IMG/VR virus record: IMGVR_UViG_3300035661_000010
Length of the DNA: 64,000 nucleotides
From: a virus
Reading direction: 5' to 3' (one strand)
This document shows, piece after piece, positions 1 to 64,000 of the stretch. Below the pieces are notes generated by a model. It did not search any database, was not told the origin of the DNA, and saw nothing but the letters and a program-made list of their open reading frames with translations. Position 1 is the stretch's first letter; every line of letters begins with the position of its first letter. The position numbers were made by a program, and so were the translations under genes.

Positions 1-94
1 GCGAGAGCCGCCTGCGCCCTCGCACGACCCCTCGGCGTCGCTGAAACGCGAGGCGTTCGAAGACCCGGCACTTGATCGGATCGAACGCAGCGCA

Positions 95-124
95 GCTCGG
101 AGGGCCCGAAACTCCCCTCCGAGC
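95..124 (+). other. GC-rich stem-loop upstream of the prohead protease gene (RNA processing/stability or attenuator)
   Basis: GCTCGGAGGG (95-104) pairs with CCCTCCGAGC (115-124); there is no U-tract, so function is uncertain. Confidence 0.4.
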
Positions 125-171
125 CCGATGGGGCGACTCAAGAAAAAGCGGCCTGTTCCACCTACTCCGAA

Positions 172-1821
172 ATGACCATGACCAAGAACATCACCGAGAA
201 TCGTCGTGATCGTCAGGGAGCACTCCTGATGGATGCGTTCGAGTTCCGTCAGATCGGCCCTCTCACCGAGAGCACCGATTCGGCAGGGCAGCGGAAGGTT
301 ACTGGCAAGGGCACCTTCGGAATGGTGGACGTTCCCACCGCCAACGGACGCCTCTATCGGCGGACGTTGATGGATCGGGAGATCAACCGGCTTCGAGAAC
401 AGATCTCGGCTCGCAAGGTATACGGCGAGCTCGATCATCCCGCAGACGGAAAGACCCTCATGCAGAGGGTCAGCCACCTGATCACGTCTCTGGAGATTCG
501 TCCGGACGGCGTCATCTACGGCGAGATGGAAGTCATCCCGGGTACGCAGCAGGGCCAGAACCTGCTTGCCATCCTGGAGGCGAAGGGTGCAGTGGGCGTG
601 TCGTCGCGAGGCTTTGGCACAACGACCAAGGATGCGAACGGCAACGACGTCGTCAACGACGACTACACGCTCATGACGTTCGATGCGGTCGGTGATCCGG
701 CAGCGGCGAGCGCCTATCCAGAGTTCAAAGGTGTTGGTGGCGCGTCGTCATACGGCGAGAGCAAGGAGTTCGATCAGATGGACATGCAGGAGCTGAAGCA
801 GAAGCACCCCGCTCTCTACGAGAGCATCAAGAAGGAGGCGATCTCCGCTTCTGCCACCGCGATCGCGGAGGCTCGCAAGGACGAGCGCGCGAAGGTGGAG
901 AAGGAGGCTCAGGAGGAGATCAAGAAGATCGCCCCCTCGATGGTGTCCGAGGCTCGCAAGAAGATCGAAGCCCAGTTCAAGAGCGACCCGAAGCTCGCTG
1001 GTGCACTCGGTCTGGTCGAGGCGCTGAAGCCCATCATGGCCCCCTTCGTCGTCGGCGGGGACGCCGCGAAGGCGCTTGCGGAGAAGGACGAAGAGATCGT
1101 CGAACTCCAGGCTCGCCTTCAGGAGTCGAACGAGAAGATCGTCAACCTGACCGAGGAGCGCGACATGGCGGTGAAGATCGGCAAGCGCTCCGTTCTGCAC
1201 CTCCACATGGAGAAGCGCCTCGGTGACTCGGGACAGGGTGCACATCCCTGCGCGGTTCAGCTCCGGTCGATGATCGGTCGGATCGACGAGTCGACCACGC
1301 TCGAAGGTCTTGATCGCAAGATGGAGACGGTCGCCGGTTCGCTTCTCGAAGAGCGGGTTGCGCAGCGTGCGCAGAACCAGGAGATCGTCCGTCTTCGCGA
1401 GAAGCTCGAAGAGAAGAACCGCACGGTCGTCGAATCCCAGGAGCTCGCTCTTCAGATGGCGCTCTCCGGCTACATCGCCAAGAAGTGTGCGCGGCATCCG
1501 GCTTCGTCAATGCTCGAAGAGGCGATCGCGGGTCGTAATCCGCGCTCGAAGGTCGATATCGACACGCTCTTCGACGAGCTGAAGGAGTCGTTCCGCGGAA
1601 GCGAGACGCTTCGGAACGTCCAGGCTGGCGTGAGCCGAGAGGTTCCTCAGCGGCGCTCGATGGGACCGTCTGGCGTCAACAACGGAGGCAACCGTCTCCT
1701 GAGCGAGGGTCGTCGCGGCCCGGCGCCCAAGGGCAAGAACACGCAACCGAAGCAGCAGATCTTCGGCGTGCAGCTCGAAGAGATCCAGAAGCTGGCCGGC
1801 GTCACCGGCCTCAACGGGTAA
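172..1821 (+). CDS. Prohead core protease (T4 gp21-like) fused to a coiled-coil scaffold (gp22-like) region
   Basis: N-terminal motifs ANGRLY, YGELDHP, VSHLI, GVSSRGFG, TFDAVGDP match the T4 gp21 family; the C-terminal ~350 aa are E/K/A-rich helical; directly upstream of the MCP. Confidence 0.9.
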   Translation: MTMTKNITENRRDRQGALLMDAFEFRQIGPLTESTDSAGQRKVTGKGTFGMVDVPTANGRLYRRTLMDREINRLREQISARKVYGELDHPADGKTLMQRVSHLITSLEIRPDGVIYGEMEVIPGTQQGQNLLAILEAKGAVGVSSRGFGTTTKDANGNDVVNDDYTLMTFDAVGDPAAASAYPEFKGVGGASSYGESKEFDQMDMQELKQKHPALYESIKKEAISASATAIAEARKDERAKVEKEAQEEIKKIAPSMVSEARKKIEAQFKSDPKLAGALGLVEALKPIMAPFVVGGDAAKALAEKDEEIVELQARLQESNEKIVNLTEERDMAVKIGKRSVLHLHMEKRLGDSGQGAHPCAVQLRSMIGRIDESTTLEGLDRKMETVAGSLLEERVAQRAQNQEIVRLREKLEEKNRTVVESQELALQMALSGYIAKKCARHPASSMLEEAIAGRNPRSKVDIDTLFDELKESFRGSETLRNVQAGVSREVPQRRSMGPSGVNNGGNRLLSEGRRGPAPKGKNTQPKQQIFGVQLEEIQKLAGVTGLNG

Positions 1822-1884
1822 CGCGCGAAGGTCGAACGTTACCGCAACAGGCCGAAGAGAATAGTCAGCAGGAGGTAAGTCAAG

Positions 1885-3408
1885 ATGGAAGCACGTGAGA
1901 TCGCTCGGATGCGTTCGCTCGCACAGAACCAGGGAAACGGTCAGCCGCAGCTGCTCGATGAGCAGTATGCGAACCACCTCGTCGGGAAGTGGAACTGGCT
2001 CACGAAGGGCATGGGCCTCGACAAGTGGACCAAGCTCTGCGTCTCGCGCCTCTGCGAGAACCAAATGGAGGAGTTCAAGCGCGCTGCGTCGCGTCGCGGG
2101 ACCGTCCTCTCGGAGGACACCTCGGCCGCGAACATCCCGGACTACGTCCGCTTCATCTTCCCGGTCATCCGCCGCGTGTGGAACAACCTGATCGCTCCAG
2201 GGCTGGTCTCGGTCCAGCCGATGACGGCGCCTGTCGGAGGCGTCTTCGGCTGGGAGTACAAGTACGGCACGTCCAAGGGAACGGTGACCGCGGGTCAGAA
2301 CATGATCCAGAACTTCGACCGGAACTACTCCTCGGAGTATGTCGAGAACGAGCTGATCGGAACCGGCGACGGTGCGACCACCACGTTCAACGACACGATC
2401 TCGTTCCTCCCGGTCAAGGCGACGAGCCTCGCGCAGCAGGGCCTCGCGCTGACCTTCACGGTCGGTGGCGTCACGACCACCAAGCTCCTCGCTGACAAGG
2501 GCGACGGAACCCTCATCGCCGGCTCGGGCATCACGAGCGGCACGATCAGCTACACGGGTGGTGCAATCCACGTCGTGTTCACGACCGCGCCCGACAATGC
2601 GACGCCGATCTACGTGTCGTACTACTTCAGCATGGAGTCCAGCTCCACGAACGTTCCGCAGGTGAACGTCGACATCCAGCTCCAGGAGCTCAAGGCCCAG
2701 AGCCGCAAGCTTCGCTTCAACTGGAACAGCGAGTCGGCGGACGACATGCGGGCGATGCTTGGCATGGACATCGAGTCCGAGCTGGTCTCCGGCGTTGCGA
2801 GCGAGATGTCGCTCGAAATCGATCGCGAGATCATCCAGGAATGCCGCAACTCCGGCACGACGATCCTCCAGTCGTTCGACGCCACGGTGCCGCCTGCGAT
2901 CACCGCGGTCGAGCACTACCGCAACATCCTGACGCCGCTTACGCGCGTCTCGATGGACATCGCGTCGAAGACGAAGCGCGGGCCTGGCAACTGGCTCGTC
3001 ATCCCGACCGACGTCGCGGCGATCCTGAGCCAGCTCGAGACCCACGGCTTCTTCAAGTCGGTGTTCTCGCCTGGTGCGTCTCCGGCAGGCATGGGCGTCC
3101 TCGGACGTCCAGGCTTCCCGGTCCCCGCTGGCCCATCGGGCTACGGCGTGTACCAGCTCGGCGTGCTCCAGAACCGCTGGAACGTTTTCCTCGACCAGTA
3201 CTACCAGTCTGGCGAGATCCTCGTCGGTCTCAAGGGTTCGACGTTCGTCGACGCGGGCTTCGTCTACGCCCCGTATGTCCCCATGCAGGTCACGCCGACC
3301 TTCCTGGAGCCCGCGGACTTCACGCTCCGCAAGGGTATGCGTACCCGATACGCGAAGAAGCTGCTGAACGCGGACTTCTACGGTCGCGTGACGGTCGCCG
3401 GTCTCTGA
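1885..3408 (+). CDS. Major capsid protein, T4 gp23-like, with an inserted beta-rich domain
   Basis: FPVIRRV, VSVQPMTAPVGGVF, AQSRKLR, SLEIDREII, DAGFVYAPYVP, KGMRTRYA motifs; strong SD GGAGG; putative maturation site VLSE|D. Confidence 0.95.
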   Translation: MEAREIARMRSLAQNQGNGQPQLLDEQYANHLVGKWNWLTKGMGLDKWTKLCVSRLCENQMEEFKRAASRRGTVLSEDTSAANIPDYVRFIFPVIRRVWNNLIAPGLVSVQPMTAPVGGVFGWEYKYGTSKGTVTAGQNMIQNFDRNYSSEYVENELIGTGDGATTTFNDTISFLPVKATSLAQQGLALTFTVGGVTTTKLLADKGDGTLIAGSGITSGTISYTGGAIHVVFTTAPDNATPIYVSYYFSMESSSTNVPQVNVDIQLQELKAQSRKLRFNWNSESADDMRAMLGMDIESELVSGVASEMSLEIDREIIQECRNSGTTILQSFDATVPPAITAVEHYRNILTPLTRVSMDIASKTKRGPGNWLVIPTDVAAILSQLETHGFFKSVFSPGASPAGMGVLGRPGFPVPAGPSGYGVYQLGVLQNRWNVFLDQYYQSGEILVGLKGSTFVDAGFVYAPYVPMQVTPTFLEPADFTLRKGMRTRYAKKLLNADFYGRVTVAGL

Positions 3409-3491
3409 TCCGACTGAGGGTTGAGTAGGGGTCGAGCATGGTGCTCGATCCCGCTCTCTCTCTCACCAAGCTCCAAGGAGAACGGATCAAC

Positions 3492-4043
3492 ATGAAGGCC
3501 ACTGTCATCAACGCATCGCAAGCTCCGGTGTACCTGTCCATCACGGCACAGCAGGTCAATGCTGGCGCATCCAAGGTCCTCTCGGGCCTTCGCATGGATC
3601 AGGTCAAGCAGCTGCAAGCCCTGTCCAGCAAGGACATCCAGGTTCAGACTGAGCTGGAGATGATCGACAAAGAGCCGATCGCCAGCACCATGAACACGCC
3701 CGCCAACCCGGTCGGCGGCGTCAAGCTCCTGGCGGGCTCTGGTCTCGTCCTCAAGGATGATGGCGTTGCCATCGCCTATGCGGAGAAGATCGGGCTCGGC
3801 GTCTACGACGATGCAGCGTGCACGATTCCGAGCACGACCGCGACGTTCGACACGGCAACCCAGGGCACCATCGACAAGGGGACCGGCACCAACCGGATCG
3901 AAGGCACGACCGATACGTCGGGCCGCCTCACGCTCCGGCTCAACGTCGGCGTGGCGCGTACCGTGTACACGAAAGCGTTTCCTCTCGCCGCGACCTCTCG
4001 CGTCGTGGACTGCGCAGACAAGCACACGACCGTCTTCTCTTGA
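3492..4043 (+). CDS. Putative capsid decoration protein (paralog A)
   Basis: Immediately after the MCP; Thr/Ala/Gly-rich beta protein; start moved to ATG 3492 (SD AAGGAG; MKATVINAS aligns with paralog MKVTVTNSS). Confidence 0.6.
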   Translation: MKATVINASQAPVYLSITAQQVNAGASKVLSGLRMDQVKQLQALSSKDIQVQTELEMIDKEPIASTMNTPANPVGGVKLLAGSGLVLKDDGVAIAYAEKIGLGVYDDAACTIPSTTATFDTATQGTIDKGTGTNRIEGTTDTSGRLTLRLNVGVARTVYTKAFPLAATSRVVDCADKHTTVFS

Positions 4044-4065
4044 TCGGGAAGTGGTCCGAGTGAGT

Positions 4066-4099
4066 AGAGCGGTCTCGAAAGGGGCCGCTCTTTCTTTTT
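4066..4099 (+). terminator. Rho-independent terminator
   Basis: AGAGCGGTCTC-GAAA-GGGGCCGCTCT stem-loop followed by TTCTTTTT. Confidence 0.85.
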
Positions 4100-4135
4100 G
4101 AGCAGGATTGGGCAGACTGAGCGAAGGAGAACGTC

Positions 4136-4687
4136 ATGAAGGTCACCGTCACGAACAGCAGCCAGGTGGGCGCGGACATCTCGTCGATCAGCCTCTTCCT
4201 GAAGCCAGGAACGAAGAAGGTGGCGTACGGGTGCTCACTTGCTCAAGCAGCGGATGCCCAACGTCACGCGTCCGCTCTTGTTCGAGTCGAGGTGGAGCAG
4301 GACCCGTCAGACAGGCCCATCGCATTCACCACGATGGCTGCTACCGCCGATCCTGCTGCCTTGGCGACAACGTCGGCCGCCCAAGGCTTCACGCTCAAAG
4401 ACTCCGCATCCGCCACGATCTCCATCGCAGAGCCTGTCGGACTCGCAGTCTACGATGATGCGGCGTGCACGATCCTGAGCACGACGGCAACCCTGAACAC
4501 GGCCTCGGTCGGTACCATCACCTCTGGTGCCGGTACGAACAAGGTTGAGATGGTGACCGCCGCCGGCCAGGTTGCGCTGACCGTGACGAAGACGACCGTG
4601 GGAGCTGTCTATCTGAAAGCGTATTCGTTGGCTGGCGCAACTCGAATTCTCGATAGTAGCGGAACACACAAGATCACGTTCTCCTGA
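4136..4687 (+). CDS. Putative capsid decoration protein (paralog B)
   Basis: Shares G(L/V)(G/A)VYDDAACTIxSTTAT..GTI..GxGTN and KA(F/Y)xLAxxxR(V/I) blocks with 3492..4043. Confidence 0.6.
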   Translation: MKVTVTNSSQVGADISSISLFLKPGTKKVAYGCSLAQAADAQRHASALVRVEVEQDPSDRPIAFTTMAATADPAALATTSAAQGFTLKDSASATISIAEPVGLAVYDDAACTILSTTATLNTASVGTITSGAGTNKVEMVTAAGQVALTVTKTTVGAVYLKAYSLAGATRILDSSGTHKITFS

Positions 4688-4703
4688 TCTTGAGCCAGTT
4701 CGC

Positions 4704-4712
4704 TGGTAGGCT
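4704..4712 (+). promoter_or_regulatory. Extended -10-like element (TGGTAGGCT) 6 nt before ATG 4719; possible leaderless transcript
   Basis: TGnTAnnnT pattern in a short intergenic gap; no SD before the ATG. Confidence 0.4.
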
Positions 4713-4718
4713 CAGCGC

Positions 4719-5429
4719 ATGGCCCGTTACTACACGCTGAACCCCAAGAACCATTTGAACCACGCTCCGAACGGAGTCTCGTTCGCGAAGCAGAATCGCA
4801 AGCTGGGCGACGTCTTTCAGGCGCCGCCCGGAAAGGACTACGACGACTTCTGCGAACGCGGCAAGAACGGGTCGTTGCCCATTCTTGTTCGAGCTTCGGG
4901 TCCGAGCGTCGTGCCCACTGGCAAATGTCCTCGTTGCGGAGAGGGAACGAACGCCGAAGTGCCGTGCTCGGTCGAGTGCTTCGTGAAGGCCGGGTACGAG
5001 GCAGAGAACTTCGAGACCTTTGTCTCGCGTTCACGAGAAGAGATCGCAGCCAGAAACGCACGAGCGTCGGCGGATGCCCCAGACATGTCGAAGCAGTTCG
5101 AGTTCGAACCGCGCCAGCCAGCCGGACCTCCGGTAAACCCTCGGGCCCCAGCGTCGGTGACGGCGCCCGAGTCGCTCGTGAACAAGGAGCTCGCCTCTGT
5201 CTTGAAGCCCGCCTACAAGCCCAAGACGGACGAGGGGCAGGATGAACAAAAACAGGTCACGCAATCGCTTGCGGATGACTCCACCCCACCCTCCAACCCG
5301 GCGGACCAAACTGGTCACGGAGCCATCACGGAAGCCTACGGGGCCACCTCCACGAACCCCACCACCACTGCGACGGCGAGGACTCAAGAAGTTGCCAAGG
5401 GTGGCTCTTCGGGCAAGACTCGTAAGTGA
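4719..5429 (+). CDS. Hypothetical protein, Cys cluster plus disordered C-terminus
   Basis: ORF abuts its neighbours; CPRC/CSVEC motifs; Pro/Thr-rich tail. Confidence 0.6.
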   Translation: MARYYTLNPKNHLNHAPNGVSFAKQNRKLGDVFQAPPGKDYDDFCERGKNGSLPILVRASGPSVVPTGKCPRCGEGTNAEVPCSVECFVKAGYEAENFETFVSRSREEIAARNARASADAPDMSKQFEFEPRQPAGPPVNPRAPASVTAPESLVNKELASVLKPAYKPKTDEGQDEQKQVTQSLADDSTPPSNPADQTGHGAITEAYGATSTNPTTTATARTQEVAKGGSSGKTRK

Positions 5430-5432
5430 TCC

Positions 5433-6197
5433 ATGACGAACGATGACCTTGCCCAGTACGTCCTTCGCTACTTTGGCAAGGAGGTCGTTGATGTCGAACT
5501 GTCAGCTCGACAGCTCGTGGACATCCAGGGGGACGCGTTCCGATGGTTCAACGATCGGAAGGGCCTGCGCTGTAATGCGGGTCTGATCCTTACGGGCGCT
5601 CCGCAGTACGATCTAAGCTCGCTGAATCCAGCGGTGCAGGAGGTGCTGAGCGTGGCCTTTCCGCACGCAACGGACGTTGACCTTCGAGCCATCTATGGGG
5701 ACGACCTCGCGCTACCCGGTGTCCCCTGGGGCATGTTCCCGTACGGAGCACTACAGGGAGGCGTCTACTCGTCTCTTGTCCAGGCGGTTCAGTACCGAAA
5801 GACGGCCTCCAAGGTGATCTCCGCGGATCTCGATTGGGAGTTTCGACGGGTGATCGACCCGCTGACGCCGGGTGCGGCTCCGAAGCCGATGCTTGGGGTC
5901 ACACCTGGGTTCAACGGTCCGCAGGGTCAGGCGATCATTCGCTACAAGGCGAAGCTCACTTCGATGGACCAGTTAGCGAACGATGACCGCGGTGAAGATT
6001 TTGTCGTCCGAAGAGCGGTCATCGCTGCCAAGGCTCGCCTCGGTCAGATCCGAGGAAAATGGCAAACGTTGCCGACAGCGCGCGGCGAACGGTCGATGAA
6101 TGGCTCTGAGCTCCTGTCTTCAGCTGCCGAGGAGCTGAAGGATTTGAACGACGACATGGCATCAACGAACATGCCCATCCCGTTCTTCACGGCATAG
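5433..6197 (+). CDS. Neck / head-tail adaptor protein (T4 gp13-like)
   Basis: N-term LAQYVLRYFGKEVVDVELSARQL and C-term GKWQTLP...MNGSELLSSAAEEL resemble gp13. Confidence 0.75.
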   Translation: MTNDDLAQYVLRYFGKEVVDVELSARQLVDIQGDAFRWFNDRKGLRCNAGLILTGAPQYDLSSLNPAVQEVLSVAFPHATDVDLRAIYGDDLALPGVPWGMFPYGALQGGVYSSLVQAVQYRKTASKVISADLDWEFRRVIDPLTPGAAPKPMLGVTPGFNGPQGQAIIRYKAKLTSMDQLANDDRGEDFVVRRAVIAAKARLGQIRGKWQTLPTARGERSMNGSELLSSAAEELKDLNDDMASTNMPIPFFTA

Positions 6198-6199
6198 TC

Positions 6200-6520
6200 A
6201 TGAAGTCGAAATTCGAGCTACTGCGCGAATCGTCCATGATGCCGCGCCCCGCACACGTGTCTCCGGGAGACCCGGTATTCGTACCGTCGATGGGCAAGGG
6301 TCGTGTGACGGCCGTGACCGCGGGGAGCTGCTGGATTCACTTCGATAAGACGGTCGACGACTCTGGTCAGTCTTCGAGCACGTGGACGTCTACCGCCGCG
6401 CTGATCGCCGACCTCGAATGGAGAGATGGTCGTTGGTACATGGAGCCCAACAAACTCGGCTCCTCTGGCGACGGACCTGGAGCGGAACGATTCTGGGGCG
6501 CACTACCTCCAGGTCAGTAA
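6200..6520 (+). CDS. Hypothetical protein, possible SH3-like fold; candidate internal head protein
   Basis: PGDPVFVPSMGKGRVTAV pattern; N-term ...LLRE|S. Confidence 0.55.
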   Translation: MKSKFELLRESSMMPRPAHVSPGDPVFVPSMGKGRVTAVTAGSCWIHFDKTVDDSGQSSSTWTSTAALIADLEWRDGRWYMEPNKLGSSGDGPGAERFWGALPPGQ

Positions 6521-6607
6521 GACCGCTTCGCTACCCTGCATCCGAAACCTGGTATGGTTGGGCCATTGCAACCTGTCTGGTAAGGTCATCTCTAGGAGAC
6601 GTTCTCG

Positions 6608-7168
6608 ATGAAGAACCTTTCGGCGCTCAAGAATCTGGTCGAACGAGGTGAAGCGGTCCCGACCGATGAGGACGAGGTGCCGAAGAAGCCATCGTCACGC
6701 TACATCGGCGACGTTCTCGACACGCTCATCGCAAGCCGTCATCTTGGCGTCGACGAGGTCGATGATGCTGCCTCCGCGATTGCAAGCAACGCGGAAGACG
6801 GATACGAAGCCGTCGTCGATGCGCTGATCAAGAAGGGCCATGTCCCCGGAAGCAAGCTGATCGACGGTGGTCATCGACGTCTTCGCGAGAAGGTCCGCGG
6901 CGCGATGCGTGAGATGGTCGAGCGCGGTGCCCGCTCGATGCTGGAAGAGGCTCGTGGTCGTCGCAACATGACCGAGCGTCAGCGGACCATCGCCGAACGA
7001 ATCGAGGAAGCGTTCCGAGAGAGCGTTCACGACGTTCTCAAGGCGGAGGGGTACGCTCCGCTGGATGTGGATCAGATGACGGCCGAGGTTCGTTCGCGCA
7101 TCCGCGGGATCGCCAACCGGATTGCGGTCGAGAGTGGCAAGCGCAGCATGCGTCCGTTGAGGGACTGA
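6608..7168 (+). CDS. Hypothetical helical protein; candidate internal head protein
   Basis: SD AGGAG; N-term MKNLSALKNLVE|R; several internal LxE sites. Confidence 0.6.
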   Translation: MKNLSALKNLVERGEAVPTDEDEVPKKPSSRYIGDVLDTLIASRHLGVDEVDDAASAIASNAEDGYEAVVDALIKKGHVPGSKLIDGGHRRLREKVRGAMREMVERGARSMLEEARGRRNMTERQRTIAERIEEAFRESVHDVLKAEGYAPLDVDQMTAEVRSRIRGIANRIAVESGKRSMRPLRD

Positions 7169-7171
7169 TCC

Positions 7172-7672
7172 ATGAAGAGTTTGTTCGAGAGCGCGATGGG
7201 CCTCGTCGAAGAGATCGTCGGCGCCAAGTCGATGGACGAGAAGACGCAGCTCGCTGTGCTTCGTGTCGTCGTGTCTCTCCGTGTCGCGTACATGATCCAC
7301 CAGAACAACCACTGGGTCTCGATGGGTCCGAACTCCTATGGTGACCACCGGCTCTTCGAGCGCCTGTACAAGATGTCTCAGGAGGACGCCGACTCCATGG
7401 CAGAGCGACTCGTTGGTCTTGCAGGGACGGAAGCGATTTCGTTCTCGAAGCAGATCAAGATGATCGACAAGGCACTCGAAGGCGCATCGAACGTCGACCC
7501 GGCCTCATCGTCGCTGCAAATCGAGAAGCAATGCGTCGATGTCATCGACGATGCGCTCAAGGTCGCAGCGGAGGCGAAGGGCCTGACGACCGGGCTCGAC
7601 GACCTCTTGCGTGGACTGAGCAGCAACCGAGAGCAGGCGCTCTATCTGCTCAAGCAAAGGAGTCCCGGGTGA
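7172..7672 (+). CDS. Dps/ferritin-like protein
   Basis: HQNNHWVSMGPNSYGDHRLFERLY...DSMAERL matches the Dps HW-x-G-x-F/Y-x2-H-x-LFE-x-Y...D-x2-AER ferroxidase signature. Confidence 0.8.
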   Translation: MKSLFESAMGLVEEIVGAKSMDEKTQLAVLRVVVSLRVAYMIHQNNHWVSMGPNSYGDHRLFERLYKMSQEDADSMAERLVGLAGTEAISFSKQIKMIDKALEGASNVDPASSSLQIEKQCVDVIDDALKVAAEAKGLTTGLDDLLRGLSSNREQALYLLKQRSPG

Positions 7673-8010
7673 GCGCACTCGATGATCTCGCAGAGCTGGA
7701 GAAGCTGACGAAGTCGCCGAAGACCTCGCGTCGTCCATGCTCTGCTCGAACGATCGAATCTCGGAGAGCGGCCCGTGCCAAGACGTCGGTGTCTCTGGAG
7801 TCGCTCATCGAAGACCTTGATGACAGGGCTGCGCCGATGACGGTCCTGCGCATGGTGGAGGCTGCTGGCGTAAAGTTGTCGAAGCCGCTTACGGAAGCGA
7901 TTCGTCGAGGCGACACGGACATGGCCCGCGTGCTGAAGAGATTCACCGACAAGATTCGGGAGGCCGTGTCATCGGCCGCCGAAGAGACGATAGACGAGCT
8001 GACGAAATGA
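7669..8010 (+). CDS. Hypothetical protein; candidate internal head protein
   Basis: GTG 7669 overlaps the previous stop (GTGA), SD AAGGAG; N-term MSALDDLAE|L. Confidence 0.55.
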   Translation: MSALDDLAELEKLTKSPKTSRRPCSARTIESRRAARAKTSVSLESLIEDLDDRAAPMTVLRMVEAAGVKLSKPLTEAIRRGDTDMARVLKRFTDKIREAVSSAAEETIDELTK

Positions 8011-8510
8011 GCGCGTTCGAGAATCTGCGCGCGAACGACAAGAGCGAGTTCCAGTTCGAAACACTGGCCCTTCGCTATCGACGTCTCGCTCGAGACTATG
8101 CGTCGGTGTGCAGGTCGGCCTTGTCCGATGGAGCTATCTGGGACGGGGTCGGCAAAGGTGCGTCGCAGGCGTTCTGGTTGAAGATGCTGGAGCTGGAGCA
8201 CAAGCGCGAAGGTGTTCGTGTTGGCGTTCTTGGAGACATGCTCAACTCTATCGAGACAGCGAGCGAAGACGACGACCTGGTGGAGCTCGTCATCCGGTTC
8301 GCCGAAGACCAGCACCTTGGACCAGAGAATGCGCAGATCGCACTTCAGGCGGAGATGCTTCGGCAGCTTGCTGTCACCGGGATTTCGCTCCTGAAGAAGG
8401 AGGCGTACGGGGACGTCATGGGTCCGTACTCGGACCGCGGCCCAAGCGAGAGCGCGCTTCTGAAGGCGAAAGAAGTCCTGCGGAAAGCCGTGGAGCTCGA
8501 TCAGCGATGA
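8007..8510 (+). CDS. Hypothetical helical protein
   Basis: ATGA overlap with both neighbours. Confidence 0.55.
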   Translation: MSAFENLRANDKSEFQFETLALRYRRLARDYASVCRSALSDGAIWDGVGKGASQAFWLKMLELEHKREGVRVGVLGDMLNSIETASEDDDLVELVIRFAEDQHLGPENAQIALQAEMLRQLAVTGISLLKKEAYGDVMGPYSDRGPSESALLKAKEVLRKAVELDQR

Positions 8511-8854
8511 GAATGCCGAAGGGTTTCCATCCGCTTGATGAGTCGACAGCCGGAGCTGTCGATGATCTGTGGGCGCATCCGTACCCGTCCTATACGCCTG
8601 ATCCACGCAAGAAGCTGGGGCTCGGGAGCGTCGACTGGTTTCAGAATGTCGTCGGATTACCGGGTGGTGTGGGCTTCGCCGCCGAAGACGATGATCCGGT
8701 CGAGCGCTTACGAGCCGAGGCCGATGCATGGGGACTTGCGTACGGTCAAGAACCGGAGGACCAAGTTTCTGTTCAGAAACGAGAACGCGAAAACTCGAAG
8801 GTTGAGTTACTCCGAAGTAAGGTGAAGAACATCAAGTACAACCAACCGTACTGA
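8507..8854 (+). CDS. Hypothetical protein
   Basis: ATG 8507 overlaps the previous stop; N-term MRMPKGFHPLDE|S. Confidence 0.5.
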   Translation: MRMPKGFHPLDESTAGAVDDLWAHPYPSYTPDPRKKLGLGSVDWFQNVVGLPGGVGFAAEDDDPVERLRAEADAWGLAYGQEPEDQVSVQKRERENSKVELLRSKVKNIKYNQPY

Positions 8855-8876
8855 TCAACCAGGAGAGAGAGCGATC

Positions 8877-9818
8877 ATGAGCACGACAGTCAATTGGATT
8901 TCCGGTGACGACATCAAGATGTTTGGATCGACGCTCGGCCTGAGCAACCAGTCCGTCTCGGTGAGCACGGCACGCCTTCAGGCAGCCATCCTCGGTACGT
9001 CGAAGAAGGACGCAGAAGACCTCCAGAACCTGAAGGTTCACCTCAACAGGTCTCTGTTGACGGTGACCGTCAACGGTGTGTCGTGCGCCACGAAGGGTGC
9101 GTTCCTCGCCGCCATCGCGAATCTCGACCAGGCGGAGGCGACTGACCTCGCGTCCCAGGTCGCAGGCGAGGGCGCGAACAAGGTCGGCGTCGCGAACGTC
9201 GACAAGCTGTACGTGTCGATGGAGGTCGAGGATGCGATTGCCGAGGTCGCTCGTCAGAATCGCCTTCGCAACGTGCGCGCCGTGGTCCAGTCGAACGTGG
9301 CTTCCCTCGCCGCGTGCTCGACGACCCAGGACGGCATCACCCTCGTCGCGGGCGACACCGTTCTCCTCGTCGGGCAGACCACGGCCGCGGAGAACGGCCC
9401 TTACTTGGTCGGTACGCCGACCGCCGGCAACGCTGCGCTGACACGTCCGGGTTGGTGGAAGGCCGGGTACTCGGTTCCGGATGGCTTTGAGTTCATCGTG
9501 GCAACGGACGCGACCAGCGCCACCGCGATGGCGAAGTGGAAGGCCACCGGGCACGGCAAGGTCGTTGGCACCAACGATCCGCTGATCTATCCGGTCCAGA
9601 TCAAGGGCTCGGTTGCGCTGACCTCGGCGACACCGTCGACCGCGTCTGTCGCTTCGCTGTTCATCGCCGCTGGTGCGAAGGCGTACCTCACGGAGACCAC
9701 GAACCAGGCAAACAGCACCCTCAAGGCGGTTCTCTCGGTTGGTCAGGGCAACGGCTCCCTCGCCATCACCGGCGCCGCGACGAACACGGACACGATCGGC
9801 TACCTCATCGTCAACTGA
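8877..9818 (+). CDS. Virion structural protein (head/collar fibre-like)
   Basis: NVRAV...DGITLVAGDTVLLVGQTTAAENGPY is a motif common in phage fibre/decoration proteins; Ala/Thr/Gly-rich; strong codon bias. Confidence 0.65.
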   Translation: MSTTVNWISGDDIKMFGSTLGLSNQSVSVSTARLQAAILGTSKKDAEDLQNLKVHLNRSLLTVTVNGVSCATKGAFLAAIANLDQAEATDLASQVAGEGANKVGVANVDKLYVSMEVEDAIAEVARQNRLRNVRAVVQSNVASLAACSTTQDGITLVAGDTVLLVGQTTAAENGPYLVGTPTAGNAALTRPGWWKAGYSVPDGFEFIVATDATSATAMAKWKATGHGKVVGTNDPLIYPVQIKGSVALTSATPSTASVASLFIAAGAKAYLTETTNQANSTLKAVLSVGQGNGSLAITGAATNTDTIGYLIVN

Positions 9819-10781
9819 ATGCAACTGGCCTCTCTCCTCGTTCTCGAAGCCATGGTGCTTCCGAATCCACCTCCGGACTCGGAAGTGGTCAAGAAGCGCC
9901 GTGGCTTCATGGTTGCGCTCGTGGTGCCACCGGAGATGGAGGAGGAGGTTGCTCGTGCAGGCGGATGGGCGGGTGGAGAGCGTACTTGGTCGGATCCTCT
10001 CCACTGCACGGTCGCGTACGTCATGGATCCGGATCGAAATCTCGCCGCGACCACGGAGATCGTCCGTCGCGTTGCGAAGCAGATCCCGAGCTTCAGTCTG
10101 GTGACGACTCGAGCGGGGTTTTTCCGGAACGAGGAGAAGGATGGCGCCCTCGTTCACTACTGCGGGTGTGCGGCCCCCGAGCTCGATGCGTTCGTCGGGC
10201 TTCTCAGGCGAGAGCTTGATGCTGCGCACATCGAGCACGACACGAACCACCCGCTCTACGTTCCACACATCACGCTGGAGTACGTCGAGAGTCCTGATGA
10301 GATGGAACTGAGAGAGCGACTCCTTCGCTCTACGCAATCGCTAGCGACTCGGTTCGTCCCGACACTGGCCGTCGTGAACGACGATCAGCGGGACGACATT
10401 TCATTCTCGTCTGAAAGTTCGACGCCGAACTGGCAGGGGTCTCCGGATATGGGGTCGTTGGTCACTGGGCTCGGCGAGGCGCTCGATGCTGTTCTGGAGG
10501 CGGACCCGGTGACCGGGAGAAGCTCGCTCCACAAGCACATGGTCGCCGCTGTCTACAAGTCGCTGAGGAAGCGCGGATCGGCCACGAAGGATGCCGCCAC
10601 CGGAGCCTTCAAGATCACGAACTCGAACCTGAAGAAGAACGGCTATCAGGGCAAGGGTGATTCGGGTCGTCTCACCGGAAGTGGTGCGAACCGATCGAAG
10701 AATCACGCCGCCGAACCTGCTGGCGAACGCGCGAAGAAGGACAAGGACTACGCAGCGGTCAAGAAGCTCGCGACCGCGTGA
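9819..10781 (+). CDS. 2H phosphoesterase, Acb1/T4 gp57B-like, with a basic C-terminal extension
   Basis: Two HxT motifs: PLHCTVAY and YVPHITLEY; N-terminal GFMVAL strand; layout resembles T4 57B (GLYVAA...HSTICY...YTPHITLSY). Confidence 0.8.
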   Translation: MQLASLLVLEAMVLPNPPPDSEVVKKRRGFMVALVVPPEMEEEVARAGGWAGGERTWSDPLHCTVAYVMDPDRNLAATTEIVRRVAKQIPSFSLVTTRAGFFRNEEKDGALVHYCGCAAPELDAFVGLLRRELDAAHIEHDTNHPLYVPHITLEYVESPDEMELRERLLRSTQSLATRFVPTLAVVNDDQRDDISFSSESSTPNWQGSPDMGSLVTGLGEALDAVLEADPVTGRSSLHKHMVAAVYKSLRKRGSATKDAATGAFKITNSNLKKNGYQGKGDSGRLTGSGANRSKNHAAEPAGERAKKDKDYAAVKKLATA

Positions 10782-10897
10782 CGTAGCTACCAGGTAGTGA
10801 TACTCGTAGATGAGCGGTGGTTCGGTTGCTGGCGTGTACCGAGACTACGGTGGTAGGTTTAGAAAACGCGTTGGCAGTCGCATCAGGAGAGAAAAAA

Positions 10898-11257
10898 ATG
10901 AACCTTCGTATCGGTGGAACCCTCTCAAGTCGTTCGAGTCAGGCTCGTGGTCGTCAGATGGTCGCGAAGCGCCGTACGGCACAGGTCGAGAACAGCAGGG
11001 TGCCCCACGGCTTCCCGGGCAATGAGGAGCTGTACAACCAGTTCTGTGCGCGCTCCGGGATCTCCGATCAGCGCGTCGAGCAGGCGGAGACAGCTGCGGC
11101 CATAAAGCGGCTCACGGCACGAATGGAGCGCCTACACGAGGGCATGGAGGCTGCTCGTAAGTCGGGCAACGTCAAGAAGGCCCAGCACCTCTTCGTCAAG
11201 CTCAGCGAGTGCATGGTCGCGTACGGCGCATCTCTGGAGACGATGCTCATAGGTTGA
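10898..11257 (+). CDS. Hypothetical protein
   Basis: SD AGGAG then ATG 10898 (MNLRIGG...); C-terminal helical hairpin. Confidence 0.55.
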   Translation: MNLRIGGTLSSRSSQARGRQMVAKRRTAQVENSRVPHGFPGNEELYNQFCARSGISDQRVEQAETAAAIKRLTARMERLHEGMEAARKSGNVKKAQHLFVKLSECMVAYGASLETMLIG

Positions 11258-11261
11258 GCCG

Positions 11262-11777
11262 ATGGGTACGCTCATCGGCGACAAGGATGCGGACTTCTTC
11301 GACGCGCGAGTCCGAGAGATCAACCGGCTCGCGGGAACGTGTGCGATCACGTACTACGCGCTCAACTTCGAAGCGACCCCGAAGGATCCGCTCTACGGTG
11401 AGCCGATTGAAGAGATTCATGTCAGAGACCCGCTGAGAGACACGCTCGGGATCGCCTTCAGTGGGCTCCTGGAGTATCCGGAGCAAAGCGTTCGGACTGG
11501 CGAAGAAGGACAGCACGCGGACTACGACGCGTCCCTCTGGCTTGCGCGCAAGGACTTCGAGGAAAAGTTCCCGATCCCCAACGCACCAAAGGGCACGCCC
11601 TGCGCACGACAGCCAAAGGTCGGAGACGTCATCCAGGTCCAGGATCGCTACTACGACGTCATGGCGATTGACGCGCAGGGCCAGTTCAACGACACCATCG
11701 CGCGACACGCCAACTGGCTATTGAAGTTGAAGCATCGCACGGAGTTTGATGCCCGCCGCCGGCTGGAAGGAAAGTAG
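11262..11777 (+). CDS. Head-closure / neck protein (T4 gp14-like)
   Basis: REINRLAG..ITYY..DPLYGE and PKVGDVI..DRYYDV motifs. Confidence 0.7.
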   Translation: MGTLIGDKDADFFDARVREINRLAGTCAITYYALNFEATPKDPLYGEPIEEIHVRDPLRDTLGIAFSGLLEYPEQSVRTGEEGQHADYDASLWLARKDFEEKFPIPNAPKGTPCARQPKVGDVIQVQDRYYDVMAIDAQGQFNDTIARHANWLLKLKHRTEFDARRRLEGK

Positions 11778-11779
11778 TC

Positions 11780-13225
11780 GTGCCGTCAGATGCCTTCGTC
11801 AATATCGTGCCTCGCAAGGCCGATGATCGATCGTCGCAGTCGTTCCAGACTCGCGCGAAGGTGATCTTGTCGCACGTCTCTTGGCTCCTTCAGCAGAAGG
11901 GGATCCGCGAAGTCGGAGACGTCGAGTACGGAGAAGACGGGTTTGTTCAGAGGTTCGGAAGCCCTTCAGGCATCGGCATCGAGATTGTATCGACCCCGAA
12001 GGAGCCGGCAGAGATTCGCGTAGCGATCAGGACCTCGCCTCCGTCGCGATTTCGTGTCGATACATCTGGCGAAGATGGCAAGACGATGGACGTGTCGCTG
12101 CTGTCACAACGCATCGCCGATGGCGTGTTCCACTTGGCTCACGCCATCAAGGCAGACAAGCCGAAGCCGACCTCCCCTGTCGAAGGCGATGGAGACTTTG
12201 GATCGACACCCAGGACAGACCTGAATCCTAAGGCGCATCACGGTGGCGCACCGTCGAAGGTGACGCCCACCAAGACCGCTCACGGCAACGTGACCCATCA
12301 GGTGAAGGAGCGTTCGCAGGAAACGCAGGTTGGTCACAAGGAACCGAAGGCAAAGGATGAGGACGAGTTCGAACACGCTCTCGTTCCGACTCAGATCATC
12401 GCTCAGCTTACTGCGCTTTGGACACGGGTCCGTAATCTGCCTCTGACCACCAAGATTGCTCCGCGGGTCCTGGAAACGATCTACTTCGCGAAGCGCAGCG
12501 ACTGGAAGAAGCTGAAGTCGTCGCTGAACCAGGTCCAGGACGCCATCGAGCGTCACATGGTCAAGCCGGACGATAAGGTTCTCGTCAATGGGCTGTGGCG
12601 CGAGTGCAACTCAATCGAACAGCAGCTACGAGCCGTTCACGACACGCGTGACAAGAGCGCGAAGGGTGGCGAGCTCAACACGGCGATGGATCGTCTTCGT
12701 GCTGTATCGAAGCCGGAGTCAGCCAAGGCACCGTTCATGGCCGGCGGGTCCGGACAGAAGTTCATCGGCTCGCGTTCGCGTGGTGCCGTCGATGAGTCCT
12801 TGTTGGAGGCGCTTCGTACTACGCTCCCGGATAACGATGGGTTCGTGAACCACTTGTCCGATCGCGAGATGCGTGATTTTCAGGATGTGTTCAAGAAGGC
12901 CCTGTCCTTCTATGTGCCGAACCAGCGTTTTGCATTTCGATACGCGCCGCATCTCAAGGCATGGTCGGTAAAGGGTGAGGATTGGGCAGCATCGCTTCGA
13001 TGCGAGTTCAGGTCCGACGATTCGGTTGTGGGGTACATGGACATGGCCAGGGCTACTCCGCCCACGTTCCTGCGATCTGGAAAGATCGAATACGTCGATC
13101 GGTTCGATCTGGTGACGAGTCGGTACGACGACCTCGCAATCAAGGTCGCGCAGAGAATCGCCTCGGTGATCAAAAAGTATAAGCTCGGTCGAGACGACAG
13201 GCAGGTTCCGCGTGACCAGCGGTAA
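11780..13225 (+). CDS. Hypothetical multidomain protein, possibly a processed internal head protein
   Basis: 481-aa ORF packed between neighbours; disordered linkers; internal VDE|SLLE|A site. Confidence 0.6.
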   Translation: MPSDAFVNIVPRKADDRSSQSFQTRAKVILSHVSWLLQQKGIREVGDVEYGEDGFVQRFGSPSGIGIEIVSTPKEPAEIRVAIRTSPPSRFRVDTSGEDGKTMDVSLLSQRIADGVFHLAHAIKADKPKPTSPVEGDGDFGSTPRTDLNPKAHHGGAPSKVTPTKTAHGNVTHQVKERSQETQVGHKEPKAKDEDEFEHALVPTQIIAQLTALWTRVRNLPLTTKIAPRVLETIYFAKRSDWKKLKSSLNQVQDAIERHMVKPDDKVLVNGLWRECNSIEQQLRAVHDTRDKSAKGGELNTAMDRLRAVSKPESAKAPFMAGGSGQKFIGSRSRGAVDESLLEALRTTLPDNDGFVNHLSDREMRDFQDVFKKALSFYVPNQRFAFRYAPHLKAWSVKGEDWAASLRCEFRSDDSVVGYMDMARATPPTFLRSGKIEYVDRFDLVTSRYDDLAIKVAQRIASVIKKYKLGRDDRQVPRDQR

Positions 13226-13664
13226 GGGCCTACAGATCATCATCCCGAAGAAGAAGCCGCTCTTCAGGGTCATGACGTCGATCGATCCGTCGAAACTGGA
13301 GGCGGTGGCTCTCGAGCCTGTGGGCATTGGTCCCATGGATCCGCTGACCGTCGAAGCACACAAGGCGAAGTACAAGCTGTCGATGGTGTGTGCGAACTGC
13401 ACCCATTGGTACGAGGGCGCGGAACGTCAGTCCAAGGTGTCCAACGGAGATCCAAGATGCTCGGCCACGAGCCCGTGTGGCGGCCTTGCTGTTCGACGCG
13501 GCTACCCTGAGTACAAGGGGCCGATGACGGACGAGTATCTGGAGCGTCATTGTGTTGTGTGTGAAGAAGAGGCTCCGAGGTCGGTCTCAACGCCTGATGG
13601 AAAGCGTCGCGGCTACTGCACAAGGCACCTCGAATCGGCGATGAAGCTTCTTGGAGGCATGTGA
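13212..13664 (+). CDS. Cys-rich zinc-binding hypothetical protein
   Basis: CANCTH, C..PC, HCVVC, YCTRH motifs. Confidence 0.55.
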   Translation: MTSGKGLQIIIPKKKPLFRVMTSIDPSKLEAVALEPVGIGPMDPLTVEAHKAKYKLSMVCANCTHWYEGAERQSKVSNGDPRCSATSPCGGLAVRRGYPEYKGPMTDEYLERHCVVCEEEAPRSVSTPDGKRRGYCTRHLESAMKLLGGM

Positions 13665-14065
13665 TGTCGAACGCGCGCTTTGGACGAATCACCCTTGGTC
13701 TCGACTTCGGTACGACGCTCGCGCGATCGCAGAAGCAGTTCTATCGAGACAAGTTTCTGGACGCGCAAATGGTCAACGACTCGCTGGAGTCCGGTGACGT
13801 AGCACCGTCGTCGTCGGTTTCGGTCAGTCTTGGCAAGCTCACCACTGTGAACGCGCTGTTCATCGAGGTCTCTGGGCCGCTCGAGGTTCGTCTCAATGGC
13901 GCAGGAGCAGGCCCTGTTCTTCAGGCGCTTCCTGGGGCAACGATAGATGGTGCGGTGTCCACCATGGCACGCCTGTACCTGGAGGGAGCGATCACTGGAA
14001 TCACGTTGGTGAATGCGTCATCGACCGAGCCCGTGGACTTCACCGTCTATATGGCAGGAGGCTGA
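13664..14065 (+). CDS. Hypothetical beta-rich structural protein
   Basis: Beta-strand pattern; TGATG overlap. Confidence 0.55.
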   Translation: MSNARFGRITLGLDFGTTLARSQKQFYRDKFLDAQMVNDSLESGDVAPSSSVSVSLGKLTTVNALFIEVSGPLEVRLNGAGAGPVLQALPGATIDGAVSTMARLYLEGAITGITLVNASSTEPVDFTVYMAGG

Positions 14066-14067
14066 TC

Positions 14068-14430
14068 ATGAACAATCTTCGAGAGACGGCGTTTGCGTTA
14101 CTGGACGAAGAGATTCGCACGATCTCTCCAGTGCCAAAGAAGCGTGAAGCGGACATGGGCGGGTCTGGCGATGCGCACGAGGTCGACTGGGCCGACGTAA
14201 GCGACGTCGTCAAAGAGTCGACCAAGCAGGCATTCGAGAACACCGTACAGGAGTCGCTTTCGAAGCTGGAGATGGATCAAGTCGACGAGGCTCACATGCC
14301 GATCAAGGACCTGCCCGAGTACCGATTGGCCCAGGAGGCGTCCGAGGAGCTTGGTAAGGCGGTCACCGCTCTGATCAAGAAGGCGCACGACGAAGGCATG
14401 ATCACGAAGATGGGACAGACGGAGATCTGA
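14068..14430 (+). CDS. Acidic hypothetical protein; candidate internal head protein
   Basis: SD AGGAGG; N-term MNNLRE|TAFALLDE|E. Confidence 0.55.
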   Translation: MNNLRETAFALLDEEIRTISPVPKKREADMGGSGDAHEVDWADVSDVVKESTKQAFENTVQESLSKLEMDQVDEAHMPIKDLPEYRLAQEASEELGKAVTALIKKAHDEGMITKMGQTEI

Positions 14431-14432
14431 AC

Positions 14433-14993
14433 ATGTCCTCGATGGAAGAGTTGAGGCGTCTCAGCGTGTACGAGGGTCCGCTCGACCAGTCGATGACGGC
14501 CAAGACCCTGTACCAACAGCTCTCGACCTTTGGTCCGTTCAAGGGCTGGAAGGAGAAGAAGTGGTTCGAGTTCGCTCAGGACGTGAAGTCGAACGACCTC
14601 TTGCCCCAGGTCTTCTCGGGGGCGTTTGCTGCATTTGTGAGGTGGATGGGGCCGAACGCAGGGAAGCTGCCGGCTACCACCGCGGTGCTCGCGCAGACGG
14701 GTCTTCGCAGCGACAGGTACGATGCCGAGAAGCTGGCGGGAATCATGTCGAGCTCAGAGGTTCTGGAGCCGATGGAGGTCATCGGATCCAAGGTTCTGAA
14801 GTACGGCTACTCGACGACGCCCGCAGAGGCGAAGCGAATCGCTGCGGATCCGAAGTTGAAGGTCGTGATCTGGATGCCAGGTGAAGGCGCACGACAGTTC
14901 ATCGCTCTTCTCAGCAAGTATGGGATCAGCGCTCACCTGAAAGAGGGATCGACTGCGCTCCCGCCGTTCCTGTCGCGATGGGACGAGAGATGA
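14433..14993 (+). CDS. Hypothetical protein; candidate internal head protein
   Basis: N-term MSSMEELRRLSVYE|G. Confidence 0.55.
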   Translation: MSSMEELRRLSVYEGPLDQSMTAKTLYQQLSTFGPFKGWKEKKWFEFAQDVKSNDLLPQVFSGAFAAFVRWMGPNAGKLPATTAVLAQTGLRSDRYDAEKLAGIMSSSEVLEPMEVIGSKVLKYGYSTTPAEAKRIAADPKLKVVIWMPGEGARQFIALLSKYGISAHLKEGSTALPPFLSRWDER

Positions 14994-14994
14994 G

Positions 14995-15807
14995 ATGTTC
15001 GACGTCAAGGCCACCGGAACTGCGGAGCTGAAGAAGCTGATCAAGGAGTACGAGAAGCGCTCCGAATTCGTGCGTGAGTCGATCGTTCGAGCAATGGCAG
15101 AGGACATGCTCGAAAACATCAAGAGAAGTCTTCCGTCGAGCTTGGGTTCAGAGGTGAAGGAGTACGTCAGCTCGCTCGAGATCTGCGAGTACAGAACGAA
15201 CCCGAATCAGCGAAAGTCGATTGTCTCGATCAGGTCGAATCCAAAGAAGGTGAAGCTGAGCGAGAAGCCGGAAGACAAGACGGCGGTCTATGTGGCTCCG
15301 AAGGCAGAAAGCAATGGGCGCGTGTCCGCGGTGACGATGTTCTTGTTCAAGAACGGTCCGTGGACCAAGGACACTCTCCCTATGAAGCCGCCAGCGGATG
15401 CCCGTGTCTTCTACATGGTCGCCTCGAAGGAGGAGATCGGACACCTGAGGGAGAGGATCAGGGTCAACGAACCGAGCTGGAGGCCACTGCTGTCCAGAAT
15501 GGGCGTGAAGATGTCGAAGCCGTCCGACGTCGACAATATCGAAGCGCTTCCGAGCGTCGCGATGGTTGGTCTGCGACTGGAGTTCGGGTTGGCCGGGTAT
15601 CCGTTCAAGCCCCACTGGCGTCCTGCGATCCGCAAGCTTCAGCAAAACCTGAAGAAACTCTTCGACAAGAACAAGGATCGCAGGAGGTCTTTGACGGATT
15701 CGAAGTTCAAGGGATGGAACAAGACCTTCACGAAACTGCCGGTGATAGACCTTAGCGACCGGGCGATGTATTCTGACTTTGCAAAGAAAGTGGTGTCCCA
15801 GCAATGA
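14995..15807 (+). CDS. Tail completion / neck-1 protein (HK97 gp10-like, with insertion)
   Basis: N-term V.TG.AELKKLI and C-term LEFG...PFKPHWRPA typical of the HK97-gp10 family. Confidence 0.6.
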   Translation: MFDVKATGTAELKKLIKEYEKRSEFVRESIVRAMAEDMLENIKRSLPSSLGSEVKEYVSSLEICEYRTNPNQRKSIVSIRSNPKKVKLSEKPEDKTAVYVAPKAESNGRVSAVTMFLFKNGPWTKDTLPMKPPADARVFYMVASKEEIGHLRERIRVNEPSWRPLLSRMGVKMSKPSDVDNIEALPSVAMVGLRLEFGLAGYPFKPHWRPAIRKLQQNLKKLFDKNKDRRRSLTDSKFKGWNKTFTKLPVIDLSDRAMYSDFAKKVVSQQ

Positions 15808-16277
15808 ACGCGAACAAGCGAACCAGCGCTATGAACGTAGCTGCAAGCAGACTGCGACGCGGCCTCTTCGAGGACTCGCGCGACAGTGCGGAGCCGATGC
15901 CACGTGACATCGTTCAGCAAGTGCTTGCGGACATCGCTCGCGGTGCGACTGCTCCGATCATCGACCAGGACATCAGGGTCGGCCTTGGCGGCGCAGCGTC
16001 GGGCACGATGGTGACAGGCGTACCGGGCGGCCTCGACGGTTCAGAAGCCTCGATCGAGGTGAGGGTCGAAGTTGGTGGCGGCAACATCGAGTTCATGATC
16101 AACGGAGCTGTCGTGGCCACGTGCCGCTCGAGCCTCCAGGGGTACAACCGCGCGCTCTCGGATGTGCAGAAGGCCATCGAACTCGCGCGCATCGACGCTA
16201 CGGACCAGTCGAATCGACTCTCGGCCACCCCGAACTACGGGAACATGTTGCGGGGGCGGCTCGGCGGCTCGTACTGA
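15804..16277 (+). CDS. Hypothetical protein; candidate internal head protein
   Basis: ATGA overlap; ...LRRGLFE|D near the N-terminus. Confidence 0.5.
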   Translation: MNANKRTSAMNVAASRLRRGLFEDSRDSAEPMPRDIVQQVLADIARGATAPIIDQDIRVGLGGAASGTMVTGVPGGLDGSEASIEVRVEVGGGNIEFMINGAVVATCRSSLQGYNRALSDVQKAIELARIDATDQSNRLSATPNYGNMLRGRLGGSY

Positions 16278-16280
16278 TCG

Positions 16281-17054
16281 ATGCCGAAGCTCTCTCCCGA
16301 AACCCCTGACCATCTCGTAGGAGACACGTTCGTTCGTGACTACGACCTCGGGATCGTGCAGAGGCTCGGCGGGGTCGTCACCGGAGAGCATTTCTTCACC
16401 AAGGTGACAGGTGTCGAGTATCCGGACTTTCCGGACGACTTTCCTGTAGTCGCTCTGCGCCGGACCATGATGCCGGGCGTTCCTATCACGTTGGCTGCAC
16501 CGAACGATGCGACCGAGTACTGGGTGAACCCCAGCATCATCGTGCGACGCCAGGATCCTGTACCGGCCATGGAGAGATGGCAGGCCGGTCAGAAGCTGAA
16601 GTACGTGCGACCTGCGCCCGGTGCCGCCCCTGTGACCGTTGTGCTCTCCAAGGGCATGGATCGCAAGACGGGCAAGGTTGTTCAGAGGACAGCTACCGGG
16701 TACGACGCCTACGAGACGAAGCCGCAGCCGTGGCCGTTCGACATTCCGTACACGATTCTATGTCGCGCAGAAGGAAACAGGGCTGAGTCCCAGGCTCAGA
16801 GCCTGCTTAGGCACATCATGAAGCGGTTCCCGCCAAGGGATAATCTGGACGTTACCGATTCACTTGATAGCGTAGACGGATACGGGATGTTCGTGGATGG
16901 CCCAACCAGCCTCTCAGAGGCGATGGACATCGCGCATCGAGTACGTGGATGGTCGTGGTCGGTTCGTGTTCTGGGTTATCTTGACATTGACGACCCGACA
17001 GTTGAGAAAGCAGTTACGAAGCCTGCGACCGTAAACCCGGCCCAGCAAAAGTGA
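16281..17054 (+). CDS. Tail terminator / sheath stabiliser (T4 gp15-like)
   Basis: PSIIVRR and PQPWPFDIPYTI motifs; located just upstream of the sheath gene. Confidence 0.6.
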   Translation: MPKLSPETPDHLVGDTFVRDYDLGIVQRLGGVVTGEHFFTKVTGVEYPDFPDDFPVVALRRTMMPGVPITLAAPNDATEYWVNPSIIVRRQDPVPAMERWQAGQKLKYVRPAPGAAPVTVVLSKGMDRKTGKVVQRTATGYDAYETKPQPWPFDIPYTILCRAEGNRAESQAQSLLRHIMKRFPPRDNLDVTDSLDSVDGYGMFVDGPTSLSEAMDIAHRVRGWSWSVRVLGYLDIDDPTVEKAVTKPATVNPAQQK

Positions 17055-17069
17055 TCGAAGGAGCTGACG

Positions 17070-17561
17070 ATGGCAGACGAGAACCAGGTTGCGGCGCCCA
17101 AGACAGACGAGAAGCCGAAGAAAGAGCGTACGGATTGGCCGCGGAAGTTCCGAAACTTCGCGCCCGGCCCTCTTGCTCTGGAGACCGTCACGCATGGCGG
17201 CATCTCGCTCGGTGGCAAGCAGACCATCTGGCTCTGGTCGGACGACTACGCGATGGAGCTCGTTCAGCATCACATCAGGCAGGAGCTTCTGGCCCCCTGG
17301 GAAGATGGTGAGGAGCAGCCGAAGCGTCCGACCGCGATGCCGTCAAATGGCACCGTCGATCTGTCCAAGCTCGATGCAGTGCCTGGTCTCGTGAAGGGTC
17401 CGGATGGAGAAATGGTCCAGGCGTCTCAGACGCTCGGAGCAGTTCTCACGGAGGAGGGCTCGAAGAACGAGCCGCCTCCCGTGAACTTCGCACCTCCGGG
17501 CGGTTCCGGTGGTGGTGAGGAAGCCGACAGCGGCCCGACTTCCAAAAAGAAGCGGGGATGA
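17070..17561 (+). CDS. Hypothetical protein (pre-sheath small protein with disordered tail)
   Basis: SD AAGGAG; position typical of small pre-sheath genes. Confidence 0.55.
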   Translation: MADENQVAAPKTDEKPKKERTDWPRKFRNFAPGPLALETVTHGGISLGGKQTIWLWSDDYAMELVQHHIRQELLAPWEDGEEQPKRPTAMPSNGTVDLSKLDAVPGLVKGPDGEMVQASQTLGAVLTEEGSKNEPPPVNFAPPGGSGGGEEADSGPTSKKKRG

Positions 17562-17611
17562 CGCGCGGCGAGTTCTGAGAATCCTGGCGGATCACAGGGC
17601 GGAGGAGAGTC

Positions 17612-19825
17612 ATGGCTAACAAGAGCGCGAAGGTTACGATCGAAGAGCTGCCGGCGGCACCGGGAGCGATTGAGGGCGTTTCGACGTCCACTGTCATCAC
17701 TGCTGGGTGGACGAAGCGAGGCCGCACCGACGTCATCGTCAGGGCAGGAAGCTACGCCGAGGTCGAACAGAAGACGGGGACGTTCTGGAAGAACTCGTAC
17801 ATCGCCTATGCGCTGAACGGCTTCTTCAACAACGACGGTCAGAGCGCGTACATCCGTCGCGTGACGCCGTCTGACGCAGTAGCCGCGAACCTTACGTTGG
17901 CCGATGCCGCAACTGCGGCCGTGTTCATCGGACGCACCTTCGCGACGACTTCGATCACGACCCTGTCGGCGTCAAAGTACAACATGAAGTTCACGGTGAA
18001 CGCCTTCACACCGACCACGGTCGACGTGACTTCGAATGCTGGCGTGTCTGGCTCATACCTGTTGTCGGCGATTGTCACGAACATCAACACGGCGATGGCT
18101 CTCGTGGACGTGTCGCTCTCCAACTTCGCGTCGCTGATCACGCAGGTCACGAGCGCTGGCGTGCGGTACCGCATCCAGCTCACATCTCCGACGACTGGCG
18201 CCGCATCGCAGATCGCATTCACTGCCCCGGTCTCGGGCGGGTGCAGCCTGGAGCTGTTCGGGATCGTCTCGACGGACCTACCGAAGACTGTCCTCGGCCA
18301 AGCTGCCGTGGCGAGTCGCTTCACGGTCACTGCGCTCGGCGCAGGTCTTTGGGGCAACGACATCCAGATCCAGATCGTCGGTGACCCGAACTGGAAGACC
18401 TCGACTGGTGGCTGGACCAAGTTCGACGCCATCATCAACGAGGAGCTGGACGGCAACAACAAGTTCACCACGCGCGAGACCTATTCGGAAGTCGTCCTCG
18501 ATGTCGACACCGACCCGGCGTTCATCGCTGGGTACATCGGAGCTCGCTCGAGCTACGTGACGGTGACGGAAGGTGTCGGGTACGGCATCCCACGCACCCT
18601 CGTACCCGTGTCGATCACGAAGGAGTTCCTTGGTGACGCAGTCGGCAACGCGTCGCTCACGACCTTTACTGGTCGCCTGATGAACCTGCCGAACCGCAAG
18701 AACGTCACCATCACCACGACCCTCACCGGTGCGATCAGCGTGAACGTGACCGACAACGGTACTGGGTCCTTCTCCGGAACGGGCGTGTCGTCTGGCACGG
18801 TCGACTACATGACCGGCGAGATCAGTATCACGTTCTCCGCAGCTCCGACTGCTGGAACCCCCGTCTACGTGGCGTACACGACCACGGCTAGCGACACAGT
18901 CACGTACGATCTGGCAAGCGGTACGGATGGCACTGGTCCTCTGGGTCGTTCAGACGTCACCGATCCGTCGCTAGCCGCGACGAAGGGTGGCATCTATCTG
19001 TTCAACGACATCACGGATGAAGTGCTCAACGTCATCCTGCCTGACTTCGCAGGCGTGCTGTCGGTGCACAACGACCTGATCTCCTGGGCAGAGACGAGGA
19101 AGGACATCTTCGTCATCCTGGATCCGGCGGCCGGGCTCGATGCCGCCGGCGTGGTCACGTACCGCAGGGACACGGGCGCGTTCAATACGTCCTACGCCGC
19201 GCTGTACTGGCCGTGGATCAAGACCGCAGACAGCCTCGCGAATGGAGCGCCCAAGAACGTGCCGCCCTCTGGACACGTGGCGGGCGTCTACGCACGGACC
19301 GACTCTACGCGCAACGTCGCCAAGGCGCCCGCTGGCGTCACGGATGGTCGACTCGTCGGAACCCTCGGGTTCGAGCGAACGATCTCCGAGACCGATCGTG
19401 ACACGGTCTACCCGACTGGCGTCAACCCAATGATCGGCGAGCGCCAGACGGGCCGAGCTGTCTGGGGCGCCAGGACGCTCTCGCTCGACAAGCGCTGGCG
19501 CTACATCCAAGCGCGCAGATTCTTTCTGTTCGTCGAGAAGAGCATCTTCGTCAACTCGTGGTGGACGGTCTTCGAGACGATCGGTCCGGAGCTGTTCAGT
19601 CGAATCCAGACGAACGTCCGCGGTTTCCTCCGCGGCCTGCTTGCTCAGGGGTACTTCCCAACCAAGAAGGAGGAGGACGCGTTCGCGGTCGTGGTCGACA
19701 ACACGAACAACGACGACAACTCCTCGCAGAACGGCGAAGTCATCATCGACACGTTCCTCGCAACCACGACCCCAGGCGAGTTCATTCGCTTCCGGTTCCG
19801 TCAGAAGATCGCCCTCGCGGCGTGA
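17612..19825 (+). CDS. Contractile tail sheath protein
   Basis: SYAALYWPWI, VPPSGHVAGVYARTD, VAKAPAG, VWGARTL, WRYIQARR, PGEFIRFRF motifs. Confidence 0.95.
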   Translation: MANKSAKVTIEELPAAPGAIEGVSTSTVITAGWTKRGRTDVIVRAGSYAEVEQKTGTFWKNSYIAYALNGFFNNDGQSAYIRRVTPSDAVAANLTLADAATAAVFIGRTFATTSITTLSASKYNMKFTVNAFTPTTVDVTSNAGVSGSYLLSAIVTNINTAMALVDVSLSNFASLITQVTSAGVRYRIQLTSPTTGAASQIAFTAPVSGGCSLELFGIVSTDLPKTVLGQAAVASRFTVTALGAGLWGNDIQIQIVGDPNWKTSTGGWTKFDAIINEELDGNNKFTTRETYSEVVLDVDTDPAFIAGYIGARSSYVTVTEGVGYGIPRTLVPVSITKEFLGDAVGNASLTTFTGRLMNLPNRKNVTITTTLTGAISVNVTDNGTGSFSGTGVSSGTVDYMTGEISITFSAAPTAGTPVYVAYTTTASDTVTYDLASGTDGTGPLGRSDVTDPSLAATKGGIYLFNDITDEVLNVILPDFAGVLSVHNDLISWAETRKDIFVILDPAAGLDAAGVVTYRRDTGAFNTSYAALYWPWIKTADSLANGAPKNVPPSGHVAGVYARTDSTRNVAKAPAGVTDGRLVGTLGFERTISETDRDTVYPTGVNPMIGERQTGRAVWGARTLSLDKRWRYIQARRFFLFVEKSIFVNSWWTVFETIGPELFSRIQTNVRGFLRGLLAQGYFPTKKEEDAFAVVVDNTNNDDNSSQNGEVIIDTFLATTTPGEFIRFRFRQKIALAA

Positions 19826-19840
19826 TGAAGCGGTCGACTG

Positions 19841-19870
19841 GAGGCGGGTCATAACGGCCCGCCTCTGTTT
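19841..19870 (+). terminator. Probable intrinsic terminator after the sheath gene
   Basis: GAGGCGGGTC-ATAAC-GGCCCGCCTC followed by TGTTT (short U tract). Confidence 0.6.
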
Positions 19871-19888
19871 GATCGACAATGAGGAACG

Positions 19889-20527
19889 ATGAGCAACCTG
19901 GAAGCACTGCGTCAGTTCGTGGAGTCGTCGAAGTACTCGAAGTCGTACACGGACTACGCACGCCAGCAAGCGGACAAGGCGATGGAACTCGCCAAGCAGC
20001 GCGCCCCAGCACCGTTTCATGGAAAGTCGGCGATCCCAAGTGCGCCGGTCAAAAGCAAGGCGTCGAAGTACGACGTCATCGCGGAGCTCGAAGAGGAGGC
20101 TCCCGATCCGTACAAGTTCATCGTAAAGTGTGGGATCAAGAACGGAGGCGCCCGCGGCTGGATCTCGCTGACTATCGTCGGGCACCACGACACGAATCCC
20201 AAGGATCTGCTTCAGTGGCTGAAGGAGGTCTACGAACTGAGTGGTGCCGCAACACTTCCCAGCCCCGGCTCTACGATCGCTCTCCCGTACCGTGAGCTGA
20301 CATCGAAGGGCAAGTACGGCCCCGCCATGAAGGCCGCCAACTGCTCCGAAGTTACGAAGCTGTTCGACGAGGTCGATGCGTTCGTGACCATGATGGAGCG
20401 ACGACCGGACCTCGCAAAGGAGCTGGCCGACGAAGTCGATGGTGAACTCCTGAACTCTGGGGACCTTCGCTGGACGTTCTTGGGTGTGCTGAACAAGCCG
20501 CCGCCGAAGTCAAAGGATCCGTGGTGA
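19889..20527 (+). CDS. Hypothetical protein inserted between sheath and tube; candidate internal head protein
   Basis: SD GAGG; N-term MSNLEALRQFVE|S. Confidence 0.6.
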   Translation: MSNLEALRQFVESSKYSKSYTDYARQQADKAMELAKQRAPAPFHGKSAIPSAPVKSKASKYDVIAELEEEAPDPYKFIVKCGIKNGGARGWISLTIVGHHDTNPKDLLQWLKEVYELSGAATLPSPGSTIALPYRELTSKGKYGPAMKAANCSEVTKLFDEVDAFVTMMERRPDLAKELADEVDGELLNSGDLRWTFLGVLNKPPPKSKDPW

Positions 20528-20627
20528 GGCGTTATCTGGACCTGATTCGTCTTTCTGAAGTAGATTTGGCTCGTAGGTCACCAGCGGGTAGAATGAACCG
20601 GGCTAGGAACCGAGAGGAGTAACGAGG

Positions 20628-21092
20628 ATGGCGCGCAAGAGGCAAGACGACTTCATCCAGAGTTTCCGGTTCCACGTGGTGGAGCCAACGGGGACGTTCC
20701 TGACGGCGACTGCTGGGTTCAAGACTGTCACCGTGCCCGACAAGAGCCTCGCTCCTGCCGAGTATCGCGATGGCCTCACGCTCTACACGGTGAAGCAACC
20801 GGGTATCCCGACAATTGGTACTGCGACGTTGGCCCAGGGCGCGACCAAGAAGCAGTCCGAGTTCTTCAAGTGGATGAAAGCGTGTGCCGAGGGTGCCGAG
20901 TACCGAGCGGACCTCCAGATCGTCGTCCACGACAACTCGAACGTCTCGCCGCCGAACGTCGTCAAGGAGATCGATCTGTTCGAGTGCTTCCCGCTTCGCA
21001 ACAAGCCGATTGGCGACCTCGACTCCACGAACTCCGAGATCAACGTCCGCGAGCTCGAAGTTGCTGTCGAGCAGTGGGAAGAGAAGACCTAA
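20628..21092 (+). CDS. Tail tube protein (T4 gp19 / Afp1-like)
   Basis: FRFHV..AGF...EYRDG..KQPG..ATLAQG..FFKW...GDLDS..EI.VRELEV. Confidence 0.9.
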   Translation: MARKRQDDFIQSFRFHVVEPTGTFLTATAGFKTVTVPDKSLAPAEYRDGLTLYTVKQPGIPTIGTATLAQGATKKQSEFFKWMKACAEGAEYRADLQIVVHDNSNVSPPNVVKEIDLFECFPLRNKPIGDLDSTNSEINVRELEVAVEQWEEKT

Positions 21093-21118
21093 CGGCACTC
21101 GTGCCCTGAAAGGGTGAC

Positions 21119-21733
21119 GTGGCCAAGAAACGCGACCTCGATCTCCTCCAGGATTTTCGGTTCCATCTGTTCGATGTGAGTCCGAAGATCCCAAGCCTGT
21201 TCCCGTTCGTGCTGAACCCGTCGATCGGGTTCTCGATGGTGACGGCTCCGTTGCTCAGCCTTGACAAGGCGACTATCACGCCAGGCAACGCGTACTACCC
21301 GCACAAAGTCATCAAGCGCGGCACGCCGAACACGCTTGTCTGTCAGCGTGGCGCGTACCTCGAAGACGGAGACTTCTGGCGCTGGTACCTGGCAGCGTTG
21401 ACGGGCGAGAGCGGGTCGCTGAATGCGATTTCGGGGGCGCGCCGAAACCTGCTGCTCGTTCACTTCTCGCTGAAGGGCAACGGGATCCTGTCGTCGTACA
21501 ACCCGGCACGCGTCGCAAGTACCGCCAACCTGGCTGGCGCGGGCCTGAGCCTCGCCTCGGCGGAAGCGTTCGGCTTCATCGGTCGCATCCCATCGCGAGC
21601 CTGGCTACTGTACGACTGCCAGCCGGCCGGGTACCGTCCAGCGAGCGATCTCTCCGCATCGAGTCCGGCCATCTCGCTCCGCGAGCTTCAGCTCGACTAC
21701 TCTGACATCGACGAGATCGACCTGGGGTTCTGA
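21119..21733 (+). CDS. Second tail tube protein (Afp5-like, with insertion)
   Basis: DFRFHLFD..GFS...QRG..DFWRW..RRNLLL...AWLLYDCQP..DLSA..ISLRELQL. Confidence 0.8.
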   Translation: MAKKRDLDLLQDFRFHLFDVSPKIPSLFPFVLNPSIGFSMVTAPLLSLDKATITPGNAYYPHKVIKRGTPNTLVCQRGAYLEDGDFWRWYLAALTGESGSLNAISGARRNLLLVHFSLKGNGILSSYNPARVASTANLAGAGLSLASAEAFGFIGRIPSRAWLLYDCQPAGYRPASDLSASSPAISLRELQLDYSDIDEIDLGF

Positions 21734-22611
21734 TGAAGATAGATCTGAAAGCGACCGTGCTCGAGGAAACCAAGCGAGCCCTTCGTGATGAGGATGGGTT
21801 TGGCGCAGGGACAATGTCCGCCAACGTCGCGCCAGACGTTTTGGTGGCGCCGTCGACCCCGAAGAGTCGCAAGGATGAGGAAGAGGGCAAGAGTCCGATT
21901 CTCGGCATCGTTCGTCGCACGTTCCCTGAAGCCATCGACGGAATGGTCGGCGAGGTGGAGTGTCCGAGCTGTCATGCGGTGCAGGGCTTTCCGGACGACA
22001 CCCAGGACGAGGTGGCTTGCGAGAAGTGTGAGCAGAAGTTCTTCGTGCCCGAGAGTGTGTCTACGCAAGCGATTGCGAGCGTGAAAGAGTCGCTGGGCGA
22101 CATCGATCTGGCTGGGAAGCTTCCACCGAACACGCTCAAGGTTGACCCGGTACAGCAGACGACCCAGTTCTGTGGCCCGGCTGCCCTCGCATGTCTCCTG
22201 AATTTTCTCGGCCTCCACACGACCGAACTGGAAGTGTCGGCCGCTGCCGGCGTGACTGCCGACAAGGGCTGCACACCAGAGGGCCTGGTGGATGCAGCAA
22301 AGTCCTTTGGGCTCGATGCTGAGTACAAGCAGAACGGCACGAGCGCCGACGTGGAGCGCTTTGTGGAGCAGGAGCGTCTCCCGCTTCTGTTTTTCTGGTG
22401 GGGACATGGCCGGCGTGGCGATGGTCTGCACGTGAGCCTGGTGGTCGGTTGTGATGACAAGAGCGTGATCATTATGGATCCGGAGCCGGGCCTGGTTTTG
22501 CCGAAGCTTTGGACGAGCTTCCTGGAGACATGGTTCACCTTTTCGACGCCGACACCATCGGCGGACGGACTTCGTCTCGGCGAGTACCTCGTCATCAAAC
22601 CGAAGCCATGA
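21733..22611 (+). CDS. Zinc ribbon plus C39-like cysteine peptidase
   Basis: CPSC/CEKC zinc ribbon; QQTTQFCGPAALACLL (Q-x5-C), LHVSLVVG (His), IMDPE (Asp). Confidence 0.8.
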   Translation: MKIDLKATVLEETKRALRDEDGFGAGTMSANVAPDVLVAPSTPKSRKDEEEGKSPILGIVRRTFPEAIDGMVGEVECPSCHAVQGFPDDTQDEVACEKCEQKFFVPESVSTQAIASVKESLGDIDLAGKLPPNTLKVDPVQQTTQFCGPAALACLLNFLGLHTTELEVSAAAGVTADKGCTPEGLVDAAKSFGLDAEYKQNGTSADVERFVEQERLPLLFFWWGHGRRGDGLHVSLVVGCDDKSVIIMDPEPGLVLPKLWTSFLETWFTFSTPTPSADGLRLGEYLVIKPKP

Positions 22612-22664
22612 AGCAAGCTCACTAGACTTCTGAGCGAGCCTGCGCTCGGATGTACACTGTGAGC

Positions 22665-23033
22665 GTGAAAGACGACCCGATTACGAACCGCGCATCGAAG
22701 ATTGCGTCTCGAAGAGTCTCTACGAATGGCGAGGTTCAGGTTCGGCTCGGAGCATGGGTTCGCGAGGAGCTCGTCGACGAGTTCAAGAAGATCGCTGTCG
22801 GCAAGCAGATCGACATGAGCGACGTGATCCGCAACGCGATCCAGTCCTTCGTCTCTCAGAGCCGTGAAGAGTCATCTACGGCGCGGGGTGGCAAGGAGAA
22901 CAAGCTTGCTCGCCGCATCTTCCGCGTCTTGCTCACGACGATGAGTCCAAAGGATGTTCTGGAGGACTGCCTTCGACTCATCCCAGCACACCAGGTCGAT
23001 CAACTGATCGCAAAGCACCGAGGAGAGAAGTGA
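22665..23033 (+). CDS. Ribbon-helix-helix DNA-binding protein
   Basis: VRLGAWVREELVDEFKKIA...MSDVIRNAIQSFV is a CopG/Arc-like pattern; GTG 22665 lies 6 nt after TACACT. Confidence 0.65.
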   Translation: MKDDPITNRASKIASRRVSTNGEVQVRLGAWVREELVDEFKKIAVGKQIDMSDVIRNAIQSFVSQSREESSTARGGKENKLARRIFRVLLTTMSPKDVLEDCLRLIPAHQVDQLIAKHRGEK

Positions 23034-23036
23034 CAC

Positions 23037-23882
23037 ATGGCAATGGACAACAGTGACACGCAGATCATCGTGGATTGGCCGAGGGAGATCTCGCTCCTCA
23101 GTGGATACGTGTCGAAGGAGGGCATCCTCTACGACCGCGTCCTTGTGCGAGAGATCGGCGGAGAAGAAGAGGAGCTGATCGCGAAGAAGGATATCCCGCC
23201 GCGAGCACGTGTCGAAGGCATCGTCATCAACTGCGTGGAGAAGCTCCTGCCCGCGGTTGGCCAGACGATCGGCGGAGAGCCAGGAGGTCCGATGCCGGAG
23301 CCGCTCGAAGATCGTCGCGCGATCCGTCAGGCGGTGATCGAGATGCCGGCCAATGATCGCCCGCACATACTCATCGAGCTGCGGAAGCTCTCACCTGGTC
23401 CGATCTTCTGGTACGACGTCGAATGCCCACGCGAGCGCTGTCAGGGGCAGCTGAAGAAGTTCACCGACCTGCGCACGCTCAAGCTGACGCGACCAAAGGA
23501 TCCGATGCTTCGTACGTACGACGTCGACCTCGGTGGCGGCAATGTCGCGAAGATGAAGATCATGCTCGGCACCGATGAGGCTCTGCTCGAGAAGCTACAG
23601 GAAGAGCATGGCGATCAGTTCACGCCTGCGATTGCGGTGAGGACGCTCCTGATCAACGGCAAGCCGGTCGAGTACGATGACATCAAGAAGATGGGCACCA
23701 GCAAGCGCATGAAGATGCGCTGGGCGTACGAGCGCAACGAGTGCGATGTCGAGACGGCGGTTCGGCACCGTTGCACCCTGTGCGACAAGGAATTCACCGT
23801 GAACCTGTCGATCGGGTCGCCTGATTTTTTCTTCCCGTCGGAGACCTCGAATCCCTGGAGTACGAGCTTGGTCTCTGGCTAG
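23037..23882 (+). CDS. Tail assembly chaperone / baseplate hub assembly protein (T4 gp26/gp51-like, Zn-binding)
   Basis: REIGGEEEELI, DR..ILIELR..S.G, CPRERC and CTLC, ends DFFFP; directly upstream of the tape measure gene. Confidence 0.75.
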   Translation: MAMDNSDTQIIVDWPREISLLSGYVSKEGILYDRVLVREIGGEEEELIAKKDIPPRARVEGIVINCVEKLLPAVGQTIGGEPGGPMPEPLEDRRAIRQAVIEMPANDRPHILIELRKLSPGPIFWYDVECPRERCQGQLKKFTDLRTLKLTRPKDPMLRTYDVDLGGGNVAKMKIMLGTDEALLEKLQEEHGDQFTPAIAVRTLLINGKPVEYDDIKKMGTSKRMKMRWAYERNECDVETAVRHRCTLCDKEFTVNLSIGSPDFFFPSETSNPWSTSLVSG

Positions 23883-24034
23883 AAGCGTTCGGTGGAGACT
23901 ACTACGCGGCCAAAAAGGTGCCGTGGGCGCGTCGGGTTCGGATGCTCAACCAGTGGCTGGACAGGCAGCGGAGCAACGACAAGAACTGGTCCGAGTTCTT
24001 CGCGAAGCTGATGGGAGCGAGGCTTTCTGGATAG
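23825..24034 (+). CDS. -1 frameshift extension of the tail chaperone (gpGT-like)
   Basis: Slippery T TTT TTC at 23825-23831; the -1 frame reads FLPVGDLESLEYELGLWLEAFGGDYYAAKKVPWARRVRMLNQWLDRQRSNDKNWSEFFAKLMGARLSG* and fills the gap before the TMP. Confidence 0.75.
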   Translation, partial: FFLPVGDLESLEYELGLWLEAFGGDYYAAKKVPWARRVRMLNQWLDRQRSNDKNWSEFFAKLMGARLSG

Positions 24035-24087
24035 GAACCTCGCTTCCTAAGCTGTGTGCACCACGTGTGTTATAGTCAGGTTTGTAA

Positions 24088-27000
24088 ATGGGCAACGGAC
24101 TCGCAGGCGCAGGCAGCAACGATCAGGGGACGTTGAACGTCGACCTTCAAGCGCGAGACTCTGGTCTCGTTTCCAAGCTGAAGGAAGTCTTCAAGGCCAC
24201 CGAGCAGACCGATGCTGCATTCAAGAGGCTGAGCGAGGGCGCGGGGAAGTGGGGCAAGGCCTTCATCGACAAGGTCGGCTCCATGTCGTCGAGGGCGACG
24301 GGGCTCATGGGAAACATCGCCGGTCGAGTCGACAGCATGGTCGACCGAGCAATGAACCCTGACATCCCATATGACTCTGCACTGGCCGAGTTCAACAAGT
24401 CGTTCGCTGCGATGAACGTTGGCATGAACGTCAACGAGAAGGAGACGAACAAGTGGAAGAACTCGATCATCGCAGCTCACTTCCGTACGGGCGAGTCGCT
24501 CGATGGGATGGCCAAGGGCCTGACGGAGATGCGCAAGCAGGGCGTCGACGTCGAGAAGGCCATGGGCACCAAGGGGATGAGCGGAACGATGACGCGCATG
24601 GCAAAGGTCATGAGCGTCTTCGAGCTCGATGGCGGAAAGCTCGCCACCACATTCTCGACGCTCAAGAAGACGTTCAACATGGACGAGATGGCCGCCAAGA
24701 CCCTTGGAGATCGCATCTTCACGATCGGCAAAGTCTTCAACATCGGTCGAGAGGCTGTCCAGGCGTGGCCTGACATTGTCAACGATCTCTCGAAAGAGTT
24801 CGCCGACATGGGCAAGAAGGCGAAGCCGGAGGACATCCAGAAGTTCGCCGAATCGATCGTCACCCTCGGCGGTGCCATCACCGAAGGACTTGGCAAGCCG
24901 GCCGAGGAGAGCCTGGGCCTCTCGCGTCAGATCTTCTCCGTCCTCGCGGGCGAGAAGAAAGACATCCAGAACATGTTTCGCGGCATGGGTGGCGAGATCG
25001 GCAAGCTCGGCATGCAGCTCGCCGAGACGGGCGCGTCTGCCGACGAGATGTTCGCGCTCATCCAGAAGGATCCGCAGAAGTTCATGGAAGGGCTCCAGAA
25101 CCTCGCCAAGAACGCGGAGGCGTCAGGTGGGCGCATGGGCCCCGCATTCCAGCGCCTTGCCGGAACCGTGAACTCGGTACTCGGTAGCGATGCCACGAAT
25201 CTGATGCAGGCCAACTGGGGGAAGATCAACGACAAGCTGAAGCAGCTACCCGGTGCCCTTGCGAAGTCGGGCGACGCCATGGGTAAGGCGGCCGAGGCGG
25301 CTCACAAGTTCGTGGGTTCCGGAAATCCCGTCCAGGCGATGATCGACCGCTTCCACATGAAGACGTTTTCCCTCGTGCAGACGGACTTCAATGCCTGGTT
25401 CGGCAACCTCCAGAAGGGGTTCGAAGGAACGAGCACGAAGCTGTCGGAGCTTGCCGACCCGGCCGTTCATGGAAAATCCGTCGCCGGCCTCACGCACCGC
25501 TTGCTCCTCATGCAACGCGTCGGCCTCTCCGGCTTGTTCACACAGACGAGCAAGGCGGGTAACGCATTCGGCGTGTTCGCGACCCAGGCGACCGGAGCGC
25601 TCGGCGCGATGTCGAAGCTCGGCATCAGCCTTCGCGATCTGCCGACCCTGATTGGTGCTGGTGGACCCGTTCTTCTCGCAATGGCCCTCTTCGACAAGGG
25701 CCTTCGTCAGGACGTCATCGGTAGCGTCAAGAAAGCGTCCGAGTGGTTCAAGGGAGAAGGGCCCAAGGCCTTCAACACGTTCAAGGAGAAGATGGGCGAG
25801 GTCTGGACAGACATCGGACCGATGATCGACGACTTCGTCAGCGCAATCGAAGCAGCAGGTCCCAGCATCATGGAAGGCATCGCCGGGATGCTGAGCAAGG
25901 TCGACTGGGAGGGAGGAGCGTCGAAGCTGGGCGAGTTCGCAACCCGCGGAGCCACCGCCATCGGCAAGCTCATCGTCGATGCGATTGGCGGGTTCTTCGA
26001 CAGCGACGGTGTTCACGTCACCCTGGGAGGCTCCATCGGCTCTGCACTGTACAAGTCGGGCAAGGGTGCGCTCGAGGGGCTGTGGAAGGGCATCTGGGAC
26101 AACAAGGCGACGTTCGGCTCGAACCTACGCACGCTCGGCAAGTTCGCCATCGGCGCACTGGTTATCGCCATGCTCCTGTCATCGTCGGCTCGCGCTATCG
26201 TTGGCAAGGCTGCTCTCGGCATGGGCAAGGCGATGTTTGCACCCATCTACAAGGCGGGCGCGGCGGTGGCTTCGAAGCTCGGGAAGAAGTTCGAGACGCT
26301 TGCTGGCAAGATCAAGGATTCGTTCGACAAGCACAAGAAGGACATCGGGAACACGGCGATCGCGGTGTTCAGCGCGTACATGTGGCTGAAGGACAACATG
26401 GTCGAGGAGAACGCTGAGCTCTCGAAGAGCTGGAACGACACAAACAAGTCGTTCGCAGACAAGTCGACCGACACGTTCGAGTACATCCTCACGGCTGCTG
26501 GCAAGTTCGCGGACCAGTTCACCGGCGGCGCGCTGGGGGACATGATCGGGGGCTGGACGAACATGCACAAGAAGTTCTCCATCACGTGGAGAGGCTTCTT
26601 GCTCATGGTCACTGAGGGCATGGGCTTCATCGTCAAGCACGTGGACATCGGCTTCACGAAGATGTGGGGCGGAGTGAAGATGGGCGCGTATGCGGCCTCG
26701 GGCCTCATCGCTACTGTCGTGAACGCGTTGGTCGCCAAGATCAGCTCCACGCTCGCCGATATGCTCGACAAGATCGGAGCACCGAGCGCTCTTGTCAATT
26801 CGCTCAAAGACATGGCGAGAGACAGGCTCAAGGACAACGATGCGATGACGTCAGAGCTTCATCGCATGCAGTGGGAGACCGATCTGGAGGTCGCATCCAA
26901 GGAGAAGAGCTACGCCGCAGCGGACAAGGAGATTGATCGTCAGAAGGGTCAGCTCGCGAACGAAGACTATGCGATCAAGATGGACGATCTGACCAAGAAG

Positions 27001-27330
27001 TACGCGAAGCCCAAGGCGTCCGTTACTCCTGCCGATGCTGCCGATGGTGTCGGGACTCGTTCTCCTGCGGCTGGTGCCAAAGGTCGCAAGCTCCCGAACG
27101 TCGACAAGGCATCGCCGGCCGCCCAGGTGGCCAGCGCCTCAGACATCGCTGCCGCGAACGCGATGATGTCCCAGCAGCTCGCTCAGATGAACGCGAACAT
27201 CGCCTCCATGTCTCAGCGTCCGATGGTCGCTGAGGTCAACCTCGATGGGCGAAAGTTCGGGCAGGCCATGTTCCAGTATCAGCTGAGCGGTGCCGTGCAG
27301 ACCGCCGGCAACGCCGTTGGACCAAGGTGA
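24088..27330 (+). CDS. Tape measure protein
   Basis: 1080-aa Ala/Gly/Lys-rich helical protein with hydrophobic segments; C-term VNLDGRKFG; follows the chaperone. Confidence 0.9.
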   Translation: MGNGLAGAGSNDQGTLNVDLQARDSGLVSKLKEVFKATEQTDAAFKRLSEGAGKWGKAFIDKVGSMSSRATGLMGNIAGRVDSMVDRAMNPDIPYDSALAEFNKSFAAMNVGMNVNEKETNKWKNSIIAAHFRTGESLDGMAKGLTEMRKQGVDVEKAMGTKGMSGTMTRMAKVMSVFELDGGKLATTFSTLKKTFNMDEMAAKTLGDRIFTIGKVFNIGREAVQAWPDIVNDLSKEFADMGKKAKPEDIQKFAESIVTLGGAITEGLGKPAEESLGLSRQIFSVLAGEKKDIQNMFRGMGGEIGKLGMQLAETGASADEMFALIQKDPQKFMEGLQNLAKNAEASGGRMGPAFQRLAGTVNSVLGSDATNLMQANWGKINDKLKQLPGALAKSGDAMGKAAEAAHKFVGSGNPVQAMIDRFHMKTFSLVQTDFNAWFGNLQKGFEGTSTKLSELADPAVHGKSVAGLTHRLLLMQRVGLSGLFTQTSKAGNAFGVFATQATGALGAMSKLGISLRDLPTLIGAGGPVLLAMALFDKGLRQDVIGSVKKASEWFKGEGPKAFNTFKEKMGEVWTDIGPMIDDFVSAIEAAGPSIMEGIAGMLSKVDWEGGASKLGEFATRGATAIGKLIVDAIGGFFDSDGVHVTLGGSIGSALYKSGKGALEGLWKGIWDNKATFGSNLRTLGKFAIGALVIAMLLSSSARAIVGKAALGMGKAMFAPIYKAGAAVASKLGKKFETLAGKIKDSFDKHKKDIGNTAIAVFSAYMWLKDNMVEENAELSKSWNDTNKSFADKSTDTFEYILTAAGKFADQFTGGALGDMIGGWTNMHKKFSITWRGFLLMVTEGMGFIVKHVDIGFTKMWGGVKMGAYAASGLIATVVNALVAKISSTLADMLDKIGAPSALVNSLKDMARDRLKDNDAMTSELHRMQWETDLEVASKEKSYAAADKEIDRQKGQLANEDYAIKMDDLTKKYAKPKASVTPADAADGVGTRSPAAGAKGRKLPNVDKASPAAQVASASDIAAANAMMSQQLAQMNANIASMSQRPMVAEVNLDGRKFGQAMFQYQLSGAVQTAGNAVGPR

Positions 27331-27333
27331 TCA

Positions 27334-27654
27334 ATGTCTGTTCGAATCCCCCCTCGCAGCCGCCTCCAGTTCGCAAACCTCGTCAGTGTGAGTGACACCG
27401 AGTTCTGGGATGTTCCGATCATCCCCGCGATCGATCCGCAGCCGGACGATGAGCTGTACCAATGGGACGAGCTTGATCGCATCGAGGATCTTGCGTTCGA
27501 GTACTACAGAGACTCCACGCTTTGGTGGGTGATCGCGAAGCGAAACAACCTCCAAGACCTGCCGTTCAGCATCGCGACAGGTGACAAGATCTACATCCCG
27601 TCGCGGACGTTTGTCTTCGAGAAGCTCTTCACGCAGCAGTCGACGGGAGGCTAG
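27334..27654 (+). CDS. LysM-like baseplate protein (T4 gp53 / P2 gpX-like)
   Basis: DRIEDLAFEYYRDSTLWWVIAKRN..D.P..G.KIYIP. Confidence 0.85.
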   Translation: MSVRIPPRSRLQFANLVSVSDTEFWDVPIIPAIDPQPDDELYQWDELDRIEDLAFEYYRDSTLWWVIAKRNNLQDLPFSIATGDKIYIPSRTFVFEKLFTQQSTGG

Positions 27655-27656
27655 CC

Positions 27657-29081
27657 ATGCCGCAACCGTTCGCGTTCCGTGCTGCGTGGGTGAACATCAT
27701 GGTCTACAACCCCGAGACGGGACAGACTCAGCGCTTCGATGCGGGACAGACCCGCGGTGAAGGGAAGTACCTTCCGTACTTCAGCAGCATGACTGTCAAG
27801 ACTGGCCTCGCGCACAACTCGGAGGTCGCTGTTGTTCTGTGTCCGCCGCGGTACGAGGACTTCATCGATCTGATCGAGAGCCCATGGGTCCGGCTGTACA
27901 ACTCGCTCGGCGTGCGCTGGGGCTACACGGACGATCCGTCACACGTATCGCCTTGGTACTGGTCGTTCATGAAGCCGCCGACGATTGGGATCGACGTCGA
28001 GAGTTTTTCGATCACGCTGAACGGTACCGGGTTCGAGTTTTCGATGATGCGGAAGGGGTCGGCGAAGGTGTGGGCGTCCGAGGGCGGAACGCCGGGACCA
28101 CGTTCGTTGATGGACGTTATCAAGGAGATCGTCTCTGTGTACGGAATGCCGATTGTCTTGAACAACGGCAAGCCATTCCCGAAGATCATCGCAGACGCGC
28201 TCAACGAGCCTCGCAAGTCGCTCGTACAAAGTGGCGTCAACGACTGGGCCTTCATTCGAAAGTCGATTGAGCCCCTGGGTCTCTGGATGTTCGTCGCGAA
28301 GGGCTTCGAGATCCACATCCTGAAGGGCAACGATCCGGAGCCGCCCAGCCGAATCTTCCGCGTCTATGGCAAGTCGAACCCGGCAGATGGCATTTGGCCT
28401 GCATGGGGGTACTCGACGGAGACCAATGCGATGTTCCTTCCCGGCCGCGGTGTCGCAGCGACAACCTTCGGTCCCAACGCCGATCGAACGCAGAAGGTTT
28501 CGACGGTCGAGGAGAATGTCCTCAAGATCGACTGGAGCAAGGTCAAGACGAAGGGAACGCTTGGCACAATCGTGACCGATGTCGGATCGTCAGGCATCAC
28601 CATTCCACGCGACGCGAAGGACCAGTCCACGCTGCCGCAGGACATCCCTGCTCATCCGGATGCTGGTGGAGCCAAGGCGAGCGTAGCTGCTGCCGGCAAC
28701 GAGTCGACAGAGCGCATGCCGCTGTCGAGTCAGCAGGAGGACGGTCAGGCCATTGCGTTCGGCAAGAGCGACAACAACGTCGAGAAGACGGGCCAGACGG
28801 CCGAGTTCGAGTCGATCGACGATCCGACGCTGCTACCTGGTGACCTTGTGCGCATGGAGATGACAGGGAAGCCCTTCGAAGGAAACCACCGAGTTCAGTT
28901 CATTGAACACCGCATCGGTGGGGGAGAGTTCGGCGTGATGCACCTCACGGTGATGGCCAGCGGCATCATCGGCGCGTTCGCGAATCCGAAGAATGTGACT
29001 GACGCAGCGAGCGCTGGCGACAAGCCTGCGACCAACGATGACAGCGACGACAAGTCGGCGGACAAGGGAGCAGGCGTATGA
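27657..29081 (+). CDS. Baseplate hub protein (P2 gpD / gp27-like)
   Basis: Q.GVNDWAFI, DPTLLPGDLV, EGNHRVQFIEHRIG motifs; synteny. Confidence 0.75.
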   Translation: MPQPFAFRAAWVNIMVYNPETGQTQRFDAGQTRGEGKYLPYFSSMTVKTGLAHNSEVAVVLCPPRYEDFIDLIESPWVRLYNSLGVRWGYTDDPSHVSPWYWSFMKPPTIGIDVESFSITLNGTGFEFSMMRKGSAKVWASEGGTPGPRSLMDVIKEIVSVYGMPIVLNNGKPFPKIIADALNEPRKSLVQSGVNDWAFIRKSIEPLGLWMFVAKGFEIHILKGNDPEPPSRIFRVYGKSNPADGIWPAWGYSTETNAMFLPGRGVAATTFGPNADRTQKVSTVEENVLKIDWSKVKTKGTLGTIVTDVGSSGITIPRDAKDQSTLPQDIPAHPDAGGAKASVAAAGNESTERMPLSSQQEDGQAIAFGKSDNNVEKTGQTAEFESIDDPTLLPGDLVRMEMTGKPFEGNHRVQFIEHRIGGGEFGVMHLTVMASGIIGAFANPKNVTDAASAGDKPATNDDSDDKSADKGAGV

Positions 29082-30055
29082 ACGATCCCTCCTACAAGGG
29101 CATGATCGACCATGGTCTGGAGAAGACCCACGATCGCTGGTACGGCAACTACCGTGGCATCGTCGTCGACAACAAGGATCCGCAGGGCCTTGGTCGTATC
29201 AAGGTGCGCGTACCGGTCGTTGCGGGGAACGACACGCTTCCCATCTGGTGCTATCCCGAGTCACTCGGTGCCGGGCAGAAGAGTGGCTTCTTCTGGCCTC
29301 CGGATGAGGGCGATGGCGTCAACGTTTGGTTCGAGATGGGCGATACCCGGTTCCCGAACTACACGGGCGGCTGGTTTGGCGACGTAGACGGAGTCTCCGA
29401 TGTGCCGGACGAGTTTGCGCCTGAGAAGGGCAAGTCACCCACCCGTCGTGGCTTCCGCCTGAAGAACGGCATGTTCATGCTGTTTGAGACCAAGGAGGGA
29501 GAGGAGCTCGTTCAGATCGCATGGTCCAACGGCGACACCGCAGATGCCAAGAAGGCCGTGTTCGCGATGGACAAGAACGGGTCCATCTCGATGGTCTCGA
29601 AGAGCGGTCGCCGTCTTCAGCTCGACGAAGAAAACAAGCAGTTTTTCTACTCGGACGTGGACGACGGCGGCAACGCCATCAACACGCTCAGCGCAGATCT
29701 GTCCAAGGGGTGGGTGATCAGCGCAGCTGGCGGAGGGACCGTGGCATGCACCATTGCCATGGACCCGAGCAGCCAGAAGATCGCACTCCAGGCCCAGGGA
29801 GAGGTGAACGTCTCGGCTCCCAGCGCATCGTTCGAGTGCGGTACGGTCGCCATCGGCGGCTCGAAGGCGATCTTCTCTCAGGTGCTTGGTGAGCCGCTGA
29901 TGCTGATCCTGACCCAGTTCATCACGCAGGTCGCTGCGATCACAGTGAACACCGGAGTCGGGCCCAGCTCGCCACCGAACAATGCCGACCAGATCTCTGC
30001 TCTGTCTGCTCAACTCATCACGATGCTCAGCATCGGGCACAAGGTTTCGCCCTGA
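29078..30055 (+). CDS. Central spike protein (gp5/gpV/VgrG OB-fold)
   Basis: YGNYRGIVVDNKDPQGLGRIKVRVP...GFFWPPDEGDGVNVWFEMGD..P. Confidence 0.9.
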   Translation: MNDPSYKGMIDHGLEKTHDRWYGNYRGIVVDNKDPQGLGRIKVRVPVVAGNDTLPIWCYPESLGAGQKSGFFWPPDEGDGVNVWFEMGDTRFPNYTGGWFGDVDGVSDVPDEFAPEKGKSPTRRGFRLKNGMFMLFETKEGEELVQIAWSNGDTADAKKAVFAMDKNGSISMVSKSGRRLQLDEENKQFFYSDVDDGGNAINTLSADLSKGWVISAAGGGTVACTIAMDPSSQKIALQAQGEVNVSAPSASFECGTVAIGGSKAIFSQVLGEPLMLILTQFITQVAAITVNTGVGPSSPPNNADQISALSAQLITMLSIGHKVSP

Positions 30056-30064
30056 AAGGTCGCA

Positions 30065-30466
30065 GTGTCTCTTCCGTGCGTAGTCATCAAGTTCCCAACG
30101 ATTGCGCTGCCGATCCCGAGCATCAAGTTCCCGGGACTGCCGTCGTTGCCGAGCCTCACGCTGCCGAGCCTCACGCTCATCGGCGTCACGATGCCTTCGC
30201 TCAAGCTGCCCGGGTTCTCGTTGCCGATTCCAAGCATCAAGTTTCCTGGGCTTCCGAGCTTGCCCTCGCTCAGTCTGCCGTCGCTCAACCTGATCGGCGT
30301 CAAGATGCCATCGGTCAAGTTGCCCGGCTTCAGTCTTCCGATCCCGAGCATCAAGTTCCCGAGCATCCCCAAGCTTCCGAGCTTTCCGCCTCCGATGCCG
30401 CTCTGCGTCGGTGCGGGAGAGAATCCGAACCTCGCCGCGAACGACGCGACGGCACTGGCGGCATGA
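30065..30466 (+). CDS. Pro/Leu/Ser-rich repeat protein
   Basis: Three LPIPSIKFP blocks with a 39-aa repeat unit; terminal Cys residues. Confidence 0.6.
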   Translation: MSLPCVVIKFPTIALPIPSIKFPGLPSLPSLTLPSLTLIGVTMPSLKLPGFSLPIPSIKFPGLPSLPSLSLPSLNLIGVKMPSVKLPGFSLPIPSIKFPSIPKLPSFPPPMPLCVGAGENPNLAANDATALAA

Positions 30467-30473
30467 GGTCAGC

Positions 30474-30941
30474 ATGCCCCTGAATCCCATCCAGCTCGGC
30501 GCAGACTTCGAGAAGGTGTTCAATTCGAAGCCGCCCACCGCTATGAAGGCGGCCAAGGCGCTTGCTCAGGCGTACGACAAATACGCATCGCAAGCACTTG
30601 CGGGAGCGTGCATGCCGACGACACCAGGAAACGTGGCTGCCATGGTGCCCGTCCTGGCAGCGGTCATGGCTCCGTCCCCAGTACCTGGTCTCCTGGAGCT
30701 CGGTTGGGCTACCGCTATCGCGCTCTACTGGATGACCGTTGTCTTTGTGGGTCCGCCAGTACCTCCATCGGTCGCGCCCACCGTGAGCGTATCGATCTCG
30801 TTCATTCCTCCAGGTCCGCTACTCGCGGTCTTGATGCTGCCTGTCCCTGGTGGAGCTGGGCTGAAACTTGCGATCGCTTGCCACGCATATACCGTCAGTG
30901 GTCAGGTAGCTTCTAACGGAGGTCCGCTCACTCTCGTGTGA
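30474..30941 (+). CDS. Hypothetical baseplate-region protein
   Basis: ATG 30474 after GAGG; sits between the spike and gp25 genes. Confidence 0.55.
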   Translation: MPLNPIQLGADFEKVFNSKPPTAMKAAKALAQAYDKYASQALAGACMPTTPGNVAAMVPVLAAVMAPSPVPGLLELGWATAIALYWMTVVFVGPPVPPSVAPTVSVSISFIPPGPLLAVLMLPVPGGAGLKLAIACHAYTVSGQVASNGGPLTLV

Positions 30942-30951
30942 AGGAACCAGC

Positions 30952-31344
30952 ATGCCCGTAATTGGTACAGGAAAAAGCGTGACTGGTATCGCTTGGCCGT
31001 GGGTTCCTTCTTCCGGAGGAATTCCTGCTCAGGTCAGCGACCAAGAAGCCGTGGCAGCGAACCTGCTCATCCTGTATTCGACACAACCTGGTGACGACAA
31101 GACGGCACCCACGTTCGGTCTGAACTTGAACAGCTTCGTCTTCGAGACGACGGGGGCCTTGCTTGATAACCTCGTGAAGGTGGAAGTCATCCGGTCTACA
31201 GAACTTTGGGAGCCAAGAGTCCAAGTAATCGACGTTGTGACCGTCGCCGACAACACCGATGACGGAACCGTGGTGACGATCACGGTCGACTACTACTTCA
31301 TCGGCGTCAGCAGCCAGATCACTTTCCAGCGGAGTACGGCATGA
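30952..31344 (+). CDS. Baseplate wedge / sheath initiator (T4 gp25 / gpW-like)
   Basis: GIAWPW, T.PG...PTFGLNL..FVFE, WEPRV. Confidence 0.85.
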   Translation: MPVIGTGKSVTGIAWPWVPSSGGIPAQVSDQEAVAANLLILYSTQPGDDKTAPTFGLNLNSFVFETTGALLDNLVKVEVIRSTELWEPRVQVIDVVTVADNTDDGTVVTITVDYYFIGVSSQITFQRSTA

Positions 31345-34067
31345 TCCTCTCGGCACCTGAGCTTGCAGACTTCCCGGTGTCCCCGAGCAACGGAGACATC
31401 GTCTTCAACACATCGCTGGATGCTGCTTACGTGTGGGCGCCTGGTGCTCCTGGCGTCGTCAATGGTGGCTGGCTGTTTCTGACCAGCGGGAGCATCTTGC
31501 GTTCGTCGGAGCGCGTGACTGACACGCTGACGCGCAGCGCCTACGCTGGGCGCGACTACCAGACTTTCCTCGACGAGGTGTCTGCGAACATCAAGTCGAA
31601 CTTCGGTTCGGTCTACAACGACTTCCTGACGGCCGCACCTGGCCGCATGCTGATGCGATTCATCAGCGCCGCCCTCGACACCCTCTCGTTCAACATGGAC
31701 CAGAGATCGGTCGAGGCGTACATGTTCCTGGCAACGCTTCGTTCGAGCATCGCGCGCAACGCGCATCAGCAAGGATACAAGCCCAACAGGGCGACGGCAG
31801 CGAGCCTCGATCTCACGCTCACGCTCCCCGATGGACCGTACGCGTTCGACGTTTCGATCAAGGCAGGGTTCCAGTTCGATGGACCGAACGGACTTGTGTT
31901 CGAGCAGAGCTCAGACACGGTCATCCCGTCTGGCTCCACTGTCGCCAGCAACGTTGGATACCACCAGGGCGAGACGGTCATCGAGGTCTTCACAAGCAAC
32001 GGAACCGCCAACCAGCGGTTCAAGCTTCGCCGTGTCGGTGCGGATCGCGAGATCGCACGAGACACCGTCACCTGTCTCGTGAACGGCACGACCTGGAACG
32101 AAAACGATTTCCTTCCGTTCGCTCCGGTCAACGAGTTCGAGGTGAGCTACGACACGAGCCCTCCATTCGTGAGGTTCGGCGACAGCGTTCTCGGGAACAT
32201 TCCTGCTGCTGGTGTCGAGATTCGAATTAAGTACGTCGCAACCAAGGGAGAGCTTGGAAATTCGGTCCCGGTGAACACCGTGACCCAACCGAAGACTGCT
32301 CTGGTGGCGAACTTCCAGGACATCACAGTGGTTGGCTCACACACGGGCTCGAGTTCTGGAGGAGCGCCAGCAGAGGATTCGCGTTCGGTGCAGGCAAACT
32401 CGCCGCGCTTTTTCTCGACAGCGAATCGCGCGGTGTCCCAGCCAGACTGGGACGCGTTGCTGAACGTATTCTCCGATGGGTTCGTCGGCACGGTGGCCAA
32501 GGGCCGTGCGCAGGTTATCCGTGGCGTGAAGAAGGAGCTGACGATTCAGAGCCTACTGGCTGCCATCAAGGCCGCCTCTTCTCCGACCGCCGGTCTTGCC
32601 ACGATCACGGCTGCCAACGTCACCATTCGTTCGAAGACGAACGCCGTCAGGGCAAAGGTCGTCGACATCGGCGCTCAGCATGATGCTGTGGCCGCCAAAA
32701 AGGCGCTCCTGGACACGTCGCTTGCAGGATCGCTCACCGACACGAGCAATGCGAAGACGGTTGTCGCCACGCTGAAGGCGGAGCTTGGCGATCTTCCGTA
32801 CCAAGAGCTTCTCGGCGTGTCGGACGGCTCGACGACGGTCTTTGCATCCGGGCTGTCCAAGCTGCCGGTTGTACCTGGCACCGTCGCGGTGCTCGTGTCG
32901 CCCATGAACACGGTCGCGTCCGATTCGAATGGTGACGCGAACTCGTTTCCTGGACAGATCTCCATCGGAGCGTCGGTTTTCACGTCCGACATGGTCGGTC
33001 AGATCATCAAGATTGGAGCCGACTACAGAAGGATCATCGCCTTCGCGAGCGGCACGCTGGTCACGTACAGTGGACCGAAGATTTCGGGAACGACCCTCCA
33101 TGTCTACGTCTATGGAAAGACCATCCAGGCGTTCGACGATGGAGCCGGCGCGATCGTTGGTGCCGGGATCACAACGGGCACGATCAACTACGCGACTGGG
33201 TCCGTCTCGATCACCTTCGCAGCTGCTCCTTCTGGCGATCCGGGATTTGGTGGTCATCCCGTCATGTGCTCGTACCGATACAAGGACGCGCACATGCGCG
33301 GAGAGACGGACTCGATCAACACGTACATCGTGGATGCGGAGACCAAGATTGCAACCGCCCAGGCGGACTCCACGGCGATGGCGGCTCTCCTTGCGCTGAT
33401 CGATGCGGACGAAGCCGCGATCAATGGTCTTTGCACCAACATCGACACGTCGACAGCAACAAGCGACGGAGGAGTCGGAACGGCCCAGCTGGTTCAGGAA
33501 GCCGTAGGGATCGCAGCCGACAACCTGGAGTCGTACCTCGACACGGTCATCAGTGGCGAGTGCAAGGCAAACATCGTCCAGTGCAAGATTCTGACGTTGG
33601 ATGCAAACGACGACTATGCCCCTCCGACCCAGGCGCTCTGTACGGCCGTGAAGGCGTACTTCGATCCGCTAAAGATCATCACGACCACGTGCTCCGTCGT
33701 GAGCGGATACAGGGATCTCATCGCCGTGAACATCACGATCAAGATCGAGGTGGAGAGAAACTTCCTGTACGCCAAGGTCCGGCCACTCGTCGATGCTGTC
33801 GTGACGCCGCTCCTCAAGAAGCGGGACTACAACGTTCCGCTCTTGGTCTCCACCCTGTACCGCACCATCGTGCCGTTCAACGGCGTGGGTGGCGTGACGG
33901 GTGTAGCGAGCGCCATCGTCAAGATCACGGACACGACCTGGAAGGATCCGTCCAACACGGATCCGGTCGTGATGCCGAACGCGGACGGGGACCTCATCCC
34001 GCCGGATGGGACCGCCATCGTCCGCGGAACGATCACGTACAGCGAGCTCGTTCGAGCGTCGAGCTAG
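31341..34067 (+). CDS. Baseplate J / T4 gp6-like wedge protein with a large coiled-coil plus beta-domain insertion
   Basis: RDYQT, ATLRSSI, SNGTANQRF, VRFGD..GNIP, GGAPAE, RAVSQPDW. Confidence 0.85.
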   Translation: MILSAPELADFPVSPSNGDIVFNTSLDAAYVWAPGAPGVVNGGWLFLTSGSILRSSERVTDTLTRSAYAGRDYQTFLDEVSANIKSNFGSVYNDFLTAAPGRMLMRFISAALDTLSFNMDQRSVEAYMFLATLRSSIARNAHQQGYKPNRATAASLDLTLTLPDGPYAFDVSIKAGFQFDGPNGLVFEQSSDTVIPSGSTVASNVGYHQGETVIEVFTSNGTANQRFKLRRVGADREIARDTVTCLVNGTTWNENDFLPFAPVNEFEVSYDTSPPFVRFGDSVLGNIPAAGVEIRIKYVATKGELGNSVPVNTVTQPKTALVANFQDITVVGSHTGSSSGGAPAEDSRSVQANSPRFFSTANRAVSQPDWDALLNVFSDGFVGTVAKGRAQVIRGVKKELTIQSLLAAIKAASSPTAGLATITAANVTIRSKTNAVRAKVVDIGAQHDAVAAKKALLDTSLAGSLTDTSNAKTVVATLKAELGDLPYQELLGVSDGSTTVFASGLSKLPVVPGTVAVLVSPMNTVASDSNGDANSFPGQISIGASVFTSDMVGQIIKIGADYRRIIAFASGTLVTYSGPKISGTTLHVYVYGKTIQAFDDGAGAIVGAGITTGTINYATGSVSITFAAAPSGDPGFGGHPVMCSYRYKDAHMRGETDSINTYIVDAETKIATAQADSTAMAALLALIDADEAAINGLCTNIDTSTATSDGGVGTAQLVQEAVGIAADNLESYLDTVISGECKANIVQCKILTLDANDDYAPPTQALCTAVKAYFDPLKIITTTCSVVSGYRDLIAVNITIKIEVERNFLYAKVRPLVDAVVTPLLKKRDYNVPLLVSTLYRTIVPFNGVGGVTGVASAIVKITDTTWKDPSNTDPVVMPNADGDLIPPDGTAIVRGTITYSELVRASS

Positions 34068-34075
34068 GAGATCCT

Positions 34076-34492
34076 ATGTCCAAGACACCGCTTTTGCAGT
34101 TCGACAAGCCGACCGAGGAACAGGAGCCTTGGTGGGACTTCCGCGACGCCCTCGATGATGCGTTCGACCGAGCCATCTACTCCGTCTTGGAGATGGAAAA
34201 CACGGTTCTCGTTGGAGGAGGCACGCTGGCGTTCGACGGAACGAACTTCTCCTGGAACGCCGCTCTGGAGCTGCTGAACCTGGTGACAGGCATCGTCATC
34301 ACGATCCCGGCTGGGTCGATCGCCGTACCGGATGGAACGATTCTCTACGTGTCTGTCGCCAGGCCGCTGACCGCGAACGTGCCGGCGGCCCCCATCCTGA
34401 CAGCGAACACGCTCAGTGCCGACTTCAGCAAACAGTGGTTCGCCGTCCGTCGTGGAGCACATGTCTACCTGCTTAATGGAACCAAGGTCTGA
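34076..34492 (+). CDS. Tail fibre / baseplate accessory protein
   Basis: ATG 34076 after AGGAG; TPLLQFDKP..E.PW N-terminus typical of phage fibre-associated proteins. Confidence 0.55.
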   Translation: MSKTPLLQFDKPTEEQEPWWDFRDALDDAFDRAIYSVLEMENTVLVGGGTLAFDGTNFSWNAALELLNLVTGIVITIPAGSIAVPDGTILYVSVARPLTANVPAAPILTANTLSADFSKQWFAVRRGAHVYLLNGTKV

Positions 34493-34974
34493 TGGCAAAG
34501 GGAGCTGGATATGGGTATGGGAGGTACGGTCATGGACCGTACGGTCATGCCGATTGGACGTACTTCGTTCTTTATAAGGAGCTGCCGCCGCGCATGCAGC
34601 AGCAGGACGCGGACTCGGGTGGCTACTACGAGAAGTTTGTTCGCGCGCTCTGCCTTCCGATGAACCGCCTTCGGGTGCTGATAAACAACTTCTCGTCGCT
34701 CACGAATCCGCTCGAGGTCCGCCTGGATCTGCTCAGGTACTACAGCGCAAGCTTCGGATTGGAGACCGATACGGTCGAGGCTGAGACGTTCCAGCGTTCA
34801 GCCGCGGACATCTACGGGCGCTTTCGTTTCATCAAGGGCGTGTCGCAGAGCTTCGTGGTCCTTGCTCGGGTCCACGGTTTCGAGGCGACCGTGCAAGAGC
34901 TTTGGTTCGACGGCACCAGTCTCTCGGCAACGCAGACAGGCGTGGTCGATGAGGTTGTGGGGGAGATCCTGTGA
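34492..34974 (+). CDS. Baseplate protein, P2 gpI / gp7-like (N-terminal part)
   Basis: LYKELP, DLLRYYSASFG, IKG motifs; YG-rich N-terminus. Confidence 0.65.
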   Translation: MAKGAGYGYGRYGHGPYGHADWTYFVLYKELPPRMQQQDADSGGYYEKFVRALCLPMNRLRVLINNFSSLTNPLEVRLDLLRYYSASFGLETDTVEAETFQRSAADIYGRFRFIKGVSQSFVVLARVHGFEATVQELWFDGTSLSATQTGVVDEVVGEIL

Positions 34975-35537
34975 CAACGAACACGGTTCCCAACACAAGC
35001 GGCCAGTACGGCATCACACCGTATGGAGACGGCGAGTATGGCGGGCACGACTCGTCCATTCCGGCGTTCTCTGGAGCGCTGAACTGTCCACCGATCACCC
35101 CAGGCACCGTGGAGATTTTCACGGCGACGAACACGGTCACGGACGACGGAGAAGGCAACCTCATCGGCCAAGGTGCTGGGACGCTCGACTACAGGACAGG
35201 CGAGTTTAGCGTGTCTTTCTCCACGCAAGAGATCGGCGCGGTGGTCAAGGCCACGTATATGCCACAAGAAGGCGGGTGCGACTGCGGCTCGTGCAAGACC
35301 CACAAGTTCAGGCTCCTCGTCGTACCGGGTACCAACATCGGGCAGAACCAGATCGCGGTCTCCGACGCTTTTGCTCGGCTGATTCACAAGCTGAAGACGA
35401 TCACGCCGATCCATGCAGTTTGGGAGCCGCTGCTCATCAGCGAAAGTATCGAGATTCAGGTCACGACTCTCTTCGATAGAACGTCCGGCGATGCCGTCAA
35501 TGTGGACGGAACCGGGCTCAGGGTGGAGGTCACATGA
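34971..35537 (+). CDS. Baseplate wedge protein (gpI C-terminal-like) with shared beta module
   Basis: YG repeats, DDGEGNL..GTLDYRTG module, KLKTITPIHA. Confidence 0.55.
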   Translation: MTTNTVPNTSGQYGITPYGDGEYGGHDSSIPAFSGALNCPPITPGTVEIFTATNTVTDDGEGNLIGQGAGTLDYRTGEFSVSFSTQEIGAVVKATYMPQEGGCDCGSCKTHKFRLLVVPGTNIGQNQIAVSDAFARLIHKLKTITPIHAVWEPLLISESIEIQVTTLFDRTSGDAVNVDGTGLRVEVT

Positions 35538-36247
35538 GCATCCAGGGTGTACTGACAGACGCTGGCCGAAAGGCGATGGGTCGAGGCTGGGCTGGACTCA
35601 TCAAGAACGTGGCCTCGTACTTCGTCGTTGGCGAAGGTGGAGCTAACTCGGTGAACGTTCCATCGGAGACGGGAGCCACCGGCAACGGTGTGCTCAAGAA
35701 CTTCTCGTTCACGATCTCTCAGGTGCCCATCGTCCGCGGATCGGTGACGATCGTAGCGGGAGCGGTCACGGGTACAGACAACGGAAATGGAAACATCTCC
35801 GGTGCAGGCGTGTCTGGATCGATCAACTACAAGACTGGGCTCGTGAACATCACGTACACGGTGGCGGTACCGAACCTGACCGCCATCGTGGTGAGCTACC
35901 ACTACCGGGCGACACCAAAAGCTCCGGACGTGGCGCTGGTTGCCCTGGAGGCCGAGTCGACGTCCTCAACGCCCGGCGACATTGGATACCTCGCTCGCTA
36001 CAAGAAGCACTTCGGAGTCGACATCACGACCACGGCTGTCTACACGGACTCGCCGTCGCCTCGCGTGGTTTGCACGTGCTTCTTGGACCTGCCGGAGTTC
36101 ATCGACGACGGTCGTGGCGACTCGCCGGTGGTCTGGGAGCTCGGCGTCTACGATTCCGAGGACAATCTGATCGCGTACTGTACGCTTACGAAGGAGAACA
36201 AGAACGGGTCTACCCAGTTTAGTCACACCGTCTCGCTTCTCTGGTAG
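35534..36247 (+). CDS. Baseplate / tail-fibre attachment protein with shared beta module
   Basis: VLTDAGRKAM, VVGEGG, WELGVYD..NLIAY..ENK motifs typical of P2 gpH N-terminal/gp8-like proteins. Confidence 0.65.
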   Translation: MSIQGVLTDAGRKAMGRGWAGLIKNVASYFVVGEGGANSVNVPSETGATGNGVLKNFSFTISQVPIVRGSVTIVAGAVTGTDNGNGNISGAGVSGSINYKTGLVNITYTVAVPNLTAIVVSYHYRATPKAPDVALVALEAESTSSTPGDIGYLARYKKHFGVDITTTAVYTDSPSPRVVCTCFLDLPEFIDDGRGDSPVVWELGVYDSEDNLIAYCTLTKENKNGSTQFSHTVSLLW

Positions 36248-36256
36248 GAGTACGTA

Positions 36257-36949
36257 ATGGGTTTCGGTGGCGTAGTTGCATCCCTGGTTGGAAAGAAGTC
36301 GTCGGCCGAGGAGCTGGCGCAGGTCTACATCGTGCCCCTGAACTCGGACGGCGGGATCTCGCCAGTCGGTGATTACCCGCTTCAGTACTGGCCTGATTCG
36401 ATCACCTGGTCGAACTCCCCAGGTTGGGCGTCCAAGACGGTGCACGGAGGATCGCACCCGCTCTACCAGTGGTTCTCTGGCGGCGAGCGCGTTCTCTCGT
36501 TCAACGCTGAGTTTTCTCGTGATCTACAGGGAGAGATCGTTGGCAAGTCGCTGATCGTCCCCCCTGGTTCGGTGCCGCGCGATCGGTACAACGTGGACAT
36601 CGTTGCAGCCGTCCAGTGGCTGGAGTCGCTGGGGATGGGTCGCTACCAGGCGTTTTCTCCGGGTGGTGTGGACCCGCCTCCCACGCTCTATGTCGTGATC
36701 CCGAATAGTGGGATCGGTCGCACCAAGGGCGGCGCTCCGAGCGACTACTTTCAGTCGGTCATGGTGGGCTGCAACCCCACGATCGATGCCTGGTTCCCAG
36801 ATGGTACGCCGAGGCACGCGACCGTCGCACTCTCGTTTGCGGAGGTGGCGCAGTCCTCGGACGGCATCGTCTGGGCAGACCGTAAGAGGTACGAGCGTGG
36901 CAAGGCGGGTGGCCAGAAGTACGGGGTACCGATTGCCAAGAAGGTTTGA
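36257..36949 (+). CDS. Tube initiator (CIS-tube / Afp7 / gp48-54-like)
   Basis: QYWPDSIT, PLYQW.SGGERVLSF, PPPTL, FPDGTPRHATVALSFAE. Confidence 0.75.
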   Translation: MGFGGVVASLVGKKSSAEELAQVYIVPLNSDGGISPVGDYPLQYWPDSITWSNSPGWASKTVHGGSHPLYQWFSGGERVLSFNAEFSRDLQGEIVGKSLIVPPGSVPRDRYNVDIVAAVQWLESLGMGRYQAFSPGGVDPPPTLYVVIPNSGIGRTKGGAPSDYFQSVMVGCNPTIDAWFPDGTPRHATVALSFAEVAQSSDGIVWADRKRYERGKAGGQKYGVPIAKKV

Positions 36950-36951
36950 GC

Positions 36952-37149
36952 ATGGGCAAGCAGGTCGATTTCGAGTCAAAGCCAAACGGGACCATGTCGC
37001 TCATGGTCGTGGACTCAACCGTCGTGAACCTCCTCGGGAAGATCGGCGCAGAGAGGGGTCTGCGTGTCGAGGAGGCGCTCAGCGAAGCTGTCACCGATTA
37101 CCTCGTGAAGAGCGGGTACGACCCGGCAACAGGAGAGAAGATCCGATGA
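36952..37149 (+). CDS. Small RHH-like protein
   Basis: LGKIGAERGLRVEEALSEAVTDYL pattern. Confidence 0.45.
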   Translation: MGKQVDFESKPNGTMSLMVVDSTVVNLLGKIGAERGLRVEEALSEAVTDYLVKSGYDPATGEKIR

Positions 37150-37685
37150 AGAAGGTGCTGTCGTTTCCAGGGTTCATCGTGTTCGGGTTGTTCGTTCTCA
37201 CGATCTCGCTGTTCGTGCTCACCACGTGCGAGCGCGATGCCCTTGCGCAAGCGAGTGCGCAGTGTGAAGGCCCGAAGGACATGTGCGACAAGATCGCGCA
37301 GCTCCAGGGACAGCTTGCTGCCAAGGATCAGGCGACTGTTCCGACAGATCGGATCGCGTGGCTCATTGCCTCGGCAGGGACGATCTCCGTCTTGCTGAAG
37401 ATGCTCATCAGCGGACTGACGAACTGGTCCAAGTTCTTTCGCTTCTCGGATCGAAGCGGCGCCGTGATTCGTCTCCTCACGATCGCAGCAGGTCTCCTGA
37501 GTGGCCTGTTCGCGAACCTCGCGTTCCACATCCCGTGGTGGCAGGCCATCATCGTGATGGCAGGCGGACCCGGTGCGATTGCGTTCCACGAGCTCCTCCA
37601 GATCATCCCGGCATTGCGTGGAACCGGACCCCTTCCGGCAGAAGAGGCTGTTGCGGCTGTGAACGTCGCTGACAGCTCGAAGTGA
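37146..37685 (+). CDS. Multi-pass membrane protein (holin-like)
   Basis: ATG 37146; N-terminal hydrophobic helix plus about three further TM segments. Confidence 0.55.
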   Translation: MKKVLSFPGFIVFGLFVLTISLFVLTTCERDALAQASAQCEGPKDMCDKIAQLQGQLAAKDQATVPTDRIAWLIASAGTISVLLKMLISGLTNWSKFFRFSDRSGAVIRLLTIAAGLLSGLFANLAFHIPWWQAIIVMAGGPGAIAFHELLQIIPALRGTGPLPAEEAVAAVNVADSSK

Positions 37686-37692
37686 GGCTTCG

Positions 37693-38028
37693 ATGAGCTG
37701 CGAAACACCGTACTGCTACGTCGGAACGGCCCAGCCGGAATACGTCACGTTGCAGATCGCGGACGATACTGGCGTCGATCTGACCACTGTCACGGCAGTG
37801 AACCTGATGGTGACCCGTGGTGACGCGACGACATCGACATGGGCCTGCGACATCGTCTCGAAGACGAAGAAGCTCATCGTGGTGTCACACACGTTCGCGG
37901 CGGATGGCAGCGATGTCCCCGTCGTCGATACACTCTCGCTTGCTCCGATCATGACGGTGTCAGCGGGGTTCATTCATGGCGATCCGGTCCTGTTCGAGGT
38001 CCGCTCGCTCGTAGCCAGCAGGGACTAG
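37693..38028 (+). CDS. Ig-like (BppU-type) tail-associated protein
   Basis: VDLTTVTAV.L.V.R.D...W...YTF/HTF..D pattern. Confidence 0.5.
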   Translation: MSCETPYCYVGTAQPEYVTLQIADDTGVDLTTVTAVNLMVTRGDATTSTWACDIVSKTKKLIVVSHTFAADGSDVPVVDTLSLAPIMTVSAGFIHGDPVLFEVRSLVASRD

Positions 38029-38036
38029 GAGTTCAG

Positions 38037-38471
38037 ATGCGAAAAGTCATGGCGATGACATGTATTGCGGTTCCTTCTGCGTCGCTCATCGGTCGCCTGG
38101 GAGGCATGTACGGCGAGAAGATGGCGCCGGACTCCAGGACGGTCGGCGGCATCCTGGACGACATCGTCAAGACTGATGCTTTCGCCAGGCTCATCTCGGA
38201 AGGGTTCACCAAGTACCTCAAGGCTGGCGGCGCCATCGACTGGGTCGACTTCGGCCACTTCGTTCTTGGTCACATGCTGGGAGATGGGGCGACCACCCTG
38301 ACCGGACGAGCCCTCGCCACGGCGGCAGACGTCATGGCAGCCAGGGAGCTAGGGCAGCTTCTGATGCAGGCTACAGAAGCGGTGCAACATAAGAAAACTG
38401 GGAAAGTCGACTCAACCCGGGTTGCAGAGTATGTTCTTCGGAGGATCAAGAAAGCGAGAGAGGGACGATGA
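38037..38471 (+). CDS. Hypothetical protein
   Basis: SD AGGAG, ATG 38037. Confidence 0.5.
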   Translation: MRKVMAMTCIAVPSASLIGRLGGMYGEKMAPDSRTVGGILDDIVKTDAFARLISEGFTKYLKAGGAIDWVDFGHFVLGHMLGDGATTLTGRALATAADVMAARELGQLLMQATEAVQHKKTGKVDSTRVAEYVLRRIKKAREGR

Positions 38472-38905
38472 AGCGCGAAGAAGTCAAAGCCGCCATCGAA
38501 GCTGAGATCGGGAAGTTCTCCGCTTCGCTCAACAAGGTTCCGCTCGAGCAGGTTCGTAGCCTGTATGCGAAGATGGTTTCTGAGAACGGTCCGGGCCGTG
38601 TTGCTCTCCAGGGGCTCCGCGTCGAGGTCTCCGCTGCCATTCAGGCGCTGAACCCGCCTCCGCACACGCACGATCCGGAGGACGCCGCCGGCAGCCTGAC
38701 CGAGGAGGAGCGCGACGCTCTCCACGAAGCGTCGGCCGAAGGGGTCGCGGACCATCACCGCACTCTCGCAGATCGCGCCCGCCGCCTCGATCCGAACCAC
38801 TCGGACGCACACCACTTCGTTCAAAAGCTCCACGGCACGGCGGTGTGGCGCGAGGTGGACCGTGTCATCGCAGAAGCCGGGATCGGCGCTGGAGGTGCAT
38901 CATGA
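38468..38905 (+). CDS. Hypothetical protein
   Basis: ATGA overlaps on both sides. Confidence 0.5.
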   Translation: MKREEVKAAIEAEIGKFSASLNKVPLEQVRSLYAKMVSENGPGRVALQGLRVEVSAAIQALNPPPHTHDPEDAAGSLTEEERDALHEASAEGVADHHRTLADRARRLDPNHSDAHHFVQKLHGTAVWREVDRVIAEAGIGAGGAS

Positions 38906-39354
38906 GCGGGCAGTTGAACAACACGGCGCAGTCGGACCTGCTGATCCTCGTTTTCCAGAACACGAACTGGGCGAACATCGGTGATGCGACTGGACTGCGT
39001 GGAAGCACCACCGCCGGCAGCTTCTACATCCAGCTCCACACGGCTGACCCAACAGCCACGGGCAACCAGACCTCGTTCGAGTCGGCGTACACGAACTACG
39101 CTCGTCAGGCCGTGGCGAGGAGCTCGGGCGGTTGGACGGTGACGGGTTCGTCTCCGACCATCGCAGAGAACGCAGCGGCGATCACGTTCCCGCAGTCCGG
39201 CTCTTCGGAGACGGAGACGCACTCCAGCCTCGGTCGTGCATCGTCGTCCACCGGAGAGATCCTCTGGTACGGGCCGCTTGGAGCCAGCCTTGCGGTCGCG
39301 TCCCTCATCACCCCATCGTTCGCGATCAACGCGTGGCAGGCGAAGATCATCTGA
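38902..39354 (+). CDS. Conserved phage tail-fibre-associated structural protein
   Basis: FYIQLHTADP..E..YTNYARQAV.R...N.AAITFP..GEILWYG motif set. Confidence 0.7.
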   Translation: MSGQLNNTAQSDLLILVFQNTNWANIGDATGLRGSTTAGSFYIQLHTADPTATGNQTSFESAYTNYARQAVARSSGGWTVTGSSPTIAENAAAITFPQSGSSETETHSSLGRASSSTGEILWYGPLGASLAVASLITPSFAINAWQAKII

Positions 39355-39376
39355 GCCGATTCGGTAGGAGACCAGC

Positions 39377-39808
39377 ATGCCGATTTCATCACTCGCGCAA
39401 CGTACGACGACGTTCACTACAACCACGGCGGCGAACGTCGAGTACCGAACGCCTGCCACGGGGCGCGTCAGGCTCCTCGAATGGTCGTTCATCAATGCGA
39501 CCACGGCGACAGCGCAGAGCATTGGCCTGGGGCGTCCTCAGGCCATCGGCTTGACCCCGGTCAACGTCCTGTTCCAGCGCGACGACCCAGGCGAGCCGGC
39601 GTCGAACATGAACGGCTCGCTCTCGTGGGCCACCTCGCCCACGGTGCCGCTCATCTTCCATCGTCGCTGGTCGGGAACGAACGTCGTCGGTGTCGGCGTC
39701 GTGTGGACCTTCCCTCGCGGTCTCACGATCCCGATCTCGTCCAGCCTCGTGTGCTGGAACATCACGGCCACAGTCGCCGCGGACGTCAACGCAATCGTCG
39801 ACGAGTAA
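39377..39808 (+). CDS. Beta-rich tail protein (paralog A)
   Basis: Highly similar to 39824..40252 (SIGLGRP, LFQRD, WATSPT, FPRG, NITATVAAD). Confidence 0.6.
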   Translation: MPISSLAQRTTTFTTTTAANVEYRTPATGRVRLLEWSFINATTATAQSIGLGRPQAIGLTPVNVLFQRDDPGEPASNMNGSLSWATSPTVPLIFHRRWSGTNVVGVGVVWTFPRGLTIPISSSLVCWNITATVAADVNAIVDE

Positions 39809-39823
39809 AGGGGCGATCGCGAT

Positions 39824-40252
39824 ATGTCGATCAGCTCCCTTGGTCTCAGGACCGGCAACTTCACCGCGTCTCAGGCGTGTCAGGAGATTCGCTCGGTGGC
39901 GGCGGTAGCGCCAAAGCTGATCGAGTTCTCCTTCGTCGTCCAGGGCACTGGTACGGCGTTGTCGATTGGGCTCGGGCGTCCAGCGTCAATCGGCGTGACT
40001 CCGGTGAGCACGCTCTTCCAGCGCGACATCCCGACCGATCCTGCTTCGACGACCAACGGGGCTCTGGCGTGGGCTACGTCACCTACGTCACCGGCCATTT
40101 TCTTCCGTCGATGGTCATGCGGAGCGTTCTCTGGTGTTGGCGTGGTCTTTGTCTTCCCTCGCGGCGTCGTGATCCCAGTGGCCTCGAGCTTTGTCTGTTT
40201 CAACATCACGGCCACGGTTGCCGCAGACACCAACACGATTGTCGACGACTAG
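39824..40252 (+). CDS. Beta-rich tail protein (paralog B)
   Basis: Tandem duplicate of 39377..39808. Confidence 0.6.
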   Translation: MSISSLGLRTGNFTASQACQEIRSVAAVAPKLIEFSFVVQGTGTALSIGLGRPASIGVTPVSTLFQRDIPTDPASTTNGALAWATSPTSPAIFFRRWSCGAFSGVGVVFVFPRGVVIPVASSFVCFNITATVAADTNTIVDD

Positions 40253-40261
40253 GAGAGCTTC

Positions 40262-40435
40262 ATGGGCGAGATCGAGGAGAGCAAGGTGTGTGGCGACTGC
40301 CAGGGCACTGGCCTCGATGAGGCCTCGGGCGAGGCCTGTCTCTGCACCTTGTCTCCGCTGGAGCGTGCGCTCGCAGATCGGCGTATCCTGAACGGCGGGT
40401 CGTACACGCGACTCGTTGGAGGATCACAGGCATGA
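40262..40435 (+). CDS. Small zinc-finger protein (DnaJ-type CxxCxGxG)
   Basis: MGEIEESKVCGDCQGTG...CLC; SD AGGAG; not called separately in the ORF track. Confidence 0.5.
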   Translation: MGEIEESKVCGDCQGTGLDEASGEACLCTLSPLERALADRRILNGGSYTRLVGGSQA

Positions 40436-40842
40436 GCAAGGAAATCGAAGCCCTCATCGCAAAGAACCAAGAGCTTCAGTCGAGAATGTCGTTTCTCGAG
40501 ATGGAGAACGAGAACATGGCCGTCCAGCTCAACAAGGGGCCAGCCGTGCCTTCGTTGGATTGCGTCGCCTACATCACGATCAAGCACATGAGCAATGGCG
40601 GGCTCCAGTTCTCTGGATGCATCGGCGACACGGATTGGTGCATCCAGGTGCTCACCGAAGCGCTCGACACGGTCAAGCGTCTTGGCAAGAAGACGAACCT
40701 CGATGCTCCGCGACTGGTTGGTCCTACTGGTCAGCCGGTCGTCTCCATTCCGGCAAGCGAGACGGACGCAAAGCAGACCATTCCCACCCACGCGTTCGGC
40801 GACGCGCCTCCGGGTCAACGTGGAGACATGCCTCCTGCATGA
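40432..40842 (+). CDS. Hypothetical protein (N-terminal coiled coil)
   Basis: SD GGAGG, ATGA overlap. Confidence 0.55.
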   Translation: MSKEIEALIAKNQELQSRMSFLEMENENMAVQLNKGPAVPSLDCVAYITIKHMSNGGLQFSGCIGDTDWCIQVLTEALDTVKRLGKKTNLDAPRLVGPTGQPVVSIPASETDAKQTIPTHAFGDAPPGQRGDMPPA

Positions 40843-41336
40843 GCGGCTTCATCGGACAGAGCGTGATGGGGGGTCTCTCCTTCGACGGCTGGGCAACCAG
40901 GTCGGATGATGATCGCGCTCGTTCCGAGTTTTATCGAGCTGATGTCGAGCTCGTTCCGATAGGATACGAGGAGGCACTTGGTACCTTTCGTTCTCCATGG
41001 TGGCCGGGTGCCAGCGGTCTGGGGGCTGTTTTCGACGGCACCGATGTTGTGGTCCCGCCTCCAGCATGGAGTCGCTACGACATCAACACGGGCGCCGTCT
41101 CTCGGTACGGGATGACAGGAGTTACCAGGGATCAGTTCGGAACGCCGCTTGGTGGCTGCACCGTGAAGCTGTATCGCACGAACACGGACGAAGTGGTCTC
41201 GTCGATGACGAGCGACTCCGCCGGGAACTACCTGGTGACGACTCCGTACTACCCCGACCGTCACTACATCGTGATCTACAGGGCCGGGTTTCCGGACGTG
41301 TACGGGACGACTGTCAACACCATCATCGGAGCGTAA
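40839..41336 (+). CDS. Protein with carboxypeptidase-regulatory-like (transthyretin-fold) domain
   Basis: TGVTRDQFGTPLGGCTVKLY...TSDSAGNY. Confidence 0.6.
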   Translation: MSGFIGQSVMGGLSFDGWATRSDDDRARSEFYRADVELVPIGYEEALGTFRSPWWPGASGLGAVFDGTDVVVPPPAWSRYDINTGAVSRYGMTGVTRDQFGTPLGGCTVKLYRTNTDEVVSSMTSDSAGNYLVTTPYYPDRHYIVIYRAGFPDVYGTTVNTIIGA

Positions 41337-41342
41337 CGCCCG

Positions 41343-44300
41343 ATGGGTATCGACGTTGGCCTTTCAATCCCGGGAGTCAATGCCGGTGACGTAGTCGCCA
41401 GCAGCAATGGCTTTTCGGCGGTCGCCAATACGCTCGATGTGCCCGCTGGACAGGACATCGGCACTGCTGCCACGTGGAATATCCCTGCCTACGATGCAAC
41501 GATCTTTGGCGCGAACATACAACGTTGGTATCGAGCTATTGATATTGACGGCAACACGATCACTTCGGGTATCTGGCGAGACTCCGCGCACAACTTCGAT
41601 TCGATCATCGGTGGCGGCCTCGTTCTTCCGACGCTTGCGCTGATCAGTGGGAACGCGGCCCTCGAGTTTGTTGGTGGCACGACCGCACCGTTGGTCATTT
41701 CCTACGGTGGTAGTGGTAGCGGATCACTGACTACGCCACCCATTGGTCAGACGTTCGGTGGCGTCATGACCGTTGGCTTCGTGATTGAAACCACGACGTA
41801 CAGTAGCGGGACTGGACCACAGGTCGTGGTCGGACAAAGTTACTACGGCAACGAGTTTGTTTTCGCCGTGGACTGGATCAGCAGCGCTGACGGAAAGCTG
41901 TACTTTGTCTACGGCGACGCGGGTTCGGTGTGGATCGCAAGTGACGCGCCTATCGCGGATGGCCATCCGCATACGGTCGTAGGCACGTGTGATGGGGCCT
42001 TCATCCGCCTCTACATTGATGGCGTCTTGCAATCATCGGTCGTCGCCATCAAGCCACCGGACCTGATCAACGGAACTCGATACGACGCTGACGACGTGAG
42101 TGTCGGCGGCACGTCCTTCTTCGGAAACGCAAGCAACAGCGCCTCGACCCTGTTCGTAGGTCGCGTCACTGAGATCGTTCTCGCGGACACCGCACTCGAG
42201 GGCGGTGGCCTTGCCCTGTTCCAAGCGAAGCTTGCGACGCTCACGACGACGCCGAGCACGCCTGTCCACGCGATCTTCGGTAACAACGTCCGGCACTGGT
42301 TCGCGTCTGAATCCACGTACTCAAGCGGCATCTGGTACGACCTCGCGCTTCAGCGGGACGCAGACCAGGGCATCTTCGGCATGTCCGCACCGTCCCCCGC
42401 GACGATCAACGGCAACCGCTGGTACTCATTCAATGGAACCTCGAACGGGTTCGTGGTTCGCCCATCGACGACTGTCAATCCGTCGAATGCACAGGTCGTC
42501 CGCAACAACGCGACGGTCGCGTGTGTATTTCAGACCTCGGTCGTTGGGTACCAGACACTCGTCGCGCAGCAGTTCTACGTTGCCGGGTTCTGGATCTACA
42601 TCGACACGAGCGGCTTTCTTACCGCGACCTTCACTACTGCTGCCGGCTCTGCGCGGTCGAACGCAACTGTTAATGATGGGCTCCCCCACGCGCTCGTCGT
42701 CACGTGGGATGGCACGCTCGGCATCGTCACCATCTATCTCGATGGCGTTGTGCAGACGCAGACGCAGACGGGCGCGACCGGCCCGATGGTCATCGGAACA
42801 TCAGATGATCTGAACATCGGCTGCGTGACTGCAACCAACGGTAACGCGGGCGCGTACTTCTGGAACGGCTACCTCGGTGAGGTGCTGATCGTCGACACGG
42901 TAGCGACCACAGCGCAGCGCACCGCTCTCACGACGTACCTGACGAGCTGGTTCTCGGCTTCCGGAAGCACGATCAACGGAACGATCGCGGCTCAGGCAAC
43001 AACGTCTGTTGTTGCAAACTTGCTCGGCAATGGTGCGGAGACTGAGCAAGCTACCGCTACAGCTTCTGTCGTCGCGAACCTATTGGGCACCGGAGCTCCG
43101 TCCGAGCAGGCAACGGCCACCAGCTCCCTTGTCGCGAGCTTGCTTGGTAATGGGGCTGAGACGGAACAGGCCACGGCCACAGCGTCCGTCGTTGCCAGCG
43201 CGACTGGGGCCGGAGCTCTCTCTGAACAAGCCACAGCCCTTGGCTCGCTTGTCGCGAACGCGGTCGTCATCATTACTGAGCAGGCAACGGTCACTGGCTC
43301 CGTGGTCGCGAACGCAACGGCCTCGGGCGCCTTGACGGAGACCTCGCAGGCCACCGCTTCTCTGCAAGCGAACATTGTCGCTGCCCTTTCGGAGCAAGCT
43401 TCCGCCGCCGCGTCCCTCGTTGCGAATGCGGCAGGGTCCAGTGCATTGAGCGAACAGGCTACGGCAACAGGTTCGGCTACCCTCGACCTTCGTGGAGCAG
43501 TACCAGGTACCGAACAAGCCACCGCCGCCGGGTCGTTGGTCGCCAACCTGCTCGGAGCTGGAGCCCTCACTGAGCAAGCTACTGCTATAGCTTCGTTCGT
43601 CGGCTCGGCGGCCGCTACGCTGTCTGGTGGTGAGCAGGCCACCGCCACATCGTCGCTTGTCGCGAACCTGCTGGGGACAGATGCGGCCTCGGAACAAGCC
43701 GTGGCAACGACGTCCCTCGTCGCCAGCGCTCTAGGAAGCGGCCCGGAGACCGAACAAGCCACTGCTACGACGTCCCTTGCCGCGAGCGCTACAGGCGCGG
43801 GTGCGCTGACGGAGCAAGCGACAGCCACCGGAACGCTGCAAGCGAACATCGTTGCTGCGCTTACCGAGCAGGCGACAGCCACGGGTTCGGTGGTTGCGAA
43901 TTCTACTGGTGCGGGTGCTCTCACAGAGCAGACCGCCGCGACTACGTCAGTGACGGCGACCACTGGAGTTATCGTCACCGAGCAGGCGACCGCAAATACG
44001 TCGTTGGTTACCAACGGTGTGGGCGCCGCTGCGGGGTCCGAGACATCGCAGGCAACGGCATCGGCCGTTCTGGACCTTCGTGGGACCGGAAGTCTGAGTG
44101 AACAAGCTGCCGCCACCAGTTCTGTTGTAGCAGGCGCAACAGGAGCCGAAGCTGGGTCCGAGCAGGCCACTGCGATAACGTCGTTGGTTGCGAGCCTTCT
44201 CGGTACTGATGCTGCTTCGGAGCAGGCCACGGCCACGAGCTCCATGGTCGCGAATGCTCTTGGCAAGGGCGCCATCATGGAGGCGGCCCAGGCAACAGGC

Positions 44301-45593
44301 TCTCTCCAGGCCACGATTGTCGCCGCGGTGACGGAACAAGCCCAGGCGACCGGATCCGCTGTCCTCAATGCAACAGGCAGCGGCGTCCTGACCGATCAGT
44401 CCCAGGCCACGACGTCCGTTCAGGCCAGCATCGTGGCCGCGGTGAGTGAGACGACTCAGGCGAACGCATCCGTCCTTGCGAACGCAGTGGGCGCAGGGGC
44501 TCTCACGGTCGCCGCTTCGTCCACGACCTCGGTCGTTGCGTCCTCCACGGGATCTCTTGCGGCTACGCAAGCGTCTCAGGCAACAGGATCGACGGTGCTG
44601 AGCGCCCTCGCCAAAGGGGCCGTTACGGAACAGGCTTTGGCGGCAGCCTCTCTCGTCGCCAACCCGTCTGGAGCTGGCGTGCTCACCGAGCAGGCAACTG
44701 CTGCGGCATCGACCGATCTGACGGGTCAGGCAATCGCCAGCGGCACAGGTGCCATCCAGGCCCAGGCGAACGCTTCGCTCATCGCCAACATGACAGGATT
44801 GATTCCTGGAACGATGGCGGCCACTGCTACGGCTTCAGTCTCTGTGGTAGACGTCGGTACTGGATTCATGTCTGCCCAGGAGCAGGCCACAACGTCGCTC
44901 ATCGTGAACGTCCTTGGCAAGGGAGGTCCGACTTCCGCTTCGCAAGCGCTTGCGTCGATGTCTGGATCGATCTCTGGATCCGATGCGGCCACGATGCAGT
45001 CTCTGGTCGCCGCGTCTCTCCTTGCAACCGGGACAGACACTCTTGCCGGAACGTTCGCAGGGTCTGCCACCAGCTCGGTGATCGCTACCGCCCTCGGTAC
45101 TGGATCTCCGTCGATGAGCACCCAGGCATCGGCGTCCGTGGTGCTCGGGCTGGCTGGCGTTGACTCTTCGTTCATCGGGGTGACGGTGACGTCATCGGCA
45201 ACGATGAATATCGGCGGTCTTCGCTCCGGAACGCTTCAAGCGCAGGTCACAACGTCAGCAGCAATGCCGCTTGGTGGTATCACGCAAATGACAGCCCAGC
45301 TCAACGCAGCTGGATTCGTGACTCTCGACATGATCGCGATGGGTGCTCCATCGTTTGCCGCTTCTTCGATCACGGACCTCGTCGCGCTCATCGGAGCCAC
45401 GCTCGGCACATCGGTCTCGATTGATGTCATGGCATCTGGCTCGTTCACCATCCACGGCATCGTCGTGTCGAAAGTGAAGAGTGTGGCAGTATTGCTCAGC
45501 TCGGTGCATCGCAATCCGATCCTCTTCACGCAGACTCGGTCCGCACTAGCCAAGATTGGCTATACGAGAACTCGCAAGAAGCCTGGTTCGTAG
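41343..45593 (+). CDS. Long tail fibre / adhesin: two LamG (ConA-like) domains plus long EQATAT repeat shaft
   Basis: ADGHPHTVVGT.DG..IRLYIDG and NDGLPHALVVTWDG..TIYLDG LamG motifs; tens of ~16-20-aa EQATAT repeats. Confidence 0.75.
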   Translation: MGIDVGLSIPGVNAGDVVASSNGFSAVANTLDVPAGQDIGTAATWNIPAYDATIFGANIQRWYRAIDIDGNTITSGIWRDSAHNFDSIIGGGLVLPTLALISGNAALEFVGGTTAPLVISYGGSGSGSLTTPPIGQTFGGVMTVGFVIETTTYSSGTGPQVVVGQSYYGNEFVFAVDWISSADGKLYFVYGDAGSVWIASDAPIADGHPHTVVGTCDGAFIRLYIDGVLQSSVVAIKPPDLINGTRYDADDVSVGGTSFFGNASNSASTLFVGRVTEIVLADTALEGGGLALFQAKLATLTTTPSTPVHAIFGNNVRHWFASESTYSSGIWYDLALQRDADQGIFGMSAPSPATINGNRWYSFNGTSNGFVVRPSTTVNPSNAQVVRNNATVACVFQTSVVGYQTLVAQQFYVAGFWIYIDTSGFLTATFTTAAGSARSNATVNDGLPHALVVTWDGTLGIVTIYLDGVVQTQTQTGATGPMVIGTSDDLNIGCVTATNGNAGAYFWNGYLGEVLIVDTVATTAQRTALTTYLTSWFSASGSTINGTIAAQATTSVVANLLGNGAETEQATATASVVANLLGTGAPSEQATATSSLVASLLGNGAETEQATATASVVASATGAGALSEQATALGSLVANAVVIITEQATVTGSVVANATASGALTETSQATASLQANIVAALSEQASAAASLVANAAGSSALSEQATATGSATLDLRGAVPGTEQATAAGSLVANLLGAGALTEQATAIASFVGSAAATLSGGEQATATSSLVANLLGTDAASEQAVATTSLVASALGSGPETEQATATTSLAASATGAGALTEQATATGTLQANIVAALTEQATATGSVVANSTGAGALTEQTAATTSVTATTGVIVTEQATANTSLVTNGVGAAAGSETSQATASAVLDLRGTGSLSEQAAATSSVVAGATGAEAGSEQATAITSLVASLLGTDAASEQATATSSMVANALGKGAIMEAAQATGSLQATIVAAVTEQAQATGSAVLNATGSGVLTDQSQATTSVQASIVAAVSETTQANASVLANAVGAGALTVAASSTTSVVASSTGSLAATQASQATGSTVLSALAKGAVTEQALAAASLVANPSGAGVLTEQATAAASTDLTGQAIASGTGAIQAQANASLIANMTGLIPGTMAATATASVSVVDVGTGFMSAQEQATTSLIVNVLGKGGPTSASQALASMSGSISGSDAATMQSLVAASLLATGTDTLAGTFAGSATSSVIATALGTGSPSMSTQASASVVLGLAGVDSSFIGVTVTSSATMNIGGLRSGTLQAQVTTSAAMPLGGITQMTAQLNAAGFVTLDMIAMGAPSFAASSITDLVALIGATLGTSVSIDVMASGSFTIHGIVVSKVKSVAVLLSSVHRNPILFTQTRSALAKIGYTRTRKKPGS
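42990..45460 (+). repeat. Coding tandem repeat (consensus ~EQATATxSxVAxxxGxGAL)
   Basis: Recurring GAGCAGGC/GAACAAGC..AC.GC.AC at 48-60 nt spacing, degenerating toward the 3' end. Confidence 0.8.
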
Positions 45594-45624
45594 ACTGGCT
45601 TCAGACACATGGTATGCTCCGAGC

Positions 45625-45972
45625 GTGATCACAACGCTCGCGGTCCTTCGTTGGTTGAGGGCGAACTTCAAGATCCTGCTCTGGTCTCTCATTGCGATCT
45701 TGGCGTTCCTGTTCGCCGGATGGGTCGTTCTCACCAGGAAGAAAACGAAAGATGACGGCGCCTCACCGTCACCAGGTACTCACGACCTCGGCCCGCTACA
45801 GAACCTCGCACAAGAACGAATCGCTGACGCGGAAACGGAATCGCACATCGAGTCCGAGATCGCCAAGGCCCACTCTGAAGAGCAGCGCGCGCAGCTCACG
45901 GAGATCAAAAAGGTCCCTGATCCGAACGAACGGAGAAAGGCGCTCGCATCATGGCTCAACTCGAATCTCTAA
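45625..45972 (+). CDS. Membrane-anchored coiled-coil protein
   Basis: N-terminal TM segment; GTG 45625 lies 6 nt after TGGTATGCT. Confidence 0.55.
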   Translation: MITTLAVLRWLRANFKILLWSLIAILAFLFAGWVVLTRKKTKDDGASPSPGTHDLGPLQNLAQERIADAETESHIESEIAKAHSEEQRAQLTEIKKVPDPNERRKALASWLNSNL

Positions 45973-45977
45973 CTACG

Positions 45978-46361
45978 ATGGTGGCTGAAGGAGCAGGAGG
46001 TGGGTTCACTGAACCCGTCAGCAACGCAGCCAACGAGCTCGTAAAGACTGGCATTCTCGGAGCCATGCTTGTGCTCGTGGGTGCGTTCGCCGTCTACTTG
46101 CTCATCAAGTTGAACAAGGCTCACGAGTCTCGTATCGAAGACCAGAAAGCAACGACGAAGGCAATCCTGGACCTCTCAGTGTCAATGAAGGATGCTGTAA
46201 AGGAAATGACTCAGGCAATGGGTAAGGTTTGCGAGGCGTCCGACGACTCCAAGGTCGCGCTGGATCGCCTAGACCGCACCATCGACAACGTCGTCCGTGA
46301 CGCGGTTCGTTGGGGCTATCGCAAACCGACACCTCCGTCTGGTCTACCCCGAGGAGGCTGA
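45978..46361 (+). CDS. Single-TM holin-like protein
   Basis: GILGAMLVLVGAFAVYLL followed by a coiled coil. Confidence 0.5.
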   Translation: MVAEGAGGGFTEPVSNAANELVKTGILGAMLVLVGAFAVYLLIKLNKAHESRIEDQKATTKAILDLSVSMKDAVKEMTQAMGKVCEASDDSKVALDRLDRTIDNVVRDAVRWGYRKPTPPSGLPRGG

Positions 46362-46364
46362 ATC

Positions 46365-46667
46365 ATGGCTCTGCTGCAATTTCTGTTTGGACGTGGGCGC
46401 ACGGAAGCGAAGCTTCGCGAAGCAGAGTTCTCAAGTGCCCTCGAAGAGGCTCGCAAGTCGAACGATGAGATCGGGTCGCTGCGGGACCAACTTCGCTCCG
46501 TACAGAAGAGCACTCGTGCAGCCGCACACGTCGACATGCCGATCCCGGTCTTCGACTCCGATCCGCCGACAGAGATGGATCCGATGCCGGAGCCGACGCT
46601 CAAGCTGATTTCGTCACGAGAGCTGGGAGGAGAATATGGGAGAGAAGCAGTCGTTCGAAAGCGGTGA
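46365..46667 (+). CDS. Hypothetical protein
   Basis: SD GAGGAGG. Confidence 0.5.
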   Translation: MALLQFLFGRGRTEAKLREAEFSSALEEARKSNDEIGSLRDQLRSVQKSTRAAAHVDMPIPVFDSDPPTEMDPMPEPTLKLISSRELGGEYGREAVVRKR

Positions 46668-47181
46668 GAATCAGGACGAGTCTCGAGCGACACCGGAAGG
46701 CATCGTTCGAGCGCTCGATGGACTGGTAACGCCACTGGACAAGATCCTGAAGCTGTTCCAGCGTGCCGCAAAGTTCGGTCATGCCCTCTTGGTCGTACTC
46801 GTACTTTTGACCTTGGGGCATTTGCATGCCATCTGGAAGCTGGACGTTCTGGAGAATCGCATGAGCGAGCTCGTGCAGCGTTCGGAGGCAGCTCGTGAAG
46901 CCGCGACCCAGGCGAAGCTGACGGCAGAGGACACGAATCAGAAGGTGACGTCTGTCGAGAAGAAGTCCGAGAACGAGCCATCGTTCACCGTGCAAGCCAG
47001 CACGGACTCGTCTGGAAAGCCGACCGCCGTTCTCGTGATCAAGCCATCGTCAGACAAGGTGACGCATGATGCGGCAGCCTCGAATGCGATCGTGCTTCCT
47101 GTGCCGCTTCCCTCCACGGCACGAGTCGTGAAAGATGGTGGGCCATGGAACGCCGATGGAGGCGCCCCGAAGCAGGAGTGA
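46636..47181 (+). CDS. Single-TM protein with coiled coil (spanin-like architecture possible)
   Basis: ALLVVLVLLTLG TM segment followed by a heptad-rich region. Confidence 0.5.
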   Translation: MGEKQSFESGENQDESRATPEGIVRALDGLVTPLDKILKLFQRAAKFGHALLVVLVLLTLGHLHAIWKLDVLENRMSELVQRSEAAREAATQAKLTAEDTNQKVTSVEKKSENEPSFTVQASTDSSGKPTAVLVIKPSSDKVTHDAAASNAIVLPVPLPSTARVVKDGGPWNADGGAPKQE

Positions 47182-47188
47182 GGTCACC

Positions 47189-47605
47189 ATGTCCGAGAAA
47201 GTGCCCGTTGCGACCCGTCGAACCGTAGACCCGAAGCAGGCGGAGGCGGCCATGGGCATCACCCGGCCCAGGCGCCCTTTCTCCAGCGCCCCCGAGTCGG
47301 AGACGGCTGGACCTGCCCCCGCGGAGTTCGTCATCCCTGTGGGCCGCCTGGGTGAGCTGCGTGGCATCGCAAAGGACATCAGCGAGGACCATATCGCCAT
47401 CGGTCAGCTCGAGGAGCAGATCTTTGCACTCCAGACCCAGAAGGGGACGCTGCTCGGTCGCGTCCAGTCCTCACGGAGGAAGTTCGACGAGGTCCAGAAC
47501 CTCGCCCTCCTCGATGCTGGCGTCCCGTCCGAGGCCGAGGTGCTATCACTCGATCTCCAGGAGGGTCGATACCTGGTGAACGCGCAAACGATTGCGAAGG
47601 AGTAG
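47189..47605 (+). CDS. Hypothetical coiled-coil protein
   Basis: ATG 47189 after GAGG. Confidence 0.5.
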   Translation: MSEKVPVATRRTVDPKQAEAAMGITRPRRPFSSAPESETAGPAPAEFVIPVGRLGELRGIAKDISEDHIAIGQLEEQIFALQTQKGTLLGRVQSSRRKFDEVQNLALLDAGVPSEAEVLSLDLQEGRYLVNAQTIAKE

Positions 47606-47609
47606 GACG

Positions 47610-47861
47610 ATGAGCAGGATCGGCTGGAACCAGTACTTCTTGAACATCGCCAACACGGTGGCGACGTGAGCCACGATCTGCGTGACCTGTACGCCGTGCC
47701 GACTGTGCGCGAAGCTGATCGCGTCCGCCGGCATCAGTCGCATTTGTTATGGCGAACCATACCGAGGTGACCCGAACGTGGTCTCCGAGCTCATCGCTGC
47801 CGGGGTCGAGTTCTTCGACCTCGGTGATCCGAACGTGGAGCCACCGATCCTGAAGACATGA
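47610..47861 (+). pseudogene. dCMP deaminase remnant (internal deletion plus nonsense codon)
   Basis: MSRIGWNQYFLNIANTVAT*ATICVTCTPCRLCAKLIASAGISRICY...; both family termini and PCxxC are present, HAE segment missing, TGA at 47667. Confidence 0.8.
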
Positions 47862-48199
47862 AGACGACGTCGTCCACAGAAGCACTACGGCGAGTCATAC
47901 GAGCACTCCCGCGGTGCTGCTCGTGTGCGGTCGAGCATGCCGTCGTCTGGAACTCGGATCGATGGGGCCTGTGTGAGAAGTGCTTCAAGCAGGTACCGTG
48001 CGGTGACTTTGCACCGACGCACGACATGAGGAACGAGATCTACCAAGCGCTGACGGTGCTGGCGCAGGAAGAGGCTAAAGACAATGTGTTCGTATCGCTT
48101 GACGTCATTCGTGACCTGCATCGCGCTCACAGCGTGCACGACGACTCCGCAACCGAAACCAGAGATTCCGATCCGGACCTGGGAGGAGAGAGCGGCTGA
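47858..48199 (+). CDS. Small Cys-containing hypothetical protein
   Basis: ATGA overlap with the pseudogene stop; CxxC/LCEKC; overlaps the next gene by 116 nt. Confidence 0.4.
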   Translation: MKTTSSTEALRRVIRALPRCCSCAVEHAVVWNSDRWGLCEKCFKQVPCGDFAPTHDMRNEIYQALTVLAQEEAKDNVFVSLDVIRDLHRAHSVHDDSATETRDSDPDLGGESG

Positions 48200-48563
48200 C
48201 GCATCGAAGCTTCCTGACGTTTTGCCGAAGAAGGCGTACCCACCGGGCACGATTGTGGGCTTGTCGAAGGGAGACCCGGTACCGTTCGATGGGATCCTCA
48301 TGAACGAGGACAGGGCCAACGACGTCGCGCAGCTTCGAATCAGTTACGACGAGCTCGTCACCGTAGCCGCGACCAACCAGCGACTCTTCGTGGCGACTGC
48401 ACGCATCTCGGACGAGGAGCTGAGGGCTGCGGACGCGAGGGCCAAGTCCCTGGAACCGACGTGGTGGGATCGTCACGCGCTCGCGGTCGGCTTCATTGGT
48501 GGCCTGGTACTGAGCGGAGCGTTCACGGTCGCTGTGCTGGGTGCGACCCAGGGCGTGCGCTAA
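48084..48563 (+). CDS. Lipoprotein with C-terminal TM helix; putative unimolecular spanin
   Basis: Signal peptide with lipobox LTA|C; C-terminal ALAVGFIGGLVLSGAFTVAVLG. Confidence 0.6.
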   Translation: MCSYRLTSFVTCIALTACTTTPQPKPEIPIRTWEERAADASKLPDVLPKKAYPPGTIVGLSKGDPVPFDGILMNEDRANDVAQLRISYDELVTVAATNQRLFVATARISDEELRAADARAKSLEPTWWDRHALAVGFIGGLVLSGAFTVAVLGATQGVR

Positions 48564-48628
48564 ATCTCTGCCCTACGGGACGTATACATTCTGCCGTTTG
48601 CGGATCACTTACTATGCCTCCAACGGCA
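48561..48628. repeat. Phased TGCC repeats upstream of the wHTH gene
   Basis: TGCC at 48569, 48592, 48615 (23-bp period); TGCC-N6-GGCA at 48615-48628. Confidence 0.5.
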
Positions 48629-48694
48629 AACCTTGGGATACACCTACTCTCTCCCCATCACACCCACTGAGGGTACGAAGAGAGGTCCAAGGAC

Positions 48695-49168
48695 ATGGCG
48701 ACGAAGAGGATGACGTTCCGACAGATGCTTGAGCAAGAGGTTCAGAACACGAAGATCAAGGTTGACTCCAGAAAGACGCTGCCGTGGGATGTGGAGCCGT
48801 TCGTTCGCATCCCCATCGCATTCTTGCTGCTGAAAGCGCGCCCCGAATGCATGGTTCTGTACGCCGCACTCTGTTACCGATGGTGGCGTGGACGAGATAC
48901 CAGGTACGCCGGGATCACCGTAGCCTCGCGCCAGGAACTGGCAGAGGAGTCCGGACTCACCTTGAAGCAGGTTCGCAGCGCCGCCGAGGGGCTCGAATCC
49001 AATGGCTGGCTCAAGAGAGTGCCGCGAGGGACGAAGAGGTGCGTCTACGTCGTGAAGAAGATCCCGCCACAGATGATCGCCGAGTCCATCGTGCTGTCGA
49101 AACAGGACAGGGAGCACGCGAAGACCATGTACGTCACGGACGTAGAAGTCTTACTTCGAGGCAAGTAA
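48695..49168 (+). CDS. Winged-helix DNA-binding protein (replication-initiator-like N-terminal domain)
   Basis: VLYAAL...ASRQELAEESGLTLKQVRSAAEGLESNGWLKR is an HTH_36-like pattern. Confidence 0.7.
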   Translation: MATKRMTFRQMLEQEVQNTKIKVDSRKTLPWDVEPFVRIPIAFLLLKARPECMVLYAALCYRWWRGRDTRYAGITVASRQELAEESGLTLKQVRSAAEGLESNGWLKRVPRGTKRCVYVVKKIPPQMIAESIVLSKQDREHAKTMYVTDVEVLLRGK

Positions 49169-49280
49169 ATCTCTGCCCACCATGGCAATACTACTGCCGC
49201 TTCAGACCCTACACTCTGCCCTCTATGGGTATAATTTCGACTTTGCTCCTTATAAGAGAGATCAGAGAGATCAGAGAAGG
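49166..49280. repeat. Phased TGCC repeats, AT-rich stretch and AGAGAGATC tandem downstream of the wHTH gene
   Basis: TAAATCTCTGCCC repeated from 48561; TGCC at 49174, 49195, 49217; TATAATTT and AGAGAGATC x2. Confidence 0.5.
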
Positions 49281-49336
49281 CCGATTCACTACGTTCATCG
49301 GCTCGTTTCTTGTGGTACCTCTCTGTGGCTGATCGG

Positions 49337-50023
49337 ATGAAAGAAAAGCAAACTGGAATTCGAATCGTGGAAACGTCGCTCGTGAGAGTGACGAACTTTG
49401 CTGTGTGGTCGTGGACCATGGATGTCGAAGACGCTGAAGTCCGCGGCCTTGCAGGCCGAGAACCGTTGCCGCCGTTGGCTCCTGACTACGCAGCCGAGAT
49501 TGAGCAACTCGACGCCTTGGGCGAGCGACGAAGTCCCAAGGTCCGGAAGTACAACCCGGCACCCACGCCATGCTCGAAGAAGGCAGGGCTCCCGCACCTC
49601 GCCAGGCTGGAGATTCCGGAGAACGCGTCGAACGACGCGACGGGCGCCCTGTCCAGAAAGGCAGTGTGCCTGTACTGCGGCGAGCAGGTTCCGCCGATGC
49701 GTTCGCAGGGTCGGATCGTGAGAGACTGGCTCGTGGCCTCGGACGACGGTCTCTGTGTGCCGGGGATGATGATGTATCTGGAGCGTCGCGAGGCCGATGG
49801 CCCCCCAAGTCCGCAAGCACTTACGTGGAGCTTCATGGCCAAGAGTCACGTCCTCGTGGTCATGCTTCCGGATGAGTCGAAGTGGGACCTGTTCTCCGAG
49901 GTCGACGAAGGCGAGGGCTGGACCATCACGGGCATGGCTCCGAACATCACCACGACGCCGCTCGTCGACACGGGAAAGTGGAAGGGTCGCATCCTGGACG
50001 GCGAGCTGGTGCAAGTGGTTTGA
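49337..50023 (+). CDS. Hypothetical protein
   Basis: Long ORF with typical codon use; CLYC motif. Confidence 0.5.
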   Translation: MKEKQTGIRIVETSLVRVTNFAVWSWTMDVEDAEVRGLAGREPLPPLAPDYAAEIEQLDALGERRSPKVRKYNPAPTPCSKKAGLPHLARLEIPENASNDATGALSRKAVCLYCGEQVPPMRSQGRIVRDWLVASDDGLCVPGMMMYLERREADGPPSPQALTWSFMAKSHVLVVMLPDESKWDLFSEVDEGEGWTITGMAPNITTTPLVDTGKWKGRILDGELVQVV

Positions 50024-50029
50024 TGCTGA

Positions 50030-50584
50030 GTGTTCCTCATGGTCTACCACTGGAAAGTCTCGACGGGTGGCGTTCACGGCATGGAGAAGTCTCCACACGT
50101 TCACGTCCACTTCCTGAACGGCGTGAGACTGAAGGTCAGAGGTGCCTGGGTAGAGCTTTGCTGCCATGGGTGCGGCGTAGGACAGATCGTTCTCTACGAC
50201 TCGCCGTCGACGCTCATGGACAACGACCAAGTCCTTCCAGTGTCAGCGGTGCCCGAGTTCGTTCGATTCCGAGATGCGTTCGAAGAGATCCATCGGGCCT
50301 GTGGCTCAGACGCAGTGGCGGAGGAGTGCGCCCTGGTACGCGGTATCGTCACGACGATGGACCTTCGGGAGCACGGAGGGCCAGGCGGCCTGTTCGGCGA
50401 GTGCGACTGCGCGTGTCACTTCGCGCCGATCGTGCATGACGACGAATGCTGCAAGCCGTGCAGGTTCTGTCACCAGGACATCGCGCTCTCGTGCTTCGAG
50501 GAGCACTGTCAGGGATGCGAATCGTTGCCGGCCACGCTTCCTGAGCTACCCGTGTTCGAGCCAGACGCAGGAGACGACGACTGA
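50030..50584 (+). CDS. Cys/His-rich hypothetical protein
   Basis: CCHGC, CDCACH, CCKPCRFC, HCQGC; start uncertain. Confidence 0.5.
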   Translation: MFLMVYHWKVSTGGVHGMEKSPHVHVHFLNGVRLKVRGAWVELCCHGCGVGQIVLYDSPSTLMDNDQVLPVSAVPEFVRFRDAFEEIHRACGSDAVAEECALVRGIVTTMDLREHGGPGGLFGECDCACHFAPIVHDDECCKPCRFCHQDIALSCFEEHCQGCESLPATLPELPVFEPDAGDDD

Positions 50585-50799
50585 TGAAAGACTCGGAGAG
50601 GCAGTGTTTCCTGATCTCGTACTCTGGGGATGTCGTTGAGCGAGTGGTAGATGCGAGGCGCGTCCCAAAGATGATTCGTCACGAGAAGGTGAACTACGAC
50701 CTGATCAGCGACGGCGGCAGCTACGAGCTGCTCTACGTCGAGAGGCAGAACCCAAGCCTTCGGTTGCCGGCTGGTCGCCCACCGGCCGCCACGGGCTGA
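50584..50799 (+). CDS. Small hypothetical protein
   Basis: TGATG overlap. Confidence 0.4.
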   Translation: MKDSERQCFLISYSGDVVERVVDARRVPKMIRHEKVNYDLISDGGSYELLYVERQNPSLRLPAGRPPAATG

Positions 50800-51170
50800 T
50801 TCGGCACGTCGGGGGAGACGTCACCACGGCCATTCCACGGGCTCACGTCATCGCTCCCACGTTCACCACACGGGGCCACGCTAGACGTCACCACGGCCAC
50901 CCACGGCTCCCACGCCACCACCCATGGGGAAAGCCCGCCAACCGACCTGTCTACGGGCTGTCCACGGCTGGTCTTGGATGCATCCTTGGCACCCACGTCA
51001 CCACGGCCTTCCATGTCATCCACGTCACAAGGCCTGGTCCACGAAGCCCAAAACCGATTACTTTCCACACACTTACGTGTGGCCTAAAACCGACCTTGTC
51101 GGTCCTGGTTAGTCCACGGTCCTATGCCCTTTTCTTAAAACCGATATCTTTTCAACCACTTACGTTGCCA
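50789..51170. repeat. Non-coding CACG-rich repeat region at the late/early boundary
   Basis: At least 15 CACG on +; ACGTCACCACGGCC at 50818, 50885, 50995; AAAACCGA at 51050, 51086, 51137; CACTTACGT at 51070, 51157. Confidence 0.75.
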
Positions 51171-51177
51171 CATTTCT

Positions 51178-51206
51178 TTGGACTCATGACACACGGTTGG
51201 TAGATT
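51178..51206 (+). promoter_or_regulatory. Sigma70-type promoter for the early gene array
   Basis: TTGGAC-17 bp-TAGATT with extended TG (TGGTAGATT). Confidence 0.55.
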
Positions 51207-51308
51207 CATTACTCCTCTTTCCTTCTCCAAAAAAAACGTCCCCCTTGTTTCCACACGGGACGAAATGAGACGGAAAAGAACGAATCGACAGCGAAAAGGA
51301 CGTACGAC

Positions 51309-51935
51309 ATGAGCAAGGTTGACGACATGGAGTGGCTCAAAGGAACGATGTGCAACGCCTCGTTCAAGAAGGTCAAGGATGCACTACTGGCAGGGTCCAT
51401 CGAATCGTTTCGACAAGCCGTGGCTGATGGAATCGGAATCGACAAGGACAAGGCGCGCGTCGCCAAGGCAAGGGCAAGGCTCAAGCGTCGACTCAGGGGT
51501 GAGGCCCTTGAGGAAGCCAAGGATGAACTGAAGTGTGCCATCGACGACATGGTCGAGCATGAGAAGCAGTTCCGACAAGCGGTCGCCTCCTTCCTCCCTG
51601 ACGATGAGGCTGAGACGGATGACTCGATCTACGAGTCACAACCACACGAAGTGGTTCGCAAGAAGGAGTTCGAGAAGCAGTTGGGTCGCGACATCGAATG
51701 GAAGGAGTACTGGAAGCTCCTGAACGAGCACTACAAGGAGAAGCTCTCGGTCGAGCAAGAGCGGTACGAGGAATCGGTCGTGGAGTACGTCCACCGATTC
51801 GATTGCTCCTCCGACCTCGGGGGCAAGTACGACAGCGACAAGCATGGGGAGCCGCTTATCACCGACTCGACCTTCATCGACCCCAAGAAGGCGGCGATGC
51901 GGCTACTGGCAGCCGACAAGGCAGCCAAGGGGTGA
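51309..51935 (+). CDS. Hypothetical protein
   Basis: Preceded by the AAAGGACGT motif. Confidence 0.6.
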   Translation: MSKVDDMEWLKGTMCNASFKKVKDALLAGSIESFRQAVADGIGIDKDKARVAKARARLKRRLRGEALEEAKDELKCAIDDMVEHEKQFRQAVASFLPDDEAETDDSIYESQPHEVVRKKEFEKQLGRDIEWKEYWKLLNEHYKEKLSVEQERYEESVVEYVHRFDCSSDLGGKYDSDKHGEPLITDSTFIDPKKAAMRLLAADKAAKG

Positions 51936-51991
51936 ACCCGGTACCCACCGGATGCACCGGCACGACAACGACATCTGAAAGGACGTGAGAC

Positions 51992-52429
51992 ATGAGCAAG
52001 ATTGATTCGAAGATGGTGGACATGCGCGCTCTCCTTGCAACCTGCATGAAGACGGAGGATCCGACCGATAGGCTCGACGGCCGCCTCGGACCCACGACGA
52101 CGGTTCGGTACTATCGGGAGGGACGCCTCATCGCCACGGCCAAGCGCCACCTGGTTCCGCCTGGCAGCGAGGCCGAGGAGATGTGCAGGGACGTCGACGG
52201 CTTCGTCGAGGCCGGATGCACGCTCAGGTTCAACGGTGACGTTGCGACCAAGTACGAGGAGGAGGACGCCTGGTACCTGATGAGCGAGTTCGAGTGGCCC
52301 AAAGGTCACTGCGCCGAGTGCGGCACGAAGGATGGCGGGTCGAACCACAGGACCTGCATTGCGTGCAATGCCTACGCGAACGCTGAAGCCGCCGCCGCCG
52401 AGAACAAGGCTTGGAGTCGGTACGCGTGA
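51992..52429 (+). CDS. Hypothetical protein with C-terminal zinc finger
   Basis: GAAAGGACGT motif; CAEC...CIAC. Confidence 0.6.
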   Translation: MSKIDSKMVDMRALLATCMKTEDPTDRLDGRLGPTTTVRYYREGRLIATAKRHLVPPGSEAEEMCRDVDGFVEAGCTLRFNGDVATKYEEEDAWYLMSEFEWPKGHCAECGTKDGGSNHRTCIACNAYANAEAAAAENKAWSRYA

Positions 52430-52614
52430 AGACGAAGCTCAGGGCCTGCAACTGCGGTCACGACTTCGACTTCTGGTTGCAGCCGTTCCTCGGACTCATG
52501 AACAGCGGCACTGACGGCATCAGGCTCGACGTTCGCAACTGCCCGAACTGCGGGACGACCGTCTCGGAGCCGGTAAAGGATTCGCAGATCGTAAAGCAAG
52601 ACTCAGCTCGGTGA
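52426..52614 (+). CDS. Small zinc-ribbon protein
   Basis: CNCG...RNCPNCGTT; GTGA overlap. Confidence 0.5.
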   Translation: MKTKLRACNCGHDFDFWLQPFLGLMNSGTDGIRLDVRNCPNCGTTVSEPVKDSQIVKQDSAR

Positions 52615-52621
52615 TCGCGGT

Positions 52622-52686
52622 CTGCCTCGATGTACACGCATCGGGGCAGGACGCGGCAACTAAGCCGCGATGTGGAACGGTTCCAC
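52622..52686 (+). other. Three consecutive RNA hairpins in a 5' leader
   Basis: CTGCCTCGATG/CATCGGGGCAG, CGCGGC/GCCGCG, GTGGAA/TTCCAC. Confidence 0.55.
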
Positions 52687-52709
52687 TCGAACAACGGAGA
52701 TTGAACATC

Positions 52710-53180
52710 ATGAACACGACCAGCAGCAAGTCCCAGTCCGCCTCGACCACCGCCAAGAAGCAGCCGACTGCTCCGCCGAAGTCCGACAAGAACCTCGCGG
52801 CGGCAGCGAAGTCCGACAATGGTGTCGCCGACAAGGCGAGTGACTCGTCCAAGGATCTGGCAGCGGCGGCGAAGAAGAAGGAGTCGGCGCCGAAGGGCTT
52901 CAAGGTCGCCGAGAACCCGGACCTCGTTTTGTCCCCGAAGCAGGAGAAGATCCGGCTGGCGATGGAGAAGGCTCTCTACGTCTTCCGGAAGGCGAGCAAG
53001 GAGGGCATCGCGAGGAAGAAGGCGTTCATCGAGGCGCTGGGCACCGTCGCGGCCGACAAGGAGATCGACGCGATGATCAAGGAGGCGGTCCACTTCAACA
53101 AGGACGTGGACCAGCCGGGCGCCGACGTCTGGACGGACGCGGAGGACATCCGCGCCTCGTTCATCAAGGCGTACTGCTGA
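52710..53180 (+). CDS. Lys/Ala-rich (histone-like tail) hypothetical protein, probably highly expressed
   Basis: ATG 52710 after GGAGA; AAAAKK repeats; extreme GC3 bias. Confidence 0.6.
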   Translation: MNTTSSKSQSASTTAKKQPTAPPKSDKNLAAAAKSDNGVADKASDSSKDLAAAAKKKESAPKGFKVAENPDLVLSPKQEKIRLAMEKALYVFRKASKEGIARKKAFIEALGTVAADKEIDAMIKEAVHFNKDVDQPGADVWTDAEDIRASFIKAYC

Positions 53181-53211
53181 GCGACGCTGACCGCGACGTA
53201 GCGTAAGGAGA

Positions 53212-53249
53212 AGGCCCTGGGTCGGATTGAACATCCGGTCTCAGGGCCT
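53212..53249 (+). other. Long stem-loop after 52710..53180 (terminator or processing site)
   Basis: AGGCCCTGGGTCGGAT-TGAAC-ATCCGGTCTCAGGGCCT. Confidence 0.5.
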
Positions 53250-53314
53250 CACGCTTTGATTGACCATGGATCTGGATGCATCCACCGGCATGAAGAAAGG
53301 TCACGGATAAGAAG

Positions 53315-53719
53315 ATGAAGAAGTACCTGGTAGCGATCATGATGCTCGTTTCTGCAACCGCCCACGCGAGCGACGTTCCGCAAGCGCTTGCGCCGAAGTT
53401 CGAGTGGAAAACCTCTATGGAGGTGGTCGCCACCGGGGCGAAGGTCGAGCAGGTCGTAGATGACAACGGTAGAACGCTCGGTGGCCGCATGTACACGAAT
53501 GCGCCCGAGTGGTACTGCCGATACTCGCCAGTCAGGGTCGGTGGAGACTCGGAGACGGTCTCTGTCTCCTGTTACCTGGTGCTTGCTGGTCGGCCGTCGA
53601 TGTACGGAATGACGACGCGGGCCACGTGCTCGAAGGATGCGCCGCGTGCGCAGGCCGAGCTGATCGTCGAGAGCTCGATGGCTCCGCAGACGTTGCGCAT
53701 GACGTGTTGGAAGAAGTGA
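53315..53719 (+). CDS. Secreted/periplasmic protein with signal peptide
   Basis: MKKYLVAIMMLVSATAHA| signal; four Cys. Confidence 0.6.
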   Translation: MKKYLVAIMMLVSATAHASDVPQALAPKFEWKTSMEVVATGAKVEQVVDDNGRTLGGRMYTNAPEWYCRYSPVRVGGDSETVSVSCYLVLAGRPSMYGMTTRATCSKDAPRAQAELIVESSMAPQTLRMTCWKK

Positions 53720-53745
53720 CTCGAACAACTGAAAGGACGTGGACG

Positions 53746-54069
53746 ATGAAGACGAAGACGTTTCAAGAGATTCTGCAACAGGCTGGGTACAAGGTTCGCG
53801 AGTACTCGGGTCGCACCATGGGAAGAGAGACGTGTCTCTCGGTCGCCGGAGACAACGTCAGCCAAGCGACGCTGCTCGGTGATCTCATCGACTCGGTCGA
53901 ACATCTGTCGCGCAACGACTGGTGCGATCACGTCGCTGTCATCGTTGAAGCACTACGCGAAACGAAGGAGGACGCAATGGGCAAAGGCACAGTGACCTAC
54001 TGGCCCAGGATCAAGTTCGATAAGAAGATGTATGTCGACTCCATCAACGACTCGTTTTGCAAAGGCTGA
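53746..54069 (+). CDS. Conserved phage hypothetical protein (YSGR.M...C motif)
   Basis: GAAAGGACGTGGACG-ATG; REYSGRTMGRETCL, D.MG...VTYWP. Confidence 0.6.
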   Translation: MKTKTFQEILQQAGYKVREYSGRTMGRETCLSVAGDNVSQATLLGDLIDSVEHLSRNDWCDHVAVIVEALRETKEDAMGKGTVTYWPRIKFDKKMYVDSINDSFCKG

Positions 54070-54074
54070 ACATC

Positions 54075-54398
54075 ATGAGCGAACATCATGAGTGCGAGTT
54101 CGAAGCGATGGTCGACGGTCAGGACGTCTACGTCTTTGGGTTCATGGAGCGATACCAGACGTTGGCGCCATGGCACGTGCTGGCCAACGCAGACATGGAA
54201 GACCATCTGATCACGCACGAGTCGTACTGGTTCGACGTGTGTGATCCGAACGAAGTCGATGACGCTTACGGGGACTTCCCGAGGATGTCGATTCCGATTG
54301 CGTGGGGCAAGGTGCTGGTCGAGCGAATCAAGGACAAGTTCTGCGCTCGATTCGAAGCCATGGCAGAGGAAGTAGCCGAGAGGAGGCTGTCACGATGA
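54075..54398 (+). CDS. Acidic hypothetical protein
   Basis: ORF packing. Confidence 0.5.
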   Translation: MSEHHECEFEAMVDGQDVYVFGFMERYQTLAPWHVLANADMEDHLITHESYWFDVCDPNEVDDAYGDFPRMSIPIAWGKVLVERIKDKFCARFEAMAEEVAERRLSR

Positions 54399-54757
54399 AG
54401 CCGAAGAAGTACACGATCGACATGGAGATCGAGCGAGATGGTGAGACCTTCGAGGTCCAGGTCACGGGGGAATGCACCCTGGGTACGCCAGAACGAATTC
54501 CGCCAGCCAATCGTCCAGAGGACTACGACCCCGGCGCCGATCCCGAGTTCGAGGTCACTCACGTGAAGCGTGTCATGGCTGGCACGAGCATTCGACTCGA
54601 TCTGGAAGGATGTCTGACGGAGAAAGAAGAGAAGCTCGCAGGCGACATGCTGCTTCAGAGAGCGGCCGACGAGTTTGCCGACGACGATTCAGGTCCAGAC
54701 ATGGACGACCGAGACGACCGCGACGATGCTTGGGACGCGGAAGACTGCGATCTCTGA
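54395..54757 (+). CDS. Acidic hypothetical protein
   Basis: SD GGAGG; PPA..PED..P...PEFE motif; Asp-rich tail. Confidence 0.55.
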   Translation: MKPKKYTIDMEIERDGETFEVQVTGECTLGTPERIPPANRPEDYDPGADPEFEVTHVKRVMAGTSIRLDLEGCLTEKEEKLAGDMLLQRAADEFADDDSGPDMDDRDDRDDAWDAEDCDL

Positions 54758-54768
54758 AAGGAGAAGGC

Positions 54769-55083
54769 ATGAGAGGCACGAAGGGCGACTACTACGACTA
54801 TTCGTTCATGACGAAGGAGGCCGTAGGTGGATGGGTGGCGGATTGGGCCAGGCAGATCCGCGACAAGCGCAACGAGGGAGATACCAGGTACATCGAGCTG
54901 GTGGATGCGTACAACGCGCTCGTCGAGCTCGACAACCTCAAGATCGTTCCGGTCACCCCAGAAGCGATGGACACAGTGCTGAAGTTGGTGAACACGAAGA
55001 TCGAAGCCGTCTACGACGAGCTGGAGTCATCGGTCCACTGGGGTCAGCGACCGCACAGACACATTGGCAAGATGGTTTGGTAA
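54769..55083 (+). CDS. Hypothetical protein
   Basis: SD GAAAGGAG. Confidence 0.55.
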   Translation: MRGTKGDYYDYSFMTKEAVGGWVADWARQIRDKRNEGDTRYIELVDAYNALVELDNLKIVPVTPEAMDTVLKLVNTKIEAVYDELESSVHWGQRPHRHIGKMVW

Positions 55084-55166
55084 CGAAAGGACGTAGATCA
55101 TGACGAAGAGCAAGAAGGCAACGAAGAGCAAGTCGAAGCAGTGTTCATCATGGACAGGGCTGGCGT

Positions 55167-55559
55167 GTGATGTTTGTCGCATCGAATCGAAGGTGGTGCA
55201 CAAGAGACGGCGAGCAAAGGGCAAGCGGCAGCTTCCTGATGCTGATGAGACCCAGCGATGATCGTAAGGCCAAGATTCGAGGCATCGTGCGTCACGTGAA
55301 GATGCACCAGATCGGTCACTTCATGATGGGCACGATGATCGTCGCTGGTCACAAGATCACGCTCAGCGGAACGTACGGATCGGACGGACTCGCGTGTGAC
55401 GTGCCGCATGAGGTCTATGAGCTCGGCGTGGATCTGCCTGACGAGCTGTACGAGGCTTGGAACAAAGGGGAAGGTTGGAACGAAGCTGGGAAGGAAGGTC
55501 TGGCCATGTTCGATTGGGGCAAGATCAAGGTCATGAAGCAGCGGAAAGGACGCAAGTGA
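55167..55559 (+). CDS. Hypothetical protein, possibly frameshifted from ATG 55100
   Basis: The motif-led ATG 55100 is in a different frame from the main ORF. Confidence 0.45.
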   Translation: MMFVASNRRWCTRDGEQRASGSFLMLMRPSDDRKAKIRGIVRHVKMHQIGHFMMGTMIVAGHKITLSGTYGSDGLACDVPHEVYELGVDLPDELYEAWNKGEGWNEAGKEGLAMFDWGKIKVMKQRKGRK

Positions 55560-55783
55560 TGGCCGAAGTCATTGTCGTTCGAATGAGAGAAGGAAGCGCT
55601 GAAGCGTACATGGAGAAAGCCAGGCGAGTCATCGCTCTCGGCAACGAGACGATGCTCGCTCTTCTCTTTGGAAAGAACCCGATCTCAGACGCCGAGCTTC
55701 GGGCGCTGATCAGGAAGCGTCCAGAAGTGTACGGACGATTCTCAGGATACGTAGGGAAGCAACGGAAAGGACGTGGACGATGA
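55559..55783 (+). CDS. Small hypothetical protein
   Basis: GAAAGGACG motif, TGATG overlap. Confidence 0.55.
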   Translation: MAEVIVVRMREGSAEAYMEKARRVIALGNETMLALLFGKNPISDAELRALIRKRPEVYGRFSGYVGKQRKGRGR

Positions 55784-56319
55784 GTACATGGAAAGACGTG
55801 GAGTGTGGCGAGTGTGAGGGTACTGGGCACGTCGCAGGCGACGAGGAGTGCGCCAAGTGCAGCGGTCGTGGGTTCGTCTTCCCGTGGGGTCTGACATGCG
55901 GCGTGAGGAAGACGGTTGCCTTGGGCGCTCGTGCCATCTTCCAGGGCTTCGACCAGATCGACATCGTCTGGAATCGCCAGGCCCTGATCGGAGGCACCGA
56001 GGAGCAGCGGAACATCCTCGCCAACTGGCTCGTGGATTGGGGCATCCCACTGCTCAAGAAGCTGTGCAAGGAGGAGAGCCTCCTGACCAGCGACCATCGG
56101 CTCGTCAGCACCCAAGTCCACGACTGGTGCATCATGGCGAACCCGCGCAAGTCCCTCGGCTACCTGTACATCGGCGTCTGCCCGGTTGACGGGGTCGATA
56201 TGCCGAAAGCGGTTCCGCCACCGCCGCGGGGCAAGGTCGACAACGCGCGCCGATTGATCGACCGAGCAGACCGGGCTGGTGAGCGTACGGGGCTTCGCAA
56301 GCTCCGAGGGAGGCTGTGA
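55780..56319 (+). CDS. Hypothetical protein with DnaJ-type zinc finger
   Basis: CGECEGTG...CAKCSGRG. Confidence 0.6.
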   Translation: MSTWKDVECGECEGTGHVAGDEECAKCSGRGFVFPWGLTCGVRKTVALGARAIFQGFDQIDIVWNRQALIGGTEEQRNILANWLVDWGIPLLKKLCKEESLLTSDHRLVSTQVHDWCIMANPRKSLGYLYIGVCPVDGVDMPKAVPPPPRGKVDNARRLIDRADRAGERTGLRKLRGRL

Positions 56320-56618
56320 TGCATCGTACGAAGAAGATCTGGCTCATCGACAAAGAGCCGCAGCCGGAGGGTGACAAGGTCTCCTGTTTCGACAACAGCG
56401 ACAAGGTGCCCAAGGGCTGGTTCAAGGAAGCTCCGGCCTATGCCGCCGAGCTGTTTGCGCTCGAGCATCACGGTTCCGCTGAATCGTCGAAAGAGTACAA
56501 GATCCGAGTGATCGACGAAGCGGACCAGATCTACGACTTCGTCGTTCGGTGTCGTCGCGAAACCACGGCGAGCGTCTACGACAAGAAAGGCAAGTTCGTC
56601 AGTGGAGGCACAGATTAA
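56319..56618 (+). CDS. Hypothetical protein
   Basis: SD GGAGG. Confidence 0.5.
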   Translation: MHRTKKIWLIDKEPQPEGDKVSCFDNSDKVPKGWFKEAPAYAAELFALEHHGSAESSKEYKIRVIDEADQIYDFVVRCRRETTASVYDKKGKFVSGGTD

Positions 56619-56866
56619 TGGCCCCGTTCAAAGATACCGGGTCCAAGACCGGCCTCGTACTCGACAGCTCGCTCGCGGAGTATGTCTCGGCCGAAGAGCA
56701 CTTCGGACACGCCAACTATGCTCGCTGGGTCAGCACGTACCACGAGCTGAAGGGGCATGCGGTTCAGCATCGTCTTGCAGGTGACATCACAGAAGCCGTG
56801 AAGTACGAAGCTCAGTGTGATGAGATCGCCAAGACGATCGAAGAGTACGAGAACAACAACCAGTAG
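56618..56866 (+). CDS. Hypothetical protein
   Basis: TAATG overlap, SD GGAGG. Confidence 0.5.
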   Translation: MAPFKDTGSKTGLVLDSSLAEYVSAEEHFGHANYARWVSTYHELKGHAVQHRLAGDITEAVKYEAQCDEIAKTIEEYENNNQ

Positions 56867-56879
56867 CGGGGCGGGAAAC

Positions 56880-57122
56880 ATGTACATCACGAAGGGAACA
56901 TCGGCCGGAGCGTTGCAGCAGATCCTCAAGGACAGTGGCGTCAAGGAGATGCGCGTCAGGGTCCGAGAGGGTCACTGGCACGTCTCCATGAGCGAGAGCG
57001 GTGCAGCATTCTTGAGCGCAACGAGCGCCGATCTGATCGAAGCAGCCAACAAGGCCCTGAAGTTGGTGCTGCCTGTTGCGGAGGACGAGGATGCACAGTT
57101 GGTACGCGCAATGAACTGGTAG
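56880..57122 (+). CDS. Hypothetical protein
   Basis: ATG 56880; ORF packing. Confidence 0.45.
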   Translation: MYITKGTSAGALQQILKDSGVKEMRVRVREGHWHVSMSESGAAFLSATSADLIEAANKALKLVLPVAEDEDAQLVRAMNW

Positions 57123-57136
57123 AAAGGACGTGGACG

Positions 57137-57358
57137 ATGAGCGAAGATGACAAGAAGCGTAAGTGTGGACTGGCACCGAACCTCGAACACGGTCACGATC
57201 ACTGCCCGGTCGCGAAGTCGATCGCGCAGGCTCTGATCGGAGAGCGTGAGCTCGTTTCGAACTCAACGAGCTCGGGACCAGCGAAGGTCAACTTGGAGGC
57301 GTACCGTACGAACTTCGAGACCATCTTCGGAGCGAAGCAGAAAGTCTGGACGTCCTGA
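57137..57358 (+). CDS. Small conserved phage protein
   Basis: GAAAGGACGTGGACG-ATG; SGPAKV..EAYRTNFETIFG motif. Confidence 0.55.
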   Translation: MSEDDKKRKCGLAPNLEHGHDHCPVAKSIAQALIGERELVSNSTSSGPAKVNLEAYRTNFETIFGAKQKVWTS

Positions 57359-57384
57359 CGGGCGACAACTACGGCGGCAGGACC

Positions 57385-58074
57385 GTGCCTGGACGCGAGT
57401 CGATCTACGGAGAGACGAGCGTTGGTGCATACGATCACGAAATCATCAAAGGACTTCGAGAGGAGAAGAAGGACATGGGCGGACGACTCGAAGGATGCAA
57501 CGCGGGGTTCTCGCGTACGGAAGCGAAGGAGGTCGCGGACGCTGTCGAGGCGATCCTGGCCAAGTTCGAAGCATGCGAGACCGTGATCATGGCGGGCTCG
57601 TACCGGAGGTCCAGGCCAATGGTGAACGATCTCGATCTCGTCGTGGTCATCACGAACCTGAAGCACGAGAAGGGCCTCGCGGAAGCGATGAAGACCTTCG
57701 GCATCGAGGGATGGAGTGACAAACGAACGAACGCCTCGATCGCCTGGGGCTTGTCGGACAAGAAGCGGAAGATGCAGGTCGACTTCTTCGTCGTCCGAAG
57801 CCCAGCATCACTGTCTGCTGAGATCATGTGCTGGACCGGGCCTTTTGAGGCGAACATTGCCATGCGAATGCGCGCCAGGAAAATGGGTCTCAAGCTTTCG
57901 CAGCGAGGCCTGTCGAAGGATGGCAACATGTTGTCGTTGCGATCAGAAGAGGAGATCTACAAGAAGCTCGGGTTGCCGTTCATTCCGCCAGAGAAACGTG
58001 ACGACTTCACTAGCGAACGAGCATTTGACGAGCTGGTGGAGCAAGTCAAGTCCGGCTCGTATGACGCTGGGTAA
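57385..58074 (+). CDS. Minimal DNA polymerase X family protein (palm plus thumb)
   Basis: AGSYRR...DLDLVV, QVDFF, WTG...N..MR..A...GLKLSQRGL, SEEEIY..LGLPFIPPEKR; start uncertain (57385 or 57475). Confidence 0.85.
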   Translation: MPGRESIYGETSVGAYDHEIIKGLREEKKDMGGRLEGCNAGFSRTEAKEVADAVEAILAKFEACETVIMAGSYRRSRPMVNDLDLVVVITNLKHEKGLAEAMKTFGIEGWSDKRTNASIAWGLSDKKRKMQVDFFVVRSPASLSAEIMCWTGPFEANIAMRMRARKMGLKLSQRGLSKDGNMLSLRSEEEIYKKLGLPFIPPEKRDDFTSERAFDELVEQVKSGSYDAG

Positions 58075-58201
58075 GTCGAAGCTTTGCGCGATCTGTCATC
58101 GCGCCCATCACAGTCAGAGCTACTGATCATATGGGTGGTCCCACGGAGCCACCTTGGTACTCTCTTTCTCTCACCTCAATTCAACGACAAGGAGCAAGGA
58201 C

Positions 58202-58426
58202 ATGGACGACGATGACAAGGCGACGTGCATCGAAGAAGGCAGCAACTGCAAGGGACCGGTCGAGTTCCACTCGTACGGAGGACGCATGAAAGCGTTCCCG
58301 CGGTGCGAGGCTCACCACGAGACGCGGCTCGCGGCCGAGCGTGGCATCCAGGAGAGGTACCCGGTGCACGCTCCGTCTGACTTCAGCGGGTCGGACGCGG
58401 GCGAACAGTGGGAAGAGGATCTCTGA
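58202..58426 (+). CDS. Small Cys-containing hypothetical protein
   Basis: SD AAGGAG; C...CKGPVE...FPRC..H...DAGE.W. Confidence 0.55.
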   Translation: MDDDDKATCIEEGSNCKGPVEFHSYGGRMKAFPRCEAHHETRLAAERGIQERYPVHAPSDFSGSDAGEQWEEDL

Positions 58427-58433
58427 GGCGACC

Positions 58434-58853
58434 GTGAAGCACGATCGGCTGTCTCCCTGTAAGAGCTGTCCGTATCGGAAGGACGCGAAGCTCGGCTTCT
58501 GGGACAAGGAACACTTCGTCAAGCTGCTGGCCGATGATCGCGATCCGATGCATGGAGCGATGTATCAGTGCCACGAAGACGGGAAGAAGCCGGACAAGGA
58601 TCGTGACTTCTGCATCGGTTGGTTGCTGAGCCAACAGGAAAGAGGCACGCCGTCGATTCAGCTTCGCTTGAAGCTGATGAGCGACCAGGAGGCTTGTAAT
58701 CAGTACAAGTCGATCACGAACAACGGGTTGGAGATGTACGAGTCGATTGTCGACATGTGCGATTCCAACCTGGAAGCGACCCAGGACATGAAGAGCAAGG
58801 CCAAGAAGACGAGGAGCAGGACATGCAAGAGCAAAAAGGACGTGGCGCGCTGA
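58434..58853 (+). CDS. DUF6283-like zinc-binding protein
   Basis: PCKSCPYRKD...QCHE...FCIGWL. Confidence 0.55.
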   Translation: MKHDRLSPCKSCPYRKDAKLGFWDKEHFVKLLADDRDPMHGAMYQCHEDGKKPDKDRDFCIGWLLSQQERGTPSIQLRLKLMSDQEACNQYKSITNNGLEMYESIVDMCDSNLEATQDMKSKAKKTRSRTCKSKKDVAR

Positions 58854-59581
58854 CGACGAGACTTGGTGACATGGTGAAGCTCCCGGAGCTCGCCACCGTC
58901 GTCAACGACAAGAAGGACATGAGCCGTGTGGTTGACACGGCAACCCGCGCCAGGAAGAAGGCAAATAGTCAGGATGAGGTCCTGACGGTGAAGCTCGGCG
59001 ACGTCGTAAGTCTGACGGTTCCGAACACTGGCGCGTCGCTCGAACCGGCCATCACGGCGCTGAAGCAGATCATCGCGTCGTGGAAGCGCAAGGTTCGCCA
59101 AGCGCTCGCTCGGTCGGTGGAGAAGGCGAAGAAGGAGGCCGCCGAAGCGGAGGTGCTCGCCGAAGCGAACGAGACGGCTCGTCGTTCAGAGCGCGAAGCG
59201 CTCCAGGGCAAAGCGCAAGCGCTTGCGGAGATGGCAGTCGATCTGGAGACACGGACGGGCTGGATCTGGCAGGACGAGGTCGAGGACTTGCTCACTCCCG
59301 CCGAACGCGTTTTCATCGGTCAAGCCATCGAGAACGGCGATTGGGTTGGTGGCTACTGGCGTGGAGACTACGAGACCAGGTCGACCTACAAGGCCAAGGA
59401 GAAGGTCGATCGTCGGTACGTCGACTACGAGCTGATCGATTCGCTCGCGGCTCGCAAGATGTTCGAGATCGAGAGCGAGACCGAGAACCTCAGCGCGAAG
59501 GATCTGAAACGCGTCGTCGAGGAGTACGTTGCCGAGCTGACCATCGGTCGCAAGAGAGACGTGAAGGACGACGATGAATGA
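58823..59581 (+). CDS. Hypothetical coiled-coil protein
   Basis: Long ORF; start uncertain (58823-58871). Confidence 0.55.
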   Translation: MQEQKGRGALTTRLGDMVKLPELATVVNDKKDMSRVVDTATRARKKANSQDEVLTVKLGDVVSLTVPNTGASLEPAITALKQIIASWKRKVRQALARSVEKAKKEAAEAEVLAEANETARRSEREALQGKAQALAEMAVDLETRTGWIWQDEVEDLLTPAERVFIGQAIENGDWVGGYWRGDYETRSTYKAKEKVDRRYVDYELIDSLAARKMFEIESETENLSAKDLKRVVEEYVAELTIGRKRDVKDDDE

Positions 59582-59766
59582 CCCAGCACGAAAAGGAACG
59601 GCTAACGCAGCTCCTGGATTCGACGCTATCCTGCGCCAAGTGGACGCTGGCGTACCGCGACCACGTGAAGGTGCCTGATGGTCACCCGACACGTGAAGCG
59701 CTCATGGGAACCATCGCGGAGCTGGAGTCAGCACTCCAGCACATGACCGAGAAAGAGAGTTCGTAG
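59578..59766 (+). CDS. Small hypothetical protein
   Basis: ATGA overlap. Confidence 0.45.
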   Translation: MTQHEKERLTQLLDSTLSCAKWTLAYRDHVKVPDGHPTREALMGTIAELESALQHMTEKESS

Positions 59767-59768
59767 TC

Positions 59769-60038
59769 ATGGCTGACAATCTGTTCGTGGGTAAGAGGGT
59801 CGTCGAGTTCATGTCGATGACGAAGCTGGAGGAGGAGGGCTGGAACAGCTATCGACCGAACGATCGCATCCCGGCCATCGCCTTCGATGATGGCTCCAAG
59901 ATCTACCCGTCGATGGACGATGAGGGGAACGGTCCCGGTGCACCCTTCGGCGTCGACCAGGCCGGCGCGACGGTTTGCTACCTCGGTCCGCCATCGGGTC
60001 AGCCCATCAAGCTGAACCCGAAGAAGGCGGTCGGCTGA
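59769..60038 (+). CDS. Conserved phage hypothetical protein
   Basis: E.EGW...DDG..IYPS.DDEGNGPGA motif. Confidence 0.55.
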   Translation: MADNLFVGKRVVEFMSMTKLEEEGWNSYRPNDRIPAIAFDDGSKIYPSMDDEGNGPGAPFGVDQAGATVCYLGPPSGQPIKLNPKKAVG

Positions 60039-60334
60039 TGCGTTACACGACTTCGCAGAAGCTCGCGGCCCTCAAGGAAGGGAAGGAGCTACCGGTCGAT
60101 CCGGGTCACATGCACGAGCCCGGAACGTATCTCGCCACGGATGAGAAGCTCGTTCGCGATCTGGCCATCGCGTATCAGTTCCGTGACGATCCGGACTACG
60201 CGTCCGTCTCGTGGGAGAACCAGGTGAAGGCGGCCAAGCACTTCAACGAGCACGGGCTCAACGACACGCTCGACCACATGCTGATGCTCGAACGTGAGAA
60301 CGAAGAGAGCAGGGCTCGACGGAGAGGGACCTGA
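60038..60334 (+). CDS. Hypothetical protein
   Basis: TGATG overlap. Confidence 0.5.
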   Translation: MRYTTSQKLAALKEGKELPVDPGHMHEPGTYLATDEKLVRDLAIAYQFRDDPDYASVSWENQVKAAKHFNEHGLNDTLDHMLMLERENEESRARRRGT

Positions 60335-60336
60335 CG

Positions 60337-60531
60337 ATGGTCGCGATCTCGATCTGGTTCAGGTCACAAGGAAAGAAGCCGGAGAAGGTAGACGAGGCTT
60401 CGTCCAGGAAGGAAGCGTCCATCCTGCTCCGCGAGTACAGGATGGCCTTTGGGGTGATGAACGGAGGTCATCGGGTCCAGAAGGACAAGATGTGGATGGG
60501 AAGAAGGAAGGACGAGCCGAATGATCCATGA
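60337..60531 (+). CDS. Small hypothetical protein
   Basis: E.VDE...KEA..LL.EYRMAFG motif. Confidence 0.5.
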   Translation: MVAISIWFRSQGKKPEKVDEASSRKEASILLREYRMAFGVMNGGHRVQKDKMWMGRRKDEPNDP

Positions 60532-60889
60532 CAAGCGCGTGTACCGGGTAGCGGATCGAGTCCATGGAGAGCTGTTCTCCACGCCTCACGAGCTTGCCCA
60601 GATCCTCGTGAACTACTCGTGGTGCATGTGCAACGGTTTCCGGCTCAAGCACCTCGTCTTTCTGAACGATGCGTTCTCGGCAGACGGCGCGCAGGAGTAC
60701 GCGGTCTTCGACGAGAGGACTGGAAGGCAGATCGAATCGCTTACGTGCTCCTGGATGACGGTCGTCGCCCTGGAAGAGACCATCGAGCAGTTGCTTGCGG
60801 AACCAGAAGGCAGCGAGTGTGGCGTCGGAATGAAGTCGAAGATGCCAAGTTTCGATCATCCGGAAGGGAGCTGTCACCACTGTGCCTGA
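60521..60889 (+). CDS. Conserved phage hypothetical protein
   Basis: WC.CNGF...FLND..S.DGAQEYAV...QIESLT.SW. Confidence 0.55.
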   Translation: MIHDKRVYRVADRVHGELFSTPHELAQILVNYSWCMCNGFRLKHLVFLNDAFSADGAQEYAVFDERTGRQIESLTCSWMTVVALEETIEQLLAEPEGSECGVGMKSKMPSFDHPEGSCHHCA

Positions 60890-61256
60890 TCTAGAAACCA
60901 GGCTCGATAGGGCCATGCGTCCACTCCAGTGGAAGTTCTGGACCACGTGCGTCGAAAGCGATGGTCCATCCATCAACGACATGCAGCGCGCAGCGAAGAG
61001 CGTCAGCTACAGCACGCTGCGCAGGGTCCTTGGCGACGAGCTCGTCAAGGTCGAGAAGAAGCTCGGGTACGACACGGGCCGGTCGAAAGAGACCGGCTTG
61101 CGCATGAAGAACGACTGGGCGGTCTCGTGCTTCAAGAGCATGTACAGGGGGATGCCCTGCTACTACTTCGTGTGGTCGCACATTGAGCACATCTTCGTTC
61201 AGGGCAGGGAAGTCTGGGGAACAAGAAACAAGGAGGAAGGTCATGGACACGTGTGA
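60882..61256 (+). CDS. Conserved phage hypothetical protein
   Basis: DWAV...KS.YRG.PCYY.VWS.IEHIF. Confidence 0.55.
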   Translation: MPDLETRLDRAMRPLQWKFWTTCVESDGPSINDMQRAAKSVSYSTLRRVLGDELVKVEKKLGYDTGRSKETGLRMKNDWAVSCFKSMYRGMPCYYFVWSHIEHIFVQGREVWGTRNKEEGHGHV

Positions 61257-61647
61257 GAGAGAGATCGAGAGCGTCGTGAGCGCGGTCACCGGCGGACAGA
61301 TGATCAGTGGCTACGGTGGTGGGCCAAGCAAGTCCAGGTTCCACCAGGAAGCGATGGTGATCGCGAAAGTGATTGCCAAGAAGCTCGGCCTGTCGCCCAA
61401 GGACTTCAACATTCGCTCGAACAAGGCGGGTCCGGCTGTATGCGGCGAGGTCGTTCTCCACACGATCAACGTGTACGTGCAGTTCAGTCAGTTCTACTGC
61501 GGGCCCGATCAGCCCGGCATCTTGTACCGCATGTGCAATGGCCTCCGCGACTACAGTGGCGGCATGAACCAGTACTGGAAGTGGGACAAGCTCAAGGACC
61601 TCGACGCGTTTGTGTCGAGACTGAAGACGATCTCGGAAAAGAGTTGA
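61243..61647 (+). CDS. Conserved phage hypothetical protein
   Basis: IRSNKAGPAV.GEV.LH...ILYR.C....DY.GG.N. Confidence 0.55.
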   Translation: MDTCEREIESVVSAVTGGQMISGYGGGPSKSRFHQEAMVIAKVIAKKLGLSPKDFNIRSNKAGPAVCGEVVLHTINVYVQFSQFYCGPDQPGILYRMCNGLRDYSGGMNQYWKWDKLKDLDAFVSRLKTISEKS

Positions 61648-61651
61648 CCAC

Positions 61652-62263
61652 ATGGGCAACCTGAAAGGATTCCAGGTTCGACTTTCGGCCGCCACGAAAA
61701 AAGATGTGAGGCTGTTCTACTCTAGAGGCATGCCTCTAGCTGAGATCCGGGAGCAGTTTGGAATCAGTCAACGACAGCTGATGTACATCGTGGAAGGGTT
61801 AGCTCTGAAACGAGACAACTGGATCTGGAGTGCAGCTGTCGCGCGCTTGCGACTTTGTTCTGATTTGCAGCTCGGATGGATAGCCGGGATCGTCGATGGT
61901 GAGGGTTGGATTGGATTGAACTCGTCAACATCCAGCAAGACCTATGTAGACGTAAGGATTGCTGTGACATCGACAACCGTTGCAATGCAGAACGCGCTTT
62001 TGAAACTGACTGGCCTTGGAACGGTTCACGATCAGAAGCCAGCCAAGCCGAATCATCGACCTCAGTTTACGTGGCGAGTTCAGTCTGCACTAAACGTCGG
62101 AGCGTTTCTTGAGGTTGTGTCTCCGTATCTCTTGATCAAGAGAGCGGTCGCAAAGGTCGTGCTGGATGTTTGCGTCAAGCGAATACGACCGCACGAAGGT
62201 CCGGTAAATGTGAGTGACGTTCGAACTAAGGTTCGAGCTTTGAACAAAAAGGGACGACCATGA
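61652..62263 (+). mobile_element. Free-standing LAGLIDADG homing endonuclease with N-terminal HTH
   Basis: LGWIAGIVDGEGWIGL; PYLLIKR; visibly more AT-rich codons than its neighbours. Confidence 0.8.
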
Positions 62264-63864
62264 CGACGAAGAGCAAGGCTCGTGGCAAGAAAAAGATGTC
62301 TGTTGAAACGGTGGAGTTGACCGTATCGGTTGATTACGTGTCGAATTGGTCGACACGTCATGGGGTTAGAGAAATCTTTCAGAATGCGATCGATGCCGAG
62401 AAGGTCATGGGAAACCGGATGGAGGTCGTCTACGAAAGAGACCTCCTTCGACTGCGTATCGTCACGCACGACGCGAAGCTGGAGATGAAGACGCTCCTCC
62501 TGGGCGTAAGCGAGAAGGGTGGCGAGGGTGCCATCGGTCGGTATGGCGAAGGCTACAAGGTCGGCGTGCTCGCCATGATCCGCGACGGCAAGCGGGTCGA
62601 GATCAGGACCGGCACGCAGCTCTGGAAGCCGAGGCTCGATCGTTCGGCATCGTTCGGCGTTCCCACGCTCCACTTCGACATCGAGAGCGGCCACGACGAC
62701 TTCAGTGGCATCGAGGTCTGCATTCACGGCATCATGCAGAAGGAGTGGGACGAGTACCGTCTCATGTTCAGGCACACCTCGGACTGGAGCGACTCGATCC
62801 TGACGAAGCTCCTTCCGTACTGGGAGGGCGACCCGCGGAGAGATGAATGCCGCGTCTTGCTCGGCGAGGAGCAGAAGGGACGTCTCTACGTCGGCGGCAT
62901 CTTCGTCACCATGGACGAGGAGCTGGAGCACGGGTACGACCTGCCGCCCGAATCTTTCTGCCTCGACCGCGATCGCGACGTGATCCGCCGGCACGAGCTC
63001 GACGCGTGCATGGGGACGTTCTGGCAGTCCGTCTTCGTCGATGCCTGGGAAGCCAAGGACTCGGTGCGCATGTCGTTCGTCGTCGACAAGATCAAGAACG
63101 ACGACCGCGACGCGCAGTCGATCAAGACCGGCTCCATCCGAAGCCAGTTCCATCGCGCACTGGTCGCCTGGATCCGTCAGCAGCACGGTGAGAACGTCTA
63201 CCCGGTTCCCGACACCTCAACGGCGCACCAGGCCAAGGAGGCTGGTGTCGTAGCGACCGTCATCCCGGCCAAGGTCCACGCGCTCGTCTCGAACCAGTTC
63301 CCGTCGCTGGCGGACCTGAGGAAGCGTCGCGAGAGCGAGGTCGTACGATCGTGGTCGGTCGATACGCTCGAGAAGACGGACAACGTCACGCTTCGCTGGG
63401 CGTGGGACATGGTCGTGAAGGCGGGCAAGAAGCGGCTCACGTGGCTCGAGCCCAAGAATCTACCGATGCCACAGATCGCTGAGTTTCGCAGCGAGAACGT
63501 CGAAGGCGTCAACGCAGGCGGCCTGATCTTCGTGAAGAAGGACATGCTCAAGCAGAAGGGTCGGCTCATCGTGACCCTGGTGCATGAGTACATCCATCAG
63601 GTGACAGGCAAGCACGACGAGGCGATGCTGTCCTTGAGCGAGCAGATCTACGAGGAGATCATCGGAGACATGGTGAGCGACGTCGACCACGACGCCGTTG
63701 CCTGCGATGCAGCGGAGACGGAGGAGTTGACGGAGAAGACGACGGTCGATCGTGCCAAGACCACGTTCATCCAGCCGGAGTCCGGATCGTGCGTACCTGG
63801 TTCCGATCCTGGAACGAACATGGATCCGATCGAGAGCAAGGACGACTCGGAGATTCCGTTCTGA
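62260..63864 (+). CDS. GHKL/HATPase-type ATPase fused to a C-terminal HEXXH metallopeptidase-like domain
   Basis: REIFQNAID, G.SEK...IGRYGEGYK.G; LDRDR; TLVHEYIHQ. Confidence 0.75.
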   Translation: MTTKSKARGKKKMSVETVELTVSVDYVSNWSTRHGVREIFQNAIDAEKVMGNRMEVVYERDLLRLRIVTHDAKLEMKTLLLGVSEKGGEGAIGRYGEGYKVGVLAMIRDGKRVEIRTGTQLWKPRLDRSASFGVPTLHFDIESGHDDFSGIEVCIHGIMQKEWDEYRLMFRHTSDWSDSILTKLLPYWEGDPRRDECRVLLGEEQKGRLYVGGIFVTMDEELEHGYDLPPESFCLDRDRDVIRRHELDACMGTFWQSVFVDAWEAKDSVRMSFVVDKIKNDDRDAQSIKTGSIRSQFHRALVAWIRQQHGENVYPVPDTSTAHQAKEAGVVATVIPAKVHALVSNQFPSLADLRKRRESEVVRSWSVDTLEKTDNVTLRWAWDMVVKAGKKRLTWLEPKNLPMPQIAEFRSENVEGVNAGGLIFVKKDMLKQKGRLIVTLVHEYIHQVTGKHDEAMLSLSEQIYEEIIGDMVSDVDHDAVACDAAETEELTEKTTVDRAKTTFIQPESGSCVPGSDPGTNMDPIESKDDSEIPF

Positions 63865-63892
63865 TGGCTGCACCCACTGGCATGGCGCGATC

Positions 63893-64000
63893 ATGAACAC
63901 GATGGCCTACGGCGACGGACTTGATCACGTAAAGAACGACGACATCAAGCACTTTCATCGCATCGCGATGATGATGGCGTTCATGGACCGAGCCGACTGG
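63893..64000 (+). CDS. Partial hypothetical protein (runs off the window)
   Basis: ATG 63893, open to the end of the window. Confidence 0.35.
   Translation, partial: MNTMAYGDGLDHVKNDDIKHFHRIAMMMAFMDRADW

Follow-up and report, generated by a model that had tools for sequence, protein, structure and literature searches.

Candidate capsid-targeting and processing leaders on unrelated small proteins of an uncultured T4-like myovirus

Why should small phage proteins that are unrelated to one another begin with the same kind of short peptide? The question is raised by positions 6200-22611 of the window, the whole analysed stretch of 64,000 nucleotides from viral record IMGVR_UViG_3300035661_000010, which covers virion genes of an uncultured myovirus of ~150-160 kb whose head is of the T4 type. 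The original prediction quoted a series of N-terminal peptides ending in hydrophobic-x-Glu, all of which are present at the given coordinates and translate as written. The data make it likely that these peptides are T4-type capsid-targeting and processing leaders on small, mutually unrelated proteins, and they most likely load about eight to ten such proteins into the capsid, as in the case of the T4 internal proteins. Specifically, the stretch from the capsid gene to the tail tube holds lineage-specific, mutually unrelated ORFs whose products start with an amphipathic helix of 6-14 residues, free of Pro and Gly, with the motif at its end; a flexible linker then leads to the body of the protein. 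If the T4 capsid-targeting sequence (CTS) is a guide, the helix would attach the protein to the scaffold core within the growing prohead. It would later be cut off by the protease, and the mature protein would stay packaged in the head alongside the DNA and, we infer, ready for delivery into the host.

The genome carries the head genes of a T4-type maturation system, as had been predicted: a gp20-like portal, a gp21-family serine protease with a scaffold-like domain, a gp23-like capsid protein and a gp13-like neck protein, with profile matches to Portal_T4 and gp13. All ORFs given here with coordinates lie on the + strand. The gp21-family prohead protease (172..1821; residues ~18-265; Peptidase_S77 (Pfam) 2e-14, phrog_207 2e-40) aligns to T4 gp21 (5jbl) with His89 and Ser144 invariant (alignment A5), and is joined in one ORF to a C-terminal half that resembles a scaffold. 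This ORF contains 20 [LI]xE sites where 7.2 are expected, 14 of them within residues 283-537; the LLSE/G site (slashes mark the predicted cut) attributed to a scaffold does exist, at residue 512 of this same ORF rather than in a separate scaffold gene. Its N-terminal site is ITE-9, protease N-termini across the relatives and the window comprise ITE-9, LIE-10 and LLE-9, and T4 gp21 carries an analogous LIE-9 site (PMC9026906). The major capsid protein (1885..3408; Gp23 (Pfam) 5e-61) has a predicted propeptide of residues 1-77 (nt 1885-2115) ending in VLSE/D, whose Glu77 is invariant in [LI]-[SH]-E/[DAS]-T across four lineages at ~50% identity. The mature domain aligns to the T4 gp23 structure from residue 90, and a stretch of the N-terminus shows weak, not significant similarity to the T4 gp23 propeptide. 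Conservation of the motif where the capsid propeptide ends, together with its ~3x excess in the scaffold-like domain, points to [L/I (V/A/M tolerated)]-x-E, with the cut after Glu, as the most likely target of the protease. The gp13-like neck protein (5433..6197; PF26809 Phage_T4_gp13, phrog_211), conserved in 9 lineages, and two gp19-type tail tube genes (20628-21092 and 21119-21733; Phage_T4_gp19 (Pfam)) are without leaders.

A strict motif, [LI]-x-E with the Glu (P1) at residue 5-16, is found in 8 of the 24 ORFs of 6200-22611, where ~2.5 are expected from internal windows of the same proteins (p 0.001), but in only 4/69 downstream ORFs (Fisher p 0.0017), thereby bearing out the anticipated enrichment; once the choice of block is corrected for, the p value from the window alone is ~0.05. 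The motif is also mostly missing from tail and baseplate N-termini, as claimed (1/29 ORFs in the tape-measure/baseplate block at 22.6-46 kb). Inside the region it marks variable ORFs (9/17) more often than conserved ones (2/11), though only at p 0.07. The motif is short, and an N-terminus carries it at a background rate of 10% under the strict and 18% under the loose definition, so accidental matches may account for about 2.5-5 of the ORFs listed. The leaders hold few Pro and Gly residues (p 0.005), are amphipathic (p 7e-4) and lead into disorder-prone sequence (p 0.03), in tests that are partly circular, and a PSSM built from relatives separates the window candidates only modestly (p 0.003-0.03). 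No DNA-level similarity was found among the window leaders; the bodies of leader ORFs are unrelated to each other within each genome and hypervariable between lineages. One strict match that the original prediction did not list belongs to the tail sheath (17612..19825; Phage_sheath_1 (Pfam)). Its N-terminal ..VTIEE is rejected as a leader, sheath N-termini in relatives sharing (P)G(V/L)(Y/F)(I/L/V)xE, and the gp13 neck orthologues of relatives are further clear false positives of the motif test.

The enrichment recurs in related genomes, whose capsid proteins are 41-54% identical to that of the window. In G001 the motif occurs in 8/23 ORFs between capsid and tube and in 11/21 before the portal, with tail (6/37), replication (4/51) and early genes (11/73) near the 11% background; in G004 it occurs in 16/31, compared with 0/27 tail and 5/27 pre-head genes (Fisher p 2.4e-5). 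Eight further lineages yield 30/90 against 10.4 expected (p 4e-9). In the syntenic relative L055, with orthologues 30-57% identical, the counterparts of 6200, 6608, 7172 and 7669 keep the motif as their linkers diverge. Regional enrichment, clade-wide replication, retention of the motif despite linker divergence and its place at an internal junction in fusion proteins together support the view that the leaders behave as a selected signal.

The original count of about 12 leader ORFs was generous: six (6200, 6608, 7172, 7669, 8507 and 9819) are well supported, three (14068, 14433 and 19889) plausible, and two (15804 and 21733) weak. The first candidate cargo protein (6200..6520, 106 aa; gene also called by the JGI caller) carries MKSKFELLRE/S (nt 6200-6229), and its L055 orthologue begins MSKFEQLRE/D, a leader identical at 7/9 positions, after which the linker carries an indel of 16 residues; an alternative start at 6290 is less likely, given the tightly packed operon. 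In the all-alpha 186-aa candidate at 6608..7168, with leader MKNLSALKNLVE/R (nt 6608-6643), orthologues (alignment A6) keep M1, L4, L7, L10 and E12 as the rest of the leader and linker 13-31 diverge, and AF2 secondary structure gives, at low confidence, a helix at 2-12 and then coil at 13-29. When its residues 1-40 are modelled together with the C-terminal, scaffold-like half of the protease ORF, the predicted complex scores 0.41 (best of 3 controls 0.00; at least 62% contact agreement between runs, partner pLDDT at least 50). The mark thereby passed is reached by 58/80 solved complexes and 2/110 mismatched pairs, but passing scores of 0.60 or less come from only 7/80 solved complexes plus both passing mismatches, so that the model hints only weakly at docking. 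The basic 113-aa protein at 7669..8010 (GTG start, AAGGAG upstream) is a candidate for either cargo or core: it carries MSALDDLAE/L (nt 7669-7695) and holds 5 [LI]xE sites (1.6 expected), and in its L055 orthologue the motif is kept but shifted from residue 9 to 7 (LAE-9 to LDE-7). The adjacent 167-aa ORF (8007..8510; MSAFENLRA..) lacks the motif in the window, its L055 orthologue beginning MNFDADSSFELLRE/Q, and its N-terminus is possibly a degenerate leader. The 115-aa candidate at 8507..8854 differs in that its leader, ..GFHPLDE/ST (nt 8507-8542), holds Pro and Gly and is not helical. Its site is kept as L-[DH]-E/[ST]-T in L046, L054 and P0009, L055 has FVPVE/ST, and the domain is fused upstream of a 2H enzyme in P0004 and P0009.

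Three of the enzyme families proposed from the sequence, along with those of the protease and the capsid protein, agree with Pfam matches. The Dps-like mini-ferritin (7172..7672; Ferritin (Pfam) 24.7 bits, phrog_3636 5e-10) carries MKSLFE/S..GLVE/E (nt 7172-7210). Its H47, H59, E63, D74 and E78 match Dps 1n1q when the two are aligned and remain unchanged throughout alignment A4; the description of the protein as iron-sequestering would follow only from these intact ferroxidase residues. Its L055 orthologue has another leader, MDLKTFALSLLE/S, with an LLE motif kept at residue 12. Three of seven Dps homologues are without any N-terminal extension, and both of those with contigs examined lie in non-structural contexts. 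Injection of this protein is doubtful, since a folded Dps dodecamer could not pass the tail channel.

The 2H phosphoesterase ORF (9819..10781; 2_5_RNA_ligase2 (Pfam) 1.8e-10) consists of the leader MQLASLLVLE/A (nt 9819-9848), a 2H domain (residues 28-200; H62, T64, H150 and T152 invariant among 57 homologues), a linker with VLE227/A (nt 10491-10499), disordered in the AF2 model (pLDDT 85), and a C-domain (residues 234-320) that is basic, helical and also conserved in 4 further lineages. In 5/6 orthologues another [LIV]-x-E stands ahead of this domain, and the protein is probably a polyprotein with a second cut at VLE227/A. Glu10 is kept in P0002, P0005 and P0006 and is all that the L055 orthologue retains (P3 = Ala), P0004 and P0009, both fusion proteins, contain the leader as a junction inside the chain, and the block ..L-x-x-x-E/A-x-V-L is absent from solo 2H enzymes. 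Foldseek matches the model to the 2H fold, with generic CPDase/LigT as the best match, and the Pfam Acb1 model is not reached; the proposed anti-CBASS-type nuclease is thus just one of several possible 2H activities. Among the 57 homologues are fusions to head proteins (11 XkdF protease domain, 4 Portal_Mu, 3 Phage_portal, 1 P23-45 portal and 1 MuF), an architecture that has been read as that of packaged, injected effectors (PMC5512222).

Of the remaining candidates, 14068, 14433, 19889 and 21733 lie among the tail genes. The acidic 120-aa protein at 14068..14430 (AGGAGG ribosome-binding site), with MNNLRE/T..ALLDE/E (nt 14068-14109), has the top score of the PSSM, a model trained on relatives only. 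The basic 186-aa protein at 14433..14993 (GGAG ribosome-binding site) has the leader MSSMEELRRLSVYE/G (nt 14433-14474; P3 = Val), which resembles the "type A" leaders of relatives (..R-R-x-Y-L-x-E/G); an alternative GTG start lies at 14466. Type A likeness is also seen in the weak 157-aa candidate at 15804..16277, whose site, ..SRLRRGLFE/D at residue 23, falls outside the 5-16 zone; its start is coupled to the preceding stop (ATGA), and an internal Met10 has no ribosome-binding site. At 19889..20527, a 212-aa ORFan begins MSNLEALRQFVE/S (nt 19889-19924; P3 = Phe), identical to the 6608 leader at 7/12 positions as a peptide but not alike in DNA; no homologue was found among the 5.8 billion clusters searched, nor any lead from Atlas. 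The C39-type cysteine peptidase ORF (21733..22611; Peptidase_C39 (Pfam) 7.6e-11), with MKIDLKATVLE/E, combines a disordered zinc-ribbon N-region (residues 1-134) with a peptidase (residues 141-253) whose Cys and His line up with the peptidase domain of ComA. Relatives have a small leader ORF at the same place after the tube genes (MGLRKRAYLAE/I, MSLRKRGYLSE/L), and the candidacy of 21733 is weak to plausible.

Could the pattern arise by chance, from small late proteins whose helical N-termini are rich in Glu and Leu, in a block picked for holding them? The background rate, the block-corrected p value and the false positives speak for this explanation, but the expectations were drawn from internal windows of the same proteins, neither late tail/baseplate genes nor small early ORFs show an excess, the excess replicates over ten lineages, and orthologues keep the motif even where the surrounding leader has diverged or been replaced. 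Chance and composition are therefore disfavoured and appear very improbable as the explanation.

It is unlikely, on balance, that the leaders are a selected N-terminal module with another role, such as binding a shared assembly chaperone or modifying enzyme, or tagging late accessory proteins for degradation or regulation. Conservation shows selection but not its purpose, P3 is not always L/I, and 14068, 14433, 19889 and 21733 are placed among tail genes; the T4 internal-protein and alt genes, however, also lie outside the head cluster (alt by baseplate genes, PMC5512222). The sole invariant feature, the hydrophobic-x-Glu at the leader end, matches the motif of the capsid propeptide boundary and the protease N-termini and is enriched in the scaffold-like domain, the leader persists as an inter-domain junction in fusions, as expected of a cleavage site, and the module offers no candidate partner enzyme. 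Alternatively, the proteins might enter the prohead and be cut, but mostly serve as accessory scaffold or core like T4 gp67 and gp68, being degraded and expelled or retained as internal structure rather than delivered as enzymes. The density of motifs in 7669, the small, helical nature of several candidates without a recognisable enzyme domain, and a Dps dodecamer that could work within the head and never exit are compatible with this reading. We consider it quite unlikely: dense internal sites are confined to 7669, catalytic residues are intact in three candidates (Dps ferroxidase, both 2H HxT motifs and C39 Cys/His), and bodies that are hypervariable between lineages fit arms-race cargo better than a structural core.

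Capsid targeting of cargo proteins, the preferred reading, has a precedent in T4, where diverse internal proteins share only a 10-residue CTS, of which residues 4 and 7 target and residues 8 and 10 direct processing at L/I-x-E (PMC9026906, PMC3012670). The gp21-family protease and the gp23-like capsid protein with its conserved [LI]-x-E propeptide site likewise mark maturation in the window phage as T4-type. In contrast to the one conserved leader sequence of T4 IPII and IPIII, the leaders of the window phage are not one conserved sequence, and the varying P3 (V, F, A, M) of 9819, 14433 and 19889, and of the orthologues of these, would need a looser protease specificity than that of T4.

The comparative data indicate that N-terminal [LI]-x-E motifs are over-represented among the head-to-tail genes of this phage and of its relatives. 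The first 46 kb of the window form a single co-oriented virion operon in a phage of 60% G+C. Here the operon carries a Peptidase_S77 protein of the T4 gp21 family (172-1821, N-terminal half; Pfam 2e-14, phrog_207 2e-40, alignment to the T4 gp21 structure 5jbl at 1e-9) and a gp23-type major capsid protein (1885-3408; Pfam 5e-61, aligning with T4 gp23 from residue 90 on), and continues through a gp13-like neck protein (5433-6197), the tail sheath (17612-19825) and gp19-type tube proteins (20628-21092 and 21119-21733) to the tape measure, followed by baseplate hub and wedge proteins (24088 onward). The same DNA is present on contigs of up to 159 kb, and the locus L021 extends 10 kb upstream of the window, placing a core-like protein of 521 aa and a portal of T4 type directly upstream. 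Megablast of 24 kb of the window against 50,697 phage records gave no match, and capsid protein identity to the closest cultured phages in the phage record collection is only about 25-30%; relatives at 41-54% capsid identity were found in IMG/VR and metagenomes, among them G001, a complete 153-kb genome, and G004, a 78-kb contig.

Several genes of this operon merit separate mention. Directly after the capsid gene lies a paralogous pair of beta-rich proteins of about 190 aa (3438-4043 and 4136-4687), both without a leader, which have no Pfam or PHROG match, are kept in 6-7 other lineages and may be decoration or vertex proteins. A 127-aa ORF that follows the tube genes and precedes the tape measure (22650-23033) has weak matches to Arc/ribbon-helix-helix repressors (phrog_876 1e-4); it could be a regulator, or else a tail assembly chaperone to which similarity has given the wrong label. 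Upstream of the window, L021 2538-4601 encodes a 687-aa protein with the N-terminus MKILLEELDNL, and several relatives have proteins of similar length ahead of the portal. Its possible identity is the large terminase, in which case the L-x-E at its N-terminus would have arisen by chance.

For scoring, 99 window genes were called by one rule and searched for an [LI]-x-E whose Glu falls at residue 5-16. The region at 6200-22611 lies above its internal-window expectation and, as the original prediction had anticipated, above the downstream control ORFs: the motif occurs in 8 of its 24 ORFs, against 2.5 expected from internal windows of the same proteins (p 0.001), and in 4 of 69 downstream ORFs (Fisher p 0.0017). 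The tape-measure and baseplate block, which likewise consists of late genes, shows no excess (1/29), and a looser motif with L, I, V, M or F two residues ahead of the Glu is found in 11/24 ORFs of the region (expected 4.8). Corrected for free choice of the block, p is about 0.05, and the excess in the window taken alone is suggestive, not decisive. Replication in relatives settles that it is beyond chance. Specifically, in G001 the motif occurs in 8/23 ORFs from capsid to tube (p 0.001) and in 11 of the 21 before the portal (p 2e-7), on a background of 11% in tail, replication and early genes (6/37, 4/51 and 11/73); in G004 it occurs in 16/31 capsid-to-tube ORFs versus 0/27 in the tail and 5/27 before the head genes (Fisher p 2.4e-5). 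Eight further non-redundant lineages have it in 30 of 90 ORFs after the capsid gene, where 10.4 were expected, although the resulting p of 4e-9 is somewhat optimistic because the matches include some paralogous leaders or orthologues in common. In G001, the phiKZ-type motif S/A/G-x-E is not in excess at N-termini. Dividing the ORFs of the region into variable versus conserved ones yielded only p 0.07, and position-specific matrices built from the relatives' leaders gained little over the Glu (P1) and the L/I position (P3), giving the window candidates no more than a modest signal.

The peptides themselves are sound. All N-terminal sequences quoted in the original prediction were found in the window translations, and ORF starts are well backed by ribosome-binding sites or stop/start coupling; two ORFs have alternative starts, 6200 (at 6290) and 14433 (a GTG at 14466). 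For 15804, an alternative start at Met10 was ruled out, since no ribosome-binding site precedes it.

His89 and Ser144 of the protease, which we take to be its catalytic residues, are invariant in 7 lineages. In the capsid proteins of four lineages Glu77 is invariant within [LI]-[SH]-E/[DAS]-T (the slash here and below marks the putative cut), 13 residues ahead of the part aligned with mature T4 gp23, and the stretch upstream of it weakly resembles the T4 propeptide (KW..L..G.GL...ENQ), at 1 bit and not significantly by itself. The protease ORF holds 20 [LI]xE sites against 7.2 expected by composition, 14 of them in its coiled C-terminal half. The site LLSE/G, attributed beforehand to a scaffold protein, is indeed present, but lies inside this half and not in a separate scaffold gene. 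A likeness can be drawn between the site-rich half and the T4 scaffold gp22, which is much cut (PMC9026906). Judging from the capsid propeptide boundary and the scaffold-like sites, the specificity of the protease would be L/I-x-E.

Conservation across orthologues offers a second view of the leaders. L055, a 5.6-kb contig, is syntenic with window 5433-11262 at 30-57% identity. The leader of 6200, MKSKFELLRE/S, corresponds there to MSKFEQLRE/D, and the linker behind it has a 16-residue indel. That of 6608, MKNLSALKNLVE/R, corresponds to MSKLEELRMLEE/G, with only M1, L4, L7, L10 and E12 shared and a diverged linker at residues 13-31. In 7172, the Dps-like ORF, the motif (..GLVE, ending at residue 13) is retained as MDLKTFALSLLE/S although the leaders are unalignable, and in 7669 its position has shifted from LAE at residue 9 to LDE at residue 7. 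The ORF at 8007 is without the motif in the window and has ..SSFELLRE/Q in L055; the leaderless 8877, 10898 and 11262 are leaderless in both. Additionally, two further loci (L046, L054) and the homologue P0009 retain the site of 8507, L-[DH]-E/[ST]T. The bodies behind these leaders are unrelated to one another within each genome and mostly missing from other lineages.

Some window leaders resemble one another, those of 6608 and 19889 being identical at 7/12 positions and those of 6200 and 7172 both beginning MKS.FE. The window leaders share no single consensus. DNA identity between them is not above background, so recent swapping of leaders is unsupported. Tighter families of leaders are found in relatives, for example M[SN]LRxRxYLxE. 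Two recur on non-homologous small ORFs of G004 (L047-L050; 39422-44595 and 51345) and of the locus L026 (10932-16014): type A is M-[SN]-L-R-x-R-[GSN]-Y-[LM]-x-E, and type B is M-x-L-x-x-[VI]-N-x-L-L-x-E, with a second L-x-E about 7 residues on. In G001 (L009-L016, reverse-complemented), the pre-portal block at 33160-41082 and 45957 encodes 100-550-aa proteins with a tighter common leader, roughly M-x-x-I-I-E-x-I-R-x-x-A-G-L-E-P. A reading of the leaders as recognition tags for a radical-SAM enzyme is unlikely, as the resemblance is at the level of pattern only, the peptides end in a protease motif and no such enzyme lies nearby.

The leaders are poor in Pro and Gly, strongly amphipathic and followed by disorder-prone sequence, in a test that is partly circular. 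When residues 1-40 of 6608 were paired with the protease ORF's scaffold-like half for complex prediction, the score was 0.41, against 0.00 for the best of 3 controls; the mark used is reached by 58/80 solved complexes and 2/110 mismatched pairs, and scores of 0.60 or below comprise only 7 of those 80 complexes plus both passing mismatches. Contact agreement between runs was at least 62% and partner pLDDT at least 50. A contact between the leader and the scaffold-like half is weakly predicted and is given little weight here. The AF2 model of 6608, built from a 2-row alignment, has a pLDDT of 57, too poor for a fold search, and secondary structure alone was therefore used. For 19889 no homologue was found, and an Atlas search gave no usable match.

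One of the candidate cargo proteins, 9819, is a 2H phosphoesterase whose two HxT motifs (H62, T64, H150 and T152) stay invariant across 57 homologues and whose AF2 model has a pLDDT of 85. A search of the PDB by sequence gave no match; lower in the Foldseek list stand viral cGAMP and 2'-5' phosphodiesterases, a poxvirus cGAMP enzyme and rotavirus VP3 among them, and a phosphodiesterase of a Burkholderia phage. The label of an anti-CBASS nuclease is not supported for this ORF, which has no match to the Acb1 model PF23474 at E <= 0.01 and whose best structural likeness is generic CPDase/LigT (Foldseek E 4e-7); 15 of the 57 homologues do match that model. Fusions among the homologues join the enzyme to an XkdF protease domain (11), Portal_Mu (4), Phage_portal (3), a P23-45 portal (1) or MuF (1), architectures that have been interpreted as packaged, injected effectors possibly degrading defence nucleotides or acting on RNA (PMC5512222).

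The leader block of 9819, ..L-x-x-x-E/A-x-V-L, is found in all close orthologues and missing from solo 2H enzymes. In two homologues, P0004 and P0009, an 8507-like domain is fused ahead of the enzyme and the leader block persists as an internal ..L-x-x-x-E/A junction; P0009 takes in the basic C-domain as well, in a single polypeptide, whereas in the window 8507 and 9819 are separate, with 8877 between them. Ahead of the conserved C-terminal domain, 5/6 orthologues have a second [LIV]-x-E. According to the AF2 model, the first site falls within helix 3-13 and the second, VLE227/A, within a disordered linker (201-233) that separates the 2H domain from the helical C-domain. This behaviour would be expected of a targeting peptide and of a polyprotein cleavage site alike. 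The C-domain itself (window 10518-10778, residues 234-320) is conserved, helical and rich in Lys and Arg (..LHKHMV.AVY.SLRKRG...LTG.G..RSK.H..EP..). It recurs in at least 4 other lineages, always just upstream of a conserved 11262-type gene and usually as a protein of about 160 aa with nothing ahead but a leader, and may be a DNA-binding internal protein. The neighbouring 313-aa protein at 8877-9818 lacks a leader, is surrounded by leader-bearing ORFs, differs in length among relatives and has PHROG matches to head-decoration and fibre-like proteins (phrog_2647 3e-11).

Sequence alignment identifies 7172 as a member of the Dps family that retains the five residues of the ferroxidase centre: H47, H59, E63, D74 and E78 (H-x11-H-x3-E ... 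D-x3-E) align with Dps 1n1q and are invariant in 8 homologues, and the Pfam Ferritin score of 24.7 bits is barely over the 24.5 cut-off. Its leader looks added, because 3/7 homologues begin directly at helix A without an N-terminal extension and the two contigs examined, those of P0066 and P0063, place their homologues in non-structural neighbourhoods. Injection of an assembled Dps dodecamer is doubtful; the dodecamer might act inside the head instead. The third enzyme, 21733, has a disordered zinc-ribbon region of 134 residues and, after it, a C39 domain (Pfam 7.6e-11), in which a Cys (within CGPAALA) and a His (within ..GLHVSLVVG) can be aligned to the peptidase domain of ComA. Although its leader ranks with the weaker ones, relatives have a leader-bearing small ORF at the same post-tube position.

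The data are best read by the T4 model (PMC9026906, PMC3012670), in which the amphipathic leader would dock onto the scaffold core, the gp21-like protease would then clip it after the Glu, and the mature protein would remain in the head; injection into the host would be a further step. Putative leaders are well supported for 6200, 6608, 7172, 7669, 8507 and 9819, which rank highest because the motif or the site Glu is retained in their orthologues, P3 not being conserved for 8507 and 9819. Those of 14068, 14433 and 19889 are good leaders and plausible members of the set, and 15804, with its site at residue 23, and 21733 are weak candidates.

Should the leaders function as they do in T4, sequence would directly reveal what cargo an uncultured phage lineage packs, each tagged ORF being a candidate head-internal or co-injected protein and, as such, among the first phage proteins that host defences meet. 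The set comprises three enzymes with intact active sites (the Dps-like ferroxidase, the 2H phosphoesterase and the C39 peptidase) and several ORFans, which are concrete candidates for counter-defence or genome protection; the leaders are, furthermore, short natural tags that might be tried as a means of getting proteins into capsids. The proposed mechanism is textbook T4 and no new principle is involved; what is new is the membership of a distant uncultured clade, with tagged hypervariable ORFs, Dps, 2H and C39 included, interleaved through its neck and tail genes. A bolder reading, which we regard as less likely than not, is that across the clade a third to a half of the capsid-to-tube ORFs are swappable cargo with protease-clipped tags, including an active Dps-type ferroxidase in the DNA-filled head. 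If true, this would be a phage counterpart of ferritin-loaded encapsulins, with Dps protecting the packaged genome from iron or peroxide damage or being delivered with it.

In encapsulins, a short terminal peptide, mostly C-terminal and uncleaved, sends enzymes, including ferritin-like proteins, into an HK97-fold shell. To our knowledge, they have no DNA, protease or tail, and their signals no sequence relation to the leaders here. Closer is the T4 capsid-targeting sequence (CTS) of IPI, IPII, IPIII and Alt, processed by gp21, with which the present system has in common the S77 protease family, the predicted cleavage logic after Glu in L/I-x-E and leaders some 10 residues long, borne by fast-evolving proteins that are not otherwise related. 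In the T4 CTS, residues 4 and 7 target and residues 8 and 10 direct processing (PMC9026906); 6608 and its orthologue retain the hydrophobic positions 4 and 7. Likewise, the site at the N-terminus of the protease itself, ITE-9 here and LIE-10 or LLE-9 in two other lineages, resembles LIE-9 of T4 gp21 (PMC9026906), and Alt provides a precedent for enzyme cargo packaged in the same way. The diverse internal proteins of T-even phages, products of polymorphic genes, have only the CTS in common (PMC3012670), a picture that constant tag logic on hypervariable bodies would extend to distant relatives. In contrast to T4, where IPII and IPIII have the same leader and IPI a similar one, the window leaders lack a single consensus, run to 6-14 residues with residue 12 as the commonest end, share pattern and not sequence, and accept V, F, A and M at P3 as well; the roughly 8-10 candidates, known from sequence alone, are interleaved among the neck and tail genes of one operon, and the protease is fused to a scaffold-like domain.

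The giant phages phiKZ, 201phi2-1 and SPN3US, with gp21-like proteases (gp175, gp245) and the motif S/A-x-E or A-x-E, are alike in that their distant gp21 homologue processes many of the head proteins, again after Glu and at multiple sites per propeptide, and that propeptides have been inferred to target proteins into the prohead (PMC5694885, PMC9026906). Their propeptides, carried by head and ejection proteins, mostly exceed 100 residues and have a small P3 (S/A), whereas the leaders here are of T4 length with a mostly hydrophobic P3, Ala also occurring there in some 9819 orthologues. Finally, Iyer, Burroughs, Anand, de Souza and Aravind (2017, PMC5512222) described polyvalent proteins, as well as effector domains joined to MuF or portal proteins; for these enzymes, packing into the head and delivery along with the DNA are predicted. 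The 2H phosphoesterase, present here as 9819, is a recurrent domain among them (PMC5512222); in this phage, each enzyme is instead a separate small gene with a putative cleavable leader rather than a domain of a structural or giant protein.

Follow-up and report, generated by a model that had tools for sequence, protein, structure and literature searches.

The open reading frame (ORF) at positions 9819-10781 of the window (the whole 64,000-nucleotide stretch of viral DNA analysed) encodes a protein, P0001, in which a 2H phosphoesterase stands between a short leader ending in glutamate and a basic helical module that recurs elsewhere as a stand-alone protein. With moderate confidence, we propose that P0001 is a precursor of capsid-internal ejection proteins that is cut into the 2H enzyme and the basic protein, which are delivered with the DNA. 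The 2H fold, catalytic motifs, modularity, synteny and motif conservation are observed; from them its cleavage, packaging and ejection, but not its substrate, are inferred with some comparative backing, and the substrate is a matter of conjecture. In the proposed pathway, the short N-terminal leader would target the precursor to the assembling prohead core and the T4 gp21-type prohead protease would cut after Glu10 and Glu227, and perhaps Glu220. Two free proteins would result inside the head: the 2H phosphoesterase, acidic, catalytically intact and of ~24 kDa, and the basic helical protein, of 9.7 kDa. The basic module would be the ancestral, conserved product of the locus, with the 2H domain as cargo between the cleavage motifs of the pro-peptide. 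Once injected together with the DNA, the enzyme would act at the outset of infection by hydrolysing bonds of the 2',3'-cyclic-phosphate, 2'-5' or cyclic-oligonucleotide type, and would so either clear defence signals or heal or process cleaved RNA.

The segment comes from an uncultured T4-like phage, has a GC content of 60% and carries almost all of its genes on the + strand. The virion operon described in the earlier note is present, with S77 protease, gp23-type capsid, adaptor, sheath and tube genes in the same window (Table 1) and tape-measure and baseplate hub genes further downstream of the capsid gene. The ORF under study is placed between the head-tail adaptor and the tail sheath, directly after the decoration-like gene, and its start ATG abuts the TGA stop of the upstream gene (TGAATG). 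P0001 is identical on nine metagenome contigs. Neither megablast with positions 8800-11300 nor tblastn with P0001 gave a match among 50,697 phage records, and a scan of IMG/VR with the 2H family alignment found no relatives. For the capsid protein, identity to anything in these 50,697 deposited genomes is only ~30%, and an uncultured 595-kb phage supplies the best match. Two adjacent paralogues with similar C-terminal halves lie 3' of the capsid gene (3438-4043 and 4136-4687, both +; MKATVINAS.. and MKVTVTNSS..); they match no family, and a role in capsid decoration or as accessory proteins of the vertex is possible. The product of 41343-45593 (+), which has 1416 aa and Laminin_G/ConA-like lectin domains, is probably a tail fibre or receptor-binding protein, and the non-structural part of the window contains a 229-aa DNA polymerase beta-like protein (57385-58074, +; Pfam DNA_pol_B_thumb, E 2.4e-18, and a palm domain).

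Table 1. Features of the virion gene module and of the precursor ORF (window coordinates).
Feature	Coordinates	Strand	Remarks
S77 prohead protease, T4 gp21-type	172-1821	+	Pfam S77 E 2.1e-14; phrog_207 E 2.1e-40
gp23-type major capsid protein	1885-3408	+	Pfam Gp23 E 4.6e-61
Head-tail adaptor	5433-6197		
Small genes with similar Glu-ending leaders	6200-8854	+	Starts 6200, 6608, 7172 (Dps-like), 7669, 8507
Decoration-like gene	8877-9818		phrog_2647
Whole precursor ORF, 320 aa, P0001	9819-10781	+	Leader, 2H enzyme, linker, basic module
10-residue N-terminal leader MQLASLLVLE	9819-9848	+	Predicted capsid-targeting/pro-peptide; predicted cut after Glu10
2H phosphoesterase core, residues 28-200	9900-10418	+	pLDDT 90-98; Pfam PF13563 and PF02834
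Catalytic motif 1, H62-C-T64 (LHCTVAY)	10002-10010	+	Invariant H, T in alignments A5, A2
Catalytic motif 2, H150-I-T152 (PHITLEY)	10266-10274	+	Invariant P-H-x-T in alignments A5, A2
Acidic linker, residues 201-227, ending LGE(220) and VLE(227)	10419-10499	+	pLDDT ~50; predicted cut after Glu227
Basic four-helix module, residues 228-320, pI 10.4	10500-10778	+	Homologous to stand-alone head-module family
Tail sheath	17612-19825		
Tail tube	20628-21092		

The elements that the earlier note had picked out were all recovered in the ORF: both HxT motifs, the leader LLVLE/A (residues 6-11; slashes mark the position after Glu), a linker, LDAVLE/A (residues 222-228) and a Lys/Arg-rich tail of ~90 residues. 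The last 93 residues contain 20 Lys and Arg, and residues 11-227 have a pI of 4.8. In an AlphaFold2 model that drew on an alignment of 57 sequences, a poorly predicted linker (residues 201-230, pLDDT ~50) is followed by a helical C-terminal domain (pLDDT 83-96). Residues 3-13 form an N-terminal helix (pLDDT 84), and by this model the leader helix could belong to the folded protein. A signal peptide or membrane anchor was considered for the leader and rejected on inspection, given its ~13 hydrophobic residues, the Glu in mid-stretch and the lack of a basic N-region.

P0001 is a member of the 2H phosphoesterase superfamily with a confident fold. Pfam identified 2_5_RNA_ligase2 (PF13563; E 1.8e-10, 41.5 bits against a cut-off of 27) and LigT_PEase (PF02834; E 1.4e-7, 32.0 bits against 23.3). 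Both H-x-T pairs are invariant across six homologues of 34-60% identity, and because the catalytic motifs are kept down to 34% identity the enzyme is very probably active. A phmmer search of PDB sequences with P0001 found nothing, and profiles were needed to reach structures. The profile from the six closest homologues retrieved the RNA 2',3'-cyclic phosphodiesterase (CPDase) 5h7e at E 1.4e-7 and no Acb1 at E<=10, and a wider 2H profile retrieved ThpR/LigT at 1e-19 to 1e-11 and Acb1 7t26 at E 3.4e-5. Structural comparison with VIA-align gave the highest scores for the CPDase from D. radiodurans (5h7e; Z 15.3), T. thermophilus 1iuh (14.8) and P. horikoshii 1vdx (14.6), followed by Rotavirus VP3 (13.2), Usb1 (13.1), AKAP18 (13.0), E. 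coli LigT (~13) and the Penguinpox cGAMP PDE (10.9); Acb1 7t26 ranked 44th (Z 9.7, rmsd 3.2, 132 residues, 20% identity), its Z being lowered by its smaller size. The Pfam Acb1 model (PF23474) did not match P0001 at E<=0.1, and its scores for three relatives (P0006, P0007 and P0008; 15.3-18.6 bits) fall under the 27-bit cut-off. Membership of the Acb1 family was accordingly rejected. The enzyme is a LigT-type 2H protein, closest to the ThpR/LigT RNA 2',3'-cyclic phosphodiesterases by Pfam, PDB profile and structure. The 'Acb1-like' label given in the earlier note is true only at the superfamily level and should be dropped. A closer structural match to LigT, as seen here (Z 15.3 against 9.7 for Acb1), is among the outcomes that the note itself had named as refuting its reading.

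The substrate cannot be read from the 2H fold. LigT-like enzymes have been adapted repeatedly by viruses to cleave 2-5A or cGAMP (PMC11410667), and we rate anti-signalling and RNA-end roles about equally for this enzyme. A Pfam search of the ten largest non-structural ORFs, a part of the genome, found no RNA ligase or polynucleotide kinase, a result that is compatible with a role in RNA repair.

The wider lineage of the enzyme is associated with virion proteins. Among 45 more distant 2H relatives, ten carry an XkdF-type prohead protease (Peptidase_S78_2), six a portal, two ART-PolyVal and one MuF, and among the best BFVD neighbours of P0001 are large proteins of actinophages that bear the names 'capsid morphogenesis protein' and 'structural protein'. 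On this evidence the lineage is habitually virion-linked. These relatives belong to the polyvalent proteins described by Iyer et al. (2017; PMC5512222), who noted that such 2H domains never associate with RNA ligases and proposed for them either RNase activity or the degradation of defence nucleotides.

Closer relatives show how the gene is put together. When 1.84 billion representatives were searched exhaustively, seven members of the 2H family, full-length or partial, were recovered (P0002-P0008), together with small proteins matching only residues ~222-316 of P0001 (P0014, P0016, P0028 and P0040). The leader is kept as hydrophobic-hydrophobic-Glu followed by Ala or Ser in P0002-P0004 and is internal to the reading frame in P0006 and P0007, which are fusion forms; P0005, which bears the module, is without a leader as called. 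The leader ends in VLE10/A in P0001 and in AIE/A, MLE/S, AVE/A, VME/A and ALE/A in relatives. All six module-bearing homologues have [LIV]-x-Glu upstream of the module in a linker that is otherwise unconserved, with VLE/A, LQE/V, VVE/G, IAE/A, LAE/I and LSE/A as the junction motifs. In P0007 a homologue of the upstream small gene (window 8507-8854) is fused to leader, 2H domain and module, LESLLALE/A being internal, and P0008 has the same N-terminal fusion with only a short tail, followed by a decoration-like gene. In two independent samples (L012 and L013), the 2H and basic-module genes are separate and overlap at TGATG. The module gene there begins MSFDIDEFLLE/D, continues with the basic module and is followed by a homologue of the window's downstream gene, and the gene boundary in L012 coincides with the predicted cut between linker and module. 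These split genes indicate that at least one relative has the 2H domain and the basic module working as independent polypeptides.

The reading of the ORF as leader, enzyme and separable module is thus well supported by comparison of sequences. Of the polyprotein with a separable basic tail that had been put forward earlier, the separability of the modules stands, on the stand-alone family, the split genes, the fusions and the retained [LIV]-x-Glu; the identity given to the enzyme does not. The leader of the 2H family (..LLVLE/AMVL, ..LIAIE/ALVL) resembles the first leader motif of the stand-alone module proteins (..SILE/AVLD, ..DLLE/ALVE), and the simplest reading is that an ancestral pro-peptide received the 2H domain between its two Glu-ending motifs. 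The neighbouring block at 8507-8854 seems especially prone to the insertion and fusion of domains: its protein has 114 aa in the window and 305 aa in L001 (426-1343), which has an insert of ~190 aa without a Pfam family. Pfam found no families in ten neighbouring small ORFs or in this 305-aa variant.

The basic module itself (10500-10778; proteins P0058-P0111) represents a new, widespread and previously unannotated family of small virion-module proteins without a known fold. Shorter homologues of residues 228-320 escaped a word-based search, and it was the exhaustive representative and profile searches that revealed them. The tail profile retrieved 57 proteins, most of them stand-alone and of ~160 aa, all unnamed or 'hypothetical protein' at source and nearly all from metagenome collections. 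Most relatives in which the module is kept have no 2H domain. A typical stand-alone protein starts with an acidic hydrophobic leader (for example MRFTLTES-LVLLEF...L-x-E/A), continues with a strongly basic segment and ends in the helical module. In 57 of the 58 basic-module proteins checked, [LIVM]-x-Glu falls among residues 1-25, and in most L-x-E precedes the basic part as well. Eight positions are invariant in an alignment of 41 module sequences (Ser235, His240, Gly253, Leu285, Gly289, His296, Glu299 and Lys307 in P0001 numbering).

The module was modelled as a four-helix domain (pLDDT 84.6). It belongs to no Pfam or PHROG family, has no convincing structural match in the PDB (best Z 4.6) and matches nothing in BFVD at E<=0.001; the ESM Atlas gave viral hypothetical clusters and a weak likeness to winged-helix regulators (TM ~0.4). 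Its charge suggests the idea of DNA binding. Two stand-alone proteins (P0099 and P0028) had no match among the 50,697 phage records, and the window holds no second copy of the module. In L008 (36% GC) and L010 the stand-alone gene lies downstream of gp23 and a gp13-like adaptor, as in the window, and in L010 it is upstream of the sheath. The homologue of window 11262-11777 is the second gene downstream of the module gene in L008, with one gene between, again as in the window.

T4 gp21 cleaves after Glu within short hydrophobic-x-Glu motifs. In P0001, [LIVM]-x-Glu occurs at residues 10, 42, 166, 220 and 227, and three of these five (10, 220 and 227) fall at domain borders. The density of the motif is 1.57 per 100 aa window-wide versus 5.6 in the C-terminal half of the protease ORF, and the capsid protein has four of its six motifs in the first 100 residues (for example VLSE77/D). 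A Glu-ending leader at residues 6-16 is found in six of the eight genes in 6200-10781 versus nine of 65 elsewhere (Fisher p = 6e-4), with the caveat that the motif-enrichment tests and the leader motif were defined after the pattern had been seen. We infer the specificity of the protease from this distribution of motifs, and it is presumed to process the P0001 precursor. At the first site of the 2H family, V, A or M stands two positions ahead of Glu, compared with the L or I typical of T4, and because of this atypical residue Glu10 may mark a targeting helix rather than a cut.

The protease ORF itself has 549 aa, with the S77 domain in approximately the first 265 residues, and its C-terminal half looks like a fused scaffold because it is coiled-coil-like and carries 16 [LIVM]-x-Glu motifs. 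The Dps/ferritin-like protein at 7172-7672 (+; Pfam Ferritin, E 2.4e-5; phrog_3636 'DNA binding protein', E 5.2e-10) has a similar leader (MKSLFES..GLVE/E) and is a further candidate for packaging in the capsid. In L008 (1461-15853), K/L-rich leaders ending in L-x-Glu (MNKLLEE.., MKKLLRE.., ..NNLLEE..) open many of the small genes that follow gp23, and the leader system seems to be clade-wide.

These motifs can also be read without processing. P0001 might be an unpackaged 2H enzyme, made late and active in the cytoplasm in Acb1-like signal degradation or in the healing of RNA 2',3'-cyclic-phosphate ends, that happens to be encoded in a structural operon, its Glu motifs being features of helices. 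Most LigT-like enzymes of phages, like T4 Acb1, are soluble and cytoplasmic, homologues of Acb1 are among the structural neighbours of P0001 and the window-wide density is that at which [LIVM]-x-Glu would be met by chance. CBASS signals, moreover, typically arise late in infection, so that pre-packaging of an enzyme against them is not obviously needed. We nevertheless consider this explanation unlikely, since it accounts neither for the Glu motif conserved in an otherwise unconserved linker nor for stand-alone module leaders that nearly all end in such a motif, and it leaves unexplained why the split and fused variants are broken just where the junctions are predicted and why the 2H lineage favours fusion with portals and prohead proteases.

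If P0001 is packaged, it could still stay in one piece, with the basic module as the tether between the enzyme and the packaged DNA or head core and with ejection of the fusion as a whole. Retention of the fusion in at least six homologues, a tail of such high pI that it could bind DNA and the weak winged-helix likeness of the module would all fit, but [LIV]-x-Glu is kept at the junction, the linker is predicted to be disordered and the split two-gene form has the modules working apart, so that an uncut tether seems quite unlikely. That P0001 is instead a morphogenetic core or scaffold component, degraded and expelled at head maturation and with an assembly role or no later enzymatic role for the 2H domain, is highly improbable: the gene does lie among head-completion genes, and the T4 core proteins gp22, gp67 and gp68 are cut to fragments that leave the head (PMC5694885), but the invariant His-x-Thr pairs argue for a working enzyme, the folded 2H core holds only two [LIVM]-x-Glu matches and the 2H domain is dispensable for assembly because most basic-module relatives lack it.

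Should processing into two capsid-internal proteins be correct, phages would add injected enzymes by inserting a domain into a cleavable pro-peptide and not by portal or MuF fusion. The locus would then join two known themes, the internal proteins of T4 and the 2H domains of polyvalent proteins, and would supply a candidate immune-signal or RNA-end phosphodiesterase acting at time zero of infection. A more specific version, possible although doubtful, is that the head pro-peptide serves as a cargo slot from which a packaged 2H enzyme is freed and injected, destroying immune signals or undoing RNA cleavage before phage genes are expressed. The candidate signals would be those of CBASS, type III CRISPR, Thoeris-type or 2'-5' oligoadenylate-like systems. 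Judged by the literature searched, this would be the first pre-packaged signal-degrading enzyme that is a T4-type internal protein. An early-acting virion counter-defence is plausible because a 2025 preprint (10.1101/2025.07.23.666291) shows that CBASS can be countered, through a different mechanism, by a virion protein that is ejected.

Among known systems, Acb1 (T4 gp57B; FBB1 7t26/7t27; Burkholderia phage BCSR5 9q2g) shares with P0001 a phage-encoded 2H/LigT-like fold with two catalytic His residues; unlike P0001, it is a small stand-alone protein (144-165 aa in the solved chains) without a leader or basic tail. The ThpR/LigT CPDases (5h7e, 1iuh, 1vdx and 5ldi) have the same 2H fold and HxT dyad (Z 13-15.3) at 15-19% identity, and P0001 adds to them the leader, the basic module and the location in a virion module. 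The polyvalent 2H proteins (Iyer et al., 2017) are the nearest sequence relatives outside the P0001 family, neither has a linked RNA ligase (for P0001, neither ligase nor kinase among the ten largest non-structural ORFs) and both would deliver a 2H enzyme via the virion, as those authors proposed for theirs. Polyvalent proteins do so through covalent fusion to portal, MuF or protease, whereas P0001 has only the leader, the 2H domain and the basic module, and its delivery would depend on a cleavable leader of the T4 type and release by the prohead protease. In layout, with no sequence homology claimed, there is also a likeness to T4 IPI-III and Alt, which share a gp21-type protease, a gp23-type capsid, a leader of ~10 residues ending in hydrophobic-x-Glu and an enzyme cargo, here a 2H phosphoesterase. 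The T4 internal proteins use a cleaved capsid-targeting sequence, and Alt is trimmed by gp21 at both ends (ITE-6 and LTE-619; PMC5694885, PMC3012670). The C-terminal piece of P0001, by contrast, represents a conserved protein family in itself and not a pro-peptide to be discarded.
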